A stretch of 64,000 nucleotides of DNA, taken from the IMG/VR virus record IMGVR_UViG_3300018890_000001, positions 96,628-160,627 of that record; one strand, 5' to 3'. The notes beneath the pieces were generated by a model. It was not told the DNA's origin. It searched no databases and worked only from the letters and a program-made list of their open reading frames with translations. Position 1 is the first letter of the stretch, and every line of letters begins with the position of its first letter. Of the stretch, positions 1 to 64,000 are shown piece by piece. The translations under genes were made by a program, and so were the position numbers. The stretch comes from a virus.

Positions 1-1
1 A

Positions 2-667
2 GAGGGTGTTTACAAGGAAGGTGATACCGAAATCACATTACAAAGAAAGCTTAGGCCGAAGCGCCATCAGGGAATGCAAACACGATATTTATTTGACAAA
101 AACGAAAGTCCGAAAAATCTACCACCGCGCCCTCATGAATTTAGCTGTATCACAACTTGCGCTTTGAGGTATGCACATAACAGCACTGATGTGCAGGCGA
201 CTGGCTTCTGCATTGATGCCACGATGAAAAACTGGAACTGGTTATCAAGTCAAGATAAAGCTGTTTTGCGTCGGGATACCGAAGAGGCTCTCGAAATGTC
301 TCGTCGATATCGCGAGATAACAGGAAACTATGAAGTTGCATTTTTGTGTGCATTCGAGGAATGGGAAGCGTTTGATCGCTGGTTAACTGACTCAGAGCAG
401 CAGGTAGTTTATCCACCCAAAGGCGAAGTGTACGGAGTGGGATTACTGACAGTTTACGCTCTGCGTTACTGCGTAGGTCGCCAGACTTATATGCCTAGTC
501 TGATCGCGGATGCTACCAAAAAGAACTGGCATTTACTCAACAGAGTTGACCGTCGGACGATTCAGCAAGATACGATTGGGGCGATCGCCACCCGACATTT
601 GGGTGCAACGTGCGATCGGGAAACCTGGCTAGGGTTTAATGAGTGGGTTGCCACACAGATGAAATAA
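2..667 (+). CDS. Phage hypothetical protein with tandemly duplicated ~70-aa domain; 5' end lies outside the window
   Basis: Frame is open from base 2 into ORF 74..667; repeat ALRY..x..DAT.KNW..L...D.....D....W..F..W occurs twice; terminator follows. Confidence 0.75.
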   Translation, partial: EGVYKEGDTEITLQRKLRPKRHQGMQTRYLFDKNESPKNLPPRPHEFSCITTCALRYAHNSTDVQATGFCIDATMKNWNWLSSQDKAVLRRDTEEALEMSRRYREITGNYEVAFLCAFEEWEAFDRWLTDSEQQVVYPPKGEVYGVGLLTVYALRYCVGRQTYMPSLIADATKKNWHLLNRVDRRTIQQDTIGAIATRHLGATCDRETWLGFNEWVATQMK

Positions 668-707
668 AAAAAAGACCGTCCGAGACTAATCGGACGGTCT
701 TTTTTTT
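667..707. terminator. Bidirectional intrinsic terminator
   Basis: A8-GACCGTCCGA gactaa TCGGACGGTC-T-run between convergent genes. Confidence 0.9.
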
Positions 708-714
708 AACTAAA

Positions 715-1421
715 TTAGTTCACTGGCGGCGGAACCAGATTTGAAACAGTCGAGTTAACTGCCCGCAGTGGTCGTGGCTCGTCGCTCGGTTTGGCTACCA
801 ACCGCAGGTTGATTATGACTTGGCGACCGTAATCGCGATCAATAGCTCCAGCCCTACCGAACTTCTGGTCCGATCGCCCACTCAATCCGGTGCCACCGGC
901 ATTGCGCGTATTCAGGTTGACGCTTTGCCCACCAGCACCACCTCGTGAACCAGACGAGAAGCTCTCCTGCTGCCAGTCGCCTCCCTTCATTGCTCCACCA
1001 CCTTTGGCACCAGAGTAGGATCTAGTAGTGTCAATCGCAGAGATACCATGATGTTGGGTTTCTCTGGGATGAACGTAATTTTGACTAAACCTAAATCTGA
1101 ACGGGCGATCTCACTCAAGCCGACCTTCTGCGCTTCACGGGAACCGATTTCGTAGAAGGTGAACTTCCCTGTATCATCTGCCGGATGCTCAAGTGTTGCT
1201 GTTTGATAAGACGCTAGTCGCCAACCACCAACTTCCTTGCCGTCGATCTCAATAATTACGTCATTGGCTTCATCGGTGTGATTTTTCAAAAAAATATGAT
1301 AGACATCCCCATGTTGCAGATAAACGTATCCATGCTCATCTTCATGCGGATGATGCCCGTCAGCACCCCATCCCGTAGGAATTGATCCAAGAATTCGAGC
1401 TTCTTTTTGAGCTAAGCGCAT
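715..1421 (-). pseudogene. Conserved hypothetical protein split by a -1 frameshift near 1050 (ORFs 987..1481 + 715..990)
   Basis: GAGG SD before ATG 1421; after ...IPEKP the -1 frame reads HHGISAIDTTRSYSGAKGGGAMKGG...GGTGLSGRSDQKF...INLRLV, continuing one protein. Confidence 0.7.
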
Positions 1422-1526
1422 AACAAACCTCAATGTATTTTTATCAATATAACACACATTCGTGTTATACAACAAAGCCAATCACTTATTTTGTACGAGT
1501 GATTGGTTTTGTTGTATAAAATTGAA

Positions 1527-1970
1527 TTATTGTTTTGGTTCCGAATCAGGTAGCTTTTCGATCTGCTCTGGAGTTTCTGGCAGTTCTGCTGACGGTGGCT
1601 GACCGGCTAAATGAGTTTCCGACGTGGGAATAGGTTCCGGAGCTGATCCTCCAGAAGCTTCAGGAGCCGGGACAGGTATTAAGTCTTTGGGCAAGAGTGC
1701 CGGAGCATCCAACACGTAAGGATCTTGGGGCGTTACGTTAGCTCCCGACTGTGGTGCTGCTGTATCGACTTGGACTGTGGGAATCGATGACGGTAAATCC
1801 ACAGCAAGTGCTGTTTCACCGGGCTGCTGGTATGCGGGTAGTCCGTGCACGATCGGCGCTACAGGAACTGGAGTTGCCGGAACTTCGGCATGGGGCATAT
1901 CCGGAGTCGTTTCTTCAGGCTGTGCTGCCTGTACGGGATCTTTTTCTGACTTCTGCTCTTCTTCAGGCAT
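1527..1970 (-). CDS. Pro/Glu/Ala-rich low-complexity protein
   Basis: 147-aa ORF with ATG and biased but coding-like composition. Confidence 0.65.
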   Translation of the reverse strand: MPEEEQKSEKDPVQAAQPEETTPDMPHAEVPATPVPVAPIVHGLPAYQQPGETALAVDLPSSIPTVQVDTAAPQSGANVTPQDPYVLDAPALLPKDLIPVPAPEASGGSAPEPIPTSETHLAGQPPSAELPETPEQIEKLPDSEPKQ

Positions 1971-2146
1971 GAATTTTTACCAAAATTTTGAAAGGGAGCG
2001 ATCAAATTATACGTTAAGACGTGACCGCCACTTCAGCGCCTTTGGGCTGAGGAATATCAAATCGGTTGCGGGCGATTGGCAGACTCGACTGACTAGCAAA
2101 AAAAATAACCCGCCCTCAATGGAGAACGGGTCTAAAGTCAAGCTAT

Positions 2147-2419
2147 TCAGTACGTTACTGAGGGTGTGATTTGATGGAGTCTTTTGAACTCCCTTTCGTC
2201 AGCCTTAGTAGTTGGCGCAAACAGATGTGGATTATCAAGCTGAACAGCGTATAACGCCGCTTTAAATAACCACCAACTTTGTTCGTCTAGCGGACGATCA
2301 GAATCCAAACCCATATCTACGTACTGCTTGACCTTCTTTTCGATTAAAACCTGCAACAAAGCGAAAGTTTCTTCGGCTCGCGAAGCAACTTGTTTTTGCA
2401 CTTCTTGTTGTGAAAGCAT
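2147..2419 (-). CDS. Hypothetical protein (GTAG-leader cassette)
   Basis: TTGACA-17-TATGAT promoter, GTAGTC at +1, terminator at 2099-2133. Confidence 0.8.
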   Translation of the reverse strand: MLSQQEVQKQVASRAEETFALLQVLIEKKVKQYVDMGLDSDRPLDEQSWWLFKAALYAVQLDNPHLFAPTTKADEREFKRLHQITPSVTY

Positions 2420-2480
2420 AATTGATTAATTTGCGACTACAAAATTATCATATCAAGGCAACAAGAAAGTGTCAAGCAAA

Positions 2481-2690
2481 TTATGGGCGATCAAAAACAC
2501 GCTCTTCTTCTGGTGCGAACCGATCGCCCGCAGCACCAATACTTTCTCCGCCAAGTCCGATACGCAGCTCGTTATGAGTAATCGCGCCAATGCGGTACAG
2601 CGTATTCATTTTTACTAAATGAGCCATTTCCGCTTCACTTAATAACCGAGATTGCGAAAGCGATTGCAGTTTGTCAAATATTGATTTCAT
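2481..2690 (-). CDS. Small protein resembling the portal C-terminal segment
   Basis: LYRIGAITHNELRIGLGGESIGAAGDRF vs portal LFEKNLATRNEMRLATGLQPIGPAGDKF. Confidence 0.65.
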   Translation of the reverse strand: MKSIFDKLQSLSQSRLLSEAEMAHLVKMNTLYRIGAITHNELRIGLGGESIGAAGDRFAPEEERVFDRP

Positions 2691-2694
2691 ATTT

Positions 2695-3891
2695 TTAAGC
2701 AGGAATTACTTCTAAACTCGACTGTACCTCGAACAATGTCCACGGGTTGACTTCTATCTCGGAGAGCGGTTGCCCTGTGAACGAGTTTTTCAATTCAGTC
2801 TTCGGCACCGAATAAATACCTTCAGCTTTTTCGAGCTCACTGGCAAGCGTCTTATGAAATTCGAGATCTCCCCAAATCCCAAAAGGTGGATTGATCGCAT
2901 CGACGATCGTCTGGGCAACAAGGTTAAACCGCTGCTGCTGTGTCAAATCCCGCACAAAACCGACAGTTACTTTGCCGTCGATTGGAATGATTTCTGCCGC
3001 CCTGAATTCCAAAGGTTGTGATTCCATCGCCAGCGGGCGTGTTTTCTCTTCAACGACAGCGACCTGCTGTTCAGGCCAAACGGCAACGGTCACTAAATCG
3101 GTCCAGTGTCCGACAGTTCCGTACTGAGATGAGAGCACCAAAGTTTTCTTGCTACCAAATTCTTGAGCAGCCAAGTAGTAATCTTCTTTATTGACGACGC
3201 GCCCGATTTGGGCGGAAGTAAGATTTGGTGCATTACCGCGTCGGAATCTGTTGCGCGCTCTGATCATCATGTCGATTAGCGTTTCGCGATCGCGCCCTTC
3301 AGAAACAGCAGTTCCATCGTTCGCGACTCCAGATACGTTTGCCAGTAGTCTGGGTAAAACAGAAAACTCACCGGGGATTAAACCAGGGAGTGTACCAAGT
3401 CGGTTGATCCTGGCCGGTACAACTTTGAACTCGTCCGATCCGAATATGCGATCTTCTTTAATCGTGTAAGCGGCCAACGTGTTGTCACGAGAACTCCGCA
3501 CTTCCATGTTGTAAGGAATATCGACCGCGAGTCCAGATCGCATCGCATCAGTCGATCGCCGAAACACTAAATTAATTACTGGATATTCGGCTAACTGCCG
3601 CTCTACGCCAAGCATCCGAAACATCTGCACCCACTCCCAGTCGGGTTTTAGATTCAGTTCATATGCCAGATACTGCATCTGGGCGATCGTTGCCGACGCC
3701 AATATAACGTGCCCTGCTCCGGGTGCCATTGAAGAAAACGGAGAAGGTTCGCCACTGGGTAGTGGTTGTGCCAGTTGGTTTACGTAATTTGCGAGTTGCT
3801 GACTTGGATCGTAATCCCAAAGCTTGTCCGCTTCAATTAAATTCGCTTCAGATTCGAGGCGACGCATTAACTCGAAGTGTTCATCGTACAT
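2695..3891 (-). CDS. Baseplate J/gp47-like protein
   Basis: 398 aa; V.N.....GRDRETL...R.R and VV..EDY..AA motifs typical of baseplate J. Confidence 0.75.
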   Translation of the reverse strand: MYDEHFELMRRLESEANLIEADKLWDYDPSQQLANYVNQLAQPLPSGEPSPFSSMAPGAGHVILASATIAQMQYLAYELNLKPDWEWVQMFRMLGVERQLAEYPVINLVFRRSTDAMRSGLAVDIPYNMEVRSSRDNTLAAYTIKEDRIFGSDEFKVVPARINRLGTLPGLIPGEFSVLPRLLANVSGVANDGTAVSEGRDRETLIDMMIRARNRFRRGNAPNLTSAQIGRVVNKEDYYLAAQEFGSKKTLVLSSQYGTVGHWTDLVTVAVWPEQQVAVVEEKTRPLAMESQPLEFRAAEIIPIDGKVTVGFVRDLTQQQRFNLVAQTIVDAINPPFGIWGDLEFHKTLASELEKAEGIYSVPKTELKNSFTGQPLSEIEVNPWTLFEVQSSLEVIPA

Positions 3892-4142
3892 AATATATAG
3901 TTGAGGTTGTTAATGCCTATGGGTATTAAAAGTCGTATAGGAAGTCCACAAAGAAACCGCAAGCAATTACGAACAGCACAAAGTAGGGCCAGCCACCAGT
4001 CGTCGTACTCCTCCTTGTATTTAATTAGGCAAATATCGTCGCACCCAAAATACTTGGAGAGTACCAGGTTTCCCCAAACAACAACCAGGATGTTGTAGGC
4101 GATTAGCACTGAGAGTCTGTGTGCGACAACAAAATTAGACAT
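3867..4142 (-). CDS. Small membrane protein (GTAG-leader cassette)
   Basis: Two hydrophobic segments; GTAGTC leader. Confidence 0.55.
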   Translation of the reverse strand: MSNFVVAHRLSVLIAYNILVVVWGNLVLSKYFGCDDICLIKYKEEYDDWWLALLCAVRNCLRFLCGLPIRLLIPIGINNLNYILCTMNTSS

Positions 4143-4236
4143 ACTTGCATATCTTGAGACTACAATGCGAGTTTAACACTATGGACTTGATCGCCCCCTT
4201 GTTACGCTAAAAGCGTGATCGCCGGAAAATCAACGT

Positions 4237-4542
4237 ATGAATATCGAGCTAACTCCAGAGCAGGTTGAGTTTATCGAACGCGCGCTTGCCAGTGGACAGT
4301 ACGGAAGCGTTGAGGAAGTATTGTCTCAAATTGTGGCGATCGGAATGAAGGAAGTTACGCAGCAAGTTGACCGAGAAACCGAACTGCGAAGCTCAAAAGA
4401 ACTTTATGCACCGGCGCTTGCGCAAAATTCGTGTGAAGATACGGAGCTTACCAGTGAGTACGAGGAATTTGTGAAAGCAATGGCTGAAGCTAGGGGGCGA
4501 TCGAAAAGCTTACGAGCTTGCTTTGGGGAATTGATTGAATAG
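4237..4542 (+). CDS. ParD/CC2985-like ribbon-helix-helix antitoxin
   Basis: MNIELTPEQVEFIERALASGQYGSVEEV N-terminus. Confidence 0.75.
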   Translation: MNIELTPEQVEFIERALASGQYGSVEEVLSQIVAIGMKEVTQQVDRETELRSSKELYAPALAQNSCEDTELTSEYEEFVKAMAEARGRSKSLRACFGELIE

Positions 4543-4575
4543 TCGATCACCCGAAACTCCTATTATTTACACCTT

Positions 4576-5646
4576 TCAGAACGGTAGTACCGCATCCAAC
4601 GCCCACGGGGGTGCCATTTCCGACAACCACAGTTCCGTCTTACCAAGTTGTTCTTCCCACCAGACGATCGCCCGCTCAGTTTTCTCCATCGCCCACGCGG
4701 GCACTGTAACCGAAGCTTCTTTCTCAACTTTGACGCGCTCTGCCGGCGGTACTTTCATAGATCTTCTAACCATCGTTGCCAGTGGAATCGTCGCCACAAT
4801 CTTTTCGACCAGCAATGCCAAACCACCTGAGACGATAATTTCTGGTTCTACAAGATCGAAGGTTTCAGTAGCTAGGATTTCTTCGGGTGGGCGATCGGGT
4901 TGTTCTTCTTGGAGTTTCTCGAAAGCTTGCTCTGCCTGCAACATTTTATAGTTGGTGTTGACGATTTGAACTACATCCGGCAGCGGGCGATCGGCGATCG
5001 GTTCAGTGCGACGACCCCAGCGAGCAATGCCCTTAAACACCATGTTGAACAGTGCGACTAGCGTGTACGCCTTATGCTCTGGGAGGGATTTCGATTCGTC
5101 GCGTACTGTCGGGTAGTTCCCGTTTCCAATTTCTTTCGACCAGTCCAAACGCATTTCTTCGAGGCTGTAGTGTTCCAGCAAGATTAATTCACAGCGCTCT
5201 GCCAGAATTAACGCAGCTACAGCATCAAAATTAGTCATCACGTTGGGCTGCTTATTGCGATTCTTGGGGATTTTGCGGGATTCGTGGCGATCTTCGAGAT
5301 TGTAGAGCTTGAAGGTTTCGCTCAGATCGTGTCGCACCTTGTCAACAGTACCCTTTGCTGTATGACAATAACCTTCCCAGTGCGCAGACAGGTACGTCAT
5401 GATACCTTCCATCTTTACCGGAACCGCCAAGGGCTGCACCAGATCGTTGATATTTTTCTGGTCGTAGTCCCGCAATCCCTTGCTACCATGCTTGCCGCTG
5501 ATTACTTTTACCTGGCGACCGGCTACATACAAGGCATGATTGAGGATTCCAAAAATTGTGAAAATCTTTGTAATGCTTTTCCCGTTTAGCTTTGCGTCGA
5601 ATTCTTGGGAAAGAGCATTGATCTCTTGCTCGGTTCTTGCTATCAT
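4576..5646 (-). CDS. Putative replication-initiator-like protein, paralog 1
   Basis: Aligns with 34812..35846 throughout, including Trp-rich C-terminus ending ...PWALDAVLPF; origin-like element upstream; function inferred. Confidence 0.55.
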   Translation of the reverse strand: MIARTEQEINALSQEFDAKLNGKSITKIFTIFGILNHALYVAGRQVKVISGKHGSKGLRDYDQKNINDLVQPLAVPVKMEGIMTYLSAHWEGYCHTAKGTVDKVRHDLSETFKLYNLEDRHESRKIPKNRNKQPNVMTNFDAVAALILAERCELILLEHYSLEEMRLDWSKEIGNGNYPTVRDESKSLPEHKAYTLVALFNMVFKGIARWGRRTEPIADRPLPDVVQIVNTNYKMLQAEQAFEKLQEEQPDRPPEEILATETFDLVEPEIIVSGGLALLVEKIVATIPLATMVRRSMKVPPAERVKVEKEASVTVPAWAMEKTERAIVWWEEQLGKTELWLSEMAPPWALDAVLPF

Positions 5647-5652
5647 GTTGTT

Positions 5653-5711
5653 AATTAAATGAATATTACTTGGACTGCCCGATACCTTTAACGAGGTCGG
5701 GCTATTTTTTT
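5653..5711 (+). ncRNA. Antisense (countertranscript) RNA over the 5' UTR of Rep-like paralog 1
   Basis: Extended -10 TGCTATCAT (5638-5646) overlaps the start codon; GCCCGA..TCGGGC hairpin + T7; same layout at paralog 2. Confidence 0.6.
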
Positions 5712-5825
5712 GAGCGTATCCTGAAAACCTGCGGTAGTTGTCTACCTGTATATAGGGTACACCAGGGTTTAAATTGATGCAATTAGGTATAAATACGTAT
5801 TTAACGATTTTGCGTCGTTTCAGCG

Positions 5826-5951
5826 ATTGACCACTTAAACATCTTCAATCCGTTTTGGATTTTCTTTATTTCTTACTCTTTTGTTTTTGGACAAAATTTT
5901 AACAAAGAAGAAAAACACCTTTGCAAGCTTAAGGATGTTTAAGTGGTCAAT
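5826..5951. repeat. 18-bp perfect inverted repeat enclosing a 90-bp AT-rich core (origin-like element A)
   Basis: ATTGACCACTTAAACATC (5826-5843) / GATGTTTAAGTGGTCAAT (5934-5951). Confidence 0.85.
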
Positions 5952-6072
5952 TTGGTTTTAAGCGAACCCAACAGCATTAAAACGGACACAGCTTTAGGTT
6001 GCGGACTCTACAGTTTGGGATGGGCGGGCGATCGATTGTTATCATAAAACCACTGTCACCGGAAAATTAACA

Positions 6073-6258
6073 ATGAATATTGAACTAACACAAGAGCAGG
6101 TTGAATTTGTAGAACTTACCATAGCTAGCGGACAGTACGAAAGTGTTGAGCAAGTTGCAATTCAGGTTTGGGCGATTGGGATGAAGGAAGTCATCAAGTC
6201 GATCGCCCGAGAAGTCGAACTACAACACTTGCGAGAGCGTCACGAAACTTATCGATGA
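6073..6258 (+). CDS. ParD-like RHH antitoxin paralog
   Basis: MNIELTQEQVEFVELTIASGQYESVEQV, highly similar to 4237..4542. Confidence 0.75.
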   Translation: MNIELTQEQVEFVELTIASGQYESVEQVAIQVWAIGMKEVIKSIAREVELQHLRERHETYR

Positions 6259-6271
6259 GAAAGGGAAGAAG

Positions 6272-6555
6272 ATGGCAGACACCCCAAAATTTCTGTAAAT
6301 TTTAAAAATACTGATGAACGCGGGCGTATTTATCTAAACAGCCCATGTACACTTGGAGATTTGTACGATCAGGGTGTCGATCTAATTGATGGTATGATGC
6401 TGATAGTGTGCGATCAAGGAGTAGAAATCGAGGGTGTTGTCGAATACTCAGAAAAAGATGCGTATTATGTTGCGGTAGTTAATTGGGACGGTGTTAACGT
6501 AAATCGCGATTTTCCTGAGCAGCATCGATTTTTTTTACAGGTCGCCAAACCATAG
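6272..6555 (+). pseudogene. Hypothetical protein frameshifted at the A4 run near 6286
   Basis: MADTPK then -1 frame ISVNFKNTDERGRIYLNSPCTLGDL joins ORF 6361..6555. Confidence 0.6.
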
Positions 6556-6625
6556 AGGAAGTTAAGACAGCATAAAAAACAAAATCCCCTCAAGTTTTTT
6601 AATCTTGAGGGGGTTTTGTTTTTTA

Positions 6626-6946
6626 TTAAGGTTGTGGAAAATCAGTTACGATTTCAACGGTAACATCTATTTCTTGACCTACAGCGTCCGCGACCATGCT
6701 CTGTGTGGATGTTTGATAGCTTTCGCAAATTCCGGTGAACCGTAGCGTTTTGGGCTGTCCGGGTCTTGAAATTAATCTTAGATCCCTGGTATTTAGCCAG
6801 AAATCAGATGCTATATTCCCGCCTTCGAGAAAGTATATTGTCTCTTCAGGTGTTACTGTCACGCTGCTTACGTCTACATATAATTTTTGGTCTTTTTCAA
6901 CTTCTTTAATCATTGTGCGACTTGCGATGCTGATTTGTAATTTCAT
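6626..6946 (-). CDS. Hypothetical protein
   Basis: 106-aa ORF, upstream TATAAT, shares terminator 6576-6624. Confidence 0.7.
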   Translation of the reverse strand: MKLQISIASRTMIKEVEKDQKLYVDVSSVTVTPEETIYFLEGGNIASDFWLNTRDLRLISRPGQPKTLRFTGICESYQTSTQSMVADAVGQEIDVTVEIVTDFPQP

Positions 6947-7070
6947 TGTATTACGCTATTGGTTGATAATTAATTATACAATTTTAAATAAATTAACACA
7001 AGTATTTTCGATCGCCCACCACATTATTTGTTATACTGAGTCTGTAATTACGTATGTCGAGGAATCTCAA

Positions 7071-7367
7071 ATGAATATTTTGTTAACACCAAAACAGGAA
7101 GTTTTCGTTCAATTGCAGATTCAAGGTGGAGAATACGAAAACGTAGATCAAGTGATCGAAGCTGCGTTATTGCTTTTGCAACAGCGTCATCAGTCCCTTG
7201 ATAGTATTCGTCAAAAAATAGAGCTTGGGGCTGCTCAAATTCCTTTGGGTCAAACTACCGATGGTGCGCAGGTATCCGATCGCCCGCAACAAAAGTTGGA
7301 TAGTGGGCGATCGCGACTGTCCCTCGAAGAAATGCGGAAAATGATAGGCACGGATAAGCCTGCCTGA
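7071..7367 (+). CDS. ParD-like RHH antitoxin
   Basis: MNILLTPKQEVFVQLQIQGGEYENVDQVIEAALLLL...RQKIELGAAQ; GAGG SD before ATG 7071. Confidence 0.8.
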   Translation: MNILLTPKQEVFVQLQIQGGEYENVDQVIEAALLLLQQRHQSLDSIRQKIELGAAQIPLGQTTDGAQVSDRPQQKLDSGRSRLSLEEMRKMIGTDKPA

Positions 7368-7394
7368 GTTGCTGTAGCGTTAGCTTGGGGCGTC

Positions 7395-7673
7395 GTGTTA
7401 GTTTTCGTCGATCGCCCGGGCATCAGGAATTCCTCTAAGCAAATCTCGATCGCCAGCGCTTTAATCCAATGCTGTATGAGAGTGCCTGCCCAGAAGTCTG
7501 TCAAAAAAGAGAAAGTGTTGACAGTTCCGGTGTGGACGATCCTCTCCGAGGGCTTCGCTAACGAACAATCCGAGCGGGCGATCGTTTGGTGGGAAGAAAG
7601 GATCGAAAATTCAGGACTGTGGTTATCTCAACTTGCGCTTCCGTGGGTTTGGGATGCCGTTTTACCGTTTTAA
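7395..7673 (+). pseudogene. Isolated C-terminal fragment of the Rep-like family
   Basis: RAIVWWEERIENSGLWLSQLALPWVWDAVLPF nearly matches the end of 4576..5646. Confidence 0.65.
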
Positions 7674-7682
7674 GGAGATCTT

Positions 7683-7910
7683 GTGAGATTCAACGCAACC
7701 GAAGATCGGATCAAACAAATTGTGGTGAATGCCTGCAAAACACAGTTACCGCTCGTTTGTAAAAACTTGAAGCCAGAAGATATAGAACTTGACGATCGCG
7801 GATTAGTTATAGCAGATAGGGTTAAGTTGATTATCCGAAGAGCTGGCGCGTATAAATGGGAAATTGATGATGAAATAGATCGAGGTTGGCATGGATGGGT
7901 CGATATCTAA
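7683..7910 (+). CDS. Hypothetical protein
   Basis: AAGGAG SD before GTG. Confidence 0.6.
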   Translation: MRFNATEDRIKQIVVNACKTQLPLVCKNLKPEDIELDDRGLVIADRVKLIIRRAGAYKWEIDDEIDRGWHGWVDI

Positions 7911-7975
7911 CCAACAGCGACCGCGCTCGTAGATTCTGTGTTGAAAATCAATAACTAAAAAAGGAGATTAAATTC

Positions 7976-8206
7976 ATGACATTTATTTACAACAAGGCGT
8001 TGGGTTGTGCAGTATACAATCCGCTACTAACGGGATTTGAACTCAAGCACAATTATTTTGTTATTTCTGAAGAATGCAAAAACTCTTTAATTTATTTGCA
8101 AAGATGGGCGATCGAAAGTAACGGTCGTGAGATATTTAATTGGGCGAATTTAGTGACTGTGGCGGATCAAATAGGACTACCATCAGAACAACTTGTGAAT
8201 TCTTAG
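7976..8206 (+). CDS. Hypothetical protein
   Basis: AAGGAG SD. Confidence 0.65.
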   Translation: MTFIYNKALGCAVYNPLLTGFELKHNYFVISEECKNSLIYLQRWAIESNGREIFNWANLVTVADQIGLPSEQLVNS

Positions 8207-8323
8207 AAAAGTGGGGGAAGGTGCGCGACGGTTTGTTTGAAGCGAAGAGGTTAACATCCAGACAAATTCGCGAACAAGTTGAAAAAGGCAAGAAGAAGGT
8301 TTTATCATAATTCCGATCGCCCA

Positions 8324-8581
8324 CTACTGTCTTTTGTGCCAATTATCGGTTTTCGTCTGCAAGTTTAACCAAATCTGAGCATCCATGAATAACGCTTTAC
8401 CGATCGCCAATGCTGTATCTTGGGTGATCGGTTTTTTATTGTCTATGATATCCCTTAGATCGTTAACCTCAATTCTGCTCATCCTTGCAAACTCAGTAAG
8501 CGTAATTTGGTTATCTTCGAGTATATCTGCGAGGATTTCACCGGGAGTGACGGGTGAAACTTTCCGATCTTCAATACTCAT
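8324..8581 (-). CDS. higA: HigA/VapI-family addiction-module antidote (XRE HTH)
   Basis: PVTPGEIL...KKPITQDTALAIGKAL..AQIWLNLQ. Confidence 0.85.
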   Translation of the reverse strand: MSIEDRKVSPVTPGEILADILEDNQITLTEFARMSRIEVNDLRDIIDNKKPITQDTALAIGKALFMDAQIWLNLQTKTDNWHKRQ

Positions 8582-10026
8582 ATTTTTCCGTTGGTTGTGC
8601 CCCTGGCTTTTGCCGGAACGGTTTGCGCGGAAGCTGCTTTCCCTGGGATATTGGTTTTCGAGGCGATCGCCTTAGAACCTTTCTCGATCGTCACTTCTTC
8701 GACTACAGCACCATCCTCTTCGGGAATAGCCTTCTCATCTTTTGGTGGTTTTTCTGGACCTGGTGGCAGAGCTGCTTCTTGTGCCGGTTCGCCTTCGAGT
8801 CCAGTGCCATCCATAAATTTGTCGCCGGCCGGTCCAATCGGTTGCAGCCCTGTAGCAAGACGCATCTCGTTTCGCGTCGCCAAATTTTTCTCGAACAGCA
8901 TTGTCGCTCGGGTCGCTTCCTGTTCTTCGGTACGCTTTTCTAAGTCGGCGTATTCCTTTGTAAAACCGGGTTCGTAGTAGTTTACAAGTTCTAGGTTTTC
9001 GTGCTCGTTGAGGATGTTGGCGATAGGAACCACACCTTCTTGGTAAGATGCGTCTGCCGACACACCAGCGGTGGCATACGTGAATTGTTCGTGGCCCAAG
9101 TCTTTGGGTGTTAAACCGAACGGCATACAGATTAATCGCAGTAGTAACTCAGTCCAACCGAGATAAAGCTCACCGTCGCTCGAAGCACCGAGCGTGACGA
9201 CCTTAATCAAACCTTTGCCTCCGGCGATCGGTGTTTGACCGTCGATCTCTACTTTCGTGTTCCAGTAATCTCGAAACGCATCGAGTTCTACTTGGGTTAC
9301 ATCTCCGATGTCGAGGATGTACTTGGCAGAAACTTTGGAAGTCGCGTTGTGCTGGAAGTTGTTGAGCGCCAACCAAGACAGTACATACGGAAACGCGATC
9401 TCGACAGGTGACGGCGGCATAAGCTCGTAAGAAGCGCTGTCGATCTGCATAATGTACATATCTTCGTCAGCCAGCAACTCCTGCGTAGTGTAATCTTTGC
9501 GGTAGAGGTAGCGAGCTTCTTCTGGATTATCCTGCCAAACAGGATTGAATTCTATTTTGGCGGCATCGATACAGAAAGCAAAAAACCTGCGGATGCTTTT
9601 ACTATCTCTTTTTAATAAATCATCGTTACCGTGCATCCGCTGTATCGCCGCGTAGTTAAGCGTCAAAAGGTCTTTAACGACAGCGTTTGTATATTTTGTA
9701 TAAGTATTTTGCGCAAGCTCATAATTAGGTCGGAGCAAGCTGCCTTTTATTTCTTCTGCTCGTTGAATTGCCCCTGGTTTTTCGCGGTCTTCCTTGGGTG
9801 GGCTGATATGCCACGGCATGAGTGATACGCCGCGCTGAATTCTCTGGATGCACTTTGCTACTGGTCCGACGCGGGTGGTCGTTCGCAACAGCTCGAACGA
9901 GGGACGCGCTCGCAAGCGCACCGATTTCTGAAACTCGATCGCTGGGTCGATTTCTGGATAGTGTGGGCGTGGATTGTGAACGTGCGGTCTTAAAAAAACT
10001 AATTTTCCGCGAGTATTTGCAGGCAT
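8578..10026 (-). CDS. Phage portal protein
   Basis: LLRPN, DLLTLNYA, ICMPFGLTPKDLG, TRNEMR...GLQPI..GD motifs; probable start ATG 10026. Confidence 0.85.
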   Translation of the reverse strand: MPANTRGKLVFLRPHVHNPRPHYPEIDPAIEFQKSVRLRARPSFELLRTTTRVGPVAKCIQRIQRGVSLMPWHISPPKEDREKPGAIQRAEEIKGSLLRPNYELAQNTYTKYTNAVVKDLLTLNYAAIQRMHGNDDLLKRDSKSIRRFFAFCIDAAKIEFNPVWQDNPEEARYLYRKDYTTQELLADEDMYIMQIDSASYELMPPSPVEIAFPYVLSWLALNNFQHNATSKVSAKYILDIGDVTQVELDAFRDYWNTKVEIDGQTPIAGGKGLIKVVTLGASSDGELYLGWTELLLRLICMPFGLTPKDLGHEQFTYATAGVSADASYQEGVVPIANILNEHENLELVNYYEPGFTKEYADLEKRTEEQEATRATMLFEKNLATRNEMRLATGLQPIGPAGDKFMDGTGLEGEPAQEAALPPGPEKPPKDEKAIPEEDGAVVEEVTIEKGSKAIASKTNIPGKAASAQTVPAKARGTTNGKI

Positions 10027-10094
10027 ATATAAAAAAAGAAGTCGAGCGTTCTTGTTCGCGCAACCTCCGACTAAGATTAGTTGGTATTCTGTGA

Positions 10095-10511
10095 TTGTAT
10101 TCCTTCTTCCTAATTCAAGCATACGCTACGGACAGCTTGGATAGTGCCAGAATATTGGTATCTCAATTTTTACCAAAAATGTTTGAAATTTCTAATGGTG
10201 CCACCAAAGTTTGTTTGATCTCCCTTGCTGATGTAGAAACCTCCCAAGATATCGCCCCCATCAAAGCCGAATTTTCGACCGACAACAAAGATTTGATCAA
10301 TGAATTTCGCTACTACTACTGCACCACACCAGGGTCTTTTGGTAAGTGCATGGGCGACGCTCTGGCGAAAAGTCCACCAAATTGGGGTCTGAGTGACTTC
10401 GATAATTTAGAGAAAATCCTGACGAATTTCCCTAAGCCTTGGCGCGTCAAAGTGGGAGATCGACCGAAACATGACCCATTTATTCCGCCCGACAACGGAG
10501 CTATTTACTAA
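10095..10511 (+). CDS. Hypothetical protein
   Basis: 138-aa ORF coupled (TAATG) to next gene. Confidence 0.6.
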   Translation: MYSFFLIQAYATDSLDSARILVSQFLPKMFEISNGATKVCLISLADVETSQDIAPIKAEFSTDNKDLINEFRYYYCTTPGSFGKCMGDALAKSPPNWGLSDFDNLEKILTNFPKPWRVKVGDRPKHDPFIPPDNGAIY

Positions 10512-12225
10512 TGAGCTATGCGCTGTTTCAAATTCAATGTCGGGCGATCGAACTTACGCTGGCACTATCTGAGCGCGAATATCTACGATATCCACCAGGG
10601 ACGATTATCGACGGTGTGAATGTGGGTGGTCAGTTTGCCAATGGCAAGAAATCTGGTAGTGCAGCACCACCAAAAGAAAAGACCGTCACTGAGCAGAAAC
10701 CACCGCCTTGGGTGAAAACTTTGGAGAAAGCTTTTGCTCAAGGCAAGGGCTTGGAGGAAAAGGTTGGGCGCGTCGTAAATCAGATATCAAACGAAATTAC
10801 GACACAGTACGGTATAAAACCAGAGCCGACGATCGCCCAACCTGAAAAAAAATTTACCGAAAAACTCAGAGAAGCTGCTGCCAGGTATGGATTAATTGAA
10901 GCGCAACTGTCGAAAGCGACGCCGGACAAGCAGAAGGTTTTGCTCGAAGACTTGATTAAAGCTTCTATCCCACTTGCTGTTGCTGTTTCATTGACCGTTG
11001 GTGCTGAGGTGGCGATCGGACTATTCTTGGGCCAGACCGTTGGGGAATTGTTGATTGGGTCGTCGATCGGTTTAGGGGTGTCGGTCGGTGTCGATAAAAG
11101 TTTGGACTTAGCAAAGGTTGAAAACCCGATCGTCAGAGCCGGACTTCAACTCGCTGCCGGTGTCGCGACTGGTGGCATTGTCAGCAAAGTGGCGAGAGCC
11201 TCAGCTTTGAATTTTGGGAAGTTCAGCGAAACAGCCAAAGAATTTATTGAGCAAGCGACTGTCGTTCCTGGTATCCGATCTAAAATCAAAAATCCATATA
11301 GAACCGCTGCGGTACTTGACAAAGACGGTATCGATTCTCAGAAAGTGTTGGATGCGCTGCGTCGTGAAGTGGAACAAGAAAAAAGAATAGTACCAGAGCT
11401 GCGGACGCCCCATACCTTCTCAAAACGACTTGATGAATATGTCGAACTTTCTCTAGCCAAGAAAACAGGCGTTGGAACTGACTGGCGCAAAGGTATTGTG
11501 GATGCTGAGCTTAAATATGGAGAGGCGATCGAGAGAATTCATTCTGTTGCAATTAAAGATGCTTTCACTCCGGGAACCGAAAAAGTCTATCAAGATTTTT
11601 TATCAACAATTAAAGCTGGCAAGAAGGGAAGCGCGAATGTGATTGAAGCCAATCCAGACGAAATAGATGCTGGAGTTGGCGCTAAATTAATTACTAAAGG
11701 TAAACGTAAATATAAAGGCTACGAATTCGATATTGAAGATCGCCTCCGTGAAGTTCGTCAAGCGACAACTGAAGCATCTCGATTGTCTAATGTTGATTTA
11801 GGGGATATTTATGTTGGACATATTGAAGGGAAAGGCTACAATGCGACACGCGGTTTTATGGTTAAGGTTGATAGTGTCAAGTATATGGGATTGGTTTTAT
11901 GCACGATAGTCGATATTTAGCATTTCATGAAACAGGTCATTTTATTGAAGATGCTAAAAAACTTGTTGATACCTCAGTTGACTACATCAATAATCGCAGT
12001 GATAGCGCATACACTGCAATTATTGATGGTCAAAAACAGAAATTCACTGATTTTCTAAATTTGTACACAGGCAAAACTTACGGAGAAATTGGCGCAGAGC
12101 GAGCAACTGAGGTTGTTTCTACTGGATTGGAAAATTTATCGTCATTCCAAAGAGTACATCGGATCGCCCGCGAAGATCCAGATCACTTGCGATATACGCT
12201 ATTTGCGCTCGATGCTACCAATTAG
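10511..12225 (+). pseudogene. Virion cargo/MuF-associated-like protein with C-terminal HExxH metallopeptidase, frameshifted at ~11875-11899
   Basis: N-terminal RYPPG...GGQFA; -1 frame continues YGIGFMHDSRYLAFHETGHFIE...YTGKTY...TEVVSTGLE. Confidence 0.6.
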
Positions 12226-12559
12226 CTATCTCATCCTTGTCCTGGCGCTGCGAGAATGCAACAGATTGCGAAAGGATCAAGTCCGGATACATGGATTGCA
12301 GGCGATCGAATTCTGCGATAGTTTCCGTGTCGTCGATCGCCACCAATAAGTAAGGATTAGTCTCTCTGAACAAAGCGCGCTCGTTCTTCCTAGCTAGTTT
12401 GCACAGCGAGTTTGCCCAGAGTGTCTGAGTGGATTGCTGGTGATCCTCTTCGAGGGCTTCGCTAACGGGACTAAATAAGCTGCGAATCAACTCGATCTGT
12501 GTGCAGGCGTAAGATAATTTATAGCTTTGATATCGATACATAAATTTGTAATTAAACAA
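12215..12559 (-). CDS. Hypothetical protein
   Basis: ORF; probable start ATG 12541. Confidence 0.5.
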   Translation of the reverse strand: MFNYKFMYRYQSYKLSYACTQIELIRSLFSPVSEALEEDHQQSTQTLWANSLCKLARKNERALFRETNPYLLVAIDDTETIAEFDRLQSMYPDLILSQSVAFSQRQDKDEIANW

Positions 12560-12606
12560 TAAAAAAGGAACCGAGAGAATTACCTCTCGGTTCCTTTTTA
12601 TTGTAT

Positions 12607-12915
12607 CTAGTTCACACTAAAATCATGACGGGTTTCCGTATTTCCTGCCGGATCTTTATCAAACATCACACATAGCACCGCATTGTTATCCATTGCGAAT
12701 GGAACTAGAAACTCCGTTAAAGGTTCCACGCACGCATTGTACAATCCAGTGATGGTTATAGTGTTTGTTAGCTTTGGATTTTCCTTCGCAACTTCTTGCG
12801 CAACTACAATATTTAGCCTTGGAAAACTGTTTTTAATTTTAGCCTGCACGACTTTTGCCATTATGGGGCTTTGTAGGTACAGTTTGATTTGCTCGGAACA
12901 TTGTTGTGATGCCAT
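12607..12915 (-). CDS. Hypothetical protein
   Basis: Upstream TATAAT; terminator 12561-12599. Confidence 0.7.
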   Translation of the reverse strand: MASQQCSEQIKLYLQSPIMAKVVQAKIKNSFPRLNIVVAQEVAKENPKLTNTITITGLYNACVEPLTEFLVPFAMDNNAVLCVMFDKDPAGNTETRHDFSVN

Positions 12916-13222
12916 TTGTTTTACGTTTAATGTACACGATTATATTACAACTAAACAATAAACAAATCAAGTGTTTTTGAATTCCTTTGGATAAAAAGCT
13001 AAGCTATTATTTTGTTGCTTCATTGATGTACGAATAAAATAACCAAATTCCAAACAAGAAACCTATAATTGTCCCAACTAAGTGATAGTTCATGAGTAAA
13101 ATTGAGTATGTATAAGCTGATTGTACCACTTTTAAGCAATATTTTACCACAAGAATCGGAAGGTTTGACATATTATTCTTTTTGTAATATAATTAAAGTG
13201 TAAAGAAATAAAGAGCAAATAT

Positions 13223-13681
13223 ATGTCTTTAATAACAAAAGTGTTAGCACTCTTTGAAGTCAAAGCTAATTTACATAGAAAAACAGCCACATTTGTGGTT
13301 TTAAAAACTCTAGAGACAACGAAAGTTGCTCTCCCGGAGGAATTAAAAGCTTTTTTGGTAAAGCGAATTTGTCGAGCGCGTCTCGACATCAGGTTGTTTA
13401 TAAGCCTGATATGGCTAGAAGCCCTTTTAGTAGGGCTTCCCAAGGACATACAAATCTGGCAACTGCGGTTCCAAATTTGCGATCTTCAAGATCAAATTTG
13501 GAAGCTCCGATTCCTAATACTACCTTTATTCAAAGTGCTTTGTTATTTGCAAGGTTTCTGCGAAGGAACCGCATTCGGTATCTTCGTTGCTTTCATGATA
13601 TACAGCTTCATCAAGTGGATGGCGTTGCAGAGACAGAAATGCAGTCTTTACTACCTACTTTACCGCAGTAAAGCGGTTTAA
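13223..13681 (+). CDS. Putative membrane protein
   Basis: TTGACA..TATAAT promoter; hydrophobic segments; terminator. Confidence 0.65.
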   Translation: MSLITKVLALFEVKANLHRKTATFVVLKTLETTKVALPEELKAFLVKRICRARLDIRLFISLIWLEALLVGLPKDIQIWQLRFQICDLQDQIWKLRFLILPLFKVLCYLQGFCEGTAFGIFVAFMIYSFIKWMALQRQKCSLYYLLYRSKAV

Positions 13682-13771
13682 TAAAAAAGAGTCATCAATT
13701 TGATGGCTCTTTTTTTGTCTGTATATATTTAAAACAAAAAAGCCGTAAGATTTGCGTCTTACGGCTTTTTT

Positions 13772-14074
13772 TTAGGTCAGTGCTACAGATAGAAGTAAAA
13801 ATACTTCGATACCTGTACACACGGTGGGTTGTGACCAACCCTTCCAATGAGCTATCTTATCAGCTAGCAAGTATTGACTTGCTGTGACAACAACTAGCGT
13901 TAATAGTTCAATTAATCCCGCTAACGGGATGTGCATAATCCACCCATTTAGGTGGCATTCAGGAATTAATTCCTGAAGTACGTTACTGAACTCCCAGAGG
14001 GAGGCTATAACTGGAAACATTACAAAAAATAAGGCGATCGGAGTGATCCGATCGCCTGTGTTATTTAATTTCAT
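13772..14074 (-). CDS. Small multi-pass membrane protein
   Basis: Three hydrophobic helices; AGGAG SD. Confidence 0.7.
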   Translation of the reverse strand: MKLNNTGDRITPIALFFVMFPVIASLWEFSNVLQELIPECHLNGWIMHIPLAGLIELLTLVVVTASQYLLADKIAHWKGWSQPTVCTGIEVFLLLSVALT

Positions 14075-14235
14075 TGTACGATCTCCTGATCTGTTTATAC
14101 TCTATTATTGTACGACGAAACATAAATAAAGTCAAATTTAGCCTATTTTAGAAGGGTTTTAGACTCAAAAAGTGTATTAAATTGACTATTTTATGGACAA
14201 CCCATATAATAATTGTGTAGTTTTTACCTAGATCT

Positions 14236-15075
14236 ATGAAATTAGCATCATCTTTGTACAAAGGCGGTAAATTGATTGACGCTTCTGAAGCTGATTATGA
14301 ATGCAGTAAAGAATTGGGGATAGTTTGCCCTTTCTGTAAAGAAGCTGTGTTTCTTGCCCGAGAACATATTCGCAAGAACAGTAACGTGCGCGCCTCTTGG
14401 CGACACTATAAGGTGTCAGAACAGTCTGCGTTCTGTGAAGAACGTGCACTAAGTGTTCAAGGCAAAGAAATGCTCAAACAGTTACAACCTGAAGCTCGCG
14501 GACAACGGTTAAGGTTATTTAATCGTAGATTTTGGGATATCTACAGCTACGAGAAAGACGTGCCGCCACTAGATAAGGTGACACGTCATATCTTCGACGA
14601 TAAAACGACTAACTTACTTATCAAACACTGTAGAGACAAGTGGGATATACCCGCTATCATGAAAATTATTCCTAGCAGGATAGAATCCATCGTTGAAACA
14701 GTAGAAAAGAGTAGTTCCGAGCTTGTTCCGATGCTGAACAGTGTCGGTTTAGATCGATTGGCGTTTGCAGAACAACAAGATGTGTTGCAAACAGCACGAA
14801 ACTCTCTGAATCATTTTGCAGGTATTAAGTTCTCACTGTTGAGACATAAAATATTGTCGGAAGTCATTGAATGGCTCCCAACGGAGACGGCTTCCGCCAG
14901 TTTCCGAAAGGTAATTCTGTTGGCGATTATAGACTGTCGTGCTATTTCAGCACCACCAATCCATTCGAGCGCGATCGCCAACGTAGCTGTATCGAGCTTG
15001 ATACTCACTGACTGGGAAGTAGCGATCGCCAGTCTAAAAGAACCATCGAAAGGACTCGGTTTCGGTAAGGCTTAA
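14236..15075 (+). CDS. Protein with CoiA-like N-terminal Zn finger
   Basis: LIDASEADY..LGIVCPFCKEAVFL...WRHY...CEER. Confidence 0.7.
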   Translation: MKLASSLYKGGKLIDASEADYECSKELGIVCPFCKEAVFLAREHIRKNSNVRASWRHYKVSEQSAFCEERALSVQGKEMLKQLQPEARGQRLRLFNRRFWDIYSYEKDVPPLDKVTRHIFDDKTTNLLIKHCRDKWDIPAIMKIIPSRIESIVETVEKSSSELVPMLNSVGLDRLAFAEQQDVLQTARNSLNHFAGIKFSLLRHKILSEVIEWLPTETASASFRKVILLAIIDCRAISAPPIHSSAIANVAVSSLILTDWEVAIASLKEPSKGLGFGKA

Positions 15076-15140
15076 GCTAAAAATAAAAGCCCGCATACTT
15101 GCTTAAGTATGCGGGCTTTTTCGTTGTTGTGGCGATCGGA

Positions 15141-15677
15141 TTAGCGAGAAAGTCTCATTTGAGTCAGGCGATCGTCAAACGCAGCGATCTTGTTATGCAG
15201 GTCGATCAGATTTTGGATATCTGTTTTTGCAGCGATCAAATATCTGAGTACCCGTAAATCGTTGTGAAATTGCTCGACTTCCGAGGTTAACCCATCTTGC
15301 TCCTTCGGGAGAAGCATTTCAAGATTTGCTCTGATATTATCCTCCCAGAAACAGTATGATTCTAGTGCCAAATCTTTGATATATTGACGAAACGCTCTCT
15401 CAGCCATTGCCTTTAGTCTTAGACACAAAACGGTTAACGAAGCGTTGAGCGGTAATCTCTCTGTCAACAAGGCATCGTCTACTCCTGGTGCTTCATGTAG
15501 CACTTCAAGAAGTAAATATTCTCGTACTGTTACTGTTAGAAACAGGTTTTTTACGAGTTCTACCCCACAAGACTTGAGTTCAAAGCAGATTCCAATTCTA
15601 TTCCATTCACTTTTATGATAAGTTTGGGGAGTGACGGTGCCATATTTCCGTAAAAATTGTTCTACTTCTTTTTGCAT
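15141..15677 (-). CDS. Hypothetical protein, paralog of 15763..16308
   Basis: Shared QKEVE..L...G.V and C-terminal helical pattern; GTAGTC leader. Confidence 0.8.
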   Translation of the reverse strand: MQKEVEQFLRKYGTVTPQTYHKSEWNRIGICFELKSCGVELVKNLFLTVTVREYLLLEVLHEAPGVDDALLTERLPLNASLTVLCLRLKAMAERAFRQYIKDLALESYCFWEDNIRANLEMLLPKEQDGLTSEVEQFHNDLRVLRYLIAAKTDIQNLIDLHNKIAAFDDRLTQMRLSR

Positions 15678-15762
15678 TAGATCTGAGTTACAACAACGAC
15701 TACGTTATTATAATACAACAAAAAAGCGTAATACAAAGTTATTTGTATTACGCTTTTACAGA

Positions 15763-16308
15763 TTATGAATGTCGCAACTGATTTAAGTCTTCAGTTTCTT
15801 TCTCTAGGTTTTCGCTCAAAGCTATTAGTCTTTTAATAGGGGCTTTCGTGGCGATCGCATCTTCCAATGCTTTGATGTCGGCTTGCAGATTGGCGATTAA
15901 TTTGCGCGCACGATCCTTGTGTTTTGGCGGTAACTGGTTGAACAACCTTTCGATGCCTTCAGGTTTCATTGTCCAGAATTCTTCTGAAGCTAAGCTTTCT
16001 ATGAATTTCCGAGAACCCTTTTCAGCCATATCAATTAGGCGTGAATGCAATGTCTTTAATGACACGTCAATCGCCAGACATTCTGACAGTTCTGGATCAT
16101 CACTTTCTGTCACGTCATGCCACATCTCTAAGATAAGATGCCTTCCGTTTGCTGTGACCGTCTGGTTAAAATCTCTAAGTATTGGCCAGTGAGGGTGTGC
16201 TATCAGCCAGCAGATATCTCCAGGTTGAATAGTTCGGTAACTATCGACACTCATGTGAACTTCTCCACAAAGTTGTAGATACAATTCAACTTCTTTTTGT
16301 ATTTGCAT
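15763..16308 (-). CDS. Hypothetical protein, paralog of 15141..15677
   Basis: Tandem paralog. Confidence 0.8.
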   Translation of the reverse strand: MQIQKEVELYLQLCGEVHMSVDSYRTIQPGDICWLIAHPHWPILRDFNQTVTANGRHLILEMWHDVTESDDPELSECLAIDVSLKTLHSRLIDMAEKGSRKFIESLASEEFWTMKPEGIERLFNQLPPKHKDRARKLIANLQADIKALEDAIATKAPIKRLIALSENLEKETEDLNQLRHS

Positions 16309-16442
16309 TGTTTTGACACTCAAGTTTTATATATTTCTATATATTATAATATGATATGTTTGTTAAAATAGCTAGTTAATTTTTATTGTAATACTAGGGT
16401 GTATATTGTATTATAAATATGTAGTCGTTCAAGTCCTTCGTA

Positions 16443-17051
16443 ATGCAAAAATTAACAGCAAAGTGTTTAATTGTTGATTGCAAGACTCCTTATGTCGATC
16501 GCCAGGTTCTGTTGAACTATGCGTATGGACCTTTGTTCACCGATGAGGAGGAACGGTTTAAAGCTTACGAATTTGAGAACGGTTTGATTCGATTGCCCAA
16601 TTTGCCTGGTTACGATCGTTACTTTAAGGATCGCACAGAACTTTGGCAATGGAAGCCCGACCGAAGAACGAGCGTCGCTGAAATAAAAGAAGCAGGATTC
16701 ACTTGCGACTTTTTCCCCGGAGCCATACATGATTCGATCGCCCGATCGATTGAAGAATTTGGTAGCGTACCCGAAAAATACAAGGAATTACTGACACCAC
16801 TGTTCCGGGTGATCACCCAACTCAGAAATGAACTCGATCGCCTGGGTGCATCATCGATAATGGTTGTTCCCGACGAAGAAGCTTCCGAGGAACTTCGGAT
16901 TGAAGAGATTGATGCAAGTTGTTACAGCGACCACATCGATATTCAGCAGACACTAGCTAACTGGCGACAATTGCCGGACGGCGCTGGCGCAAAAGTAGCG
17001 TGGCTGCAATTGGTAGATTCTGGTCGTCCAGTCCTCCGAGGTCTTGACTAA
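16443..17051 (+). CDS. Hypothetical protein
   Basis: TATTAT-6-GTAGTC leader; terminator 17060-17097. Confidence 0.8.
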   Translation: MQKLTAKCLIVDCKTPYVDRQVLLNYAYGPLFTDEEERFKAYEFENGLIRLPNLPGYDRYFKDRTELWQWKPDRRTSVAEIKEAGFTCDFFPGAIHDSIARSIEEFGSVPEKYKELLTPLFRVITQLRNELDRLGASSIMVVPDEEASEELRIEEIDASCYSDHIDIQQTLANWRQLPDGAGAKVAWLQLVDSGRPVLRGLD

Positions 17052-17099
17052 CATTCAACAAAAAGCCCGCACACTTAATTAAGTGTGTGGGCTTTTTAT

Positions 17100-18077
17100 T
17101 CAGCTAGGTCCGTTTTGGTTGGCGATCGCCCCCAATGGCATTTCCCAGCGAGCATCAAAGATTGGATAATCCCAATCAGTATCTCGCAGTTCTGCAATTA
17201 GCTCTGATGTGATTCCTGTGAATGGGGTTCCGGCGTCAGCCCGATCACCCATCCATAAATGCTCAATTTCAACTTCGCCGTTCCGCTTCTTTGATTTGAA
17301 GTGGATGCTTTTGTTGAATTCCTTTTCCAGCGTCGCCATTTCTGCAAACTGTTCTGGCAGCACTGCGCGGAACGATGCAATTTGATCAGCGTCCGAGAAG
17401 ATACAACCGGCACAAGAGCACCGCCCCCAACCTGCTCGATAACAAGGGTGGGGATTTACTTTGTGGCGGGCGATCGTCTGCCAGACTTCCTGAGTAGTCC
17501 ACTTATGAACTGGTCGCCAATGATCGATTGTTCGATGCTTGCTATTGCAAACGTGTGGCTCGAAGTCTTGATAGCCAGCGCGTTGTTTCGACTCCTCTGC
17601 GCGTTCGCCGGAAATAAATAACGTGCGATTGCCGAGGAAGCGGACTTGATTGTTTAGCGCGCTGCGACCCACATCAATTTTTTGCAAAGCAGAACACCAG
17701 CGACCCGATTCAATCTTACCGACGTGCGGATACTGGCGACAGGTTAAGACTTTCCCTAATCCGCCACCTCTTTCGACTAACCCATTAGGAGTCTCAAAAT
17801 AGTAAGCGGCGCTCTTGCGGTTTTCCCGCAGCAGCTCGGCTTTGAAACCACCGAACCGACCCGAGAAGTAAATCTGAATTCCGAATGCTTTGGCGATCGC
17901 CTGAGCGTATGCGCCAGAGCAAAACCAATCAATAAATGGTGTTTCACCATCAACGAGATGGTGCTACAGCTCAATTTTTTCTGGTGGAAAACCTAATTCT
18001 AGGCAGTGCAATAAACACGCTAGAGAATCTTTTCCGCAGAACGAAATAATTATAAAGTCGTATCTTTTGTGATTCAT
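17100..18077 (-). pseudogene. PAPS-reductase-family protein with in-frame amber stop and damaged PP-loop
   Basis: ISFCGKDS (vs SFSGGKDS); IEL*HH with TAG at 17964-17966; RWCSALQKID, GERAEES..RA, HPCY..GWGRCSCAGCIF downstream in the same frame. Confidence 0.85.
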
Positions 18078-18196
18078 TGGATTGAAAAGTAGCTACATTT
18101 TTAGTGTATGACATTAGATTGTTATACACAATTGATATGCTTGTATTTTAACGCAATTAATATTACAATTTATTTGTAGTTAATTTTCGGAATCCA

Positions 18197-18646
18197 ATGA
18201 AATCTATAGAAAAGCTTGCAGGACATATTTCTCGCCAGTGCGTTGCGGTTAAGTGTGGACAACTGTCATGGGAAGATATTGAAGATGAGCGAATGCAAAA
18301 AATTATTGCGCTCGCAAATGCTAGTGAAGTCTATTACGAAAAAGTGATTGATTTTTGCTGGCACGTCGAAGTTTCTGCACCATTTTTCAAGGTTGACGAC
18401 ATTGCGCGCTATAGGCATACGCTACGTAGTAATGACGCAGGAAAAGCTTGGTATTGGTTCCGAACACATCCGGAAGCTATTCATTTTGTAGAGCGGGCAA
18501 TCGAGAAACACGCTGAGTCAACAGATTTGGCACAATTTAGCTTCAGGTTGCAGCGGTTTATTTTACTTGCGTTGGAAGCAGAGTTGGATCTAGTTTTCCA
18601 AGCAGTTAAAGATTATATTCTTGAGGTTTGTCAGGAGGAACAATAA
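18197..18646 (+). CDS. Ocr-like acidic protein family, copy 1
   Basis: Paralog of the next two genes (MKSIEKLA/MRSIQELA/MKTIQQIA); function inferred. Confidence 0.6.
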   Translation: MKSIEKLAGHISRQCVAVKCGQLSWEDIEDERMQKIIALANASEVYYEKVIDFCWHVEVSAPFFKVDDIARYRHTLRSNDAGKAWYWFRTHPEAIHFVERAIEKHAESTDLAQFSFRLQRFILLALEAELDLVFQAVKDYILEVCQEEQ

Positions 18647-18752
18647 CTAAAAAGGAGGTAGCGATTGAATAATGTTCGATCGCCACCTTTTTTATTTTCA
18701 TTTTTTGCAACAACTGTTATAATTTATTTGTAGTTAGATAGAATTCTATGTC

Positions 18753-19262
18753 ATGGAAGTAATTCAAATCATGAGATCTATTCAAGAGTTGGCAGATGAG
18801 TTGTATACACTTTGTTACCACGCACACCGAGGTAACAAAAAAGTCAAAAAGGAGGATTGTTCTCAAAAACTATGGACTGTTATTCAATTCACTCAAAACA
18901 AGTACAAGTACGATTTTTTACAAAATGCGATTGACGCAATCAAAAACGAACCAAGTGAAATCAATAAACCTGAAGATGTCGAACCCGTTGAATTGGCTGA
19001 CACCTACTGGAATTTTGATAAGTTGTGGGAATTTTATACTTCCAACACAGATCATTACTACCGCGTCCAAGAGCTAGTTCAAGAACACTTGCAACCTGAA
19101 GAAATTAAAAACTTCTGCCAAAAACGATTCTTTAATTTGCTTATGCAACAACAGCAAGATGAAGTATTTCATGCAACTCTTGCATACCTTTTTGAGGCTT
19201 ACGAGACTCAAGAGTTCGATGAAGAAGATGAGGATTTTATTACAGTTATCACGTTCAAGTGA
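18753..19262 (+). CDS. Ocr-like acidic protein family, copy 2
   Basis: Acidic tail FDEEDED. Confidence 0.6.
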   Translation: MEVIQIMRSIQELADELYTLCYHAHRGNKKVKKEDCSQKLWTVIQFTQNKYKYDFLQNAIDAIKNEPSEINKPEDVEPVELADTYWNFDKLWEFYTSNTDHYYRVQELVQEHLQPEEIKNFCQKRFFNLLMQQQQDEVFHATLAYLFEAYETQEFDEEDEDFITVITFK

Positions 19263-19405
19263 ATAACCAAAGAAGCCAGTGTTAAATAATAGTTTATTTA
19301 ACACTGGCTTCTTTGGTCTGAATAACTCGATCGCCACCTTTTTGTTTGCATTAAATATTGACGAGTGTTATAATTCTGATGTAGTCGCAAACAGAGATCG
19401 ATCTC

Positions 19406-19885
19406 ATGAAAACCATTCAACAAATTGCAGGAGAGACTCGTGAGTTACTCAGTAATCTCAGAAGTGGAAATGTCCGAATAGACAAAGCTGATTGCTCTAA
19501 AACCCTTTGGGATTTACGTGGCTATCTTGCAGATGACGACGAACGAAATCGTTTAGACACGATTTTAGCTAACATCGAATTTGCAGCTCAAGAAATTGAG
19601 GACATTGACGAATATTTTGAACCCACACAAGAAAACGATGTTAACGAACTGTGGGGATGGCTTATCTGTAATCAGTCCCATGTCCGACTTGTTGAGCAAG
19701 CTATTCAGGAGTATTCAATAAACAATCCAGCAAAAACGCACGACCTGTATAAATCTATAGGTCGTGCCTTACTGGAGAAAGAGCTTGAAATTTTTGGGGC
19801 AGCAAAAGCCTACATCATGGAGGAATACAAAAATCAGCCTGATGACGAGGATGAAGACGAAGAGGACTGTGACGACGAAGAATAA
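19406..19885 (+). CDS. Ocr-like acidic protein family, copy 3
   Basis: Tail DDEDEDEEDCDDEE; TTGCAT-17-TATAAT-6-GTAGTC. Confidence 0.65.
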   Translation: MKTIQQIAGETRELLSNLRSGNVRIDKADCSKTLWDLRGYLADDDERNRLDTILANIEFAAQEIEDIDEYFEPTQENDVNELWGWLICNQSHVRLVEQAIQEYSINNPAKTHDLYKSIGRALLEKELEIFGAAKAYIMEEYKNQPDDEDEDEEDCDDEE

Positions 19886-19947
19886 ATAATTAAGCCCCGC
19901 TAGGCAATTGCTTAGCGGGGCTTTTGTTTGGGAGATCGTCCGCCTTA

Positions 19948-20406
19948 TCAATCACCTGGTAAATCGTCTAACTTGCGAACCAAATGATTAAGTTTCTTGC
20001 GAACTCGTTTTAGAGGGGTGTCAATATCTGCTAATCCGTGGTGATCGAACATTTCAGAATCGAGAGCATCCGCGATCGCCCGCAATTCGTCTCCATTAAG
20101 ATATAGGGAAGCGGTATAAGGGATGCGACTAGCTTCCCGTTCAATTTCATCAGCTTTTTCTAGAAAAACAGCGCGCCTGCCCCTGCTTAGCGACATCCGA
20201 CATATTTGAACAAATAGAGCGCGAGCTAAATTCGTTGGACTTTCTTCTAAGGTTATTTCACCTTTTACAGAAAGCGCAAATTGTTTCAGTGTTGACTGAA
20301 GCATTCTGTGTTCTACTCTTTCATTTTGATCTAGCAATATCTCGTTGTAAAGTGAATCGACTAACTCTGCGAACTGCTCTAGTTTTAATGCCAGACTTAT
20401 GCTCAT
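19948..20406 (-). CDS. Hypothetical protein
   Basis: GTAG leader; divergent promoter overlaps that of next gene. Confidence 0.75.
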   Translation of the reverse strand: MSISLALKLEQFAELVDSLYNEILLDQNERVEHRMLQSTLKQFALSVKGEITLEESPTNLARALFVQICRMSLSRGRRAVFLEKADEIEREASRIPYTASLYLNGDELRAIADALDSEMFDHHGLADIDTPLKRVRKKLNHLVRKLDDLPGD

Positions 20407-20456
20407 GCTAAATACCGATCTAAGATTCTACTACACTATGAATTGTAGCAATAAAA

Positions 20457-21083
20457 ATGCGAGGACTTGTGAAAAGAATAGTTAAATTCAATAGTTGCGA
20501 AGCAGCTAGTAAAGTAGAGCAGCACTTGTACCACGTCGTCCAAGATTTAGATCAATTAAAGTTTTCCGAGTTTGATGAAGCTGCGTTTAAGGCTGCTGTC
20601 GGCTTGGAAGGTTTGACGAGGGCTGATTACAGCTATGTGAGCGACACTGTAATGCCACGCATTGGCATTGGTCTTGCTCCTAGAATGTTCGGACGACCCA
20701 GAATCACACTAGATTTTACGCTTGAAGCGCCCGAGAACCACTATCATCCATTTACGTTAAACGTGTTGCCCGATATTATCGCAATGTCGTCGGAGGGGTA
20801 TGACGAATTTCCATTGGCGATTGACGGTGGATTATTGCATCTGATTCGGATACTTCTAATCACCTTGACTCGTAACAGTGAAGCGAGTAACAAAACGATA
20901 GCGATCGCCACGAGTCTAGAAAGAGCTTGCTTACGGATTGAGACACAGCGATCGCCTCTAACATCTTTCCGCATTGCGCCTATTCGTTATTTTTTAGTGA
21001 TTTGTGGAGCGGGAGATTCTCAGACGCTTGCGCTTAATCTGACCGATGTCGTGCTCAACGTGAACCGCTCAATTTATGAGTAA
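20457..21083 (+). CDS. Hypothetical protein
   Basis: 208-aa ORF; GTAG leader. Confidence 0.75.
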   Translation: MRGLVKRIVKFNSCEAASKVEQHLYHVVQDLDQLKFSEFDEAAFKAAVGLEGLTRADYSYVSDTVMPRIGIGLAPRMFGRPRITLDFTLEAPENHYHPFTLNVLPDIIAMSSEGYDEFPLAIDGGLLHLIRILLITLTRNSEASNKTIAIATSLERACLRIETQRSPLTSFRIAPIRYFLVICGAGDSQTLALNLTDVVLNVNRSIYE

Positions 21084-21168
21084 AACCGTGAAAACCCCAA
21101 ACGCAAAGTCTTTGAAGAGGTGCGTTCAGGGTTGTCACGGGTAGTCGATCTCAGATCCAATCAATCGT
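21083..21168 (-). ncRNA. Candidate anti-leader sRNA (~86 nt)
   Basis: Extended -10 TGTTATGCT (21175-21183); 28-nt single-stranded 5' arm; ~20-bp stem with G:U pairs only on the minus strand; U-tract. Confidence 0.7.
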
Positions 21169-21220
21169 GTTTCAAGCATAACACGACATAGAATTAAATT
21201 ACCGATATTCAAAAAAATAA

Positions 21221-24052
21221 ATGGCGACACCTATATCTAGGGAACTCTACAAGAACTTACCTTATTACTTGCGAATGCTTGATGAGCAAGGATCTGGGAT
21301 GCTTAAGCATCTTACAGATCCAACTCAGACGCAACTAGATAAGTGGACAGATGCCAAGGGGATGATCGAACTAATCGAGAATCCCGACATCATTCCTAAA
21401 AGTTGGGCATATTGGGCGCAGCAAAAAGTTGGTGGTGCCGGTACACGGGAACACTGGCTTGGTATCGGTGTACACCCGGATTGGCCTGTCGAGCGGATGC
21501 GTCGGTTTTTGCTCGAAGGTTGGAACTACTGGAACACCAAAGGTACTCAAAAGTCAATTCGGTGGGCGATCGACTTTTGGCTGGATTGGGAAAAAGCGCA
21601 AAATCCAATTTATCTTGAATTTCGTAGACCGTTTGGCGATCGCCCGACATCCGAACCGACTCAGTGGTGGTCTTATGCGACACCTTATGGCGCGCACACA
21701 ACGCAGCACTATACCGAATTTCAGTTTTGGGGCGGCGGAGATTACCCGCAACAGTATCAACCAGATGCTAGGACTTTACGTCAGGATACGTGGCAGTGGG
21801 ATTTTGAAGCAGTGTGGGACGATCGCCAGCTTGTACTCGATCGCCCACCTGAAATCGACAATTCGAGATCTGGCTTGGGACCGAGAAATGTATGGATGCA
21901 CTTCCACGTCGATGAATTTGAATGGAATAAGGTGGCGCTCGACATTCACAAGCTAAATCCAGAGACTTATCACGTACTTGCCAGACCGCAGGTTTTTCTA
22001 TGGCAAGATATCGAAGTCGATCTGAAGCTTATTGAAGATCCAGATTTCCCGATCGCCAACACGAAAATTCTCTACGATATCGACGGATTCCAGTTCGGTG
22101 ATATTTTTCCGTGGCCAGCAGACCAACTACCACGAACTGAAATCGAAGCCGTGCAAATGGCTTGGCAACCAGAGCCTTACTTTCAGTTCGACGACTGTCT
22201 TGGTGGAGCCGGCGGTGAAATCGTACCCCATTCCGATAGATACAGTTCGGTCGAAGTGCAGCGGTTTTCTGCATACTGGACAGCTTACATTTTTTCAACG
22301 GAAGTAATTAAAATAATTTCCGTTCCGGGCGTATCGACAGAACAAGCTGTAATTCCGACAACTATTTCGGTATCGAACGAACTCGGTCAAGCAATCGTCG
22401 GAATCGAGCTGGAGATTGCAAGTGAGCGCAGCATAGTCATCGGTGCTGACTATCAAACCCTTTACGGATTTGAACCAAATACAGAATCTGTCGTTGAGCG
22501 AACCACACAACTTATTTTTTCGCAGGCGATCGAGTGGTTTACCGATTACCTTGATTGCTTTGGCGGTGACACACCAAGCTTGCCAGGAAATCAGTGGTCT
22601 GCGGGCGATCGTTACGTAGAAGTGGAAATTGTTACGGTAACTGCTCCAAGCCTCGAAGGTCAACCGAGTGAGTTTTGGCAGACCACGACCTTCCGATCGC
22701 CCGCTGACGAACAAATCGAAGTTGTGGAAACAGTCGAATGTCTTGGTTTTAACGGGGCAAATTATACCGACACTTACGCCTGGGATGTTCCGGCAACTTC
22801 GACGCAAAATACCACTACAGCAATTCGATATTTACCGGGTGCAAGTTTTCAAGATTGCTTCACCGAAATCTGGACTTCGACGATCGAGGATATTACGGTT
22901 GTCGAAATTGAGACTCCAGGACGCAGCGGCGCCGGAACTCCTTGGACGATCGCCAGAGGTGCTTGGATCGAAACAGTCGAAGAATTAATACCCGGAATCC
23001 CTGAATTTACAGACCCGGCTACAACACACCTCTGGTACGTAAATTACCGAGAGTGGACCGAAGAAGTCGAAATTGAGATTCCGGGTGTTCAAAGTTGTTG
23101 GTCGGGATTGCTGGCGGATGTTACGACAGAATTTCAAGAAATACAAATCCCAGCAGAACCTGGATTTCCGCCGCTGCTCTGGGGTGATATTTCCCCCGAC
23201 ACCCAAACAATTACCACAACCCCAGGTAGTCCCGGCAGTGTCGGCATCGACTTTCAATCTCCTTATCTTGGTTTTGGACTACCACAATCGATCGCCCATG
23301 ACGTTGCACCGATTTCACTAGATGGAATTGCGTTCCTGACAATGGATCTCAGTCCGCAGTTACCGACTACTTTTAATCCCAGTGTTGTCTATGACTTATT
23401 TGCAGGCGAAGATCAAAGTCTCAACTCCGAAGACTGGTGGCAGTACCCAGGAAAACAGTCCGTGGACACCGTTGTTGCCGATGTCGGGGGATTCCGCCTC
23501 GACAAGCCACAGTTATGTTTCCAATATCTCGACACCTACGGTCAAAATCTTGAATGGTACGCTTACGGTATACCCACCGAAGCGGATACCCGGATTGAAC
23601 CGATCGCACAGCATTACAACTTATGCAACGTTGTCGATAACTACACGCTAAGCAAAATTGAAAACTGGCGCGAGATTACAGATTCGATACCAGAGTCTGA
23701 ACTGGCGATCGAGAAAACATACCCGATACTACAACAAGTCGCAAAACAGCAATCTTGGACGCTTTCAGTTGAAACCGATGAAGAGTTGCTACTCGTCGAA
23801 CCGTTGGTGATTTTTACAGAAAAAGATGGCGAGCGTTCACTGGCGATCGAGTTAGATCGAAAACTCAATCTCGAATTCGTATTTATTGTGGGGCGGTTTA
23901 CACACATCAGATCGATCTCTTTGTTTGTCGGACACGAGATCGTTGAAAGCAAAACTTATGCGATTCCGCTTAACGTACATCCTAGAGATAAGATTGGCTT
24001 TAAGTTTTTATTGAGTTTAGTTCCGCAACCTGTAACAGCTTTACCTGTGTAA
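21221..24052 (+). CDS. Tail/baseplate protein (phage tail protein I-like N-terminus, long acidic Trp/Pro/Thr-rich body)
   Basis: LYKNLPYYLRMLDEQG, NPDIIP..W..WA.Q..G, RRFL.....WNTKGT..SIR. Confidence 0.7.
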   Translation: MATPISRELYKNLPYYLRMLDEQGSGMLKHLTDPTQTQLDKWTDAKGMIELIENPDIIPKSWAYWAQQKVGGAGTREHWLGIGVHPDWPVERMRRFLLEGWNYWNTKGTQKSIRWAIDFWLDWEKAQNPIYLEFRRPFGDRPTSEPTQWWSYATPYGAHTTQHYTEFQFWGGGDYPQQYQPDARTLRQDTWQWDFEAVWDDRQLVLDRPPEIDNSRSGLGPRNVWMHFHVDEFEWNKVALDIHKLNPETYHVLARPQVFLWQDIEVDLKLIEDPDFPIANTKILYDIDGFQFGDIFPWPADQLPRTEIEAVQMAWQPEPYFQFDDCLGGAGGEIVPHSDRYSSVEVQRFSAYWTAYIFSTEVIKIISVPGVSTEQAVIPTTISVSNELGQAIVGIELEIASERSIVIGADYQTLYGFEPNTESVVERTTQLIFSQAIEWFTDYLDCFGGDTPSLPGNQWSAGDRYVEVEIVTVTAPSLEGQPSEFWQTTTFRSPADEQIEVVETVECLGFNGANYTDTYAWDVPATSTQNTTTAIRYLPGASFQDCFTEIWTSTIEDITVVEIETPGRSGAGTPWTIARGAWIETVEELIPGIPEFTDPATTHLWYVNYREWTEEVEIEIPGVQSCWSGLLADVTTEFQEIQIPAEPGFPPLLWGDISPDTQTITTTPGSPGSVGIDFQSPYLGFGLPQSIAHDVAPISLDGIAFLTMDLSPQLPTTFNPSVVYDLFAGEDQSLNSEDWWQYPGKQSVDTVVADVGGFRLDKPQLCFQYLDTYGQNLEWYAYGIPTEADTRIEPIAQHYNLCNVVDNYTLSKIENWREITDSIPESELAIEKTYPILQQVAKQQSWTLSVETDEELLLVEPLVIFTEKDGERSLAIELDRKLNLEFVFIVGRFTHIRSISLFVGHEIVESKTYAIPLNVHPRDKIGFKFLLSLVPQPVTALPV

Positions 24053-24094
24053 CACTTTGTTATATAATGAAGCAGTAGTCGTTAGGTAAATCAT

Positions 24095-24391
24095 ATGTTA
24101 ATCAAGATTGGTGACAAAGTAACTGCGTACCACAAACATTGGATCGTTAACAACGTAAGAAACGCTGATGAAGTCGAAAAAGAGCTTCCCGACATAGGTC
24201 GCGCCTTGAAACGCCTGAACATGACATTGTTGGTGCTAGAAAGTGCGCCTAAGACAATGGATCTAATGATAATGCGAATTTACGGACAGCCGGAATTCAC
24301 TACAGTATTAGTGGACAACAAAACTGGAAACTTCCACGACCCAGATACGGTTTTACCACCAACGCTTAAGAGCTTGGTACAGCCTAGATAA
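24095..24391 (+). CDS. Hypothetical protein
   Basis: TATAAT-6-GTAGTC; terminator. Confidence 0.8.
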   Translation: MLIKIGDKVTAYHKHWIVNNVRNADEVEKELPDIGRALKRLNMTLLVLESAPKTMDLMIMRIYGQPEFTTVLVDNKTGNFHDPDTVLPPTLKSLVQPR

Positions 24392-24448
24392 AAATAAAAA
24401 AGCCGATCTTTCCCAAGATCGGCTTTTTTATGCCTAAATTCCGGCATA

Positions 24449-24844
24449 TTAGATGAATAGTTCTGGAGAAACCTTAAACCGATCGCCCAATAATTTAGCT
24501 TGTCGCTTACTGATCCCCCGCTTTCCGTTGACAATTTGTGAGACAACACCGCTAGAGCCGATTTCACCAACTAAATTTACTTGCCTTGTACGGCTAGATT
24601 CCATAATGTGTTGAAGAGTTTCGCAAGGTTTTGATTTATCCATTGGGTGCGTTTTTGTTTCATAAGTTTCGATGAGCAACACGAGTAACCTAAATAGAGT
24701 CGCTTCTTCGGGAGTCCGTTCGGAAAACATCAGTCGCTCTACAATTGCCAGCAGGCGATCGTACTCAGCTTCGGTTTCAATTACTTGCGGAGCAACAGTC
24801 GCTAAAAGCTGCGCATATGATTGAAGATTGAATTCTAGGGACAT
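24449..24844 (-). CDS. higA: HigA-type XRE HTH antitoxin
   Basis: PQVIETEAEYDRLL...LLVLLIETYE...GSSGVVSQIVNGKRGISKRQAKLLGDRFKVSPELFI. Confidence 0.9.
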   Translation of the reverse strand: MSLEFNLQSYAQLLATVAPQVIETEAEYDRLLAIVERLMFSERTPEEATLFRLLVLLIETYETKTHPMDKSKPCETLQHIMESSRTRQVNLVGEIGSSGVVSQIVNGKRGISKRQAKLLGDRFKVSPELFI

Positions 24845-24903
24845 CTTGTTTGGTTTAAACAAAATAATAGTATAATGTTTATTGTAGTTTATCGAAGTAA
24901 CAA

Positions 24904-25164
24904 ATGCCGTCTAAAAAAAATGTGCGACGAGTAAAGGTCGGTGAAACTGTATCTTGGCAACGGCAATGTTGCAACACATATTCTGGGGACGCATTAGCGT
25001 TCTGTCCAAAAGGAACTGCAATCAATGAAGCTATCGATTTGTCGGGATATAAATCTAGGGAATTGAATCGAATCGATACGGAGCGCAGTCTGATTAACAG
25101 GTACTTAATCTGGGTTCAAAATACAGGTGTCGTCTCGGTTGCTGCGACGACAATCGAAAAATAA
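24904..25164 (+). CDS. Hypothetical protein
   Basis: GTAG leader. Confidence 0.7.
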   Translation: MPSKKNVRRVKVGETVSWQRQCCNTYSGDALAFCPKGTAINEAIDLSGYKSRELNRIDTERSLINRYLIWVQNTGVVSVAATTIEK

Positions 25165-25249
25165 AATTCAAACGCGGAACGAATCGATTGACGGTATTCA
25201 AAACAAAAGAAGTGGGAGATCGGAATTATCCGATCTCCCACTTCTTTTT

Positions 25250-25531
25250 TTAAGTTTTTGATATCATAAACGCAATATTAAATTCATTAATAGTGCGTAT
25301 GTTGGATGTGCTTATCTTCCGAAAAGCGCAAATAACATTTGGAGGTTGATGGTTAGGTAAAACTACATTTGGATTATGCACGCCTAACCCACGCAACAAC
25401 ACAAGTCTTAGATTGTGATAACGCATTGTACGCGCTATCGCGGTTCCGTTGGTGTATTCGCTTTCAACCTCTGTCGCTGAAAGCTCTCTGTATATAAACC
25501 ATTGTGTATTTAAGAATTCTACAGATCTCAT
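25250..25531 (-). CDS. Hypothetical protein
   Basis: TGGTATAAT promoter; terminator 25205-25250. Confidence 0.65.
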   Translation of the reverse strand: MRSVEFLNTQWFIYRELSATEVESEYTNGTAIARTMRYHNLRLVLLRGLGVHNPNVVLPNHQPPNVICAFRKISTSNIRTINEFNIAFMISKT

Positions 25532-25635
25532 AAACTTACCAAGTGCAAACTGATATTATTATACCATTATTAAAATAAACGTACAATAAAAAAGCGGGTG
25601 ATCGGAGTTATTAGATCACCCTCCTTTTTATTCAT

Positions 25636-25986
25636 TCAAGACGGTACTTCAAGCAACTTATTAGGAATATTCGGTGTACGATTTAGTGCTTCCTTAAGCG
25701 CACCGTCTCGTTTTAACGGAAATCCAAAAAATGCCCGCAATGACTCCGCGTCTTCTTCTTTGTAGGTGAGCCACCATCCGGTTGCATCAGACTCAGCCCA
25801 ACTCGGGACATTGTTGCTTTCTAGACTGTTGCCGATAGGTACGCCAAAATAAAGCGTTACGTGCGGGGATGCCGTCTCAGACAATTTTTCGTTGAGGATT
25901 ATCTGGGTGACATTCGCTAAGTTGATGATGCGGTTGTCGATCCTTAACAGCGTTTGACTGCTGTTGAGCCATTCTATATGCGCCAT
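25636..25986 (-). CDS. Hypothetical protein (RIINLANV motif)
   Basis: Small-protein motif seen in cyanobacterial proteins. Confidence 0.7.
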   Translation of the reverse strand: MAHIEWLNSSQTLLRIDNRIINLANVTQIILNEKLSETASPHVTLYFGVPIGNSLESNNVPSWAESDATGWWLTYKEEDAESLRAFFGFPLKRDGALKEALNRTPNIPNKLLEVPS

Positions 25987-26058
25987 AATTTAAGTCTCGC
26001 CGTTTGTTTTTACGGATGTGATACAGCAAAAAGTACATACCACCTCTACAGAAGCATC

Positions 26059-26379
26059 TCAATCTCCATCAAACCATACAATTTCGTCGTATGACTCTAC
26101 CCAGTGAACCAAATTTGGGGTTATTGGAAAATGACTCTCATTCTCATCTTTGGGAAATTTGATTAAACCCTTGTCGTACATTTCTTGGGCAATTTTTACC
26201 GATTTCTTGGGTGATCGACTCCAATAATCTTTGGGATATTCAGGAATGACGCGATTCCAAAAAGCTTCCTTGGTACAGGCGGCGATAATCTCTTTTACTT
26301 CTGCTCTGGCGATCGTACCATCTGCAATTTGAACAATGCAGAAAGGCAGCGAAAGCCCAATCAGTCTTGGGATCGTCAT
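26059..26379 (-). CDS. Hypothetical phage protein
   Basis: Coupled (TAATG) to the gp25-like gene. Confidence 0.75.
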   Translation of the reverse strand: MTIPRLIGLSLPFCIVQIADGTIARAEVKEIIAACTKEAFWNRVIPEYPKDYWSRSPKKSVKIAQEMYDKGLIKFPKDENESHFPITPNLVHWVESYDEIVWFDGD

Positions 26380-26846
26380 TAATTTCTAAAAATAGGGAAT
26401 GGTTGTCCGTTAAGCGCCATACTCCTGCGAAAGGCTTCCATCTCGCCGTCAAACAAAGCACCTCGGTAGGCAAACCAGCCAAAAGTTAGTGTTTGAAGCG
26501 TCGGAAAATCTCTCGGTATAAAGTCAATGTTCGCTTTTAATTCATTGTAAGCGTCCGGGTAGTCTTCTATGTAAACCCGCAACTGCTCTATGCCGTCAAC
26601 GTGCTTGAGGATTGTTTCATGCGCTCTGTAGCACCAAAACTGAGGTTGCGCGTTGCTCATCGGTTCAAATAATTCTGGTGCCAGACCGAAGCTAGGGTAC
26701 AGCGCAATTTCGCCCGGTTGAATTAGCATCACCGAAGTGATCTCGTCTGCAATCTTTTCGGGACCTCGAACAATTCGGAGATCCCCTCGGTTCGTTTCCA
26801 TCGGCCACAAACCGAGAGCGGAACCCATGTAATCAAAGTCAGCCAT
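26379..26846 (-). CDS. Baseplate wedge gp25/GPW-like protein
   Basis: GSALGLWP...G...V.GPEKI...I..V.LIQPGE....PSFG...LFEP. Confidence 0.85.
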   Translation of the reverse strand: MADFDYMGSALGLWPMETNRGDLRIVRGPEKIADEITSVMLIQPGEIALYPSFGLAPELFEPMSNAQPQFWCYRAHETILKHVDGIEQLRVYIEDYPDAYNELKANIDFIPRDFPTLQTLTFGWFAYRGALFDGEMEAFRRSMALNGQPFPIFRN

Positions 26847-26928
26847 AAAAAACCGACTCCTTTGTGCGGAGCCGGACTACGGGTATTCTCTTCTCTGTAT
26901 TGCAGCTCCCGCCGGAGTCGCCCTGCTG
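26847..26928 (-). promoter_or_regulatory. Structured attenuator-like leader of the gp25-like gene
   Basis: TGCTAAGAT -10; terminator CCGGCTCC..GGAGTCGG-T6 abuts ATG; upstream CGACTCC can pair with GGAGTCG. Confidence 0.6.
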
Positions 26929-27029
26929 GTTTCGATCTTAGCAGGTTGAAGCGGATTGCTGACGATCGCCGGGTGGAAAGATGAGATACTTAAAGTTGTC
27001 TAGATGCAAATTGTTCAGGAACGATTTAA

Positions 27030-27224
27030 ATGCGAAAATTAACACGGCATGAGCAATACGAGCATTGGCTTGAAAAGCCACGAGAACTTCGTGAACTTGA
27101 GTATCAAGCGTGTCTGCGACACCATAGAATGCAATCCTTTTCACGAATGTTGCAAATATTGTTGATTTTGATGGTACTCATTCAGGTTGGCGTGGATGTC
27201 TGGACTTTGGTTAAACCTGGTTGA
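27030..27224 (+). CDS. Small single-TM protein
   Basis: 64 aa, C-terminal TM helix. Confidence 0.7.
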   Translation: MRKLTRHEQYEHWLEKPRELRELEYQACLRHHRMQSFSRMLQILLILMVLIQVGVDVWTLVKPG

Positions 27225-27285
27225 GAAAGGTGACGGGCGATCGAATGACTGCTTAACTGCTTAAGGGTTTTTCAAATAAATTAAA

Positions 27286-27465
27286 ATGCAAAAATTAACA
27301 GACAAAGAAATTTACCAACGCTGGCTGGAGATGCCAATAGGCTATCGCTACACATACCGAGAAATCGATCGCCATCACCAGACGATGCGGTTCTTGTTGC
27401 GGACGCTGGTTGGAATGATGGTGGTTACTCAGGTTTTGTTGATTGTTCAGGCGATCGCCCACTAA
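27286..27465 (+). CDS. Small single-TM protein, paralog of 27030..27224 (not in ORF track)
   Basis: MQKLTDKEIYQRWLEMP...RHH...TM; 59 aa. Confidence 0.75.
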   Translation: MQKLTDKEIYQRWLEMPIGYRYTYREIDRHHQTMRFLLRTLVGMMVVTQVLLIVQAIAH

Positions 27466-27486
27466 TCCAAAACGCTTCTCGCCCAC

Positions 27487-27537
27487 AAAAAAACCGTACT
27501 CTCAGGAAAGCGCGGTTGGACTAGATAGAAACCTGTC
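27487..27537 (-). ncRNA. Small RNA (~50 nt)
   Basis: TGCTATTCT -10, ~25-nt free 5' end, hairpin + T7; resembles unit 34071-34129. Confidence 0.55.
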
Positions 27538-27621
27538 TGTAAAAGAATAGCACAGACCGATCACCCGTTAGAAAGTTCCCATAAGAAAGCCCTCCTACAA
27601 CATATAGGAGGGCTTTTTGTT

Positions 27622-28413
27622 TTAACCAAATACCGAGAGTTTACCTGACGCAACGCTGCGTAAGGCGTCTAATGCGGTTCCAGTATCGCTCTGGAAGTAT
27701 TTTGCCAGTGTCGGGTATAGCCTGGACGCTAGTGCGGCATCTTCTTCTGGATATGGTTCTTGTGGGAATGCCAGTCCAACGATACAGTGTGACCAGTCCT
27801 TCATATTAAACCGGAAGTCACCTGTTTCTATTTCTCGAAGTGAGTTTCGCGCAAATTCAATTTCTTCAGCTTTCGTACCTAGTCCAGTTGCGCCAGTTAG
27901 GATTGCGCCTGTCAAATCAGCCTCACTTAGATCGACCAAACTCAAATTAGCATTAGTTAAGTTTGTGCCAACTAGCGTTGCCTTAGTTAGGTCAGCTTCT
28001 TTTAGATTAGCGAAGCTCAAGTTAGCGTTAGTTAAATCGACTTGAACCAGATCTGAACATTCAAGATGTGCGCCGGATAAATTAGCATTTATCAAGATGG
28101 CGCGATCGAATCGTGCATACGTTATCTTTGCAATTTGCGCATTTGCGTTCGTTAGATTTGCGCCTCGAAAGTCCGCATTATGTAAAGTCGCTGAAGAAAG
28201 ATCCGCATCGGTTAAATTCGCATCTTCAAAACAAGCTTCCGTCAGCAACGCGCCATTCAAACGACAACCGATCAGATCCGCCTTAGTAAAACTTGCTCGT
28301 GACAATTGGGCATAAGATAATCTTGTGCCGATTAAGTTGCATTCACTGAAATCCTGAGCGCCTAGTTTTTCTGCACTTAGGTCAACTCCAGCGTAATCTG
28401 CTTTGTATGTCAT
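27622..28413 (-). CDS. Pentapeptide-repeat protein with conserved C-terminal domain
   Basis: A(D/N)LxxA repeats; LYPTLAKYF..AL.ALR..ASGKLSVF. Confidence 0.9.
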   Translation of the reverse strand: MTYKADYAGVDLSAEKLGAQDFSECNLIGTRLSYAQLSRASFTKADLIGCRLNGALLTEACFEDANLTDADLSSATLHNADFRGANLTNANAQIAKITYARFDRAILINANLSGAHLECSDLVQVDLTNANLSFANLKEADLTKATLVGTNLTNANLSLVDLSEADLTGAILTGATGLGTKAEEIEFARNSLREIETGDFRFNMKDWSHCIVGLAFPQEPYPEEDAALASRLYPTLAKYFQSDTGTALDALRSVASGKLSVFG

Positions 28414-28571
28414 AGAGTTGAGATATAAACTACTTCTTTATTATATTATTTGGTATTGAATATGTAAAGAAAATATAACTTTCTTGAGGTACTGTTGATG
28501 TTAAAATAAAAAACAAACCAACCGCGTTACGGGCGATCGGTTTGTAAAAGTCACATTAATTGGTTCACCAT

Positions 28572-29366
28572 ATGACAGACAACATTGTACACATCCCTGA
28601 AGAAATTCGCAACGAGTTCAGAATTGACGCTGGCGGTAAAGCCTTTGTCTCTATTCGAGGTGCAGCTCGCTTAGCCGATGTCAGTCACGTCGCCCTGATC
28701 AAGGCATTTGAGGGCGGTAACATGAGTCAAACAAAATTGGCTGAAATGCTTATTGCGTCTGGCTTTGACCCTGGTAACTTTACTGAAGTAGGTATCCCAG
28801 ATATTGCTTTGTCAATAATCTTGAAATATTATGCATACAAGGCGAAGCGAACCACTGAACAGGCAGAGCGGTTTTACGATGCCATGAGTGCGATCGGTAT
28901 CAGGACTTGGATACACCAGCAATTAGGCTGGCATTCAGCGCTAAGCCTAGCTCCGTTTTGGTATCAGCGACTGACCTTATTCTTAAAACAAAACAAGGTT
29001 CCAGTGGGATACTTTTCAATCTTCCAAGAAACAATCATGCTAGTCAGTGAGTTAGAAACAGCCGGATACATCATACCTGACAATGCAGTACCTGATATTT
29101 CAATTGGACTTTGTTGGGCAAAGCATTTACGCAGCGAAGGTGTTGAACCGAATGAAGTAGCTGTTGTGTATCCACACAAATATCCAGACCATCGCAACAT
29201 AGTAAACGCAAATGCGTATCCCGAAGAAATGTTGCCCAAGTTTCGGAAATGGTTCAGGGAAACATACAAGCCAGTGAAACTTCCAGCTTACTTAGCAGGT
29301 AAAGATTCCGCTGCGCTGCCAGCGCTCAGCAAAATGCTCGACATCCCGATCGCCCTTCTGAAATAA
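28572..29366 (+). CDS. BstA-like (KilA-type N-terminus) anti-phage/antirepressor protein
   Basis: VPVGYFSIFQE, VPDISIGLCWAKH, YPHKYPD, AYPEEMLPKFRKWFRETY...KLPAYL. Confidence 0.6.
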   Translation: MTDNIVHIPEEIRNEFRIDAGGKAFVSIRGAARLADVSHVALIKAFEGGNMSQTKLAEMLIASGFDPGNFTEVGIPDIALSIILKYYAYKAKRTTEQAERFYDAMSAIGIRTWIHQQLGWHSALSLAPFWYQRLTLFLKQNKVPVGYFSIFQETIMLVSELETAGYIIPDNAVPDISIGLCWAKHLRSEGVEPNEVAVVYPHKYPDHRNIVNANAYPEEMLPKFRKWFRETYKPVKLPAYLAGKDSAALPALSKMLDIPIALLK

Positions 29367-29419
29367 AACAAACAAAAAGCTCGCAAGTAATTAATATTAC
29401 TTGCGAGCTTTTCACTAGA

Positions 29420-29986
29420 TTAATCTAGGTTTTGAGGGTTTACGTTAATACGACAATTAGGTAATTTGTCGCGCAGCCAGACAATATTGTCGTCGCTAAT
29501 TGGATTGTTACTAATGTCGAGCCAAGTCAGATTAGTCAAAGCAGCTAAAGGCTTAACCTCACTAATTTGATTATTTTTGAGATCGAGTGTTTTTAGCCCA
29601 TTCAATGACGTTAGTGGTTGAATATCGCAAATTTGATTGTTATTGAGGTATATATCTCTCGGTGAGGTCAAAGATGCCAATGGTTCAACGTTTTTGATTT
29701 GATTGCCACTAAGATAGATCCACATCAGTCTAGTCAAAGATGCTAGCGGTTTGATGTCACTAATTTGGTTGTCGCCAAGATAAAGTGTCATCAGTTCAAT
29801 TAAAGACGCGAGCGGTTTAATGTCGCAGATTTGATTTGCTGTGAGATCAAGGCAGTTCAAGCCAATTAAATAGGCTAGTGGCTCGACATCGCTGATCTGA
29901 CTGTCCCGGAGGTAAAGTCTTGCAGGATGGTTTTTTCTTTGCGATCGATTCTGGTTCAAAACATTTTGGGTGTGTTGAATTGTCAT
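29420..29986 (-). CDS. Internalin-type leucine-rich repeat protein
   Basis: Six to seven 22-aa repeats LxxNQIxDIxPLASLxxL. Confidence 0.9.
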   Translation of the reverse strand: MTIQHTQNVLNQNRSQRKNHPARLYLRDSQISDVEPLAYLIGLNCLDLTANQICDIKPLASLIELMTLYLGDNQISDIKPLASLTRLMWIYLSGNQIKNVEPLASLTSPRDIYLNNNQICDIQPLTSLNGLKTLDLKNNQISEVKPLAALTNLTWLDISNNPISDDNIVWLRDKLPNCRINVNPQNLD

Positions 29987-30128
29987 TGTTTTGCGATCTC
30001 TTGATTGACTACATTATTATTTTATCTGTTTACGCTTTATTAGTCAACGTGATTACATATAAAAAGCCTCGCAAGATTAATTGATCTTGCGAGGCTTTTT
30101 TATTCATAAAACAAAGACGGAAATATCG

Positions 30129-30374
30129 TTAGTTAAGGTCAGGAGTTTCTATCTTTCCTGCGTAATCGCCTGCACGATCGAAGAGGCTTCCATCTTTGTG
30201 CATTGTTACTTCTTTACCGTAATCTCTGAGATTCCGAGCAAGGCATTCTTCGCTTGCTCTGTCGTAATAATTCGTTCCTTTTCCTTGTACTTTTCCTATT
30301 TTTTTGCTTTTTTTCGTTGCGGTGTTTAGGATATACCAAAAATTTGATGAAGTGTTTAGATTTACGATCCACAT
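30129..30374 (-). CDS. Hypothetical protein
   Basis: Promoter, AAGG SD, flanked by palindromic terminators. Confidence 0.7.
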   Translation of the reverse strand: MWIVNLNTSSNFWYILNTATKKSKKIGKVQGKGTNYYDRASEECLARNLRDYGKEVTMHKDGSLFDRAGDYAGKIETPDLN

Positions 30375-30558
30375 AATCTTTAGCCTTGTTTTTGAATTGT
30401 GCTTGTGTTTTATTATAATAAATTATAGTTTTTAAAGCAATTAAAATACTTCGCAAATTAATTAAATGATTTTCTGACTGATAAGTGATCGGATTTCGAT
30501 AGTAAAAAGCCCGCAAGTGATTAATACTACTTGCGGGCTTTTATTACTAATTTTCGTG

Positions 30559-30762
30559 TTAACTGTGCATTGCAATGTGCAAAGAAGATACGTCAGCATC
30601 GTAACTTGGAGAGGTGCTACTTAAAGTCAAGGGCGCTGACCTGTGTTTAAGGTAAACATAGGTGCTCCTCCAGCTTGTTACATTGTCTGTTTTTTGAACA
30701 TTCCACTCAATGTATTGCACTTGAGTTAAATCAATTGTACAAGTCGATAATGCTAATTTCAT
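30559..30762 (-). CDS. Hypothetical protein
   Basis: TTGACG..TATAAG promoter; terminator 30504-30542. Confidence 0.65.
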   Translation of the reverse strand: MKLALSTCTIDLTQVQYIEWNVQKTDNVTSWRSTYVYLKHRSAPLTLSSTSPSYDADVSSLHIAMHS

Positions 30763-30957
30763 TTTACAACACAGTAAAGATCATATGCTTATATTAAAGG
30801 AAAATTAGCTTCTCGTCAAGTTATCACCGATCGCCCGCAATAGATAATCTAATCAGGAAGTATTGAAATCTTACATCAGCATTCGTGATTAATTGAGTGA
30901 TGATGTAACTGGAGTTATATAATTGATCTAATCAATCGTAAGTAGTGGATCGATCTA

Positions 30958-32748
30958 ATGTACAAATTAAGAGATTACCAACAGGAATTAGAGGATGAGA
31001 TTTTTAAACTGTGGGCGATCGGTACTCGCTGTATCATGGTTCAATTGCCGACAGGTGGGGGCAAAACTAAGACGTTCGGTAGTATTACACACAAACAATT
31101 AGACATTGGTTGGCGTGTTTTAGTAATTGCCCACAGAGAGGAATTGATATTCCAAGCCAAGAAAGAAATTGAAGAAGCGTCTGGTCATTCGGCAGGAATT
31201 ATTAAAAGTGGGCACACACCTAGTCCGCTATTCGCGCTACAAGTGGCCTCGATTCAGACCTTGACCAAATACAAAACCATGCCGCCATTCGATCTGATAA
31301 TTATCGACGAGGCACACCACGCCTGTAGTCGCAGTTACACGCGAGTGATGGAGCAGTACCCAAATGCAAAAATCCTGGGCTTTACAGCAACACCGTGTCG
31401 CAACGACGGTCAGGGTTTTAAGTATTTGTTCGAGAAATTGATCTGCGGACCAACGACACGAGAGTTAATTGAGCGCGGACATCTATGCCCGTATACGCTG
31501 TTTGAAGCAGGAAAAACGGTCGATACAAGCAAGGTTAAGAAAAACGGTGAGGGTGACTTTAATACCAAGCAGTTAAGTGAAACCGTTGCAAATCAAATCG
31601 AACCCGACGACGTAGTTCGCGAATGGCTGGATAAGGCGAAGGATAAGCAAACAGTAGTGTTTGCGGTAGATGTTGAAAGAAGCAAGGAATACGCTGAAGC
31701 ATTTTGCAGGGCGGGGATTCCTGCGGAACACTTAGATGGAGAAACAGAAAAAGACGATCGCCGAGAAATCTTAAAACGCTTTGCACTAGGTGAAACACTC
31801 ATCCTTTGCAACTGTGGGATTATTTCGGAAGGTGTCGATATTCCTGGTATTGTCGCAGCCCTGATTGTACGTCCGACAGGAAGCTTGAGCCTATGGCGAC
31901 AAATGGCGGGTCGCGTATTACGAAATGCCAAAGGTAAAACGACTGCGATTATTGTCGATTTCTCACAAGCGCGCGCCAGGAAAAGATTGGGTCTTCCCGA
32001 TGACGACGTACCTTGGTCGTTAGAGCCGCAGAGCTTAGACGAACTTGGGAAAGCCTTTTTTGCGGTCACCTGTAAATGCAATCACGTCTTCAGACCGCTG
32101 CCGCACGAGATACCTAAATTGGTTTGCAAATGCCCAAACTGTTTGAAAGAAAATACCTTCAAAATGGGTAATGGTGACAGTGAAAAAGAGATGGAACCGA
32201 AAGAGGTTTTGGTTGCCGGTAGCGACAAAGATAAGGCGATCGACCTCACCGTCAATCCAGAACATCAAAAAATTATCGACGAACTTTTTGAAGTCGCCGA
32301 TCGCCAGGGGCATCCAAAACCAAAAGACTATGCGTACCACAAGCTCATGGAAAAAGCTAGAGCTGAAGACTGGCTGACTGAAATTTCGATGGGTACGTGG
32401 CGTTACCTGGCTAAGCAATTGGGGCACACTACGAAATGGGCAACCAAAAAATACGAAGAAATTGAAGAAGAAAATCGGGAATTGACGCCAATTGAACTCG
32501 ATCGCCTGTGGAAGAAAGCTTTGGAAGAAGTCAGACCTTACGGAACGCAAGCATTGCTCAAGCAGCACAGTCGTCTTGTACACTATCAAAAAAGCAGAGC
32601 GTGTGTAGAGATTACGTCAATGCCGTTGCTGAAAATGGTAAGTCAGAAAAAGGAAAACGTTAAACGCGCACTGCACGGTGTTGGTAGTTTCGCAGCAGTG
32701 GTGGAGCTGAAAGTTAAAGAAAGAACCGAGCAGGCGATCGAACCATGA
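30958..32748 (+). CDS. SF2 DEAH-box helicase with Zn finger and C-terminal DnaX-like domain
   Basis: LPTGGGKT, IIDEAHH, TATP, EGVDIP, QMAGRVLR; CKC..CPNC. Confidence 0.9.
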   Translation: MYKLRDYQQELEDEIFKLWAIGTRCIMVQLPTGGGKTKTFGSITHKQLDIGWRVLVIAHREELIFQAKKEIEEASGHSAGIIKSGHTPSPLFALQVASIQTLTKYKTMPPFDLIIIDEAHHACSRSYTRVMEQYPNAKILGFTATPCRNDGQGFKYLFEKLICGPTTRELIERGHLCPYTLFEAGKTVDTSKVKKNGEGDFNTKQLSETVANQIEPDDVVREWLDKAKDKQTVVFAVDVERSKEYAEAFCRAGIPAEHLDGETEKDDRREILKRFALGETLILCNCGIISEGVDIPGIVAALIVRPTGSLSLWRQMAGRVLRNAKGKTTAIIVDFSQARARKRLGLPDDDVPWSLEPQSLDELGKAFFAVTCKCNHVFRPLPHEIPKLVCKCPNCLKENTFKMGNGDSEKEMEPKEVLVAGSDKDKAIDLTVNPEHQKIIDELFEVADRQGHPKPKDYAYHKLMEKARAEDWLTEISMGTWRYLAKQLGHTTKWATKKYEEIEEENRELTPIELDRLWKKALEEVRPYGTQALLKQHSRLVHYQKSRACVEITSMPLLKMVSQKKENVKRALHGVGSFAAVVELKVKERTEQAIEP

Positions 32749-33011
32749 AAAACGTATTAGCTTATCGAGAGCGGAAGGTTGGCACCAGACAGGTTAAAGT
32801 CGTTGAATTTTTTAGGGGCGATCGAATCCCACCCACACGTTGTAGCGACTGTACTTATTAGACTAAATTTCTTAGGGATAGAGCCAACCAACTTGTCTGT
32901 GTGGTAAATATACCGCGTCCCGATCACAAAAGGACGCAGATCTATATATTAGATGTGCGTCCTTTCTTATTGTACGGTTTAGACTATTGCGCTTTGGTTA
33001 ACAAAACTTAC

Positions 33012-33302
33012 TTAGTACCAATCAGCGCCGCTAAATTGATTTAGTCGAGATTGGGTCGGAATATAAAATGTAGACCACTCCAGATCAAGGGAACCACTCT
33101 CTATCGAAGAAAAAGAAGGATGGGCGATCATAATGTTGATAAAATGATCGTCCTGATCAGTAAGCTGAATGTGACAACCTGCCTTGAGCAACCCCCAGCA
33201 AATTGCAAGTTGTTGCTGTGCTTCCGGTGTATCACGGTTCTTCCATTTTGCAAATGATACAATGCTGTGCTCACACAGTTCAATCAATTGTTGATGAATC
33301 AT
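33012..33302 (-). CDS. Hypothetical phage protein
   Basis: GTAGTC leader. Confidence 0.8.
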   Translation of the reverse strand: MIHQQLIELCEHSIVSFAKWKNRDTPEAQQQLAICWGLLKAGCHIQLTDQDDHFINIMIAHPSFSSIESGSLDLEWSTFYIPTQSRLNQFSGADWY

Positions 33303-33401
33303 TTTATATAAAAAGAAAGACTACACTTACAGTATAGCTTACCGTAAACCTATTGAAAAGAAAATTGAACGTGCAACTTATGTTGATAACACGCTAAGAA
33401 A

Positions 33402-33695
33402 TCATAAAAGATTTTGCAAAAAATTTGCCATCTGTTTGTACTTAAAGTCTTGCATAACCTCTGTTATTTTTTCGGACAAGTCATACAAAACATTATCATC
33501 CTGGGGGGCGTCTCCATTTAAGTTGAATATTTCATTTTCGTATTCAATCAATGCTGCCAACTTTGAATCTAGTATAACAATTTCAGAACAATCCAGATCA
33601 AATTGATTATGAGTCCCGTTTTTTATGATTTGTTTAGTCTGATTAGCAGGGTCTAACGGAAGATACACAAACTTACCTTTAAATTCATTGTCCAC
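33402..33695 (-). CDS. Hypothetical protein
   Basis: GAGG SD before GTG. Confidence 0.65.
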   Translation of the reverse strand: MDNEFKGKFVYLPLDPANQTKQIIKNGTHNQFDLDCSEIVILDSKLAALIEYENEIFNLNGDAPQDDNVLYDLSEKITEVMQDFKYKQMANFLQNLL

Positions 33696-33764
33696 GATAA
33701 CATCCTCAACTAATTACTTAACTATAGATTTTATCTTAAAATACGATACGATCGCCCACCACCT

Positions 33765-33937
33765 AATACTCCAGTCCGTTCCAATACTCCAGTCCGCTCC
33801 ACACCCAAAAACAACCGTCGTCACTAAATCGCTCGGTATATTAAAGACGTTTTTTGTCTTTCAAAAAAGATTTAAAATAAAAATTTTAACAAAGAAAAGA
33901 AAGGCTTTTTAGATTTAAGGCGATTTAGTGACGACGG
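33765..33937. repeat. Origin-like element B: two 14-bp direct repeats plus an 18-bp inverted repeat around an 87-bp AT-rich core
   Basis: AATACTCCAGTCCG x2 (33765, 33783); CCGTCGTCACTAAATCGC (33815-33832) / GCGATTTAGTGACGACGG (33920-33937). Confidence 0.85.
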
Positions 33938-33965
33938 GCGATCATCGCCTTCTTTGTTTCTAGGT

Positions 33966-34014
33966 AAGAAAAAATCGCACTCGTAGCGTGGTGCGATTGG
34001 TTGGCTTGACGCAA
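33966..34014 (-). ncRNA. sRNA array unit 1
   Basis: TGCTAGAAT -10; stem AATCGCAC/GTGCGATT + T-run. Confidence 0.65.
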
Positions 34015-34070
34015 GGTTTTATTCTAGCAAATTTTATTGCGGGCGATCGCCCGTTGCTCCGAAAAATCTC

Positions 34071-34129
34071 AAAAAATAGCTGCACTCTACTAAAGTACAG
34101 CTCGGTCTAATTCTAACACCTGTTGTTTG
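34071..34129 (-). ncRNA. sRNA array unit 2
   Basis: TGGTAAAAT -10; stem with minus-strand G:U pairs + T6. Confidence 0.65.
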
Positions 34130-34154
34130 ATAGTTATTTTACCAAAATTTAAGC

Positions 34155-34204
34155 AAGAAAAAGCGCACTTGTAGTGATGTGCGCTTGTTGGCATTTCATG
34201 GTGT
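34155..34204 (-). ncRNA. sRNA array unit 3 (paralog of unit 1)
   Basis: TACAAT -10; stem AAGCGCAC/GTGCGCTT, compensatory change vs unit 1. Confidence 0.65.
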
Positions 34205-34254
34205 ACCCCAATTGTACTGAATTTTTGGAGTGATGGGCTTATTCCCGTGTACTA

Positions 34255-34464
34255 TCAGTCGTCATCGGTAGTGTGCGTGGAATTATCTTGATGTGGTGCT
34301 GTGCGAACTTCCGACAGGAAATCGAAGTGTACCCGTGAGATATGTTTTAACGCTTCGGTCTGTATTGGCGGTATTGTGTCTGGGACTGGTAATTCTGTCA
34401 TTCGTACTAGCAACGGATTTCCATCAGGATCAAACATCGGTGAGTATAGATTGCGTGGATTCAT
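34255..34464 (-). CDS. Small hypothetical protein
   Basis: AAGGAG SD. Confidence 0.65.
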   Translation of the reverse strand: MNPRNLYSPMFDPDGNPLLVRMTELPVPDTIPPIQTEALKHISRVHFDFLSEVRTAPHQDNSTHTTDDD

Positions 34465-34493
34465 ATGAACTCCTTTTTCTGTAGTAGGTTTTT

Positions 34494-34545
34494 AAAAAAA
34501 TCGCGCCCGGTCAACTAGGCGCAATTGGATTGATTAGCTTGTTCC
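34494..34545 (-). ncRNA. sRNA array unit 4
   Basis: TGATACAAT -10; G:U-containing stem + T7. Confidence 0.65.
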
Positions 34546-34747
34546 GATCTGATTGTATCAGAAATGAGTTAAGGGTGTCCCTCGCAACGCTCAAGTTTCA
34601 CAAAAAGACCGCCCACACATTTATATAGATGTGTGGGCGGTCTTTTTGTGTCCGATCACCCGTCCTCTGCATTCCGAAAACAATTCACCACTTTTGGCAA
34701 CGTCGCGCTAGAATAAGTCCATCCCAGGTTCTTATGTGGATCTACGA

Positions 34748-34808
34748 CAAAAAAAATTAGCCGAACCTGTTTCAGAGGTGCGGCTAAGTCGGAGTAAGTA
34801 TTTTTATT
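34748..34808 (-). ncRNA. Antisense RNA over the 5' UTR of Rep-like paralog 2
   Basis: TGTTAGCAT -10 at the start of the ORF; TAGCCG..CGGCTA hairpin + T-run; homologous to 5653-5711. Confidence 0.6.
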
Positions 34809-34811
34809 AAC

Positions 34812-35846
34812 ATGATGCTAACACAGATTTACGTCGATCGCCTACTTTCCGAATTTAATTCCGAACTTTTGGACCTGAACAACACTCAGATCCTTACGAT
34901 ACAAGGGATTCTGAACGGTTACTTATATTGTGCGGCGCTCAATGATGACAGGCTTTGGCGATCGCCCGACGGGAAGATACACTTCAAATCTTCCGATATC
35001 GCCCAGTTTTTCAGAACAGACCGCACGGTGATTGCTCCGGTGAAGTGGCTCAGCGACTACCTTCAAGCTTACTGGAAGGGGCTGGTATTCGATTCGCGAG
35101 ATAGCGTCGCTAAATATAGAAAGCTTTTATCTACAAAATTCAAGCTATTCACGCTCGAAGAGCGGTCGCAGGCTTGGAAAGATGATCCACTGAATCGGCA
35201 TAGACAGCCAAACCCTTGTGGCGAATTCAATATGCTGCGCGCGATTCTGCTGGCGCGAGCTTGCGAAGAACATCTGCTTTGTTATGGGATGGAACTAGAG
35301 GCTTTGCAGTTAAATATGGATGTCGTGTGCGAGGGTCGCTACGAATTTGATCGCATCGAAGAGATCTCGTTCCCGAAACACAAAGCATACCTTCTGGCAA
35401 TGATTGGTAAAGCTTGCGGACTCTGGACTGATAGCGAACAAACGCACCCAGACCTCGAAGCAATTATCGAACTTGAAGGATTGCGGATGCGGGCGGAAAA
35501 ACAGTTTGATGATATAGACCCTGACGATCGCACAGAAGAACAAGTTTTAGAAGATGAGTGGTTGGTTGTTACCGAAGTCGAACCAGTCACCATCAGTGGA
35601 ATCACAACGATTGTCGAGCGCGCGGTTGATGCAATTCCTTTGGGGATTCTTGTCAGGCGATCGATGTCAGTACCGTTTGTTCCGCGACCACTATTTGATT
35701 CAGAAGGTGCAATAAAACTTCCAGTTTGGGCGATTGAGTCCGGTCGTCAGGCAGTTCGGTGGTGGCAGCGGGCGATCGATAGGGCAGGTGTGTGGTTGCA
35801 GAATCTCGCACCAGAATGGGTTCTCGACGAAATAATACCTTTTTAA
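34812..35846 (+). CDS. Putative replication-initiator-like protein, paralog 2
   Basis: Paralog of 4576..5646; ends 4 bp upstream of the DNA polymerase gene. Confidence 0.55.
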   Translation: MMLTQIYVDRLLSEFNSELLDLNNTQILTIQGILNGYLYCAALNDDRLWRSPDGKIHFKSSDIAQFFRTDRTVIAPVKWLSDYLQAYWKGLVFDSRDSVAKYRKLLSTKFKLFTLEERSQAWKDDPLNRHRQPNPCGEFNMLRAILLARACEEHLLCYGMELEALQLNMDVVCEGRYEFDRIEEISFPKHKAYLLAMIGKACGLWTDSEQTHPDLEAIIELEGLRMRAEKQFDDIDPDDRTEEQVLEDEWLVVTEVEPVTISGITTIVERAVDAIPLGILVRRSMSVPFVPRPLFDSEGAIKLPVWAIESGRQAVRWWQRAIDRAGVWLQNLAPEWVLDEIIPF

Positions 35847-35850
35847 AAAT

Positions 35851-38208
35851 ATGACACTCGCGCAATTTGCTAAGAAACGCATCCAACAGAAAAACTGGAA
35901 TAGTACCGATATCTTTGAGATGCCACTCGAAGACGGGAAAATAAGTCGCGTCAAATGGGTCGATCGCCCGCTCAAGAAACCGAAAGGTAATCTGTTTAAA
36001 TTGCGCGCTCCTCTAGGCGATCGATTTTTTGAAGTGGTTGAAATAGTAGAGCGACGACGATCGCCCACGATGCCGGAATTCCAGTTACCGGATTTTGAGG
36101 CGATCGATTTCAACGTCCCGATTTTTATGCTTGAACCGGGACAGCCTGACTATCAAGATCACCTCCAACAGATTTTAGTGGCAGATCTATTGGTGGTCGA
36201 TCTTGAGACTTTTACTCCAGACCTTGCGCTCAATAAAAATAATGGGTTGCATCCCCGTGACGGGCGCATCCGACTAATTCAATTATTTGACGGCAAGACT
36301 GTTTGGATTGCGGATCTCAGGGGTCGCGATATGAATGCGATGCCGCTGTTCTCGCACCTTCCTTCAGAACGCGATGCTCAACACAAGCGGTTGCAAGAAT
36401 TTTTTGAAGTGCTGGGCGATCGATTAGCGTCTGAAGATTGTCTTATCGTCGGACACAACTTACATTTCGATCTGCGGTTTTTGCAGTTTCAGTTGGGACT
36501 CAGGGCTAAGAATGTTAGCTGTACGCAACTCGGTTCTCAGGTCTACTTTGGCGATTACAGTGGTGACAGTTCTGTCAAAAAAAGTGGCGACCCCATTTTA
36601 AAAGGTGGTTACGGTCTGGCGAATTTGTGCCATCGTTTTTTTGGAACAGCTCTCGATAAGACTGAGCAGACTTCAGACTGGGGCTTGTCGGAACTGTCGA
36701 AGTCGCAGATCCACTACGCCGCCAAAGATGTTATCGCGACCTACCACCTGCATCAGGGGCTGATTGATTTATATCAAGACTTACACTCTGCGCTTTATTC
36801 GCCACAATTGCTGGAATCCTGGGAGGTCGAAAACGGATGTTTGCCTGTTACCGTGGCGATCGAATATTGTGGGATGCCTTTCGATAAAGCCCTGGCACAG
36901 CAACAGGTTGAACAGATATCGAAAATTCATAGTGATTTACTAACTGAGTGGAAAAAAATTTCACCAACGGTTATGTATACCCAGGACGCCGAATTTGGAA
37001 GATTGCTAGCAAGCGAGTACGACATTGATCTTTCAAAAGAAGAGAATGGTAAAGTTGTTACCAAAGTAGATAAATCGAGTCTTGCATCCTATTTGCATAT
37101 ACCGATCGTCCGATTGCGAGGTGAGCTTGTTGCTCTCGACGGACTGTTGAATAATTTGCAGGGGTTTTTACGGTCTGCGGAACAAGATGCGCGAGTGCAT
37201 ACGACGTACAGAACGCTTACTGGCTTTGGGCGTTTTAGTTCTGGTGAGTCTAAGTATTTCGATAATCTACCTAATCTGCAATCGGTTTCCTCAAAGCAGA
37301 ATCCGCTGATCAAAAAATACAATTTACCCAATCCGCGCAGCACGATCAAGCCCCCGCTCGGTTACACGATGGCGGTAATCGACTTGGCTGGTGCTCACGG
37401 ACGAATTGCGGCAGACCAAGCTGAAGATGAAGCGGCGATCGCCGGAAACAACGATTCCAAAATTGACAACCACAGCAAAGTTGCCGTGTTCGTTGCCAAA
37501 TGCCAACAACAAGATTGGACTTGGGAAGATATAGCGAAACTCAGTAAGCAAAAAGACGAATATGGCAACCTTACTGAGATTGGTGCCAGGGCAAAAGCGT
37601 TTCGTGACACCGCCAAAAACACGTATTATGGTTGGCTTAACGGTGCCGGTGCAAAGCGGGTACAGCTACAAATTGCTGCAAACGAAGGATTTACCCCTGA
37701 ACTTGAAACCTGCGAAGCTGCTATTGAAGGTTGTAAGCAACTTTATCCGGCGGTGCTCAAGCATCGGGAAGCGTTGCATAAGCGGCTTGTTCGGGATGCG
37801 GTATTGGTTGACGGGCGACCGATCGCCATTAATATTTCAAGCGACGGTTTTCGCGTATTGTTACCACTGGTCAAGAAGTTTAACAAATTTAAGAATACTG
37901 AGGAGTGGGAAGCACCATATACGCAGTCGCTGGCGGCACTCTGGACTAGGATCGAGGCGACGGCAATCAAGCGAGCTCTGATTAAAATTCAAGTCTTGAT
38001 TGATGAAAATCCGCAGTGGGCTTTGCAGATCATCGGTATTGTCCACGATGAAGTCGATTTGTTAGTTAAAACCGAATTTGAGGAAATCGCGATTTCAACC
38101 GTGAATGATATTGTGGGCGATGAATTTAAAGCGCAGTTGAAGCGCGTAACTGATGGTCGTAAAGCTAGTTGGACAGAATTAAAAGCAGGCTCGTGGGCTG
38201 AAAAATAA
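35851..38208 (+). CDS. polA: Family A DNA polymerase with 3'-5' exonuclease
   Basis: Exo DLET, GHNLHFD, YAAKD; GRFSS..PNLQ; motif B R..AK..YYG; motif C VHDE. Confidence 0.92.
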   Translation: MTLAQFAKKRIQQKNWNSTDIFEMPLEDGKISRVKWVDRPLKKPKGNLFKLRAPLGDRFFEVVEIVERRRSPTMPEFQLPDFEAIDFNVPIFMLEPGQPDYQDHLQQILVADLLVVDLETFTPDLALNKNNGLHPRDGRIRLIQLFDGKTVWIADLRGRDMNAMPLFSHLPSERDAQHKRLQEFFEVLGDRLASEDCLIVGHNLHFDLRFLQFQLGLRAKNVSCTQLGSQVYFGDYSGDSSVKKSGDPILKGGYGLANLCHRFFGTALDKTEQTSDWGLSELSKSQIHYAAKDVIATYHLHQGLIDLYQDLHSALYSPQLLESWEVENGCLPVTVAIEYCGMPFDKALAQQQVEQISKIHSDLLTEWKKISPTVMYTQDAEFGRLLASEYDIDLSKEENGKVVTKVDKSSLASYLHIPIVRLRGELVALDGLLNNLQGFLRSAEQDARVHTTYRTLTGFGRFSSGESKYFDNLPNLQSVSSKQNPLIKKYNLPNPRSTIKPPLGYTMAVIDLAGAHGRIAADQAEDEAAIAGNNDSKIDNHSKVAVFVAKCQQQDWTWEDIAKLSKQKDEYGNLTEIGARAKAFRDTAKNTYYGWLNGAGAKRVQLQIAANEGFTPELETCEAAIEGCKQLYPAVLKHREALHKRLVRDAVLVDGRPIAINISSDGFRVLLPLVKKFNKFKNTEEWEAPYTQSLAALWTRIEATAIKRALIKIQVLIDENPQWALQIIGIVHDEVDLLVKTEFEEIAISTVNDIVGDEFKAQLKRVTDGRKASWTELKAGSWAEK

Positions 38209-38242
38209 TAAATTTCTGCGCCTGCGAACCTGCTTTTAATTT

Positions 38243-38701
38243 CTATGTGTCTTCAGTCGTGAAACTAATGGAGCTGCCCCAAGACTTGAAGTCTGGGGCT
38301 GTCCTACCGAGCTTCTTTGATACTGAATCGGTAAGCCATAAAATTACAGGGAACGGAAAATCACTTGAAAATTGATCCCTTGTTTTATTTGCTCTCACTA
38401 ATAAGTTGTCGATATCGACAACCGTTTCGAGTCCAACAACTATTAAAGCTTTTGGTGAATGACTTTTAAAGTTGTCGAGAATAGCCTGATGCAGCGATTG
38501 TCTTGTGGGTGCTATCAGCAGTACGCGATATTCATCAGGCGTTAAATCCTGTGCTAGTTGTAATAATACTGGGCTACTTAGCGCGTGGTCATTACAATTG
38601 ATGAAACTGAGTGAGAATTTCCCATTATTGAATTTCATGATGATGCGTTTTAACGTATTTAAAGATTGTTGGTTTGGATTACACAAACTCATTTGAGTCA
38701 C
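38243..38701 (-). CDS. Stand-alone N-terminal domain of cyanobacterial STAND/WD40/TPR proteins
   Basis: FSLSFINCN, ALIVVGLETV, NKTRDQF...FPFPVILWLTD...APDFKSW. Confidence 0.7.
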   Translation of the reverse strand: MTQMSLCNPNQQSLNTLKRIIMKFNNGKFSLSFINCNDHALSSPVLLQLAQDLTPDEYRVLLIAPTRQSLHQAILDNFKSHSPKALIVVGLETVVDIDNLLVRANKTRDQFSSDFPFPVILWLTDSVSKKLGRTAPDFKSWGSSISFTTEDT

Positions 38702-38793
38702 CTATATTGTAATTAATATATTTATTTTAATCGATCGCCTGGACTTTAGACAAGTTAAACTAAACTAACCGTAAGTAGTCGCCACTATAAAAT

Positions 38794-39324
38794 ATGTCGT
38801 CCGAAAAACAACAATACCATTGCCTGCACCAAGGTTTCGATCGCCACGAAACAATGCTGCTTGCTCGCGTCACTTCGTCTCGACTCGCGTATCTCGATCG
38901 CCAGAAGGTAATTGTCCCGCAAAAATCTGGTAGCACCAAAAAACCGCACATTCTTTATTCGTGGGAGCAGGTATTGCAACTTCGAGTAATTACAGATTTC
39001 AAACAAAAAATTCCACTGGCATTGACACGGAAGATTATCCACTATTTCAACGAGGTCGGTCTTATTGAAAATTGGGGCAATCGGCACCTGGTGATTGTCG
39101 ACGATCAAATTTATTCGGTTGCACCAGATTGGTCAGATATGCCAGAGATTATGCGCTCAGGTTTTCTCGCTAACGATGGAAATGAATTCACCGTCATTGT
39201 GGCTCCCAATATTGAGGGGATTATTAACGACGTATGGCAGCGGGCGATCGAATCTGATTCGATTGATAACGATAGTTTTGCGGAACGAGCCAAAGTAGAT
39301 CCGCCAGTGTTGTTGAATTGCTAA
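38794..39324 (+). CDS. MerR-like HTH regulator
   Basis: GFDRHETMLLARVTSSRLAYLDRQKVIVPQK...LYSWEQVLQLRVI. Confidence 0.8.
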   Translation: MSSEKQQYHCLHQGFDRHETMLLARVTSSRLAYLDRQKVIVPQKSGSTKKPHILYSWEQVLQLRVITDFKQKIPLALTRKIIHYFNEVGLIENWGNRHLVIVDDQIYSVAPDWSDMPEIMRSGFLANDGNEFTVIVAPNIEGIINDVWQRAIESDSIDNDSFAERAKVDPPVLLNC

Positions 39325-39385
39325 GCGGGTGATCGGACACAAAAAAGCCCAAGAGCAAAAGTTCTTGGGCTTTTTTATTGGTAGT

Positions 39386-39793
39386 TTACAGTGGATCTGA
39401 ACCGCTAGCGACAATGGTGTGTCGCTCGACGCCTAATTCTTGGGCGATCGATTCCATCATTGGTTTTATTTGTTTGAACCTCATTTTAGGATCTGGACTC
39501 CATTGGATGATAGGCTCAAAAGATATTTGTGCTTTTTCAAACGCAGTCACAATCGCTTCGGCACGTATAAAACTTCGACTGGTTGTTGCTAGTTTGATGT
39601 TGTACTTTGCGTCTATTATCACAAGCCAGCATAAGTAACTATTGTCATTCCTGTTTTTACATACTTCCATCTGAATGACTTGATTGCCGTCACTTAAATC
39701 AATAAGTACGTTAAAAGATGTTTGCACGTCATCAACATAGAATTCATGTCGATTCACGTTGTTGAATTCGCGTTCTTTGAATTTAACGTTCAT
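39386..39793 (-). CDS. Tandem family protein copy 1
   Basis: Paralog of the next three; GTAG leader. Confidence 0.75.
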   Translation of the reverse strand: MNVKFKEREFNNVNRHEFYVDDVQTSFNVLIDLSDGNQVIQMEVCKNRNDNSYLCWLVIIDAKYNIKLATTSRSFIRAEAIVTAFEKAQISFEPIIQWSPDPKMRFKQIKPMMESIAQELGVERHTIVASGSDPL

Positions 39794-39888
39794 GTGATTG
39801 TGGAGCTATTTAAACTACATCTAAATTTTATCATAAAAACACCCCTTATACAAATGAATAGTCTGTATAAGGGGTGTTGATTTAATTG

Positions 39889-40314
39889 CTAAATACGATA
39901 AATGGGGTGCGCGCCAGCTTGGATAAGTCTGGGACGTTTCACGCCAATCTCGTTACCGATCGCCTCTAAGATATTTTCGATATCAGTAGAAGCCAGCGGA
40001 TGTTTAATCGATTCGCCTTTCTGGTATTCCCATGAAATCCCCATATTTGCAAACGCAGCACGCACTGCTTCACCAACCGAGGCACTGGCTGTATTACCAC
40101 CTCTGGCATTGCTTTGCAAATATACATCACTTAATTCAATCTTTACGGTTATGGCACAGTAATAATCTGTTCGACCTTGAAATACTTCTAGTCTAATCGC
40201 TTCAATTTCTTGAGAGCAGTCAAACCAGATTATCGTGGTCAACAATTTGTCACTAACTCTACCGTTTTTTGAATTTGTGAACAAACCTTGACGGTGTTGT
40301 AACGAAGCTTTCAT
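39889..40314 (-). CDS. Tandem family protein copy 2
   Basis: DC..E.IRL....YYC..., AF...GIS, AI...G..R. Confidence 0.8.
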   Translation of the reverse strand: MKASLQHRQGLFTNSKNGRVSDKLLTTIIWFDCSQEIEAIRLEVFQGRTDYYCAITVKIELSDVYLQSNARGGNTASASVGEAVRAAFANMGISWEYQKGESIKHPLASTDIENILEAIGNEIGVKRPRLIQAGAHPIYRI

Positions 40315-40429
40315 GTAATTGATTTATCGAAACTACATATTTAGTTTATCATTAATGTATTTGTAAGTCACGTAATTTAACACAAAAAATAACCCCACAC
40401 GAGAATAGTTTATGCGTGTGGGGTTCTTT

Positions 40430-40819
40430 TTAGCGGTTCGCGTCTACGCTATGTATGTACCACCTTTCTACTTCTGTGGCGCTTGCCATTGCGTTAATAG
40501 CGGGTTTGATTGATTCAAGCATTCGATAATCATAATCTGGTTCTGGAGGTAAACTGTCAAAACGTATATTCGCGTTAGCCAATGCTTGGCAAAAAGCGTC
40601 AAAGCGGCTATCTCCCTTACCACTGGTAGTCAAATCCATTACACCATCCTCAATCCAGATACAGCAGTAATACACAGCTCCTTTTTTGTAAAGGTCTAGA
40701 CGTATTAACTGCTCTTGTTTGTCGCAATCAATGACAACGCATTGTCCGATCAGACTATTGTCCGGTCTGTGTGCAGATTTAAGTGAACGTGCAAACTTGT
40801 TGACGTACTCGACTTTCAT
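40430..40819 (-). CDS. Tandem family protein copy 3
   Basis: IDCD...RLDLYKKG..YYCCIWI...SGKG.SRF. Confidence 0.85.
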   Translation of the reverse strand: MKVEYVNKFARSLKSAHRPDNSLIGQCVVIDCDKQEQLIRLDLYKKGAVYYCCIWIEDGVMDLTTSGKGDSRFDAFCQALANANIRFDSLPPEPDYDYRMLESIKPAINAMASATEVERWYIHSVDANR

Positions 40820-40936
40820 GAGATTGATTTATCTGAGACTACACATTTATTTTATCATTGATGTATTCGTAAGTCACGCAATTTAACACAAAAAAAAGAA
40901 CCTACATAAACTAATGTGGGTTCTTTTTTACTTATT

Positions 40937-41347
40937 TTAATTGGAGCGCATACAGTGATGTATGTAAGGTCTTTCTGCTCCCGCAGCTTCAGCAATTGCC
41001 GTGAAGACGTATTCTAGTTTATCCCAAACCTGAATGTCGAAATTACTTCCGAGTTCGGGCAACGGGTGCTCGAAAGAGATGTCTGCGCTGTCTAGTGCAG
41101 CATAAACAGCACCAAAACGACTGTTAGCTTTGCCACTACCAGTTATATCGACTTCCTGTTTGTCTGCCCAGCCTCTGATCCAAATACAGCAGTAATAACT
41201 TTTTTCCCCTTTCTTGTAAAGATCTACACGAACAGGTTCTTTTTTACGATCACAGTCGATCGCCACTAATTGTCCTGCTAAGTGCGCATGGTGGATATGG
41301 CTGGAATTGATTTCTCTGTGAATACAACTTGCAAAAGATGCTTTCAT
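40937..41347 (-). CDS. Tandem family protein copy 4
   Basis: IDCD...RVDLYKKG..YYCCIWI...SGKA.SRF. Confidence 0.85.
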   Translation of the reverse strand: MKASFASCIHREINSSHIHHAHLAGQLVAIDCDRKKEPVRVDLYKKGEKSYYCCIWIRGWADKQEVDITGSGKANSRFGAVYAALDSADISFEHPLPELGSNFDIQVWDKLEYVFTAIAEAAGAERPYIHHCMRSN

Positions 41348-41377
41348 ACAATTGATTTGTCTGAGACTACTTCTTTA

Positions 41378-41827
41378 TTATACTATTAAAGCAATCTCTT
41401 GTCTCTCATTTCGATCGCCCGTCAGCTTAAATTTTCCACCTATTCGAGGAGTGAGCCAAGGTACATTAAGTCTGTAAGTTGAATAACTCCCTTTTACTAC
41501 ACCAGTATGCGCGGATGGGATACCTTCATCTTTGGCCTCCGACTCAATATCTCGTGTACTAGAGCCGTAAGATTGCAGCAGTGTTTGTACTAATTGACCA
41601 TAGCAAAAGCAAAAGTGCGGATCCATTTCAGTTAGGTACGTCGCGATTGCTTCGCAGTCGAGACAGGTGTAGTGGCGATCGAAATACCCTTCAATTAACG
41701 TTGTTACGCGGTGCATCATCGTACCTTTAGGCATCAGCTCTTTGCACTCCACACATTTGTGGGGTGATCTTATTTTTACCAGCTTTTTAATATGGATATC
41801 AGTCGATACAAAGTCACAGTCACACAT
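41378..41827 (-). CDS. Cys-rich Zn-binding phage protein
   Basis: MCDCD...HKCVEC...YTCLDC. Confidence 0.75.
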   Translation of the reverse strand: MCDCDFVSTDIHIKKLVKIRSPHKCVECKELMPKGTMMHRVTTLIEGYFDRHYTCLDCEAIATYLTEMDPHFCFCYGQLVQTLLQSYGSSTRDIESEAKDEGIPSAHTGVVKGSYSTYRLNVPWLTPRIGGKFKLTGDRNERQEIALIV

Positions 41828-41933
41828 TTTAGTTGTCCTTGAGGTGGTAGATTTTTATTGTATACCCTAACGTTTATGTTTACATTACACCGCTTATGTT
41901 TTATTATATAAGTGTAGTTTATTTGCTCAGAAT

Positions 41934-42614
41934 ATGAAACGCGAATTATTTCAAGTCCCTGTTAATCGTCAAGATGCAGAACGTCAAGACAAAACTTATT
42001 TCTCATATGTTGATATCGTCGGTGCGGATCTTTCTTGGTTGAAATTAGCCGGAAAGGAATTCCGTGGTTCAGACCTCAGACAAGTTTCATTTGTTGGGAC
42101 TTGGTTGCAAGAATGTTCGTTTGCTGGTGCTAATTTAAGTGGTGCCGATTTGCACTGTTCCTGCCTGCGAAAAGCTTCTTTCATGAAAGCTAACTTGCAA
42201 GGTGCTAATTTACGAGCAACAGATCTGCGAGATGTTGATTTTTATCTTGCAGATATGCGAGGTGCTGATCTAACTAATGCCGACCTAAGAGGTGCTGACC
42301 TCGGTTGCGCGGACTTGACTGGCGCGAACTTGAAAGGGGCGATCGGATTGGGAACCAAGCAAGGTGAAATGGAATTTGCTGCTAACTTGGTTGCTCAACT
42401 AGACGCAGAACAGGATTCCCGAATCAAACAAGAATGGCGAAACAATCCAAGTTACGTGATGTGTGTTTACCCCAAAGAGTTTGATTACAATCCTGGGAGA
42501 GAGCGTTCTCTCCTGTATCCGACACTTGCCAAGTTTTTCCACGGTCGTGGTGATGAAGCGTTAATTGCGCTTCGTAAAATTGCGACTGGTGAACTTTCGG
42601 TATTCAACGACTAA
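41934..42614 (+). CDS. Pentapeptide-repeat protein, paralog of 27622..28413
   Basis: Repeats plus LYPTLAKFF..ALIALRKIATGELSVF. Confidence 0.9.
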   Translation: MKRELFQVPVNRQDAERQDKTYFSYVDIVGADLSWLKLAGKEFRGSDLRQVSFVGTWLQECSFAGANLSGADLHCSCLRKASFMKANLQGANLRATDLRDVDFYLADMRGADLTNADLRGADLGCADLTGANLKGAIGLGTKQGEMEFAANLVAQLDAEQDSRIKQEWRNNPSYVMCVYPKEFDYNPGRERSLLYPTLAKFFHGRGDEALIALRKIATGELSVFND

Positions 42615-42662
42615 ACTTTTAATACAAAGCAGTTTCCTAGAATTTAGGAAGCTGCTTTTTTA

Positions 42663-43163
42663 TTAAAAATTAAAATCAGGTTGCGTCACTGGCGTCTGAA
42701 TATTTTGTAAAATAGTCGGCTGTACTGGCGGAATATATTCTAAATTCTCATCTGGTTGTGCAACAGTGTCCCCACTAGCTGTTGAAGCGTTTATTAGTTT
42801 CAATTCGTGGTAAATACTGACGCCTCGGTGTGTATATTCGTTTTTGTGTTCAACTTGATAAAGTTCTCCGCTATAGGAAATTCGCACGTTTGGACCCAAG
42901 TCCGCAATTTTAAAATCTTTACTGGAAACACGGGCAACTTGATTTGTGGCGATCGCCCGAATAATTCCAGTCTCCGTTGGGATTGCGCTTTTTTGTTCGA
43001 TAACGTGTCCGCGCAATTTTTTCTTGGTGTAGCTGATTCCTTTAGGAAACCCTAATTCAAGAACCGCAGATTGAGTTTGTGTTGGCGTACACAGTTCAAT
43101 GTTATGACCTAGTTCTTCAGAAAGAAACAAGAAGTCGTCAGGAGTGATAGCGTAATTGACCAT
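42663..43163 (-). CDS. Possible head-tail joining/virion protein
   Basis: Probable start ATG 43163; beta-rich pattern ending RISYSGELYQV...YHELKL; function weakly inferred. Confidence 0.5.
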   Translation of the reverse strand: MVNYAITPDDFLFLSEELGHNIELCTPTQTQSAVLELGFPKGISYTKKKLRGHVIEQKSAIPTETGIIRAIATNQVARVSSKDFKIADLGPNVRISYSGELYQVEHKNEYTHRGVSIYHELKLINASTASGDTVAQPDENLEYIPPVQPTILQNIQTPVTQPDFNF

Positions 43164-43258
43164 TATTCTATAAATAAGGTATAATAGTAGCAGGCAGTAA
43201 AAGACTGCTGTTCTTACAATAACCTTTTTCAACCGCCTCTAAACGGGGCGGTTTTACT

Positions 43259-43702
43259 ATGTTTAAAAAATTAGATTTTGACAAGTATGTCGGACAGAGA
43301 GTTCACGTTTATCGAAACTTGCACCACAAAGAAGATGGTAAATTTTCTGTGCAAGTACATGGAAAAGTTGTTGGGTATACCGATCGCCTGCTAATTCGCG
43401 ACGTTCAATTTTACGTCTCGCAAAGCACGAGAGCGCGGGCTCTTAGTAGTGGGAAGAATGGTCGTAGAACTGTCCATGCGTGGGCGATTGGGTATCTCAT
43501 CGCCCAGGACTTCGATTTAGATTCTATTCCTGGCGCTATCGAAATCCGTTATAACTACAAAGAGCATTCCTCTTTTGTGGTTGTAGCGACAAATGAATCT
43601 GTGTACGATAGTGAGTTCTTTGCTGTACATGATGGCAAAGCTTTTATTACGCGGGCGATCGATTCGACACAACACCCACGACAACTATCATTGTTTGGAT
43701 AG
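43259..43702 (+). CDS. Conserved phage hypothetical protein
   Basis: VHVYRNLH...FSVQ...VHAWAIG. Confidence 0.8.
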   Translation: MFKKLDFDKYVGQRVHVYRNLHHKEDGKFSVQVHGKVVGYTDRLLIRDVQFYVSQSTRARALSSGKNGRRTVHAWAIGYLIAQDFDLDSIPGAIEIRYNYKEHSSFVVVATNESVYDSEFFAVHDGKAFITRAIDSTQHPRQLSLFG

Positions 43703-43801
43703 TATTAAAACCTCTAGAGTTTTCTGGAGGTTTTTTTGTGTTTGACTTGTTTGTATAGAAATATTATGCGATAATAATTACATCCAATCAATAGAAATAT
43801 C

Positions 43802-44206
43802 ATGTCATTAACAGACAAAGAATTAGCATTTTGTCGCGATGTATTGGGAATTGACGCAGACTTGCTCTTTTTCCCTAGATTTATGTTTAACGTACATCGT
43901 TATGGTGAACGCTTTGCGGTGTATGTCCAGAGTCATTATCATGGTCGCACAGTTTCAGAAATTCGTGGTGATTTTTCTGGAGTTGTAGAAGACTTCAAGA
44001 AAGAGTTCAAAGGGGAATATGGATCTTGCGAAGAACTCGTAAAAGACAAGCTTAGTCAACAAGGTTTTGAGGGTTATCTAAAGGCTAGTCACTTAGATTG
44101 GGGTTGTCTCAACTTTGAACGTATAGTTGATGACTGGTGTACCGTCGGTGGCTTGTATAGTCGCATTACATTAAACGGACGTATTTACCTGTTTGAACAG
44201 ATTTGA
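43802..44206 (+). CDS. ArdA-like antirestriction protein
   Basis: EDFKKEFKGEYGSCEELV...LNFERIVDD...Y...NGRIYLF resembles ArdA domains 2-3. Confidence 0.55.
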   Translation: MSLTDKELAFCRDVLGIDADLLFFPRFMFNVHRYGERFAVYVQSHYHGRTVSEIRGDFSGVVEDFKKEFKGEYGSCEELVKDKLSQQGFEGYLKASHLDWGCLNFERIVDDWCTVGGLYSRITLNGRIYLFEQI

Positions 44207-44264
44207 TAAAAACAAAAGCCACGGTAATCAGTAATTGATTACCGTGGCTTTTGTTTTGCTTAGG

Positions 44265-44675
44265 TTATTTACCTAATTTCACGCTTCTAGTTTGGACATG
44301 AACTGGTTGCGTGAATTGAGAAATTTCTTCCCCAAGGTCTTGAACTTCGCCATTTTCATTGTAGTATTGTGACGCATCTGAGGCATATTGACGAATATAA
44401 TATGTCGTCAATTTCTGGTATACCGTCGTGGAATCACGAAAGACAAAGAAATGTCCTTTGGTTAGTTCTTTGAAATTTATTAACTCAGGTAATTGGTAGT
44501 CTGCGCCCAAGTCTTCGACTTTTTCATTTTTGAGGTATTTGTGTACGCCCAGACCGCGCGCGTATCTAATCTCACATTCTGCAACTTTTTGGTAGATTAC
44601 ACCGTTATCACTACCGTCAGTATGTTTCCAAAGAAATCTAAAATAATTACCAACAGCGATGTTTTTGAATTTCAT
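44265..44675 (-). CDS. Hypothetical protein with internal duplication
   Basis: FK....G.YF.F...YQK.....IR.Y....N..V.DLG twice. Confidence 0.8.
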   Translation of the reverse strand: MKFKNIAVGNYFRFLWKHTDGSDNGVIYQKVAECEIRYARGLGVHKYLKNEKVEDLGADYQLPELINFKELTKGHFFVFRDSTTVYQKLTTYYIRQYASDASQYYNENGEVQDLGEEISQFTQPVHVQTRSVKLGK

Positions 44676-44774
44676 AAAGTTTGATTTGTGACTACATCGT
44701 CAATAGTATATTTTAGTGTGACTAAAGTCAAGCATTATGATACAATTTGTGTGTTGTGTTCTTTGAGGTTATAT

Positions 44775-45335
44775 ATGTCGGGTGAAATCAAGAATGAAGT
44801 ATTGTTGTCAGACTTGATGAATTTGTTCAATCCGTTGAAAGTTGAGCAAACACCAAACCAACCGATCGCCAATGCGAACGATCGCCTGAATGAACCACTT
44901 ATCCGCCAGATTGCGGACGACATTCAACAGCAGATAGCTGCGTTGTCAGGCACAACACAAGTATTCGCGGATGATGCTCAGTTGTTGCGACTGATAACGA
45001 GTACGGGTGGTCACAAGAAGACTCTGTACATACTGCTCCACGATACGTTTTTGCACTCGCAAGGGGGATTTCCTGTTTCGCTACGGGCGATCGGTATAGC
45101 TCGGGGAAACTTGAAGGATACTATGAATCGCTCTGTAGACGCGAACAAGTGGTCGTTGCTTGCTAAAGTACACCGCTATCCATACGGTAATTATTTTGAG
45201 TTACCTGAACACAAGGTGCTACCGATATGGAGTATTTTAAGGTATGAAGATCCTGATGCTGAATGGTATCGTGTTCATCCGCTGTTAGTCGAGACATCTA
45301 ATTTTAAGGAGGCGCTTGAAGTCTTTGTAAAATAG
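44775..45335 (+). CDS. Truncated cyanobacterial AAA-type ATPase (N-terminal tip + C-terminal lid, no P-loop)
   Basis: LSDLMNLFNPL; LITSTGGH..L; WSLLAKVH; ILRYE...WYRVHPLL...FKEA. Confidence 0.65.
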   Translation: MSGEIKNEVLLSDLMNLFNPLKVEQTPNQPIANANDRLNEPLIRQIADDIQQQIAALSGTTQVFADDAQLLRLITSTGGHKKTLYILLHDTFLHSQGGFPVSLRAIGIARGNLKDTMNRSVDANKWSLLAKVHRYPYGNYFELPEHKVLPIWSILRYEDPDAEWYRVHPLLVETSNFKEALEVFVK

Positions 45336-45505
45336 GTAAACAACAAAAACCCGGACAATCTATAACAGGTTGTCCGGGTTTTTCTATGACTACCCGACTT
45401 TCGAGCGTTTGAAATGCGACGCTGTTTTGTTAGGATTGGTGTTAATGGCGATCGACGGAACCGATCACCCTTAACTAAACACACAGCTCTGAAGAGGAGA
45501 GTCAT

Positions 45506-45982
45506 ATGTCTACAGCAATGGTATCATTTTTCGATCAGTTCCCAGAATTTGACGGGCGGGTGATCGAAATTCGCAAGAAGGATGGGTATTTTTCGGCAAG
45601 CGACATGAGTGTAGTTTTGAAGAAACGACTTACTGATTGGCGCAAGACTGATTTTGCAAAGAGATTACTTGCGAGATTGAGTGAGAAGTCTGGAATGCCT
45701 ATAGAGCAACGGTTTAATGGCACTCTGGGGGAAAAGTCCCAGAGTGCATCTGCCTTAATTCAATATGATTTGAAGGGAGATCAGAAAGTGTGGCTTCATC
45801 CTTACGTCGCAATGTCTTATGCGATGTCTAATCCTGAGTTTCAAGCTGAAATGAATATTTGGATAGTTGATCTCATGACGTTGGGTACTGTGAACCCACA
45901 CTATCTTAAGTGGACTCAAGCAGAAATTGAGCGCGGGCGACAGTTCAACCAGGATGATATCAAAGAACTTTATGGAGAGTAG
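45506..45982 (+). CDS. KilA-N domain protein
   Basis: RKKDGYFSASDM...LTDW.KT...VWLHPYVAMSYAM..PEF. Confidence 0.9.
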   Translation: MSTAMVSFFDQFPEFDGRVIEIRKKDGYFSASDMSVVLKKRLTDWRKTDFAKRLLARLSEKSGMPIEQRFNGTLGEKSQSASALIQYDLKGDQKVWLHPYVAMSYAMSNPEFQAEMNIWIVDLMTLGTVNPHYLKWTQAEIERGRQFNQDDIKELYGE

Positions 45983-46138
45983 AAGCGTGTATTGAAGATC
46001 GCCAGCTATAACTTCCTAAACTAAAAGAGCGATACCTCGAATCTGAGGCATCGCTCTAAAACAAAAAAAGCCCAGGCAATTAACGTCTGGGCTTTTGCTT
46101 GTTTTTGCTTGTGCTGTGAACGATCACCCGCTAATTTA

Positions 46139-46483
46139 TCAGTCCTTCAGGATTTCTTCAAGTGCTGAGTAGCACCTTTTGAATTTGTATGAGGTGATGA
46201 TACGTTCGTCAAGTAGGTCAACAAGTCTCTCTTTGTAGCTAAAATGATCTTTTTGGATCTGCAATGTTTTCGGACAAAACAAATATCGGTAGGTGCGTTT
46301 TTTAGAAACTTGTTTTCCGGTCTGGCGATCGAATTTCAAGCTTGGATATCGCTCTACTTGAATATACTTGGCTGTGACCGAAATAACTTTAGACAGGCTG
46401 TCATCTTCAGTAATGCAACCTTCGATGACAGCGACTTGATCACCAAGTTTTAAGGATTGAATAAATTCTAAATGTTCGCTCAT
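46139..46483 (-). CDS. Hypothetical phage protein
   Basis: LKLGDQV...VTAKYI...KFDRQTG; GTAG leader. Confidence 0.8.
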   Translation of the reverse strand: MSEHLEFIQSLKLGDQVAVIEGCITEDDSLSKVISVTAKYIQVERYPSLKFDRQTGKQVSKKRTYRYLFCPKTLQIQKDHFSYKERLVDLLDERIITSYKFKRCYSALEEILKD

Positions 46484-46647
46484 TGGATTCGATGTATCTA
46501 AACTACATATTTATAATACCAAAAATTATCAAACAGTGCAATTGATTTACGTATTAATATAAAGCAATGCTAGTTAGCTACATTAATGCTTGTCTTATTT
46601 ATACAAATTGCATACAATAAAGAAGTAGTCGCAACCAAGATGCTGTT

Positions 46648-47076
46648 ATGGTTCCCAAAGAAAGACGTTCTACTCTAAAAACAAGAATTGATAGAAGAGA
46701 CTTGACGATGGAATATTTAGTTCCTTTGTTTGAGAATCCTTGGCGAGAAAACATTCCGTATTGGGTAGCTAGATCGCACAGTGATCATAGTCCGACAATT
46801 TCTATTACTGGCTCCTTCGATCCGAAAGAAGTTTGGCAACGTCAAATTCTTGAAAACTCTCGAATGTTCAAGTTTGTCGTGGTTGGAATTGATGGTAAAT
46901 TCTGGTATGACAAGGGTGATCCAGTTAGAATAATTTTGCTGTGTGCCGACGGTTACGATCGCCAAGTTGTAGAGAGATTTGAAAGTTACACAGGTACACC
47001 AGAAGAGTGTGCCGACAAAATGCAGAAGTGGTTGAAACAATGTATCAACAACCCGCAGCAGCCAAATTTTAACTAG
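46648..47076 (+). CDS. Hypothetical phage protein
   Basis: TACAAT-6-GTAGTC; terminator. Confidence 0.8.
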   Translation: MVPKERRSTLKTRIDRRDLTMEYLVPLFENPWRENIPYWVARSHSDHSPTISITGSFDPKEVWQRQILENSRMFKFVVVGIDGKFWYDKGDPVRIILLCADGYDRQVVERFESYTGTPEECADKMQKWLKQCINNPQQPNFN

Positions 47077-47131
47077 AGACTGATTGTCTACAAAAAAGCC
47101 CCGTTACTGAATTCAGTAACGGGGCTTTTTA

Positions 47132-49294
47132 TTATTGTGGTCTAAACTCGATTTGAGTTATAGGCGCTAACTTTTTCTCCTCAAGGATCGATCGCCCGAT
47201 CCAAATCCGCAACCGCTCTGCGATCTTAGATAGATCATCAGGTAGGTCACTGCGGAGCTTGTCTGTAATTGCTTTGATTTCGATGCCTTGAAGCTTTGCT
47301 TCTTTTTCGACATCGACTAGCGCGGCGTTGTAACCGCGATAGTATTCGCGATTGAGACTTGCTTGCCAGAGAATCCGTAACATCGGGATTTCGTGAAATA
47401 GCAAGTCCTCGGACAATATGTCCACGATGCTTTCGTTTGCTTCGGCTAATTCGTCAGCCAAATCAGCCAACATGAAAACGTATTCATTGAAATCAGTACG
47501 TGATTTCGATTTAGCGTGTTCGAGCTTCGCTTTTGCGAATCCATCTGGCGTTGCCAGACGGTAGATGTCTCGAATCGTGTCCGCGACCGGACACTTGTCT
47601 TCAGGGAAAACCCTGAAATCTTGATAATCTCTCACGAAGCTTGCGACTTCGGAGATGATATCGACTTCCTCGACTTCCTCCCCTGGTTCGGGGATTGGTT
47701 CTGCTTGGGCGATCGGATTGATTTCGATCGCCCGACACTCGAAAGTGCCATTGGTGTCAAGCACTTCTTGGACGAGTGCGTCCGGCAGTGCTTGCTGTTC
47801 TTTTTTGAAGCTAATGAAATGCGGCTCGTGTAGCACGCCGATACCAGCTTCTGTTTTGTCGTCGCTGAGGCGACACATCTCTGTGTCGCTGGTTGGCAGC
47901 GCTAACCTGAATCTCGAATCGAGATTTTCGATAATCTCTGCAAGTGCAACAGCACTCACGTAGATTTTGTACGGCGTGGTGTCGTACCCTTTGTTTTTTG
48001 GGCGTAACCTTACCTCACCGTCTTTGCCTTGAAAGATCAAAGCATCTTCTCCCCACCAAATCCGACAGTAGCTGTCGGTTGGATTTCTCCAATTCAACCA
48101 CCGTGTAACCTGTGACAAAGCTTGTAAAAACTCGTCCCGGTTAAATTCTGCGGGTACTTCCCGGCTAATTGGCAATTCATGCCAATCGCTTGGGTATTCG
48201 TTGACATCCATTAGTTCACCGCGCAGTGCGGCGCTTTCTGATGTCAGTACGAATTCGTTGTTTTCCTTGAAGTACAAGGAAATCATTTTGTCGTCATCCG
48301 ATTGGATTCGACAGAACTCGTCGATTCCACTTTGTGGAACCAAAAATCTTCCTGGGTTGTCCGATCGCCCAAGCTCAGCGCTATAAACACTGATACCTGA
48401 GAATCCTTTGATTCGGGTAGCTCCGGTATGGATTTCTACCCCAGCTAAGGCGTGATCAGATTGTGACCTGCGTGGCAGGCTTGCAACAACCTTGGTTGCG
48501 AACTTCATTTTTTTCCACTCTTCGGGAGTGAAGTTAATTCTGGCGATCGTCGGAATGAGGGTTTGTACCTCTTTATCGAATGCGACTAGATCACCGTTGT
48601 GATGAACGATTCGTAGGCGATCGTCAGGCATCAAGCAAACTGAGATTTCCCAGTCTTTTTCTAGACAAACTTCAATATCTTGTTGAGGGATATTGATAGT
48701 CTTGACTGTACCGTTTTTCTTTGTGACTTTGGTCGTCACTTCAGCGACTTTTTTTGTCGCTTTTAAAAGGTAGTTATCTTTCTCTAGAATGTCTTTCTGC
48801 GCCAACCTTTTTAGGTCCGGGCGATCGAGATAGAACACTTTGAACTGCTCTATTCTTTCTATGATACCCTCAACTTCGACGTATTCGTGGGCATAGCCCA
48901 TCGCTACAAGTTCGCCATCGTCGTCGTAGCAAACGTCGTCATCTTCGTTGTCGGATTCAAGTTGTATTTGTAGCACTTGAATTTTTTTTGGTGCTTCCGG
49001 GAGTAATGGCGTTTCTTTTGTTTCAGCCATTTTGTCTACTACTTGGAGAGTCACTTCCGCACAAGGGTATTCAGCGGGATTTAGCGCTGTTAGCGCTGCT
49101 AGTAATTCTTCCTGACATACAGTGATTCTGAAAACCTGCGTTTTGGTTGTCCCGATTGCAGGTAAGGCGATTGTGTATTCACCTTTTGCTGTAAGCTTTT
49201 TTCCGCTAAGAATAACAGAGTTATATGCCCAATCAATGGTGACTGTTTTTGCGTTTAACTTGGTTATCGCGTTGACTAGCTTTTGAATTTTCAT
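47132..49294 (-). CDS. Divergent DNA sliding-clamp (DnaN)-like protein with extensions
   Basis: ALAGVEI, FLVP, GELMDVNEYPSDW..LP...FNRDEFLQALSQV resemble beta-clamp domains 2-3. Confidence 0.55.
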   Translation of the reverse strand: MKIQKLVNAITKLNAKTVTIDWAYNSVILSGKKLTAKGEYTIALPAIGTTKTQVFRITVCQEELLAALTALNPAEYPCAEVTLQVVDKMAETKETPLLPEAPKKIQVLQIQLESDNEDDDVCYDDDGELVAMGYAHEYVEVEGIIERIEQFKVFYLDRPDLKRLAQKDILEKDNYLLKATKKVAEVTTKVTKKNGTVKTINIPQQDIEVCLEKDWEISVCLMPDDRLRIVHHNGDLVAFDKEVQTLIPTIARINFTPEEWKKMKFATKVVASLPRRSQSDHALAGVEIHTGATRIKGFSGISVYSAELGRSDNPGRFLVPQSGIDEFCRIQSDDDKMISLYFKENNEFVLTSESAALRGELMDVNEYPSDWHELPISREVPAEFNRDEFLQALSQVTRWLNWRNPTDSYCRIWWGEDALIFQGKDGEVRLRPKNKGYDTTPYKIYVSAVALAEIIENLDSRFRLALPTSDTEMCRLSDDKTEAGIGVLHEPHFISFKKEQQALPDALVQEVLDTNGTFECRAIEINPIAQAEPIPEPGEEVEEVDIISEVASFVRDYQDFRVFPEDKCPVADTIRDIYRLATPDGFAKAKLEHAKSKSRTDFNEYVFMLADLADELAEANESIVDILSEDLLFHEIPMLRILWQASLNREYYRGYNAALVDVEKEAKLQGIEIKAITDKLRSDLPDDLSKIAERLRIWIGRSILEEKKLAPITQIEFRPQ

Positions 49295-49306
49295 GTTCGT
49301 ATTAAG

Positions 49307-49369
49307 AAAGACTACTCTATTATTATACTATATATAATGTATCTGTAGTATAATAATAGAGTAGTCTTT
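49307..49369. promoter_or_regulatory. Perfect 24-bp inverted repeat forming twin divergent promoters
   Basis: AAAGACTACTCTATTATTATACTA-15-TAGTATAATAATAGAGTAGTCTTT. Confidence 0.9.
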
Positions 49370-49381
49370 TAAGGATCGATC

Positions 49382-51340
49382 ATGACATTTATCAATGTGA
49401 AAACCTTCAAAACCGCAATCTCGCTGATTGCCAAAATAAGTGATCAATATACAGCACTTCACTTGTCGAAAGATAGTGAGCTGTCATTCAGGACATGGTT
49501 TGGAAGCAATGGTTGGGTTAGTCTCCCAGTCGAGTCAAGTACGATTAAAGAAAGATCGAAAACAGCAAGTAAGTCAGTTACTGTTTCAACAGCATTGCTT
49601 GCTAAAATAGTGCGACAACTTCCAATCTTATTAGAAGAAATTGAAATTGAATTCGCACCGCCAGGATTAATAATTTCTGGCGAGTACGGTACGAAAGGGA
49701 AAGATCAACCGTTGTACTCGTACAGATACGAATTGGGGAATTGTTCATATTTCCCCGATGGTGAATGCGATATGACTGAAGAAAAGGTCATCGAATTTCA
49801 GGTAGGTGCAGAAATTGCTATCGTCCTGAGCAATGCAGCTACGCTTGCACAAAAATCTTCATATTCGATGTGGGACAATGTGTTTCTAGCTTGCAAAGAA
49901 GATGAAATTCTCATCACAGGAACAGACGGGCATCAACTGATGCAAAAATACGTCTATACCAAAGAGATGTTGACTCAAAATATAGATTTTGTAGTCAGTT
50001 CGGAATTAGGGCTGGCGATCGGAAAGTTCGCTTTCGAGATCGCCCACTTTGATATTTACCAAAACTTTGTCAAGGTAACACTTGATGATTCCATCGAAAT
50101 ATTCGCGGTTCGCCCATTAACGCCAGAAAAATTCCCTGACTTTGAGAAATGGGACGATAAGGCGCATCACACTACGCTTGTAGTTGATATTAATGAACTG
50201 AAGTCCCGGTTAAACAAGCTTGGGAAGGATGTTTGGATATGGCTATACGTAGAAAATGATGGAAGGCTGGCGATCGAATGCTTTGAAGGTGATAGCGTTG
50301 GAGTCTCATGGATAAAAAATACCTTAAAGACACCACCAGCGCTAATAGTCCTCAACAGCAAACGGTTGTTGCAGACATTGAAAACAGCCAAAAAAACAAC
50401 AACTCAAATACGATTAATGCTACCTAAATTAGTAGCAGAATCCGAGTTTGACGATTTCCTTAACGGAATTAATGACGACCGACGCAATGTAGCGTTCCTT
50501 GAGTTCGACAAGAATTCTCACCTCATTGCCGGACACAAAAAAGAAAAATTGCGGACACCTCCAGGTATTCGTAATTGGCTGATCGCTCAAGGGTGGTCAA
50601 TCTTGCCAGAGAGTAAACCCGTATCGACTGCTGCGAAATCAGTAGTTAAGATCCTTAGCGATCGCTGGACGGGTAAGGGTTGGGAAAAACCCGAACTCGT
50701 AGCCTGTGGTTGCGGGACGATTCATGACGAATCCGACCTAAAACCGCAACTCAAAAAAGTAAAAGGTTATTGCGACCACTGCGAAGATTATCGCGAAATC
50801 GCACTATATCAAATCGACTATCGCTGCATAAATCCAACGTGTAATACATTGAATCGCGCAATGGTCGATCGCCCACTACCTGTTCCGATCTGCATGAACT
50901 GCGGAAAGGATGAGTTCACAACGCAGCATCATTTTGAGTGCTGTGACTGTGAAAGACCTGTAACGGTCAATAATTGCAAGGTCTGTCCTTGTGACACGAT
51001 CTTAGAAGAAGACGCGGCAATGTGGCAATGTAGTGTTTGTGAATCTACTTTCTTCGTGGACGATATCTGTGACGAAGAAGATTTGCAGTACATTCAAGAA
51101 ACCGAAGCTGATGACGCTATTTTTGTCGGATGCCCGTGCTGTGAACGATTTGATGTTGAGCTGACTAGCTCACAAATGCACTCGTGTCACGAGTGCGGTT
51201 CTATAACGCACGATTCTTTTTACGTTCCGGCGATCGAAGCGCCTTCGCTTCCCTGTCCGGACTGTAATGAAGACCTAAGTGACGTACCACCACAAAAGAT
51301 TAACGATCCATTTGTGGTTGGTAGCGTGACACGGTTCTAA
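49382..51340 (+). CDS. DnaN-like sliding clamp fused to a multi-Zn-ribbon C-terminus
   Basis: ILITGTDGHQL, KFPDFEK, LNSKRLLQTLK; about 10 Cys knuckles in the last ~200 aa. Confidence 0.7.
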   Translation: MTFINVKTFKTAISLIAKISDQYTALHLSKDSELSFRTWFGSNGWVSLPVESSTIKERSKTASKSVTVSTALLAKIVRQLPILLEEIEIEFAPPGLIISGEYGTKGKDQPLYSYRYELGNCSYFPDGECDMTEEKVIEFQVGAEIAIVLSNAATLAQKSSYSMWDNVFLACKEDEILITGTDGHQLMQKYVYTKEMLTQNIDFVVSSELGLAIGKFAFEIAHFDIYQNFVKVTLDDSIEIFAVRPLTPEKFPDFEKWDDKAHHTTLVVDINELKSRLNKLGKDVWIWLYVENDGRLAIECFEGDSVGVSWIKNTLKTPPALIVLNSKRLLQTLKTAKKTTTQIRLMLPKLVAESEFDDFLNGINDDRRNVAFLEFDKNSHLIAGHKKEKLRTPPGIRNWLIAQGWSILPESKPVSTAAKSVVKILSDRWTGKGWEKPELVACGCGTIHDESDLKPQLKKVKGYCDHCEDYREIALYQIDYRCINPTCNTLNRAMVDRPLPVPICMNCGKDEFTTQHHFECCDCERPVTVNNCKVCPCDTILEEDAAMWQCSVCESTFFVDDICDEEDLQYIQETEADDAIFVGCPCCERFDVELTSSQMHSCHECGSITHDSFYVPAIEAPSLPCPDCNEDLSDVPPQKINDPFVVGSVTRF

Positions 51341-51438
51341 AACAAAAACCCAGAGATCGTCTTATCTCTGGGTTTTTTGATGTTAAATATATTTGATTTT
51401 CTGGTATAATAATAGAGTAAAGTTATAGAAACAAATTC

Positions 51439-51717
51439 ATGACAACTACAACTAAGAAAACCACCTTTCAATTGCTTGAAAGCTTGAATTGGTGTTCGCG
51501 GACTGAGTTCGCGATCACCGCGATCGTTTGGATAGTTAAGTACGGTATGTCGCTCAATGAGCCAGATATTCAGTCACAGAATTTTGTCTTAGTAATGTTC
51601 GGATGCTTCGCTTGGAGTGTTCCGTTTCTGATACTTCAAAGATGGGTCAAGAAAATTCCGAAAGGAATTGCATGGCTCTGGATCAAATTGATTCAGAAAC
51701 TTAAACTTGACACGTAA
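51439..51717 (+). CDS. Small two-TM membrane protein
   Basis: TGGTATAAT promoter; hydrophobic helices. Confidence 0.7.
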   Translation: MTTTTKKTTFQLLESLNWCSRTEFAITAIVWIVKYGMSLNEPDIQSQNFVLVMFGCFAWSVPFLILQRWVKKIPKGIAWLWIKLIQKLKLDT

Positions 51718-51727
51718 ACAATTAAAC

Positions 51728-51765
51728 AAAAAGCCCCGCAGGGTATTAATCCTGCGGGGCTTCTT
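51728..51765. terminator. Palindromic terminator; inverted copy at 52206-52243
   Basis: AAGCCCCGCAGG gtattaat CCTGCGGGGCTT. Confidence 0.9.
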
Positions 51766-51802
51766 TGTGTTTTCAATCAATTACTCAGTATCTTACAAAT
51801 AG

Positions 51803-52150
51803 TTAGCGGTTTACGTTTTCTTGCCAATTTTGCCAAAAGAGAAAACGACTTATATTGTCATTCCCACATAGCCAACAAGTTTCTTTAGATATATTTCTTG
51901 ATGGAATTGAGAGAAGCCAACCGTCTTCTTCTAATTCGTTCAATACTGACTCTGTTGCGACGTGCGTATCCCCTATTTTCTTAGCAATCGTCAGCATTGT
52001 GCTGTCGTCATCTTCGATAAAAGCTTTTAAGACTTTTCGCTTTATCTCGCTAAGCTCTCCGAACCGGATACTGAGTAGTATTACTTCGCTGTGTTTGTCT
52101 AGATATTTATTTGTAAGTTCTTTATCTATGTGTTTTAGTTTTTTGTTCAT
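51803..52150 (-). CDS. Winged-HTH-like protein
   Basis: TMLTIAKKIG......ESVLNELEEDGWL. Confidence 0.65.
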   Translation of the reverse strand: MNKKLKHIDKELTNKYLDKHSEVILLSIRFGELSEIKRKVLKAFIEDDDSTMLTIAKKIGDTHVATESVLNELEEDGWLLSIPSRNISKETCWLCGNDNISRFLFWQNWQENVNR

Positions 52151-52205
52151 GTTTTTGGGTTGTACCGTCTGTTTCTATCTTAGTGGGTGATCAGAGTCTT
52201 TAGTA

Positions 52206-52243
52206 TAAAAAGCCCCGCAGGATTAATACCCTGCGGGGCTTTT
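52206..52243. terminator. Palindromic terminator; inverted copy of 51728-51765
   Basis: AAGCCCCGCAGG attaatac CCTGCGGGGCTT. Confidence 0.9.
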
Positions 52244-52245
52244 TA

Positions 52246-53490
52246 TTATTTAACTTTAGGTTTGGTAACGGGTAGTTCTAGTTTTTCGACTAAGTAGTCA
52301 AAAATGCGCTCATCTGCACCAGAAGTTATTACCTTCCCCTGCGTGTTCAGTACGCCAATGCCACCAACTTCAAGCCAATCAGCATTGGCTTTAGTCCAGT
52401 CTATTAATGAAAGTTTTTGCAAAATGGCAAGTTTACCTTCACCTAAAGGTTCTGTGGTCGGCATAAACACACTTTCCAACTTACCGATCGCCTTGACAGT
52501 AATTGCGTGTGTGGCGATCGTCTCCCGTCTGACTATGACAGGATCTTGTTCCCAGTCTTTCATGACTTGAGAAATAGCGCGCCAATACTGACGAACTACT
52601 CGTTTTTGTTCGTCTATGGGGCTGTGCTTAATGTGTTTGCGAGAGAACTCGATCGCCTCCTGCAATGTTTTGTACGGGAAAATCTTTTCGCTTTTCCCAG
52701 TTATTGATGGTTTGCCGTATTCAATGCAATCTTGAGAAAATACGGAAATGCGATCGTCGTGATCTTGAGCGATAATGTGGGACACGAGGTGCGTCCCCGG
52801 ATTGCGGTGATCCATCGATTTCGATAGACCTGTTGAAACCCGCGTTTGCTCTTCATTGATATCGCGAAACGCTTGTCTGCGGGCAATCACGCCGTCAATC
52901 TTGTAAAGTGTAGCCGTGATATATTCATCAGCTAGCGTCGGGTCTTCTCGCAAAGCGAGATTTAGACCAAGCAGGCGATGTTGTCCATCTAGAGGAAACA
53001 GTTTTGTTCCCTCGTGTAAGCAAAGTTCACCGTATCGTCCACCAACTTCAAAGAAGTCAAATCCGCCTTGAATCACAATTGTGACTGCGGGAAGAATATG
53101 CGATGTCCTGTTTGCTAACAAGTAAACAGAGAGTTTTTTGACTTTCGGTCCTTTAACCTCACGTTGAATACGCTCCGGTTGCGGAACATTTTTTTCTGCA
53201 AATGTCAGTAGTTCTGAAAGATCACCAATTTTTAGCTGAACTGCATAAAATTCGCGGTCTGCCTGGATGCCTTTTAGTGCATCAAACTTTATCCAACATG
53301 GTTGGCTGGCGATCGGTTCGATCTGCTCTTCACCTATTATGGGTTTAGCAAATTCGACTGGTGTTTCCTCTTGAGAGGCATCTAACTGCTTTTGAGCTTC
53401 TGCTAGAGACTTCAACACGCCTGGTTTGGAGGAGGGCGAAGCTTTACTCGCGGGAGTCACCGATTTACTAGAACTTTTTTTGATTGACAT
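52246..53490 (-). CDS. DndB-like DGQHR-domain protein
   Basis: ERIQREV, ILPAVT, LDGQHR, RQAFRDINE. Confidence 0.85.
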   Translation of the reverse strand: MSIKKSSSKSVTPASKASPSSKPGVLKSLAEAQKQLDASQEETPVEFAKPIIGEEQIEPIASQPCWIKFDALKGIQADREFYAVQLKIGDLSELLTFAEKNVPQPERIQREVKGPKVKKLSVYLLANRTSHILPAVTIVIQGGFDFFEVGGRYGELCLHEGTKLFPLDGQHRLLGLNLALREDPTLADEYITATLYKIDGVIARRQAFRDINEEQTRVSTGLSKSMDHRNPGTHLVSHIIAQDHDDRISVFSQDCIEYGKPSITGKSEKIFPYKTLQEAIEFSRKHIKHSPIDEQKRVVRQYWRAISQVMKDWEQDPVIVRRETIATHAITVKAIGKLESVFMPTTEPLGEGKLAILQKLSLIDWTKANADWLEVGGIGVLNTQGKVITSGADERIFDYLVEKLELPVTKPKVK

Positions 53491-53601
53491 AAATGGAACT
53501 TATTGATCGACTACATTTATATTTATATTATTAGGTGGATATATTCAAGCAAAAAGAAACCCACCAAACCAATTAATTTAATTGGTTTGGTGGGTTTCTT
53601 T

Positions 53602-53934
53602 TTACCATTCGTCTCTAGTTATTTTTAGGATTGACGTGGTGTAGTTGTTGTTTTCAAACAGCCAAGACTCAATCTTATCCCAAGCGTGACTCGGTGACTC
53701 ACATAGAACAGGTAATTTTTGTCCGTCAGATAACTCGACTAGATGTACCGCCAGATCTTCAGTCCAGTAGTCCTCGTATTCGTCGTTATCTTCGACTTCT
53801 GTTTGTATAAACCAAGGGCTTTGTCTTTCTTGAGACATCAAATGTTCGACAATTGATACCGCTGTAGTGATTGCGTTACGTAGTGTAGCAGCAAAAGAAG
53901 CGATAGCTGTCAGTTGATTGATGAAGTAAATCAT
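53602..53934 (-). CDS. Hypothetical protein
   Basis: AGGAG SD before ATG 53934; long palindrome 53551-53602. Confidence 0.7.
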   Translation of the reverse strand: MIYFINQLTAIASFAATLRNAITTAVSIVEHLMSQERQSPWFIQTEVEDNDEYEDYWTEDLAVHLVELSDGQKLPVLCESPSHAWDKIESWLFENNNYTTSILKITRDEW

Positions 53935-54143
53935 TTGCTTGACTCCTGGTTTTGTGTATTGAGAAGGTTCTCTTCTCTTGTATGTACTAATTATACTATG
54001 TATAAAGAATAAAAGCAATAGTTGCGTTCTCATAAGCTATATAAAGCGGGCGATCGACCAACTTAATTCAATCACCCGTTTGTTTTACTTGTTTTGATAA
54101 TATTGCTATCGTACAATTAAAATGTACATCAATAGGAGTTATC

Positions 54144-54367
54144 ATGACTAACTGGGAAACAGTGTCTGACGAAATATTCTTGCAAGCACTAAGAAATCAC
54201 TGTGTCAAAACTTGGGTAGCGTTCCTGATGCACCAGAAACAGAATCCGAAAAACATACGGTAATCAGTAATGGTAAAAACTTCTACGACACATATTCTGA
54301 TTGGGTAGAAGAACTAGAAGAAGAAATTGCCAAATTGCAAAGCAATCCACTAAGGGTGATCGTTTAA
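54144..54367 (+). pseudogene. Small protein frameshifted at the A4 run near 54207
   Basis: AGGAG SD; MTNWETVSDEIFLQALRNHCVK then -1 frame NLGSVPDAPETES...LEEEIAKLQ. Confidence 0.55.
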
Positions 54368-54404
54368 GTCGATCGTCAGTAATTTTAATTAAGAAGAAAA
54401 CAAA

Positions 54405-54644
54405 GTGAACCAACCTGAGAGCAAGCGTATGATTAGTTTAAAGCGCGCAGTCCACTTGGAAATTGGTAACGTAGTCGCGTTACCTGAAGGCACAGGCATT
54501 GTTGAAGCTGTTCGTCAAGAGCCACCTTTCTTTGGTAATGACAATGTTATTCGTGTAGGCTGGGCTGATGGCATGGGGTCGGTACTGCGTAATTATTTTT
54601 TACTTTCTGAAGCAGTACAAGTCGTAAACGCGGGCGATATCTAG
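54405..54644 (+). CDS. Hypothetical protein
   Basis: 79-aa ORF before terminator 54686-54733. Confidence 0.6.
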   Translation: MNQPESKRMISLKRAVHLEIGNVVALPEGTGIVEAVRQEPPFFGNDNVIRVGWADGMGSVLRNYFLLSEAVQVVNAGDI

Positions 54645-54751
54645 GTAGGGTGTTGTGATCACTCATTTGAAATAAACCTCACAATAAAAAACAGACCTCT
54701 TTCAAGAGTTAACTTGAAAGAGGTCTGTTTTTTATTGGCAGGCGATCGCCC

Positions 54752-55594
54752 TTAGTCTGTGAAGTGAATTCTTGCTGGGCGTATCCGAGCTATGGCGACG
54801 GCATCTTCGTGAGGTATTGCACCGTCGAAATCCATCGCTTCAATTACGCGATCTTCCGCTCGTTCAATTACTCTCAAGACGTTTTCCGACAGATAATCGC
54901 GTGTTGGTGGGATATTACCAGGTTTGAGGTTGAAGTGCTTGCGGATATCGACAGCGGTGACACCCCAAAGCGCTTGGTAAATTTGGTTGGTGCACTGGGC
55001 ATAGACTAGGGAGAAGTCTAGCGGGCGATCGGTTTCATTTGTTTCTAGCCAGCCTTTGATGGCATCGGTCAATCCGCGTCGAACAACTTTCCCGGCAAGT
55101 CTTGCTTTGGTGCGTGCTTCGGCTTCCCCTGTTTTATACACTCGACCAAACTTGTCATCAATGATGATGTCGAGTGTCGTTGACACCAGAGCGGTTACGA
55201 TTCGACTCGCTAGTTCATTGTCTTGCTTGTCATGGTAGCGGTAATACTTGGCTGCGCTAATAGTGTCCCAGAGGTTGACTTTAGACCAAGCATTTTTAGA
55301 GTTCTTGTATCTCCCAGGACGATCAAAAACGATGTATTCTTTTTCTGATTTTACCTCCGCACGTAGAGAGCTTTGCAACGTGGTGGAACTGCTTTCTAGT
55401 AAGTCTTTTAGCTCTTTGGGTAGTCGATTTTGCAACGTGGTTTAGCGGTGTAATCCGATACTTTCGGCAAGCTGTCCTCCCGATAGGTAATTGATGAATT
55501 TGCCCGTAGTTGAGGAGACTTCGTTTGCTGTGTATGCGTCGATCGTGATTTTACCAATCGTAATTTCTGTTTTGAAAACAGTTAAAATTTCCAT
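54752..55594 (-). pseudogene. KilA-C-like/antirepressor protein with in-frame ochre stop
   Basis: MEILTV...IGLHR*TTLQ (TAA at 55442-55444) in frame with ARLAGKVVRRGLTDAIK...TNQIYQALWG. Confidence 0.8.
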
Positions 55595-56122
55595 AGTTGA
55601 TCTGTGATAGAGGTTGGCTCATGCACCAGAAGTTTGCGCTTCGTGGTGCTATTTATATTTTACTAGAATTTGACGCTGTTTGAGTCTTGACGGGACGAGT
55701 GGTGAAACGCGCTAACTACAAGACTTTCAGTATACATACAACGATTTTAAGACGGGTGGTTGCGTCTGATTTTTGCAAAGTGGTGGAAGTCTTGTCGGAG
55801 AAGGCTCTAGCGATTAAACTTATTGTTTTTGCAAAATTGTTCGATCACCTGTTATTACAACGCATTATGTATAGTGGTGGATTCTTTTCGAGGCAAAGGT
55901 TTTGGAGTTTTAGATGGTGTTTTATGTATAGTGGTTAGATCTCCCATAAAAACCATCAGGACGTGTCGCAAAACCCTTATCCGATCGCCCATCACACCCT
56001 TCAATCCCACCTACTAGATCGCCCAAAAGGTACAGATTTGGGCAAGCTGAGCGAGAATGAAGGGGACAACTAAATTTTCGCCCCACCTTCACCCAGGCAG
56101 CGCCATTACCGGCGCTTTTTTT

Positions 56123-59100
56123 ATGTCCGACCAGTACGGCTTAGAGTCGAATTTTAAATTTGCTGCCTCCAGCAACTCGTTTTCACAGATGGATCGCGTG
56201 ATCGCGCTGTTGGAAGGAATAGAGAAAGCGACCAAAGACACTGCCCAGACGATCGCCAACACGAGTCTGGGGAAAGACTTGATGAAGTCGCTCAATGCTG
56301 ATGGAGTGAAGCGGGAAGGGAAAGAGATCCAGGGTGCTGTCAAGCAGATCGGTAACGCGCTAAGTCCTTTGAAAGCTGAGTTCCGCGCTTTGCGCGCTGA
56401 GTCTCGGAATATTGACTTTGGCGACATGACCGACACACATCAGTTTAAGCAAGCCGCCAGTGAAGTCGATCGTTACATCAAAAAACTGAAAGAGCTAGAA
56501 AACCAGATTAGTGGGGATTCTCCGGGCGATCGAGAATTCAAAGCTGGACTGCAATCGCAGCAGCGAGCGGCTGGCAACAAAGTGCAAATGGCGAAAGCGA
56601 ACCGAGATGCGGCGCTGGCGACCGAACGATTAAGTTTTTCGCAAGCAGTTCAAGGTGCTGGACAAGGAGTGATAGATACTTTCTCCGATCCCTTAGCGGC
56701 AGCAATGGAATTGCAACAAAGCCTGGGTGGTGTCAAAAAATTAGCAGATGATTTGAGCGCGGCTGGAGCACAAACTTTACAAAATCAAGTATTTAACTTA
56801 TCGGCCAGACTTGGCATCGAAGATACTAAAGTTGCTTCCATTTTTGAAGACTTGGCTGGTTCTGGTAAAAAGTTTGGGGATGAGATGGGTGGTGTTGGCT
56901 CTCGAATTGCCGAAGTTGAACAGATCTTAAAAAACCAACAAGCACTTGATATTAGTGAAGGTGCAGCTACGCAGTTAGATGTGACGTTGGGTTCAATTTA
57001 TAAAAATTTAGTATCTAAAGATCCGAATGCAATTGTTGAACTGAACGCTAGAGTCGCCTCTAGTGTTAACGAGCTTGCTGATAAATTAAGCGATGTAAGG
57101 ATTTCGGCAGAAGATGTTATCCCAGTGATGAACGTCGTCATGAATACTGTCGGTGACGCAGCCAACTTCCCTATTGATCAAATCGCAGCTTATTCTGCGG
57201 CGATCGCCTCGCTAGGAACAATTGAGCCGGAAGCAGCGGGTTCGTTCTTTAACCGTTTGAGCGCCAAGATGTCTGAGAATACTGCGGCATTCGCTGGTGC
57301 CTTAAACATAAGCTCTGAGGAGTTTGAACGCAAACTAAATACCGATAAGTTAGGTGTAGTTACTGATTTAGCAGAAGCATATAAAAATGTTCAAGGTGGG
57401 GAACTAAAACAAGGCTCTTTCTTTGCGTCAATCGGTATTGGTTCGGTGCAAGATCAAAAGTTATTACAAGGTTTATCTAACAATCTAGATACCTTGAGAT
57501 CGGCTGCTGTCGTGTCCAAGGCTGGATTCATGGGTAAAGAAGTACATGAAACAATTGACGCTACTGGCAAAAAGGTAATGAGTTTAGGTGAAAATCTTAA
57601 ACAATTATCGATAGACAAAGAAGTCGCGAATAGATTGCAGCAGGCTGATTTCCAATCTAAGCGATTTGAAACATCTCTGAAAGCGCTTAAAGACACATTG
57701 GGATCTGCGGTGGTGTCTGTACTCACGCCGTTAATGTCTATAGCTTCAGATATTATTGGTGCTTTTATATCGCTAACACAGATTGCTCCTGGGCTAACAA
57801 AGGTTGTTGCTTCACTTACTTTTGGTGCTGGTGCATTAGCTGTAGCAATAGGTGGTGCTGGTGTTGCACTGTTTACTTTCCAACAAGCACAGGCTGTCGC
57901 CACAACGGCCGCGATCACGATGCAAAGTAGCTTAATACCGCTGACTGGATTTTTTCAAACTTCGATGAACGCATTCAAGGGTACATTCCCTTGGACGAAC
58001 GCATTTAAACAGTCAACCGTAGTTGCGGAAGAGTTTGGGGTTGCTGCCAATGGTGCGAAAGGATTAATTGCAGGAGAACTGCAAACAGCATTTATCGGAT
58101 TGCGCGCTCAAGTAATGATGACCAGTCAAGCTGCACTAGGGATGGGCAGAGCATTTATGCTGTCACCACTTGGTATCGCTGTTGGCTCATTCTTGCTGCT
58201 CGACCAACTGCTGCAAAGAGCAAACCCTCAAGTGCGACTGCTCGGTACTTTGTTTAGCGTGTTCAGTTCCGTCGCTGGTTTTGCATTCGGAATTTTGGAA
58301 GGCTTCGTCGGTGCGTTTCTTAAACTGCTGAAAGTACCTGCCGGAGTTGCCGGAGGATTGCTTGCGTCACCGTTCACAGCGATCGCCCAAGCTTTAGAGT
58401 TTGCGATGGAAAGCTTCAAAAACTGGGAGCGCTCCGGGAAACACATAGGTGAAAGCATTTTCAATATTTTGGCGAATCCGTTTATCTTTGCTGCCAGTGC
58501 GACCGCTGGCGCGTGGGATAAAACAATCAGCTTTATTGCAGGATTGTTGAAGCCGTTGGCTGACCTCGCAGCTTACATCGGTCACTTTATCCAAGGTTCT
58601 TTGTCTGAGGCGTCACCCGGACCTTCTTTGATGACGCGCAAGAATTGGGCGTTTACCGCAGCTTCAATGGTCGGTAGTTTCCTGTTAATGCAAGTCTCGT
58701 CAATAGTTACAGGTACAGCAATCCGAAAAGCTATGGGTGCAGCAGCAGCTTGGGTTGTAACAAACTGGCAAACAGCGGTTACAAACGTTAACAGTTTCTT
58801 CTCAGGATTGACGCTGCCCGACACACTCACCAACTTCGCTACCGAGATCGGTAACGCCTGGAACAATACTTTCGGGATGATGGCAAGTGGCTGGACTAAT
58901 TTTGTCAATGTTTTCACATCCACAACGCCTGACTTTGGTGGTCTGGCATTCGCTGGTATGGCAGCGATGAAACCATTACTTGCCTGGGGTTTGCCCGACA
59001 TCGTTTCAGAGAATTTCGACAAAATAACCCAACCTCGATCGCCCGCAGTATCGCCCGCAACCGCACCGCAAATACAACAGCCCCCAACAGTAACGCAACC

Positions 59101-62100
59101 AGAACCTATACTTCAGATCTCAGAACAAGTTCAGGAAACGCAAACAATCTGGCAGCAGATGTGGACTAGGATTGGTGACTTGACTCAGCAAGGGATCGAT
59201 CGAGTTCGTCGGGCGATCGAAACGAATCTCGGTGCCGGAGTGCTTGCTTTTGTCGATAAACTTGGGGTAATCGTCACTACCTTTGTTCAACATTACATCA
59301 CGATTGCAGACGCTTTTAAGGGACAAGGCGGAAATAACTTTGCTGCACCTTTTGTTGGAGCCGCTTTAATTATATGGGAAACCGCTAAAGCTGCTGGTGC
59401 GCTTAGTAAAGAGTTTATGCACTTTGAAGAAGGCTTTCTTCACAAGGTGATTGATAACTTTAACCTTCTGGGATTTACTGCATTAATGCTGTCATCAATG
59501 TTGATGAATTTAGTGACAGTACCTTTTGAATCTTTGAGAGCGTTACCAGGACTTCTTGGTCTAATTACTGGTGGAGTCTTGTCATTTTTTGGGCTAGGTA
59601 GTCAAAAGCTTTTAGAAGAAGGTGCGAGTAAATATGTTAGTTTCCTCAAGGTGTTCGATCGCCCAGGGATTGGAACGGCAATCGCTAAAGGCTTGCCAGG
59701 TATTGTGGCAATACTGATGGGAATGAACGTATTTGAGGATTTAACCCAGCAATGGACAGCAACTTTAATTGGATGGTCTAATACCTTACCTCAGATAGTA
59801 GAGGGTGCCGTAGTCGGTCTTGAAAGCGTTTTCAATCTTGTCGAGCCGTTACTTCGCTCTGTTTACCCAGAAGGTATCAATATATTTCCAGCAGAAGAAG
59901 TGCGCGGTCAAATCTATGCAACTCTTGGCGAAGTAGGTGCTATTTTTGCAACTTTTTGGCAAAACATTGCAACTTCGGCAGGTAAGGTCGGTGACGCTAT
60001 TAAGCCAATCTTTGAGGCGATCGCCACAGTCAAACTAATGACCGTCCCGCAGTTATTCGCAAACTACATGGGTTTTGGCGATGCAGTACAACCAGTCACC
60101 AACTTCATTCACAGTCTACCGCTGTTGGGAATGCCGATTGCTGAACTTACGGTAATCGAAGCGGCGATCGGCGCTATTTTTGATTTGCTCAGGAGTCCTA
60201 CGCTTAAAGGGTTTGTTGGGTTTTTGACTGGTCCGCTGTTTAATTCGCTAGTGGTGATCGGAAAAACTTTCTTCACGCTTGGCAGCACTATCGCTATTGC
60301 ATTTTTGGGAATTCCTATTTTTATAGCCAAGAATGCCTTAGAGAAAGCAAGGATTGCTGGAGAGGCAACCAAAAAGGGATTGTTAGCTCCGCTAGTAAAA
60401 GGTGCTACGGTCGCAAAGCAAGCCGTAATAGATCAACTTAGACTTCTGCCTGGAATGATTTCTGGGTTGTTGCGGAAGATTCCAATCATAGGAACTTTCG
60501 TTGCAAGTGCTTTTGATATTGCGATGCGCGGAATTGGAAAAGTATTCGTACTTGCGCAAGAAGCGCTTCCCGGATATTTAGATGCAATGCGTAGTCAGTT
60601 GGGTGTACTGAAAACTGCTTTCGTAGGCTTAGGAGTTGCGCTTCAGGCTGTTGGTATGAGTTTGGTGGGGGCCGCTAAATACATCATCAACGAAGCTTTG
60701 ATACCTCTCGCTGAGGCGATCGGATTTTTGAATCCGTTCAAACTTATAGCGTTGTACGCCCAAACAAAAGGTTTGCAAGGCGTGACTAAAGGTGTTAACC
60801 CGATCGACTTGGCTGTAACCGGAATTGATGATGCGTTCGTTGCTATAAGCACAAAACTTGGTGCGTTTGGAAAACTAGAAGGGGAAGCACTGAAAACAGC
60901 TCAGGGTGCTTTTAGACCGTTGAGTAATCTTTTGTCAGCCTCAGTGTCAACAACAGCCAAAAACATTGCCGATCAAGCTAAGAATGTGGCAGGTGCGGTG
61001 GCTGGAGGCACAGGTGAAGCAATAGATAGAGCGTTCCCGATTCGAGTGTTGAGTGCGAAGTTGCTGGCGGTTCGCAAGACTTATTTAAGCACTAAAGCAG
61101 CGCTAGCCTACGACAAAGCTTATGTTATGGGATTTAACTTAGGTCCGGTAACAGAAGGCTTTGTTTTGATGCGGGCCGTATTTGTTCCGATGCTGCAAAT
61201 AGTTGCTCGTGCAGCGTTTTCTTGGATGACCTATTACACGGTACTAGAAGCGATTACTCCTGCGTTGTTAAATACCGTTGATGCTTTTGCAAGAGCGCAT
61301 ACTGAATTGGGATTTTTCTCGAAAATCATACTTGGCACTACCTTCATCCTCCGAGTGCTGCGTTTTGCGGTAGTAGATACGACTAATGCAGTAATAAAAT
61401 TTAGTACAACCTTCTTTAAGACATTTCAAGTCCTTGCACCCATCGTCGGAAAAACTGCTGGAATTATTGCTTACGGAATCGGATTAATTATCAAAGGTGC
61501 AACTCTAGGTGTTCAAACTCTGATGACGGTCATGTTACTACCTGTGGTGGCTGTCAGTAAAGTCATGCAGGGAATTCTGATTGCCGTTAAATATGTTACG
61601 CAGCAAATAGCAGCAGAAGTTGCTTCATTCGGACAACTGTTTGGAAACTTGTTATCAGCAATTACTAGAGGTGATGTTGTTGGTAGTATAGTCGCACTTG
61701 GCCGCTTGATTCCTACACTTATTCAGTTCGGAATGGCGATCGGCTTTTTTAAACTGAGTCGTTTTGTGACTGCGGGGGTAATTTTTCTTGCTGGTGCGGC
61801 TGTGCGGACAGCTAAAGATGGTATTACATTATTTGTAACTTCTATTGTTCCTTATACGTTTAATCTTGCTAGACGTGTGGGAATGGCGATTACGCACGGA
61901 ATTGTCGTTGGAGCAAAGCAGGGTGCTTCTACTTTGTTTTTCATTTTTGCAGCGTTAGATCGTGCGATTACTAGAACTGGAAATTACGTTGCTAACGCCG
62001 TAGGTATTGTAGGTGAAAACTTAGCGCAAATGCGGGCTTGGGCGGCGGTTGGTTTAGCTACATTAGGTGCGATTGGTGCTGCGATATATATTGTTGGAAG

Positions 62101-64000
62101 TCATTTTAATGTCGTTGCGCGCTCAATCCAATTTTTTGGGTTACTGGGTGGGTCGATGAGTCTACCGATGATTGCTGGCTTAAGTGCGATCATCTTTTTG
62201 TTTTTGCAAACCCAGGATGGTTTCAGAGAACTCAACGCCATGATTGATGCGCTCAACCATCCTGTGAAATGGTTGCAAGACAGCATGGCAAACATCGCGA
62301 AAACGTTTTCAGGTGGAATTAATACCGACTGGATCGCCTTCTTTGTCGAAAAACTAATCCGCGTCATCCCGATCGTGCTTGGTGGTATCTTCTTACTCGG
62401 CTTCGCAGTCAAAAAGCACATCTTCGGTGGTTTCATGCTGGTTTGGGATGTTGTCAAAGGAATTGCCAATAGCTTGATTAATGTCGTGCGATCTGCGAAG
62501 GCGATTCCAGGTGCAGTTATGGGGATTGGTACGGAAGGACGGATCTTAGAAGGTGTCCACAAAACCAGGTCTACCCTGGGACTGTACAAAAATCCGCAAT
62601 CCAAAGACGCGCGTGGAAATGAATTTAAACTCGCCAAAGAATCCGCAATGCTCAGGGAAAAAGTAATTGGAAATTCCCAAGCACAGATTGTTACATTGGC
62701 GCAGCAGCAAAAAACAGATTACGGTCATCTCGCTCGCGAAGTTGAAGTTACAAAAGGTGGCTTTCTTGGCGTCGGTGCGCGCAAGCAAAAAGAATGGCAA
62801 TTGACTGGCGCAGGTGAAGAATTTCAACAGAAGCGGTTGGCTGAAACTCTTGAGGCTAAGACTGGTGTTTTTGGGAATAACGCTTTAAGAGATGTCGCTA
62901 AAGAAATCTCTCCTGCGCGTTTGGGAATGATGCAAGGTGATGAACTGCGGGCGATCTTCATTAAAGATCGACCGGATTTAGCAGCATTAGGTCGTGCTCT
63001 CGAAACAATCAAGACGCAGAACGTTTCAGTGATGAACGTTGCCAGAATGAACAGTGGTAGTGGTAATGGCACAGGTAATCAAAGTATTGAAAATATTAAA
63101 TACGGTAGAGCGGAATTAGAGCGGTTAAATGTCAGAGGGCTAGAAGGTGGTCAAGACAGTTTCGCGTCAACTGAACTCGGTGCTGCTCAAATAACGAAAG
63201 CGCTTAAGAATCTGAATGTTCCAGCAGAACAACTAACGGACAACTATACAAACCTCAGTTCTACAACCCAAAACACGAGAAAGTTCATTGAGCGATTACT
63301 GCAATATCAACTCGCAGCAGCAAGCGGAAAAATAGACAACAAAGCTGCCCAAGGTGTCGCAAGTGCCACGCACTTACAAAATCAATTCAAGCTCGATACT
63401 GTGGACAGGAGCAAGATTGGAGATCCTGCGCAATTCCATGAGTTGATGAAGGATAAGGTTGCTGTATTGCAAGCCGCAATACGTAACGGGAGTCATGCCG
63501 CGCTAAAGGATTTCAATTTTGATGATGTTGCAAATCAGTTGAAAGGTGCAACTAGCGAGGAAGATTATCAGTTGCGATTAAAAGGTGCGATCCAAAACAT
63601 GATGGGGCATCAGCTAAAAACTGTAGAGAACACGTTTAACCAGACACCTACTATTTTTGAGACAGAAGCTTCTAAATTGAGAAGCATTGCAGGGGAAACG
63701 CCAGACAAGATTTCACACGGATTGAAGGGGATCTTTTCGGATGTTATGGGCGGCATTGGTCAAGCATTTACCAATGCAGCAAAAAAACTTCCCGGTCGCA
63801 GAGAGGGATTGTCGAATGAGGCTTTGCGGGCGATCGATCGCCAGATTGCGGGCGTTGCACCGTTACCAGATCAAAGAGCGCAGGATTCGCGACGCTCAAA
63901 GCTCGAAGCAGCTCAGCGTCAGTTACGCGAAGGTCAGTTGAATTCCGAGAAGCAACAGCAAGTCTTGCAGAATATTGCAAATTTGATCCAGCGCGACGTT
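56123..64000 (+). CDS. Tape measure protein (>2626 aa, runs off the window end; absent from ORF track)
   Basis: ATG 56123 (MSDQYGLESNFKF), frame open to 64000; AAMELQQSLGGVKK TMP-like core; long Ala/Gly/Leu amphipathic and hydrophobic stretches. Confidence 0.85.
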   Translation, partial: MSDQYGLESNFKFAASSNSFSQMDRVIALLEGIEKATKDTAQTIANTSLGKDLMKSLNADGVKREGKEIQGAVKQIGNALSPLKAEFRALRAESRNIDFGDMTDTHQFKQAASEVDRYIKKLKELENQISGDSPGDREFKAGLQSQQRAAGNKVQMAKANRDAALATERLSFSQAVQGAGQGVIDTFSDPLAAAMELQQSLGGVKKLADDLSAAGAQTLQNQVFNLSARLGIEDTKVASIFEDLAGSGKKFGDEMGGVGSRIAEVEQILKNQQALDISEGAATQLDVTLGSIYKNLVSKDPNAIVELNARVASSVNELADKLSDVRISAEDVIPVMNVVMNTVGDAANFPIDQIAAYSAAIASLGTIEPEAAGSFFNRLSAKMSENTAAFAGALNISSEEFERKLNTDKLGVVTDLAEAYKNVQGGELKQGSFFASIGIGSVQDQKLLQGLSNNLDTLRSAAVVSKAGFMGKEVHETIDATGKKVMSLGENLKQLSIDKEVANRLQQADFQSKRFETSLKALKDTLGSAVVSVLTPLMSIASDIIGAFISLTQIAPGLTKVVASLTFGAGALAVAIGGAGVALFTFQQAQAVATTAAITMQSSLIPLTGFFQTSMNAFKGTFPWTNAFKQSTVVAEEFGVAANGAKGLIAGELQTAFIGLRAQVMMTSQAALGMGRAFMLSPLGIAVGSFLLLDQLLQRANPQVRLLGTLFSVFSSVAGFAFGILEGFVGAFLKLLKVPAGVAGGLLASPFTAIAQALEFAMESFKNWERSGKHIGESIFNILANPFIFAASATAGAWDKTISFIAGLLKPLADLAAYIGHFIQGSLSEASPGPSLMTRKNWAFTAASMVGSFLLMQVSSIVTGTAIRKAMGAAAAWVVTNWQTAVTNVNSFFSGLTLPDTLTNFATEIGNAWNNTFGMMASGWTNFVNVFTSTTPDFGGLAFAGMAAMKPLLAWGLPDIVSENFDKITQPRSPAVSPATAPQIQQPPTVTQPEPILQISEQVQETQTIWQQMWTRIGDLTQQGIDRVRRAIETNLGAGVLAFVDKLGVIVTTFVQHYITIADAFKGQGGNNFAAPFVGAALIIWETAKAAGALSKEFMHFEEGFLHKVIDNFNLLGFTALMLSSMLMNLVTVPFESLRALPGLLGLITGGVLSFFGLGSQKLLEEGASKYVSFLKVFDRPGIGTAIAKGLPGIVAILMGMNVFEDLTQQWTATLIGWSNTLPQIVEGAVVGLESVFNLVEPLLRSVYPEGINIFPAEEVRGQIYATLGEVGAIFATFWQNIATSAGKVGDAIKPIFEAIATVKLMTVPQLFANYMGFGDAVQPVTNFIHSLPLLGMPIAELTVIEAAIGAIFDLLRSPTLKGFVGFLTGPLFNSLVVIGKTFFTLGSTIAIAFLGIPIFIAKNALEKARIAGEATKKGLLAPLVKGATVAKQAVIDQLRLLPGMISGLLRKIPIIGTFVASAFDIAMRGIGKVFVLAQEALPGYLDAMRSQLGVLKTAFVGLGVALQAVGMSLVGAAKYIINEALIPLAEAIGFLNPFKLIALYAQTKGLQGVTKGVNPIDLAVTGIDDAFVAISTKLGAFGKLEGEALKTAQGAFRPLSNLLSASVSTTAKNIADQAKNVAGAVAGGTGEAIDRAFPIRVLSAKLLAVRKTYLSTKAALAYDKAYVMGFNLGPVTEGFVLMRAVFVPMLQIVARAAFSWMTYYTVLEAITPALLNTVDAFARAHTELGFFSKIILGTTFILRVLRFAVVDTTNAVIKFSTTFFKTFQVLAPIVGKTAGIIAYGIGLIIKGATLGVQTLMTVMLLPVVAVSKVMQGILIAVKYVTQQIAAEVASFGQLFGNLLSAITRGDVVGSIVALGRLIPTLIQFGMAIGFFKLSRFVTAGVIFLAGAAVRTAKDGITLFVTSIVPYTFNLARRVGMAITHGIVVGAKQGASTLFFIFAALDRAITRTGNYVANAVGIVGENLAQMRAWAAVGLATLGAIGAAIYIVGSHFNVVARSIQFFGLLGGSMSLPMIAGLSAIIFLFLQTQDGFRELNAMIDALNHPVKWLQDSMANIAKTFSGGINTDWIAFFVEKLIRVIPIVLGGIFLLGFAVKKHIFGGFMLVWDVVKGIANSLINVVRSAKAIPGAVMGIGTEGRILEGVHKTRSTLGLYKNPQSKDARGNEFKLAKESAMLREKVIGNSQAQIVTLAQQQKTDYGHLAREVEVTKGGFLGVGARKQKEWQLTGAGEEFQQKRLAETLEAKTGVFGNNALRDVAKEISPARLGMMQGDELRAIFIKDRPDLAALGRALETIKTQNVSVMNVARMNSGSGNGTGNQSIENIKYGRAELERLNVRGLEGGQDSFASTELGAAQITKALKNLNVPAEQLTDNYTNLSSTTQNTRKFIERLLQYQLAAASGKIDNKAAQGVASATHLQNQFKLDTVDRSKIGDPAQFHELMKDKVAVLQAAIRNGSHAALKDFNFDDVANQLKGATSEEDYQLRLKGAIQNMMGHQLKTVENTFNQTPTIFETEASKLRSIAGETPDKISHGLKGIFSDVMGGIGQAFTNAAKKLPGRREGLSNEALRAIDRQIAGVAPLPDQRAQDSRRSKLEAAQRQLREGQLNSEKQQQVLQNIANLIQRDV

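Follow-up and report, generated by a model that had tools for sequence, protein, structure and literature searches.

A clade-specific class of tagged phage promoters and a candidate small RNA that may read their leaders

The cyanobacterial phage studied here carries some 45 promoters of ordinary host sigma70 type, spread over its 199,763-bp genome; they form a clade-specific class marked by a transcribed tag, GTAGT(C/T). The window referred to below is a 64-kb stretch of this genome. The reading we favour, with a probability of roughly 0.45, is an RNA-level regulon in which the shared leader tag would be read by a candidate small RNA (sRNA) of ~87 nt, encoded on the minus strand at 21082-21168. 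Host-type promoters would yield transcripts that begin GUAGU(C/U) and have leaders of 19-26 nt that almost always lack a Shine-Dalgarno (SD) sequence, and the conserved transcribed leader would offer a common pairing site for the RNA. The GACUAC of the sRNA's 5' arm, abutting the terminator helix, would pair with mRNA positions +1 to +6, its G accepting C or U at +6, while the upstream part of the arm (GAUUGAUUGGAUCUGAGAUC) would pair with ATC boxes; the resulting duplex would span from the extreme 5' end to the start codon. If true, a single RNA would coordinately block translation or alter the stability of a whole gene class; accessory or early genes being shut off as the sRNA accumulates is a possible example.

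Tagged promoters in the window

The window contains 14 copies of the motif TANAAT-N6-GTAGY, compared with 0.27 ± 0.55 in shuffled sequence (maximum 3), and the recurrent promoter class proposed by an earlier sequence-only reading is thus real. Every gene start listed there indeed carries the element (2419, 14236, 15677, 16443, 18197, 18753, 19406, 24095, 28413, 29986, 39793-41347, 41934, 46648, 49294, 49382 and 53490), and our own count gives ~24 credible elements in the window (Table 1), the earlier estimate by eye having been about 28 genes. Each tagged promoter lies directly before a single accessory or replication gene, and most tagged genes encode proteins of no known family. As had been stated, virion genes start otherwise: the element is absent from the portal, the baseplate-like protein and the giant 4865-aa gene.

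A position-weight matrix describes the element as -35 TTGaca, T-15, -10 TAtAAT, an A-rich 6-nt spacer and GTAGT(C/T). The -10 hexamer and the G are separated by 6 nt in 32 of 53 genes of this phage (G000) and in 17 of 31 of its relative G002, and identical spacers such as AAAGAA recur. Six nucleotides past each TAnnWT before ORF starts, GTAGT is found 34 times and the runner-up pentamer 3 times; at +6, C or T stands in 52 of 56 cases. According to our own gene call for the whole phage, GTAGY lies 18-29 nt 5' of the ATG in 53 of 241 genes, with a sharp maximum at 20-23 nt, and the ATG follows the G of the tag by 19-26 nt (mode 21). Judged from the -10 spacing alone, transcription probably starts at this G, to within ±1 nt.

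GTAGT is dispensable for promoter function, since it is missing from roughly every second short-leader sigma70-like promoter and from the promoters of the sRNA and of a large ncRNA; the term "genome-wide" used earlier thus overstates its reach. Neither a sigma70 region-2 protein nor a T7-type RNA polymerase was found in the phage, which encodes small HTH-type proteins, one of them with a sub-threshold sigma70 region-4-like match.

It is unlikely, in our view, that the tag acts at the DNA level only and that its complementarity to the sRNA is incidental. GTAGT would then be a start-site or initially transcribed element that tunes host RNA polymerase (by start-site choice with T-1/G+1, core recognition element contacts or promoter escape); alternatively, a phage DNA-binding regulator, for which the HTH-type proteins speak, would use it as an asymmetric operator overlapping +1. 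Transcription starts favour a pyrimidine at -1 and a purine at +1, and the T and G at these positions agree with this preference; furthermore, the tag is locked more tightly to the -10 box, by the 6-nt spacer, than to the ATG. However, many -35/-10 promoters of equal quality in the phage do without GTAGT, and a core of 5-6 bp offers little for a DNA-binding protein to recognise specifically. An effect on DNA also leaves unexplained the oriented ATC/AATCAAT boxes deeper in the leader, the leaders with ATCCAATCAA(T), and the helicase leader, where GTAGT lies ~12 nt past the predicted start.

Table 1. Predicted features in the window. Unless stated otherwise, a row gives the tagged promoter and leader of the named gene; G, position of the G of the tag.
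Feature	Coordinates	Strand	Details
90-aa gene starting at 2419	2420..2476	-	-35 TTGACA, -10 TATGAT, N6, GTAGTC at 2440
279-aa gene	14181..14235	+	G 14217; element kept in G002 ortholog
178-aa gene	15678..15739	-	G 15703
202-aa gene	16385..16442	+	G 16421
149-aa gene	18140..18196	+	G 18176
169-aa gene	18694..18752	+	G 18730
159-aa gene	19345..19405	+	G 19381; element kept in G002 ortholog
152-aa gene	20407..20470	-	G 20434, 7-nt spacer
Candidate ~87-nt sRNA	21082..21168	-	5' arm of 28 nt, stem, 4-U tract
Extended -10, putative sRNA promoter	21175..21183	-	TGtTATGCT; TGtTATAGT in G002
-10-like box, back to back with sRNA promoter	21189..21194	+	TAGAAT; TAAAAT in G002
98-aa gene	24039..24094	+	G 24075
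86-aa gene	24848..24903	+	G 24884, 7-nt spacer
263-aa pentapeptide-repeat protein	28414..28469	-	G 28433
188-aa leucine-rich-repeat protein	29987..30048	-	G 30012
Variant leader, 596-aa helicase	30918..30957	+	TATAAT, then AATCAATCGT, then GTAGTGGATCGATC
96-aa gene	33303..33360	-	G 33324
135-aa gene	39794..39854	-	G 39818
141-aa paralog	40315..40372	-	G 40336
129-aa paralog	40820..40878	-	G 40842, leader GTAGTCTCAGATAAATCAATCTC
136-aa paralog	41348..41406	-	G 41370; element kept in G002 ortholog
226-aa pentapeptide-repeat protein	41878..41933	+	G 41914
Second-class leader, 134-aa gene	43770..43801	+	GATAAT, N6, ATCCAATCAAT at predicted +1, GTAGT absent
136-aa gene	44676..44731	-	G 44695, 7-nt spacer
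114-aa gene	46484..46542	-	G 46506; element kept in G001 ortholog
142-aa gene	46589..46647	+	G 46625
Symmetric divergent tagged promoter pair, two beta-clamp-like genes (720, 652 aa)	49295..49381		G 49315 (-), 49361 (+)
414-aa DndB-like protein	53491..53550	-	G 53514, leader GTAGTCGATC...; element kept in orthologs

Leaders and the candidate RNA

The tagged leaders are poor in SD sequences, GGAG or GAGG occurring in 2 of 53 as compared to 45 of 187 other genes (Fisher p=6e-4). This bears out the earlier description of them as SD-less, which had left out an oriented (A)ATCA(AT) box that is enriched in their place. ATC has its maximum 5-10 nt 5' of the ATG, the leader k-mers are strand-asymmetric (ATCA 16 vs TGAT 1; TCAA 16 vs TTGA 2), and several leaders have GATCC or AATCCA directly before the ATG. 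In a second leader class, comprising three promoters, GTAGT is replaced at the predicted +1 by ATCCAATCAA(T), which is complementary to the other half of the arm; the leader of the 134-aa gene matches this half exactly over 11 nt. The helicase leader contains both arm-matching modules, with GTAGT downstream of the predicted +1 and not at it.

The leader might instead be an SD-independent ribosome-recruitment signal, the ATC box pairing with GGAUCA of the 16S rRNA 3' tail and GUAGU being read by 30S/S1, which we regard as improbable. Pairing with the 16S tail is indeed slightly stronger for tagged leaders than for shuffled versions of them (-3.64 vs -2.47, p=9e-4, for a tail sequence taken from general knowledge and not from the host itself); the GGAUCA part accounts for this gain (-2.77 vs -1.88), and the position of the ATC maximum and the GATCC or AATCCA ends at the ATG fit as well. 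Yet the effect is small, ~1 kcal/mol compared with ~4 in the case of the sRNA arm, untagged leaders bind the tail more strongly than tagged ones do (-4.67 vs -3.64), and the TCAGA or CAATCAAT parts, as well as GTAGT itself, are left unexplained.

For the RNA-level regulon, the proposed reader is the candidate sRNA, predicted to consist of a single-stranded 5' arm of 28 nt (21168-21141) with GACUAC at its 3' end, a stem of ~20 bp (21140-21086) and a tract of four U (21085-21082). In reverse complement the arm reads as a consensus leader. It occurs in only two genomes, G000 and G002, which average ~73% nucleotide identity, and is invariant between them (27/27 identical); the whole surrounding intergenic region, not the arm alone, is ~90% conserved. 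Four compensatory double changes distinguish the stems of the two phages, and one G-U pair is kept in both, a pattern that fits the minus strand only. The one-sided U tract and the conserved extended -10 likewise speak for a minus-strand RNA gene. The putative sRNA promoter has no recognisable -35, only four U follow the stem, and a scan of the locus for a canonical promoter and terminator called neither signal. The plus-strand -10-like box back to back with this promoter would give the 943-aa gene an untagged leader of 20 nt.

We attach little weight to the view that a phage or host protein, be it an RNA-binding translational regulator, an RNase or a 5'-end-modifying enzyme, reads the 5' tag, and that the plus-strand consensus copy at 21141-21168 acts as a decoy or in autoregulation. 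Such a reader would suit the strictness of the 5-6-mer tag at the predicted 5' end, the plus-strand position of the most consensus-like leader copy within a conserved intergenic region, and the many tagged gene products of no known family; however, no candidate protein was identified, and the minus-strand G-U pair, U tract and extended -10 at the locus favour an RNA gene.

Pairing between arm and leaders

Pairing energies were computed with GTAGTC taken out of the leaders and GACUAC out of the arm. For the trimmed leaders of G000 the energy with the arm is -8.86 kcal/mol, whereas untagged and shuffled leaders reach -5.48 and -5.22 kcal/mol, 200 shuffled arms -4.92 ± 0.59 kcal/mol (best -6.77) and the reverse complement of the arm -4.00 kcal/mol; none of 1200 natural genomic 22-mers reached the value of the tagged leaders. 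The test gave -9.07 vs -6.03 ± 0.67 when repeated in G002, and the result was reproduced with the leaders of L018, L016 and G001. As the arm is complementary to a consensus leader, is identical in G002 and beats all controls, the earlier suggestion that an RNA at 21083-21168 reads the tag is plausible.

Between -20 and -1, each position lies within the predicted arm duplex in 60-90% of the leaders. The leader of the 129-aa paralog is among the best arm matches; that of the DndB-like protein, whose -10 is weak (TATAAA), matches the arm in 10/10 positions. Immediately before the SD of another gene stands a perfect arm match of 15 nt, of which the G002 ortholog retains 10 nt. Raw duplex energy does not make the arm a specific probe: many coding windows rich in CGATCG reach equal scores, and leaders make up only 7 of the top 60 arm sites in G000 and 2 of the top 60 in G002. 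Outside GTAGTC, most leaders have only 4-6 contiguous bases complementary to the arm. The complementarity would also follow if the plus strand at the sRNA locus were the most consensus-like leader copy, conserved for another reason.

Conservation and known systems

The tag is kept in four relatives (G001, G002, L016 and L018; 60-83% protein identity), and spacers and leaders have diverged, which points to selection on the short elements themselves. The divergent pair before the beta-clamp-like genes, in which a third match is nested (G 49345), is kept in all four. In G007, a more distant relative (polymerase 58% identical), both tag and RNA are absent, and the tag is clade-specific, not common to all related phages. 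TANAAT-N6-GTAGY reaches 95 and 74 per Mb in two complete phages, the former being the 199.8-kb phage, and ~5 per Mb in four cyanobacterial genomes (two Microcoleus), which is control level; the Microcoleus genomes (7.5-7.8 Mb) hold 34-47 matches vs 20-32 in controls. The comparison with host frequencies that accompanied the sequence-only reading therefore came out in its favour.

The blocks might also be mobile regulatory cassettes, copied with or recombining between accessory genes as the PeSLs of T4-type phages, in which case shared ancestry and gene conversion, more than a regulator in common, would account for the sequence they share. PeSLs are likewise repeated early-type promoters for host RNA polymerase before small accessory genes, and both occur in variable regions of a large phage (PMC2839356, PMC4122927). 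One promoter per small gene is the observed arrangement, paralogs carry similar blocks (e.g. the four 129-141-aa genes at 39386-41347 and three pentapeptide-repeat genes), and the recurrent AAAGAA spacer fits. But PeSLs are longer homologous terminator/promoter blocks, proposed as recombination points (PMC2839356, PMC4122927), whereas the tagged blocks have only the -35, the -10 and a transcribed tag of 5-6 nt in common, and their signal reaches into the mRNA leader. We think this origin improbable too: most tagged genes are unrelated, paralogs are just 25-47% identical, and orthologous blocks hold the tag despite ~16-60% identity per spacer column.

The promoters resemble the early sigma70 promoters of phages that depend on host RNA polymerase, such as T4, in their consensus -35/-10 with a T-15/extended -10 flavour, and in the lack of a phage-encoded polymerase (PMC2988021). 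The strict +1 to +6 sequence goes beyond the sigma70 definition and is not above control in host-type genomes. The SAS/ESAS of Cluster K mycobacteriophages are similar to the tag as short, asymmetric, phage-specific motifs that stand in one orientation before many non-structural genes, are kept across subclusters before unrelated genes and are essentially absent from the host genome; their reader was left as "either RNA or protein" (PMC3203893). SAS, however, is a 13-mer 3-7 bp from the start codon that contains the SD core AGGAG (PMC3203893), while the tag lies at the predicted transcription start, 19-26 nt 5' of the ATG, in SD-depleted leaders, and has a complementary RNA candidate in the same phage genome.

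Some antisense RNAs, namely RNA-OUT of IS10 (on RNA-IN), sar and c4, pair with the 5' end or the ribosome-binding region of an mRNA. Like these, the candidate sRNA, short and structured, would bind the beginning of a message through its free arm and cover the site where translation starts. Phage antisense RNAs, among them c4 (P1/P7), sar (P22) and OOP, have been reviewed, and c4 acts at more than one site, on repeated complementary sites (PMC12197685). Known antisense RNAs of this kind address one or two targets, mostly encoded in their own operon or across from the RNA gene, whereas the candidate sRNA would putatively act in trans on ~45 transcripts through their common 5'-terminal tag.

Promoter class and leaders of the tagged genes

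In this large uncultured phage lineage of soil-crust-type cyanobacteria, about one fifth of the genes share their first six predicted transcribed nucleotides and have leaders poor in Shine-Dalgarno (SD) boxes. The promoter signature described in the sequence-only reading, a -10 box followed at fixed distance by GTAGT or GTAGC, is real: TANAAT-N6-GTAGY occurs 14 times in the window, compared with 0.27 ± 0.55 in shuffles, and 19 times genome-wide against once for the reversed pattern. These counts rule out chance or base composition as the source of the tag, and gene duplication is largely rejected as its origin, paralog families being few, of 2–4 members and 25–47% identical. Every gene start named in that reading carries the element, and the window holds about 24 in all, compared with its estimate of about 28.

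Aligning 36 seed sites on the G gave T-35 in 30, T-34 in 28, G-33 in 21, T-15 in 29 and T at -1 in 24 of them, with T-12, A-11 and T-7 fixed by the search pattern; the -10 reads TAtAAT and is followed by an A-rich spacer and then by G-T-A-G-T plus C or T. With a TTGACA-like -35 and a TATAAT-like -10 placed 16–18 bp apart, the tagged promoters are of the sigma70 type (group 1 sigma). The predicted start is the G of the tag, whose 6-nt spacing after the -10 fits a purine start about 7 nt past the hexamer, and the G-to-ATG distance is 19–26 nt (mode 21). By our own gene call, 53 of 241 genes have GTAGY 18–29 nt 5' of the ATG, about 45 of them also with a correctly spaced -10. When the tag is not presupposed, the pentamer found 6 nt past any TAnnWT before an ORF start is GTAGT 34 times, the runner-up reaching 3 (20 and 5 in G002, a relative). 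The hexamers from +1 to +6 are GTAGTC (34), GTAGTT (18), GTAGTA (2) and GTAGTG (2), one-mismatch variants being rare. Judged from the DNA, the tag is a clean case of a conserved, predicted initially transcribed sequence, for which polymerase, ribosome, a protein or an RNA are candidate readers.

The leaders differ from the other genes of the same phage in their boxes. GGAG or GAGG falls in the SD window of 2/53 tagged and 45/187 other genes (p=6e-4); hence the description of the leaders as SD-less is correct, by a contrast internal to the phage, and the class lacks the GGAGG-like box 5–10 nt before the start codon that marks SD-led initiation. ATC is present in 35/53 tagged leaders and 44/187 others (p=3e-8), AATCA in 14/53 and 3/187, and the boxes are strongly oriented (ATCA 16, TGAT 1; TCAA 16, TTGA 2). 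In a second, rarer class (Table), a TAnnAT hexamer and N6 are followed at the predicted +1 by ATCCAATCAA(T), which replaces GTAGT.

The window spans bases 96,628–160,627 of a 199,763-bp IMG/VR virus record rated complete by CheckV, and no close relative was found among deposited phages. The window encodes a portal, a baseplate-like protein, a family-A DNA polymerase, a helicase, two beta-clamp-like proteins and a DndB-like protein, and neither a tRNA nor an Rfam family was found within it. The tag is carried by the genes of three paralogous pentapeptide-repeat proteins, a leucine-rich-repeat protein, the two clamp-like proteins, the DndB-like protein and many small family-less proteins. The pentapeptide-repeat fold is known for DNA mimicry. 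As had been claimed from the sequence, virion genes do not start this way: the genes for the portal, the baseplate-like protein, a giant 4865-aa product and other structural-looking proteins are untagged. The cyanobacterial repeat HIP1 (GCGATCGC) is about 20-fold over-represented in the phage (61 copies, 3 expected) and in 20- to 80-fold excess in all four phage records counted (24 copies in G001, 84 in G002 and 131 in G007, three relatives). For CGATCG, counts in the phage, G001 and G002 give an excess of about 10-fold. The HIP1 excess agrees with a cyanobacterial host.

Features discussed in the text (window positions unless stated otherwise)
Feature	Position	Strand	Remark
Extended -10 TGtTATGCT	21183-21175	-	6 bases before arm; kept in G002
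Candidate sRNA arm, ACGATTGATTGGATCTGAGATCGACTAC, 28 nt	21168-21141	-	
Candidate sRNA stem, ~20 bp	21140-21086	-	then four U
943-aa gene	21189-24052		next to candidate sRNA
Divergent tagged promoters, clamp-like gene pair	49295-49381		
Nested third match in clamp pair	49333-49349		
ATCCAATCAA(T) promoter	43770-43801		match at 43782
ATCCAATCAA(T) promoter	genome 25895-25943		
ATCCAATCAA(T) promoter	genome 75366-75400		
Pentapeptide-repeat gene	27622-28413		own tagged promoter
Pentapeptide-repeat gene	41934-42614		own tagged promoter
Pentapeptide-repeat gene	genome 20944-21603		own tagged promoter
Tagged 182-aa gene	genome 32359-32907	-	outside window
1.4-kb gene-call gap holding a 130-aa ORF (ATG, then GAATGGTACGAT...) with SD box	genome ~85885-87298	-	~9.3-10.7 kb before window start
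15-nt match to arm complement	genome 86412		just 5' of SD of 130-aa gene
Tandem duplication (L003)	G002 7834-8869		tagged promoter-leader-gene unit

Conservation among relatives and counts in host-type genomes

Relatives were traced from homologues of the 720-aa clamp-like protein, alignment-based searches succeeding where single-protein queries had found none. This led to four records, all with the element: G002 (a complete genome of 188 kb with terminal repeats), G001 (44.5 kb), L016 (11 kb) and L018 (22 kb of a 39-kb contig, 60% protein identity). G002 has 14 strict sites, against 1 in the control, and 23 with a looser -10. Only about 97 kb of this genome align with the phage, at about 73% identity, and at orthologous promoters the -35, the -10 and GTAGT(C/T) are kept while spacers and the remaining leader vary freely; as read from the listing, the tag is retained in about 13 of 15 clean comparisons. 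One tagged unit of G002 is duplicated in tandem, both copies having the same leader (GTAGTCAAAAACAGGATCATTCTC). The more distant G007 (101 kb, polymerase 58% identical) lacks GTAGT sites altogether, nor does any other start pentamer predominate in it. Presence in four relatives and absence from G007 thus make the tag a clade-specific invention. At the clamp-like gene pair, the divergent tagged promoters are near-perfectly symmetric, and an extra GTAGT directly 5' of each -10 (GTAGTATAAT) creates a nested third match; this layout is kept in all four relatives with the tag.

The sequence-only reading had proposed a comparison with motif frequency in the host. Pattern matches, with the reversed control in brackets, number 47 (20) in Microcoleus sp. 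BROC3, 34 (32) in Microcoleus sp. D2_18a_B4, 36 (38) in Nostoc linckia and 28 (35) in a Coleofasciculus MAG, i.e. about control level, with a density of about 5 per Mb in these four host-type genomes versus 95 and 74 per Mb in the two complete phages. A host promoter habit is thereby ruled out. The sole excess, in one Microcoleus genome, was traced to a dispersed hairpin repeat, GGTTTGTAGTGAGGACT...AGTCCTCACTACAAACC with TAAAAT before it, which contains TAAAAT-TGGTTY-GTAGT and is not a gene-start promoter.

A candidate small RNA complementary to the leaders

The same genome encodes, on the minus strand at 21082–21168, a conserved candidate sRNA of ~87 nt with a free arm complementary to the shared leaders; read as its reverse complement, GTAGTCGATCTCAGATCCAATCAATCGT, the arm resembles the leader consensus. 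G002 has the same candidate gene, with all 27 shared arm nucleotides identical, the extended -10, stem and 4-U tract kept, and an extra 16-nt repeat unit in the arm (GATTGATTAAATCTGA) that the phage lacks. Comparison of these two sequences, the only ones available, gives 27 predicted pairs with four double compensatory changes that rebuild the lower stem, and one G-U pair common to both would be an A-C mismatch on the opposite strand. Like trans-acting base-pairing sRNAs, the candidate has a predicted fold upheld by compensatory changes and a conserved unpaired seed. Conservation extends at about 90% over the entire intergenic region rather than the arm alone, and a canonical scan called neither promoter nor terminator at the locus, despite the extended -10, the stem of about 20 bp and the 4-U tract. 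A 17-mer search of the viral collection returned only G002 and two chance matches, and borrowing from the host is rejected, host-type genomes giving only marginal matches of 25 nt. G007 is without both tag and candidate sRNA, a joint absence that agrees with a link between them as a single data point. Back to back with the extended -10, 8 bp away, lies a -10-like TAGAAT (TAAAAT in G002), which would putatively serve the neighbouring 943-aa gene; its product has no Pfam, PHROG or PDB sequence match, only weak leads (atlas) to P2 gpI-type tail or baseplate proteins.

For the computation of duplex energies, the leaders were stripped of GTAGTC and the arm of GACUAC. Tagged leaders still pair with the real arm at a mean of -8.86 kcal/mol, compared with -5.48 for untagged and -5.22 for shuffled tagged leaders. 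Replacing the arm gave means of -4.92 ± 0.59 (200 shuffled arms, best -6.77), -4.00 (its reverse complement) and -5.02 kcal/mol (the reversed arm), and none of 1200 natural genomic 22-mers used as mock arms reached -8.86 (best -7.50). G002 leaders pair with the G002 arm at -9.07 kcal/mol versus -6.03 ± 0.67 for shuffled arms, and in L018, L016 and G001 the leaders' pairing with the arm beats each of 200 shuffled arms. The reverse-complemented and reversed arms, reverse-complemented leaders and k-mer strand asymmetry rule out GATC palindromes or HIP1 richness as the cause. Complementarity to the proposed targets therefore exceeds chance.

Beyond the hexamer, most leaders share only 4–6 contiguous bases with the arm, and exact matches of at least 11 nt to the arm complement are few, one being a tagged leader. 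The variation between C and T at +6 is compatible with pairing to a G in the arm. The ATCCAATCAA(T) leaders correspond to the 5' half of the arm, the half not matched by GTAGT, with matches to its complement of 11–12 nt in two and 10 nt in the third, and the helicase leader has both modules, with GTAGT away from +1. Just 5' of the SD of a 130-aa gene stands a 15-nt perfect match, and the G002 ortholog retains 10 nt of it in the same position. Predicted duplexes cover 60–90% of leaders at each position from -20 to -1 and would hence occlude the ribosome-binding region. Raw duplex energy is not specific genome-wide: leaders make up only 7 of the 60 top sites in the phage and 2 of 60 in G002, and CGATCG-rich, GC-richer coding windows score equally. 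As such, the arm is not a uniquely specific probe on thermodynamics alone, and target prediction by raw energy was discarded as uninformative, since these windows dominate the ranking.

Possible readers of the tag

Phage expression programmes are commonly attributed to promoters, sigma factors and protein repressors. Here, the observation made in the sequence-only reading is confirmed and its interpretation partly supported. We consider a mechanism at the RNA level, in which the candidate sRNA reads the tag, to be the best explanation, with a probability of roughly 0.45. The sRNA would pair from mRNA nucleotide +1 down to the start codon, and the AATCAAT leader box would be the partner of arm segment GAUUGAUU. 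More tentatively, a single phage sRNA may act as master post-transcriptional switch of about 45 separate transcripts sharing the GUAGU(C/U) 5' tag, the mRNA 5' end possibly stacking on the sRNA's own terminator helix; the whole temporal or accessory gene class would be turned off, or protected, in one step.

A role of GTAGT at the DNA level, in start-site choice, promoter escape or as an operator, is a less probable account, and it leaves the downstream boxes and the alternative ATCCAATCAA(T) leaders unexplained. The tag is probably not an obligatory component of this phage's promoters. GTAGT is missing from about one in two of its short-leader sigma70-like promoters; the candidate sRNA has ACGAUU as its predicted first bases; and GTAAAA follows the promoter of a large non-coding RNA encoded elsewhere in the genome. 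No phage-encoded sigma70 region-2 protein or T7-type polymerase was found, the sole related match being a sub-threshold sigma70 region-4-like helix-turn-helix (21.3 bits, E 4e-5) in the tagged 182-aa protein, possibly a DNA-binding regulator. Recognition of the -35 and -10 is hence most simply ascribed to host RNA polymerase, which leaves the transcribed tag to be explained separately.

Other accounts compete with reading by the sRNA. The plus strand at the sRNA locus could simply be the best-conserved copy of a leader kept for another reason, from which the complementarity would follow too. A protein may possibly read the tag; our search found no candidate. Ribosome recruitment, by pairing of the ATC box with the GGAUCA part of the 16S tail, is weakly indicated by energies about 1 kcal/mol better than shuffles, but tagged leaders pair with this tail less well than untagged ones. 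A PeSL-like cassette, as in T4-type phages (PMC2839356, PMC4122927), is not a fitting origin, since the tagged copies have nothing but the short -35, -10 and GTAGT elements in common: PeSL copies have extended homology, enough for homologous recombination, whereas spacer and leader columns of tagged blocks are about 16–60% identical even between orthologs.

The nearest described phenomenon is the start-associated sequence (SAS) of Cluster K mycobacteriophages (PMC3203893), likewise an oriented, phage-specific and unexplained motif that is confined to non-structural genes and missing from the host. The SAS, however, includes the SD core and occupies the ribosome-binding site, 3–7 bp before the start codon, unlike the tag, which lies 19–26 nt from the ATG in SD-poor leaders. 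The antisense RNAs known from phages (OOP, aQ, sar, c4 and others; review PMC12197685) act on one or two targets each; none is described as reaching dozens of the phage's own mRNAs by a shared 5' tag, as proposed for the candidate sRNA. The present case combines a host-type phage promoter class bearing a conserved transcribed tag with a candidate multi-target antisense RNA, each of a known kind. Should the link prove functional, a phage would for the first time be seen to control its own mRNAs by antisense pairing at regulon scale, via a common 5' tag, in an RNA-based equivalent of a global repressor or of phage immunity; no integrase or resolvase, relevant to the immunity reading, was found in the phage. 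One RNA and one hexamer would then be a handle to switch dozens of unknown accessory genes together, helping to find their roles. Were the RNA link to fail, the tag would still be a testable case of a conserved, predicted initially transcribed sequence, akin to the SAS.

As a side observation, the host hairpin repeat, in the general form TA(A/G)AAT-TGGTT(T/C)-GTAGTGAGGACT...AGTCCTCACTACAAACC, has many copies per genome, e.g. in both Microcoleus genomes (L144-L148 and L151) and the Coleofasciculus MAG (L149-L150). It is not a tRNA; a REP-like element, a transposon end or a small RNA are candidate identities.

Follow-up and report, generated by a model that had tools for sequence, protein, structure and literature searches.

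The CI RNA of phage P4 is an immunity factor that recognizes repeated complementary sites in early transcripts and thereby shuts off early expression. On the side of the hosts, GcvB is an Hfq-dependent sRNA with multiple targets, which are related by function. The temporal programs of phages are usually explained by proteins, namely, sigma factors, anti-sigmas, repressors, and modifiers of RNA polymerase, and to our knowledge, the regulatory RNAs described in phages act on one gene or one operon. Among these RNAs, the c4 antisense RNA of P1 and P7 belongs to the immunity region, and OOP of lambda and sar of P22 are cis-antisense RNAs (PMC12197685). Here, we describe a locus in a phage genome that carries a predicted small RNA whose 5' arm mirrors a leader shared by dozens of genes of the same phage.

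The record is a virus genome of 199,763 bp from IMG/VR, and its bases 96,628 to 160,627 constitute the stretch of 64,000 nucleotides (the window) to which all coordinates refer. The window is rich in GCGATCGC, a repeat characteristic of cyanobacterial DNA, and the phage is a cyanophage of ~200 kb. The candidate sRNA sits inside a 137-nt gap that separates two plus-strand open reading frames (ORFs). The upstream ORF (208 aa, 20457..21083) is convergent with the candidate and belongs to no known family, and the downstream ORF (943 aa, 21221..24052), referred to below as the tail gene, is divergent from it. Neither protein had a sequence match in Pfam, PHROG, NCBIfam, or PDB. For the N-terminus of the 943-aa protein, an Atlas lead to Tail_P2_I (score of 0.90, TM of 0.37-0.42) may hint at P2 gpI-like tail or baseplate proteins and is to be read as a lead only. 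We recovered 12 homologues of the 943-aa protein, which was absent from the species genomes searched, and the 208-aa protein had no relative in IMG/VR. A blastn search of 6 kb against GenBank phages gave no match, and a search for tRNA and tmRNA genes found none.

The candidate unit occupies positions 21081-21183 of the minus strand and is composed of an extended -10 box, an unpaired arm, a hairpin, and UUUU. The original prediction had listed an extended -10, an arm, a stem of ~20 bp, and a U-tract, and we found all of them where it had placed them. The box, TGTTATGCT (21175..21183, minus strand), is followed by a six-base spacer and then by the 5' arm, or "anti-leader," 5'-ACGAUUGAUUGGAUCUGAGAUCGACUAC, which covers 28 nt of the minus strand (21141..21168, the complement of 21168-21141) and is mostly unpaired. 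Transcription is predicted to start at the A at 21168, 7 nt past the -10 box. The hairpin (21086..21140, minus strand) has 19-20 bp and a 15-nt loop holding a 3-bp mini-stem, and the UUUU directly after its stem (21082..21085, minus strand), the likely 3' end, shares bases with the TAA (21081-21083) that ends the convergent 208-aa ORF. An inverted repeat, CGTGTT-N8-AACACG (21166..21185), extends over the -10 box and the predicted start site; its arms are invariant and its loop is variable, and we saw no covariation in this repeat among the relatives. Folding of a 90-nt minus-strand RNA gave -33.4 kcal/mol (z = -5.7 compared to shuffles), with the arm largely open.

We then looked for relatives of the locus, which were recovered with the N-terminus of the 943-aa protein from IMG/VR, JGI, NCBI, ENA, and Logan assemblies. 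The close carriers, with 81-89% protein identity, are W, L004 (= L005), L006 (= L036), L007 (= L002, within G001), L008, and L029-L032. A more distant locus, L033 (73% protein identity), contains a diverged form of the element, which keeps AACGACUAC adjoining the hairpin. Evaluation of the gene neighborhoods revealed four contexts. In W, L029, and L030, the unit is convergent with the 208-aa gene and divergent from the tail gene; in L007 and L008, it comes after a different plus-strand gene and two terminators; and in L004, L006, and L031, it lies beside a divergent 229-aa gene and a terminator. The fourth context is that of L009, where the unit is 1 kb from the tail gene, with a homologue of the 229-aa gene between them, and is convergent with a homologue of the 208-aa gene. 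Nearly every base of the L009 copy has diverged, yet it still comprises TGCTACCAT, 6 nt, a 38-nt arm ending in CGACUAC, and a perfect 19-bp hairpin, and the corresponding RNA folds at -39 kcal/mol (z = -6.8). Since the unit is kept in four gene contexts, including that of the remote L009 copy, we consider it autonomous. It is found once per genome, and nhmmer detected no second copy in either phage genome.

To evaluate the hairpin, we used an alignment (A4) of nine homologous metagenomic loci, in which the helix is represented by 19 pairs plus the 3-bp apical stem. On the minus strand, 99% of the cells of this helix are paired, compared to 24-55% in slid controls. Seven pairs are changed on both sides, with double changes in the same columns such as GUGA/UCAC, AAG/CUU, ACA/UGU, and AGG/UCU, and none of 500 column shuffles matched this score, a count that is not a probability because the rows are few and related. 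The alignment also discriminates between the strands. It contains 25 G:U cells in five columns that exist only on the minus strand, where the plus strand has A.C or C.A, and no G:U cell that is specific to the plus strand; the minus-only G:U pairs that had been proposed for the stem are thus borne out across the nine loci. One column runs through A-U, G:U, and G-C across the set, on the minus strand only, and such a series is the classic path of compensatory change. In the window, 19 of the 20 pairs form on the minus strand, including 2 G:U (-29.4 kcal/mol), compared to -25.5 kcal/mol on the plus strand, on which the G:U sites become A.C mismatches. Across the phages, each minus-strand hairpin is uninterrupted (-29.4 to -31.4 kcal/mol) and the plus-strand hairpins are interrupted (-20.5 to -26.7 kcal/mol). 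Only the minus strand allows the helix to pair in every sequence, and we conclude that the helix has been selected as a minus-strand RNA.

The UUUU follows the stem directly in 8/8 close relatives. A simple terminator scan misses this terminator because its U-run is short (4 U) and its stem and loop are unusually long. No T-run comes after the stem on the plus strand, where we found GGTAGTCGATC instead; together with the A.C mismatches, this does not fit an intrinsic terminator for the plus-strand gene upstream. Like the arm, the apical half of the hairpin (CCCUGAACGCACCUCUUCAAAGA) is invariant in sequence, which hints at a second function that would lie outside the target model described below. 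Its loop resembles an anti-Shine-Dalgarno sequence and might be a second seed; 8-mer matches to the apical loop were scattered and formed no pattern at gene starts.

The putative promoter of the unit is conserved in all relatives as TGnTAnnnT, with no match to a -35 element. The box reads TGTTATGCT in W, L004, L006, and L029-L031, TGTTATAGT in L007 and L008, TGCTAGCAT in L032, TGCTATCCT in L033, TGCTACCAT in L009, and TGTTAAAAT in L034. In W, L006, L007, L032, L033, L009, and L034, a stretch of 6 nt and (A/G)CG(A/G)AU come after the box despite diverged flanks, so that TGnTAnnnT stands at a fixed distance in 7 diverged variants. The TG, A2, and T6 are constant across the variants, and the weaker positions vary. 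A simple sigma-70 scan for consensus -35 and -10 elements found nothing at this promoter. Back-to-back with the box, 7-8 bp apart, the plus strand carries a -10-like TAGAAT (21189..21194), which could be part of a promoter of the 943-aa gene; TA(G/A)(A/G)AT recurs at this position in every relative (L032 and L033 included) and is as conserved as the -10 box of the sRNA. We consider it probable that the unit is an autonomous gene for a minus-strand small RNA of ~88 nt.

We found no described counterpart of this gene. The window contained 0 Rfam matches at the gathering score, and extending the search to E values of up to 10 yielded only chance-level matches to eukaryotic families. The 26-nt arm sequence was absent from 185,579 species genomes. 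A DNA-pattern search of IMG/VR returned the known relative only, one other match (L028), located in a GC-rich coding region, being rejected as chance, and the L034 protein had no match in IMG/VR. The sequence comparisons point to a new, well-supported structured small-RNA gene that would belong to no described family.

The arm itself is under very strong sequence constraint. Among 8 phages, 26 of its 27 columns are invariant, with a single change in L032, and it is identical between G000 and G001. For comparison, 62% of the columns are invariant in the first 900 nt of the adjacent gene (25% at third positions), and the longest invariant run in this coding sequence is 11 over 906 columns. A tandem 18-nt duplication of the UCAGAUnnAAUCAAUC module is found in L007 and L008, as expected of a pairing module, and L004 and L030-L032 contain an insertion of ~42 nt that has its own TACAAT/TAAAAT box and a partial second GGUUAAUUGG module.

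We then analyzed the leaders to which the arm is complementary. The original prediction had described a 5' leader shared by ~28 genes, and this leader is real: it belongs to a promoter family with a -35 element, N17, TATAAT, N6, GTAGT(C/T), N15-21, and ATG, of which the window contains ~25-28 copies and the 199,763-bp genome contains 48 under a strict filter. The family also occurs in the related phage G001, where TATAAT-N6-GTAGT has 25 matches, compared to 5 for a control pattern, and where the leader filter retains 24. The leaders are short (~20-26 nt) and mostly devoid of GGAG-type ribosome sites. Two of them illustrate the complementarity to the arm. The minus-strand leader GTAGTCTCAGATAAATCAATCTC, which precedes an ATG (40820..40842), and its paralogue (41348-41370, minus strand) each form a duplex of -22.4 kcal/mol with the arm, with the match GTAGTCTCAGA(T/C)AAATCAAT at 40842 and 41370, and the minus-strand leader GTAGTCGTTGTTGTAACTCAGATCTA, also before an ATG (15678..15703), reaches -25.1 kcal/mol, with the match CTCAGATCTAATG at 15703. 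Upstream of a helicase-like gene, the plus-strand sequence GATCTAATCAATCGT (30925..30939) agrees with the arm complement at 14/15 positions, the mismatch being a G:U. Further leader matches are found at 53514 (GTAGTCGATC), at 43781-43795, and at 18176 and 46506 (ATCCAATG), and the individual matches listed in the original prediction proved genuine.

We next compared the pairing of the arm with the 48 leaders to that of several controls, using duplexfold energies, which ignore accessibility, allow loops, and thus rank candidates without proving binding. The mean duplex energy of the real arm was -16.0 kcal/mol, better than that of 300 dinucleotide-shuffled arms against the same leaders (-9.8 +/- 0.8 kcal/mol, best of -13.6 kcal/mol), so that the pairing energies are well clear of the shuffled controls. 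Means for the real arm were -10.1 kcal/mol against random genomic segments, -8.9 kcal/mol against 122 ORF starts lacking GTAGT, and -9.4 kcal/mol against the reverse complements of the leaders. The test repeated in G001 gave -17.7 versus -11.8 (p = 1e-10). The 6-mer GTAGTC accounts for much of the energy excess, and removal of GTAGTC/GACUAC left a modest excess (-9.3 versus -7.7, p = 0.003; -9.3 versus -6.9 for the non-GTAGT starts, p = 6e-5). Beyond GTAGTC, at least 7 contiguous Watson-Crick pairs were found in 12/48 leaders, compared to 2.2% of random segments, and at least 6 in 19/48 leaders, compared to 8.3%. The claim that one RNA silences the whole regulon was therefore an overreach.

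The most enriched leader 5-mers other than those containing ATG (AATCA, TCAAT, ATCAA, CTCAG, TCAGA, AGATC, ATCCA, and CAATC) all lie inside the arm complement, and AATCA alone is present in 13 leaders, compared to 1.2 expected. When the antisense of each of the 48 real leaders was used as a pseudo-arm, the mean energy was -11.0 +/- 1.9, with a best of -14.7, and the antisense of 88 other GTAGTC 28-mers reached at best -14.3; the real arm beats all of them. The arm is thus an optimized mirror of the leader consensus, as had been suspected from its reverse complement. No real leader comes as near to this consensus as the arm does, which suits selection for many targets and speaks against a fossil leader, and complementarity alone cannot separate an anti-leader from a sequence descended from a leader. 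On the short L009 and L034 loci, the few promoters start with GTAAC/GTACC rather than GTAGT, which is neutral to mildly unfavorable for covariation between arm and leaders, and the short L009, L033, and L034 loci contain too small a number of promoters for a verdict on such covariation.

The plus-strand likeness of the arm to a leader raises the question of whether the locus is a functionless fossil, i.e., the orphan leader of a lost gene beside an ordinary terminator. Read on the plus strand, the arm indeed looks like a leader and continues into a GTG and a 4-codon frame, and GTAGTC by itself is frequent, the genome having 389 GTAGT. Nevertheless, we regard this explanation as very improbable, given that 26/27 arm columns are invariant, compared to an identity of 50-82% past GTAGT (mean of 66%) for 11 orthologous GTAGT leaders of G000 and G001, that no -10 lies upstream of this GTAGT, and that the unit is kept across the four contexts and in diverged forms. 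A plus-strand transcription start at the GTAG of 21141 had been named as the outcome that would speak for an orphan leader, and it is without support in the homologues: none of them has a TAnnnT box upstream of GTAGT, and the sequences found there (GGTTGTCACGG, GGCTTCTTGAG, and similar ones) are the 3' arm of the covarying helix. Nor does a real gene start 11-28 nt after GTAGT, since the ATG of the 943-aa gene lies at a distance of 80 nt and only the 4-codon GTG frame follows the arm. As a small ORF, this GTG frame over the arm was also rejected, because its ends vary among the relatives, a usable ribosome site is lacking, and covariation in the 5' arm of the helix lies outside the frame. A rather less remote, though still improbable, explanation is that the locus serves the tail gene from the plus strand or as DNA, either as a structured 5' leader or as an operator-like site. 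Most relatives have the element linked to the tail gene on its 5' side, and in the operator version, a phage protein that recognizes GTAGTC...AATCAAT, from +1 to +25 of the GTAGT promoters, would bind here and thereby regulate the two divergent promoters. A DNA signal is the natural reading of a motif that is fixed at +1 of ~50 promoters, the back-to-back -10 boxes and the small inverted repeat lie alongside, and the tandem duplication would fit also. However, it is on the minus strand alone that every sequence can form the helix (25 G:U cells versus 0), no plus-strand promoter lies upstream of the hairpin, which in L007 and L008 is even preceded by two terminators, and in L009, another gene lies between the unit and the tail gene. 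An operator would also not need a covarying RNA helix that abuts the motif at a fixed phase. A DNA-level reading appears less economical for a motif whose phase is fixed relative to a conserved promoter on one side and a covarying minus-strand helix on the other.

It is also conceivable, if unlikely, that the minus-strand RNA is real and has a different job, such as acting on host mRNAs, binding a protein through its apical loop, or acting only in cis on read-through from the 208-aa gene into the tail gene; its likeness to the leaders would then reflect descent from a leader or a shared local composition. In favor of a different job, the apical half of the hairpin matches the arm in invariance, which a model of a seed plus a terminator does not need, most leaders match only briefly, and there are the few GTAAC/GTACC starts near the L009 and L034 copies. 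For action in cis, the plus-strand gene upstream stops at the hairpin in W, L029, and L030, so that any read-through RNA would match the small RNA with perfect complementarity; against it, the element persists at loci into which no plus-strand gene reads, with a divergent neighbor in L004, L006, and L031 and two upstream terminators in L007 and L008. On the side of leader pairing, the arm outperforms the antisense of every real leader, descent alone would leave unexplained why it is conserved far above real leaders, and CGACUAC at the hairpin survives in L033 and L009, where the rest has diverged. Weighing these observations, we consider the chances evenly balanced that pairing with the leaders is the function of the minus-strand RNA.

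In the leader-pairing model, the RNA would be transcribed from the extended -10 promoter and would end at the long hairpin and UUUU, leaving an unpaired, G/U-rich 5' arm that mirrors the short, Shine-Dalgarno-poor leaders of the TATAAT-N6-GTAGT promoters. The GACUAC beside the hairpin would pair with the 5'-terminal GUAGUC of the leader mRNAs, and GAUUGAUUGGAUCUGA would pair with the C/A-rich UCAGAU...AAUCAAU stretch before the AUG, so that the predicted pairing blocks (arm/leader) are GACUAC/GUAGUC and GAUUGAUU/AAUCAAUC. Since the pairing would cover both the 5' end of the mRNA and the region of ribosome loading, it may lower translation or stability. A subset of the GTAGT-leader transcripts, about a quarter to a half, would be affected. 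We infer from the DNA sequence the production of the RNA, its ends, its pairing in vivo, its repressive effect, and its timing in infection. We are more hesitant about the stronger form of the model, a master RNA that reads GUAGUC at +1 and the C/A-rich pre-AUG element and that brings about a protein-free shutoff of a large share of ~50 early/anti-defense units, and it is likewise doubtful that the RNA would silence most of the regulon as a master switch.

If the model is true, a temporal switch would be written into the shared leader itself, regulon-wide and protein-free, and this would explain why the GTAGT leaders share more than a promoter. One RNA of 88 nt and a set of short leaders would then offer a testable handle on gene regulation in uncultured phages. 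Failure of the target model would still leave a new structured RNA family with covariation.

The locus can now be placed among the systems introduced above. The element has no Rfam match to c4 or to another phage antisense RNA family. Like c4, it would be a structured small RNA that is encoded by a phage and that uses exposed segments to pair in trans at the ribosome-loading region and exert protein-free control of anti-host or early functions. c4 is processed from the operon of its single target, icd-ant, in which two sites are matched, whereas the unit described here has its own predicted promoter and terminator and is present as a single copy with a seed that matches the consensus of dozens of dispersed leaders. 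With P4 CI, it would share the combination of a small phage RNA and repeated complementary sites; in P4, these sites lie in one operon and lead to premature termination, whereas here they would be the 5' ends of many separate transcription units. OOP and sar, too, are short phage RNAs that regulate phage development from their own promoter and terminator, as predicted here. They overlap a single target gene with full complementarity, whereas no conserved plus-strand transcript overlaps the present unit, whose form is retained in four contexts. In its working mode, the RNA would most closely match the GcvB-type sRNAs, with which it shares a G/U-rich single-stranded seed, a C/A-rich element common to many mRNAs before the start codon, and a 3' terminator hairpin; unlike GcvB, it is encoded by a phage, and promoter class would define its targets, which would take in the extreme 5' end of the mRNA. 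Our best reading is a multi-target anti-leader RNA, and among phage RNAs, it would be closest in spirit to c4 of P1 and CI of P4.

The GTAGT promoters form a class spread genome-wide, with the layout -35, N17, TATAAT, N6, GTAGT(C/T), N15-21, and ATG, in which GTAGT has a fixed place at +1. Under a strict filter, we counted 48 of them in the phage genome that contains the window (G000) and 24 in a related phage genome (G001), and GGAG-type sites were absent from most of the leaders. Within the window they extend from 2440 to 53514, with further copies in G000 beyond it and in G001; examples lie at 14217, 16421, 18176, 18730, 19381, 24075, 24884, 28433, 30012, 39818-41370, 41914, 46506, 46625, 49315, and 49361. 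The last two make up a divergent pair (49315 on the minus strand and 49361 on the plus strand) in a near-perfect palindrome (49300-49380) that carries TATAATAATAGAGTAGTCTTT on both strands, and G001 has the same divergent pair at 30214/30261. The helicase-like gene has an atypical promoter of this class (30918-30957), where TATAAT is followed by 18 nt including GATCTAATCAATCGT and then by GTAGT, just 11 nt 5' of the ATG, so that the motif resembling the arm of the candidate sRNA lies upstream of GTAGT.

The 5' part of the sRNA is expandable. Its anti-leader module, complementary to the GTAGT leaders, is tandemly duplicated (18 nt) in two phages, one of them G001 (positions 2934-2951 of its locus L007), and four other phages carry an insertion of ∼42 nt (L004, positions 226-267; L030 to L032, at the same place), which contributes a -10-like box of its own as well as part of a second anti-leader module. 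The entire sRNA unit is present as a diverged copy in L009 (1958-2070, minus strand), 1 kb from the putative tail gene and directly 3' of the stop codon of a minus-strand gene of 250 aa. The apical half of the hairpin (21106-21128, minus strand) is invariant across 8 phages. Its loop, CACCUCUUC, resembles the anti-Shine-Dalgarno sequence with which 16S rRNA ends at its 3' side; our search for sites complementary to the loop revealed no pattern.

At 21166-21194, two conserved -10-like boxes stand back-to-back with only 8 bp between them (TATGCT on the minus strand and TAGAAT on the plus strand), overlapped by a small inverted repeat, CGTGTT-N8-AACACG. Since RNA polymerase probably cannot occupy both boxes simultaneously, this arrangement may act as a switch that selects either the sRNA or the tail gene. 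The latter, an open reading frame of 943 aa (21221-24052), belongs to an ORFan family with 12 homologues of variable length (833 to 1042 aa) and a conserved, Trp-rich N terminus. Its Atlas lead, which points to tail proteins of the P2 gpI-like kind, fits a baseplate or fibre protein.

Elsewhere in the window, we found families of near-identical GC-stem terminators (15085-15121, 17061-17097, 47094-47130, 51728-51772, and 52207-52251), which are of the bidirectional type, with A-runs and T-runs on their flanks, and are very dissimilar to the long hairpin of the sRNA.

Follow-up and report, generated by a model that had tools for sequence, protein, structure and literature searches.

Four promoter–hairpin units beside an origin-like element of a putative cyanophage genome as candidate small RNA genes

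Related systems and the setting of the array

To our knowledge, cyanophage-encoded small RNAs are almost unexplored. Promoter-proximal or sibling sRNAs of other organisms include the lambda pR'-tR' 6S RNA, OmrA/B, PrrF1/2 and LhrC1-4, and each repeat of the NsiR1 system is its own transcription unit of roughly 60 nt. In heterocystous cyanobacteria, NsiR1 forms a tandem array of sRNAs (Ionescu et al., 2010, summarised in PMC6596454). Promoter-early stem-loop (PeSL) cassettes occur in T4-type phages (Arbiol et al., 2010; PMC2839356), and Racr RNA anti-CRISPRs, or viral solitary repeat units, have been described by Camara-Wilpert et al. (2023; PMC10651486).

The window, the whole 64-kb stretch of DNA analysed in the present study, comprises bases 96628-160627 of a 199,763-bp virus record (GC 44%). 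The cyanobacterial HIP1 octamer GCGATCGC occurred 61 times in the record against about two expected, suggesting that the record is a cyanophage, or DNA at least long resident in cyanobacteria. No match and no close relative to the record was found in the deposited phage and plasmid nucleotide collections, IMG/VR scans seeded with proteins returned nothing, and the PolA of the record was only 23% identical to that of the Nodularia phages. A tRNA/tmRNA scan found none. The array lies in a nearly gene-free stretch of 1.1 kb, flanked on one side by a ResIII/DEAD helicase gene (30958-32748, plus strand) followed by two small minus-strand ORFs, and on the other by the gene of a 344-aa protein of no known family (34812-35846, plus strand), after which stands the PolA gene (35851-38208, plus strand). 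On the minus strand the order is U6, a 52-bp palindrome, the unit U4, orf69, the units U3, U2 and U1, an AT-rich inverted repeat and two direct repeats. U6 is a conserved hairpin with a T-run (34787-34749 in minus-strand reading) in the upstream neighbourhood of the array, and the near-perfect palindrome (34599-34650), which has an A-run and a T-run and resembles a bidirectional terminator, bounds the array upstream.

The array is one of phage small-RNA genes or of promoter–terminator cassettes, and its membership in the NsiR1, PeSL and Racr classes fails or stays putative on at least one defining feature. NsiR1, together with the sibling sRNA clusters, is closest in architecture: in NsiR1, too, several very small genes for non-coding RNAs follow one another, and the setting is cyanobacterial. 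However, NsiR1 copies are near-identical direct repeats on the host chromosome under NtcA/HetR control, whereas the present units, save for the 3' halves of U1 and U3, are unlike one another, are phage-borne, have constitutive-looking -10 boxes and no Rfam match, and show no direct-repeat family across units of the NsiR1 type. The lambda 6S RNA, OmrA/B, PrrF1/2 and LhrC1-4 share with the array a promoter with a nearby intrinsic terminator, or adjacent paralogues (here U1 and U3) with different 5' ends, but none matched the units in sequence, and no antiterminator, target or shared seed was found here. Tandem repeats of the ToxI type (~36 nt, identical), as in type III toxin-antitoxin RNAs, were also absent, and a ToxI-like reading was rejected because the DNA downstream of the array is an inverted repeat and iteron element, not a gene.

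Racrs, which are closest in concept, are short non-coding RNAs of phages that are directly preceded by a promoter, have a hairpin as their body and lie in non-coding accessory DNA; the promoters of the units likewise lie directly upstream, with no cas genes nearby. However, Racrs are defined by their likeness to host CRISPR repeats, and no such likeness was found for the units in the sampled cyanobacterial genomes, which may not include the host; furthermore, the present hairpins end in U-runs and are terminator-like. PeSLs are closest in genomic behaviour. As in PeSLs, a sigma70-like promoter and a terminator stem-loop stand here in a variable, hyperplastic region with gain and loss of small ORFs, and U4 with orf69 resembles a PeSL with cargo. 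A PeSL, however, is a dispersed repeat of ~100 bp found at many intergenic sites and ending in a Shine–Dalgarno (SD) sequence and start codon, whereas the unit sequences occurred only at this locus and the units are mostly cargo-free, with conserved body and loop. Only U4 with orf69 (in the window and in relative L004) had the SD/start-codon ending, and U1, U2 and U3 had no downstream ORF in any lineage.

Anatomy and conservation of the four units

The four minus-strand units claimed in an earlier note on this DNA were all present with correct coordinates and boxes, each running from a -10 box over a short unpaired stretch into a hairpin and U-run, and the TG extension ascribed to three of the four -10 boxes was borne out in the sequence. 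In each unit a -10 at working distance, the hairpin and the U-run lay on the same strand with no ORF between, as expected of an independent sRNA gene. The extended -10 of U1, TGCTAGAAT (34029-34021, minus strand), read TGCTA(G/A)AAT in all four lineages compared, and a conserved HIP1-containing block lay ~20 nt upstream of it. The predicted U1 RNA of ~46 nt (33969-34014, minus strand) begins with the invariant segment CTTGCGTCAAGCC, which could form a 4-bp mini-hairpin, and continues into a hairpin (33998-33973) of 8 bp with a 10-nt loop containing CGCTAC, followed by six U residues down to 33969. U3 has the -10 TACAAT within AGTACAAT (34216-34211, minus strand), with no TG extension, reading TACAAT, TACAAT and TAGAAT in three lineages; its predicted RNA of ~47 nt (34158-34204, minus strand) has the invariant 5' segment GTACACCATG, a hairpin (34184-34163) of 8 bp with a 10-nt loop containing CTACAA, and five U residues. 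The 3' half of U1 is paralogous to that of U3: their common pattern, GCCAAC...CGCAC...CTAC.AGTGCG...T-run, was confirmed, as was the compensatory pair reported with it, a single U-A to G-C double change. The extended -10 of U4, TGATACAAT (34560-34552, minus strand), corresponded at equal distance from the 5' segment to TAAACT in L003, TACAAT in L004 and TACAGT in L008, and its predicted RNA of ~52 nt (34494-34545, minus strand) has the invariant 5' segment GAACAAGCTAATC, a hairpin (34526-34499) of 10 bp with the invariant loop GTTGACC, and seven U residues.

U2 differed from its earlier description. The box chosen there (TAAAAT), within the distal -10 TGGTAAAAT (34144-34136, minus strand), reads TGCTAAAAT in L003 and CGCTAAACT in L008, and the arm downstream of it was conserved in one of 20 columns. 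The conserved box is instead the proximal extended -10 TGTTAGAAT (34118-34110, minus strand), aligned as GTTAGAAT/GTTATAAT/GTTAGAAT with one base varying, and the spacing between the distal and proximal boxes ranged from 9 to 20 nt across lineages. The hairpin of U2 (34102-34078, 11 bp), followed by an A and six U residues (34070-34103 in all, minus strand), has a conserved core GTAC...GTGC, and an RNA started at the proximal box (TAGAAT/TATAAT, 34115-34110) would be scarcely more than the hairpin. The likeness of U2 to a unit at 27487 proposed in the same note came to 13 of 20 positions with a gap, which ~1,160 genome sites match equally well, and is thus at chance level.

The proposed organization of the units as a variable seed on a conserved scaffold did not hold: a scaffold is common only to U1 and U3, the hairpins of U2 and U4 are unrelated, and the 5' ends are the parts best conserved between phages. 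The free 5' ends called variable do differ between units, but were nearly invariant between phages in three to four lineages. Likewise, CC(A/G)A at the stem base proved a loose description, the clearer single-stranded motif common to U1, U3 and U4 being AAGCYAAYC-like. U1-U3 contained no ORF in any lineage; a coding reading of U3 was rejected because the frame of its ATG in the window differs from that in L003 and L008, so that this ATG opens no conserved frame.

Taken one genome at a time, the units stood out little. Single-sequence fold z-scores (-1.2 to -2.4) were unremarkable, and a consensus terminator scan detected U2 and U4 only, U1 and U3 being missed because of the loop limit of the scan (8 nt). 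TGnTAnAAT occurred 44 times in the 199.8-kb genome versus ~40 in shuffles; five of the 44 lay on the minus strand within the 670 nt of 33891-34560, where ~0.07 would be expected. Among 277 terminator-like hairpins genome-wide, 31, including those of U1, U3 and U4, had TAnAAT 5-50 nt upstream, and the distance from -10 to stem was 24 nt in U1, 26 nt in U3 and 27 nt in U4. The unit stems were weak, at -7 to -12 kcal/mol (-7 to -8.5 for U1 and U3), compared to -15 to -30 kcal/mol for the usual terminators of the genome; because of the weakness of the U1 and U3 stems, the hairpins look like more than terminators. Together with the conserved loops of U1, U3 and U4, the weak stems suggest a role of the hairpins beyond termination.

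Relatives were reached via the neighbouring 344-aa protein (85, 76, 67 and 66% amino acid identity, and about twenty more near 50%), and their metagenomic contigs were compared. The non-coding region 33749-34227 showed 72-83% nucleotide identity in four lineages, and U4 86%. In a three-lineage alignment, 130 of 179 columns (73%) of the predicted transcribed segments were invariant versus 59 of 141 (42%) of the ungapped spacers, and all 91 indel columns fell in spacers. When the -10 boxes were added to the transcribed segments (145/209 invariant), the difference from spacers had a Fisher p of 3e-7 for ungapped columns and of 1e-20 when indel columns were included; the U2 promoter was slightly misaligned in this segment-wise alignment and placed properly in a separate alignment of U2. 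The best-conserved parts of the units were the 5' segments of U1, U3 and U4, invariant in three to four lineages and beginning roughly at the expected transcription start. Loops were conserved as well, namely GTTGACC in U4 and the 10-nt loops of U1 and U3 with CTAC(G/A)(A/G). The conservation of boxes, transcribed segments, stems and loops between diverging spacers supports the view that the units have been kept by selection as discrete units.

The same pattern bears on the least probable of the readings considered, hardly credible in our judgement, by which the units would be decaying remnants, promoters and terminators left behind by deleted ORFs and now functionless. That orf69 comes and goes at this spot speaks for such decay, whereas conservation is concentrated in the unit bodies while the spacers have diverged and hold all indels, and the ORF-less state is common to all lineages with U1-U3.

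Base changes in the stems were few. The stems of U1 and U3 showed double changes at two pairs and three G-U substitutions; in U4 one pair went from G-C to A-U and three changes affected one side only, with the stem kept; and the 11-bp stem of U2 persisted through changes of both partners at several pairs among the window, L003 and L008, as judged by eye. This covariation, consisting of few events in only three to four independent lineages, is supportive, not proof, of RNA pairing. As a separate observation, symmetric stem changes would equally preserve a DNA palindrome.

A further reading takes the repeats as protein-binding DNA, with ATCGCAC-N10-GTGCGAT (U1 and U3) and the repeat of U4 serving as operators of a dimeric protein, for example the 344-aa protein, and the hairpins being incidental. 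The stems are nearly invariant, the double change in U3 keeps the half-sites symmetric, the loops, taken as spacers, are also conserved, and a putative DNA-binding protein is encoded alongside. However, every repeat has a T-run behind it on just one strand and a -10 box in front at a constant distance; where the DNA symmetry is broken (U1 in L008 and several positions of U4), G-U pairing preserves the RNA stem; and the pairing of U2 is kept despite little sequence identity. We consider such operators very unlikely.

A hypervariable slot and its origin-like neighbour

The array is not purely non-coding, because orf69 (69 aa, 34464-34255, minus strand, ribosome-binding site AAGGAG) sits between U4 and U3; its product had no match in Pfam. 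The ORF was present in the window and in L004, where it is truncated by a TnpB insertion, and absent from L003 and L008, in which U4 abuts U3, so that the four units form an unbroken row. No separate promoter was found in the sequence between the U-run of U4 and the ribosome-binding site of orf69. Expression of orf69 in the window and in one relative thus has no apparent route other than read-through of the U4 terminator, and U4 may have a second role as leader and attenuator of this gene.

The locus of L004 holds, along with U4, the truncated orf69, two TnpB insertions and U1, two extra units of the same build and unrelated sequence at about 3985-3900 and 3872-3782, and L008 has one extra unit of the same build and different sequence upstream of U4, at about 3432-3362. 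These extra units of like build and different sequence indicate modular gain and loss of units. In L006, one unit, of the U1/U3 type, stands beside the inverted repeat, and a 900-nt insert carries a group II intron domain. In the ~50%-identity relatives L025, L026/L029 and L028, the 344-aa gene, the U6 hairpin and the inverted-repeat/AT-rich element are kept and the array is absent; the array is thus dispensable. Occupants of the interval in relatives included TnpB genes, pentapeptide or LRR genes and a group II intron remnant. The interval thus appears to be a hypervariable slot, within which the units behave as small cargo.

In lambda, promoter-proximal termination at pR'-tR', with its 6S RNA, is a means of gating transcription. 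The behaviour of the slot suits the main alternative, which we hold to be less likely than not, in which the units are PeSL-like regulatory cassettes, promoter and stem-loop modules working at the DNA or transcription level, and the short RNAs are by-products. Cassettes of this kind would insulate or drive neighbouring cargo, gate it by promoter-proximal termination, and offer sites for the insertion and loss of small genes. The presence or absence of orf69 exactly between U4 and U3 is in keeping with this, as is the general construction of the phage, most genes of which are built as cassettes of a terminator, a TGATAAAAT-type promoter, a leader and an ATG. U4, followed by a ribosome-binding site and ATG, fits the subclass of PeSLs whose stem-loop lies downstream of the -10 (PMC2839356), and promoter and terminator cassettes can, like PeSLs, be conserved for regulation alone (PMC2839356). 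However, PeSLs are multicopy, each with its SD and start codon, and the units here are single-copy and mutually different; three of the four are cargo-free in every lineage yet conserved over their full transcribed length and loops; and cassettes recombining with one another would be reduced to a single one, whereas four stand in a row here. If the units were only promoter/terminator cassettes, the PeSL idea would extend from T4-type coliphages to an unrelated cyanophage group.

Directly downstream of U1 lies an origin-like element (33765-33937), composed of an inverted repeat with 60-nt arms and an AT-rich core (33815-33937) and two 18-nt direct repeats (33765-33800). It adjoins the 344-aa gene family in all relatives, arrayless ones included, and is a probable replication origin; GC skew gave no origin signal. 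In its structural model (pLDDT 80), the N-terminal half of the 344-aa protein resembles a winged helix, with modest Z scores of 6-6.8, the best of which is within the chance range, and a Foldseek search of the model against the PDB gave nothing at E <= 0.001. The window also contains a paralogue of the 344-aa gene (4576-5646; 32% identity) with its own inverted-repeat element in mirror-image arrangement, and there a promoter-like TATATA followed by GGGTACACCA, as in U3, points into the inverted repeat.

Transcription is tied to origins at T7 phi1.1A/B, T4 oriF/oriG, ColE1 RNA II and pAMbeta1. By analogy, the promoters of the array might fire toward the inverted repeat, AT core and iterons to provide primer RNA, an R-loop or control of initiation, a role that we regard as unlikely. 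In its favour, every unit points at the element and U1 ends 30 nt from the arm; the single U1/U3-type unit of L006 occupies the same position; the locus stands between the helicase gene and the 344-aa gene with PolA; the N-terminal half of the 344-aa protein is winged-helix-like, with a modest Z; and the 32%-identical paralogue repeats the combination of an inverted repeat and an inward TATATA with GGGTACACCA. However, the ~50%-identity relatives keep the gene, leader hairpin and element without the array or a clear inward promoter, the own terminator of each unit precedes the element, no complementarity stood out between the unit RNAs and the element, and the status of the element as an origin is itself putative, with GC skew silent.

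Searches for families and targets, and a proposed mode of action

The units were absent from known RNA families. Rfam 15 at the gathering threshold gave no match in the 64-kb window, and a permissive Rfam scan of 33000-35500 gave, besides U2, sub-threshold matches of the miRNA/snoRNA type only on the palindrome and the inverted repeat; the sole permissive match on U1-U4 was mir-290 over U2 (17 bits). At the loci of the relatives, Rfam detected only a group II intron domain and, elsewhere, a tRNA. The covariance model R1, built from eight copies of the U1/U3 type, scored those copies at 67-79 bits, as expected by construction, and R1 and motif searches of the genome revealed no further unit copy outside the locus. 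Pattern scans of IMG/VR and metagenomes with the U1 motif returned mostly chance coding matches, and re-found only the L004 and L008 lineages.

The guide or antisense action previously raised was not borne out for the phage itself, as complements of three 5' segments and three loops occurred at control frequency in the 199.8-kb genome. Duplexes with the rep-like leader, orf69, the origin-like element and the paralogous module had unremarkable energies. A z of -2.6 for U2 against the upstream minus-strand region was distrusted because the method permits long loops.

Searches on the host side were centred on a Kamptonema metagenome-assembled genome (MAG) that holds a related phage contig, and their negative results are weak because the genomes sampled may not include the true host. 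Blastn of 33740-34600 against 301 genomes of the order of this MAG gave short matches at chance level, mostly HIP1 or AT-rich, and no homologue. The earlier proposal of mimicry of CRISPR repeats or host RNAs found no support there either: by blastn, which detects short repeats poorly, the same 301 genomes, which may not include the host, showed no multicopy repeat pattern. R1 had no match in 141 genomes of the family of the MAG, which may likewise not include the host. The 13-mer of U1 was at control level in cyanobacterial genomes. That of U4 had ~100 matches in 121 cyanobacterial genomes versus ~40 for the reversed control (~2.5-fold); this excess was rejected as evidence of a target, because the matches were scattered over unrelated coding contexts and partly orthologous among the 121 related genomes, and it is consistent with codon usage and shared ancestry, not with a target.

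Considering these comparisons, we judge the chances about even that the units are genuine genes of small non-coding RNAs that act by way of their 5' ends and loops. We infer that the units are transcribed and terminated, and that they act in trans on some target. Each would have a -10 promoter of host type, in three of the four units an extended one, that is probably read early in infection by the RNA polymerase of the cyanobacterial host, and would yield a transcript of 33-52 nt ending at its own hairpin and U-run. The transcripts would most likely act via their conserved single-stranded 5' ends and hairpin loops, and could pair with a host transcript, or bind or titrate a protein. Because the features apparently selected are a 5' single strand, a stem and a loop, the RNAs may pair with a target or be recognised by a protein. 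More tentatively, and less probably than not, the units may belong to a battery peculiar to this lineage, made up of four to six RNAs of 33-55 nt that differ from one another, have promoters of their own and act in trans during infection, by their invariant 5' ends and conserved hairpin loops, on host transcripts or on an RNA-binding or defence protein of the host. Were there such a battery, phages would accrete 'RNA morons' in the way that they accrete protein morons, and the RNAs would represent an undescribed class of cyanophage effector; more generally, RNAs acting in trans would be a new type of accessory cargo in phage genome plasticity.

From comparative data alone, four candidate genes can be bounded with a precision of a few bases, and the apparent selection can be mapped to nucleotides, namely the 5' 10-13 nt, the loops and the stems. 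An ssoA-like reading of the locus was set aside, since the T-runs and -10 boxes all suit the minus strand. On the plus strand, the U1 loop reads TAGCGT, which we take to be the CS-6 hexamer.

The origin-like element and the adjoining 344-aa protein

The origin-like element downstream of U1 (window 33765–33937) comprises inverted-repeat arms, GTCACTAAATCG, flanking an AT-rich core of roughly 90 nt, together with 18-nt direct repeats, of which there are two in the window and three in the related contig L003. Every relative conserves the element next to its member of the 344-aa gene family. The window also holds a paralogue of the 344-aa gene (4576–5646, minus strand; 32% identical) with its own element, the second module at 5820–6030, whose arms differ from those at 33765–33937.

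The 344-aa protein (window 34812–35846) gave no match in a Pfam search or in a Foldseek search against the PDB. Residues about 13–180 of its AlphaFold model aligned to the winged-helix DNA-binding domains of CRP/FNR, PadR, MarR and Cdc6/Orc with modest Z scores of 5–6.8, which is no more than suggestive of a winged-helix-like N-terminal region in the predicted structure. The U1 promoter box is repeated on the opposite strand as GCTAGAATAA (window 34707–34716, plus strand) and is kept as TAGAAT or TACAAT in relatives; it is likely to drive transcription of the 344-aa gene, whose leader would then be about 90 nt long.

A conserved hairpin opposite the leader

Antisense to this 5′ leader, about 25 nt from the ATG, a hairpin followed by a T-run (U6) lies on the minus strand at window 34749–34800. 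Comparison of the loci placed U6 counterparts in all relatives, including L003 (4975–4939), L004 (4980–4943), L006 (4970–4933), L008 (4973–4937) and the approximately 50% identical, array-free L025 (about 5985–5950) and L028 (about 5975–5935), and in the paralogous module (window 5672–5706, plus strand). Pairing in the stem is maintained despite differing sequence across the relatives and the paralogous module, with a fold z of −3.9. By analogy with plasmid copy control, U6 is a candidate countertranscript terminator or leader structure.

The palindrome and insertions in the hypervariable slot

Between the divergent promoters lies a conserved, near-perfect palindrome of 52 bp (window 34599–34650; arms GACCGCCCACACAT, with an A-run and a T-run). 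It may act as a terminator in both directions or as a site of recombination. Two copies flank inserted genes in both L006 (3127–3176 and 4797–4843) and L008 (4393–4438 and 4689–4748). The slot occupied by the array in the window holds in L006 an ORF-free insert of 900 nt (3123–4022, minus strand), with a match to the Rfam group II intron family RF00029 at 3198–3274 (58.7 bits). The insert is probably a group II intron that lacks an ORF, or what remains of one. In L004, two IS605-type TnpB (OrfB) genes (587–1798 and 2537–3541) are inserted into the array, cutting short unit 2 and the homologue of orf69, the 69-aa ORF between U4 and U3.

Terminators, gene cassettes and the U4 13-mer

The whole virus record contains about 277 terminator-like hairpins, many of them perfect bidirectional palindromes with HIP1-like GATCG cores, at nearly every gene boundary. 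Genes at 39.4–41.9 kb follow a strict cassette order of terminator, TGATAAAAT, leader and ATG.

In 121 genomes from the family to which the Kamptonema MAG belongs, the 5′ 13-mer of U4, GAACAAGCTAATC, occurred about 100 times versus about 40 for the reversed control, in scattered and partly orthologous coding contexts.
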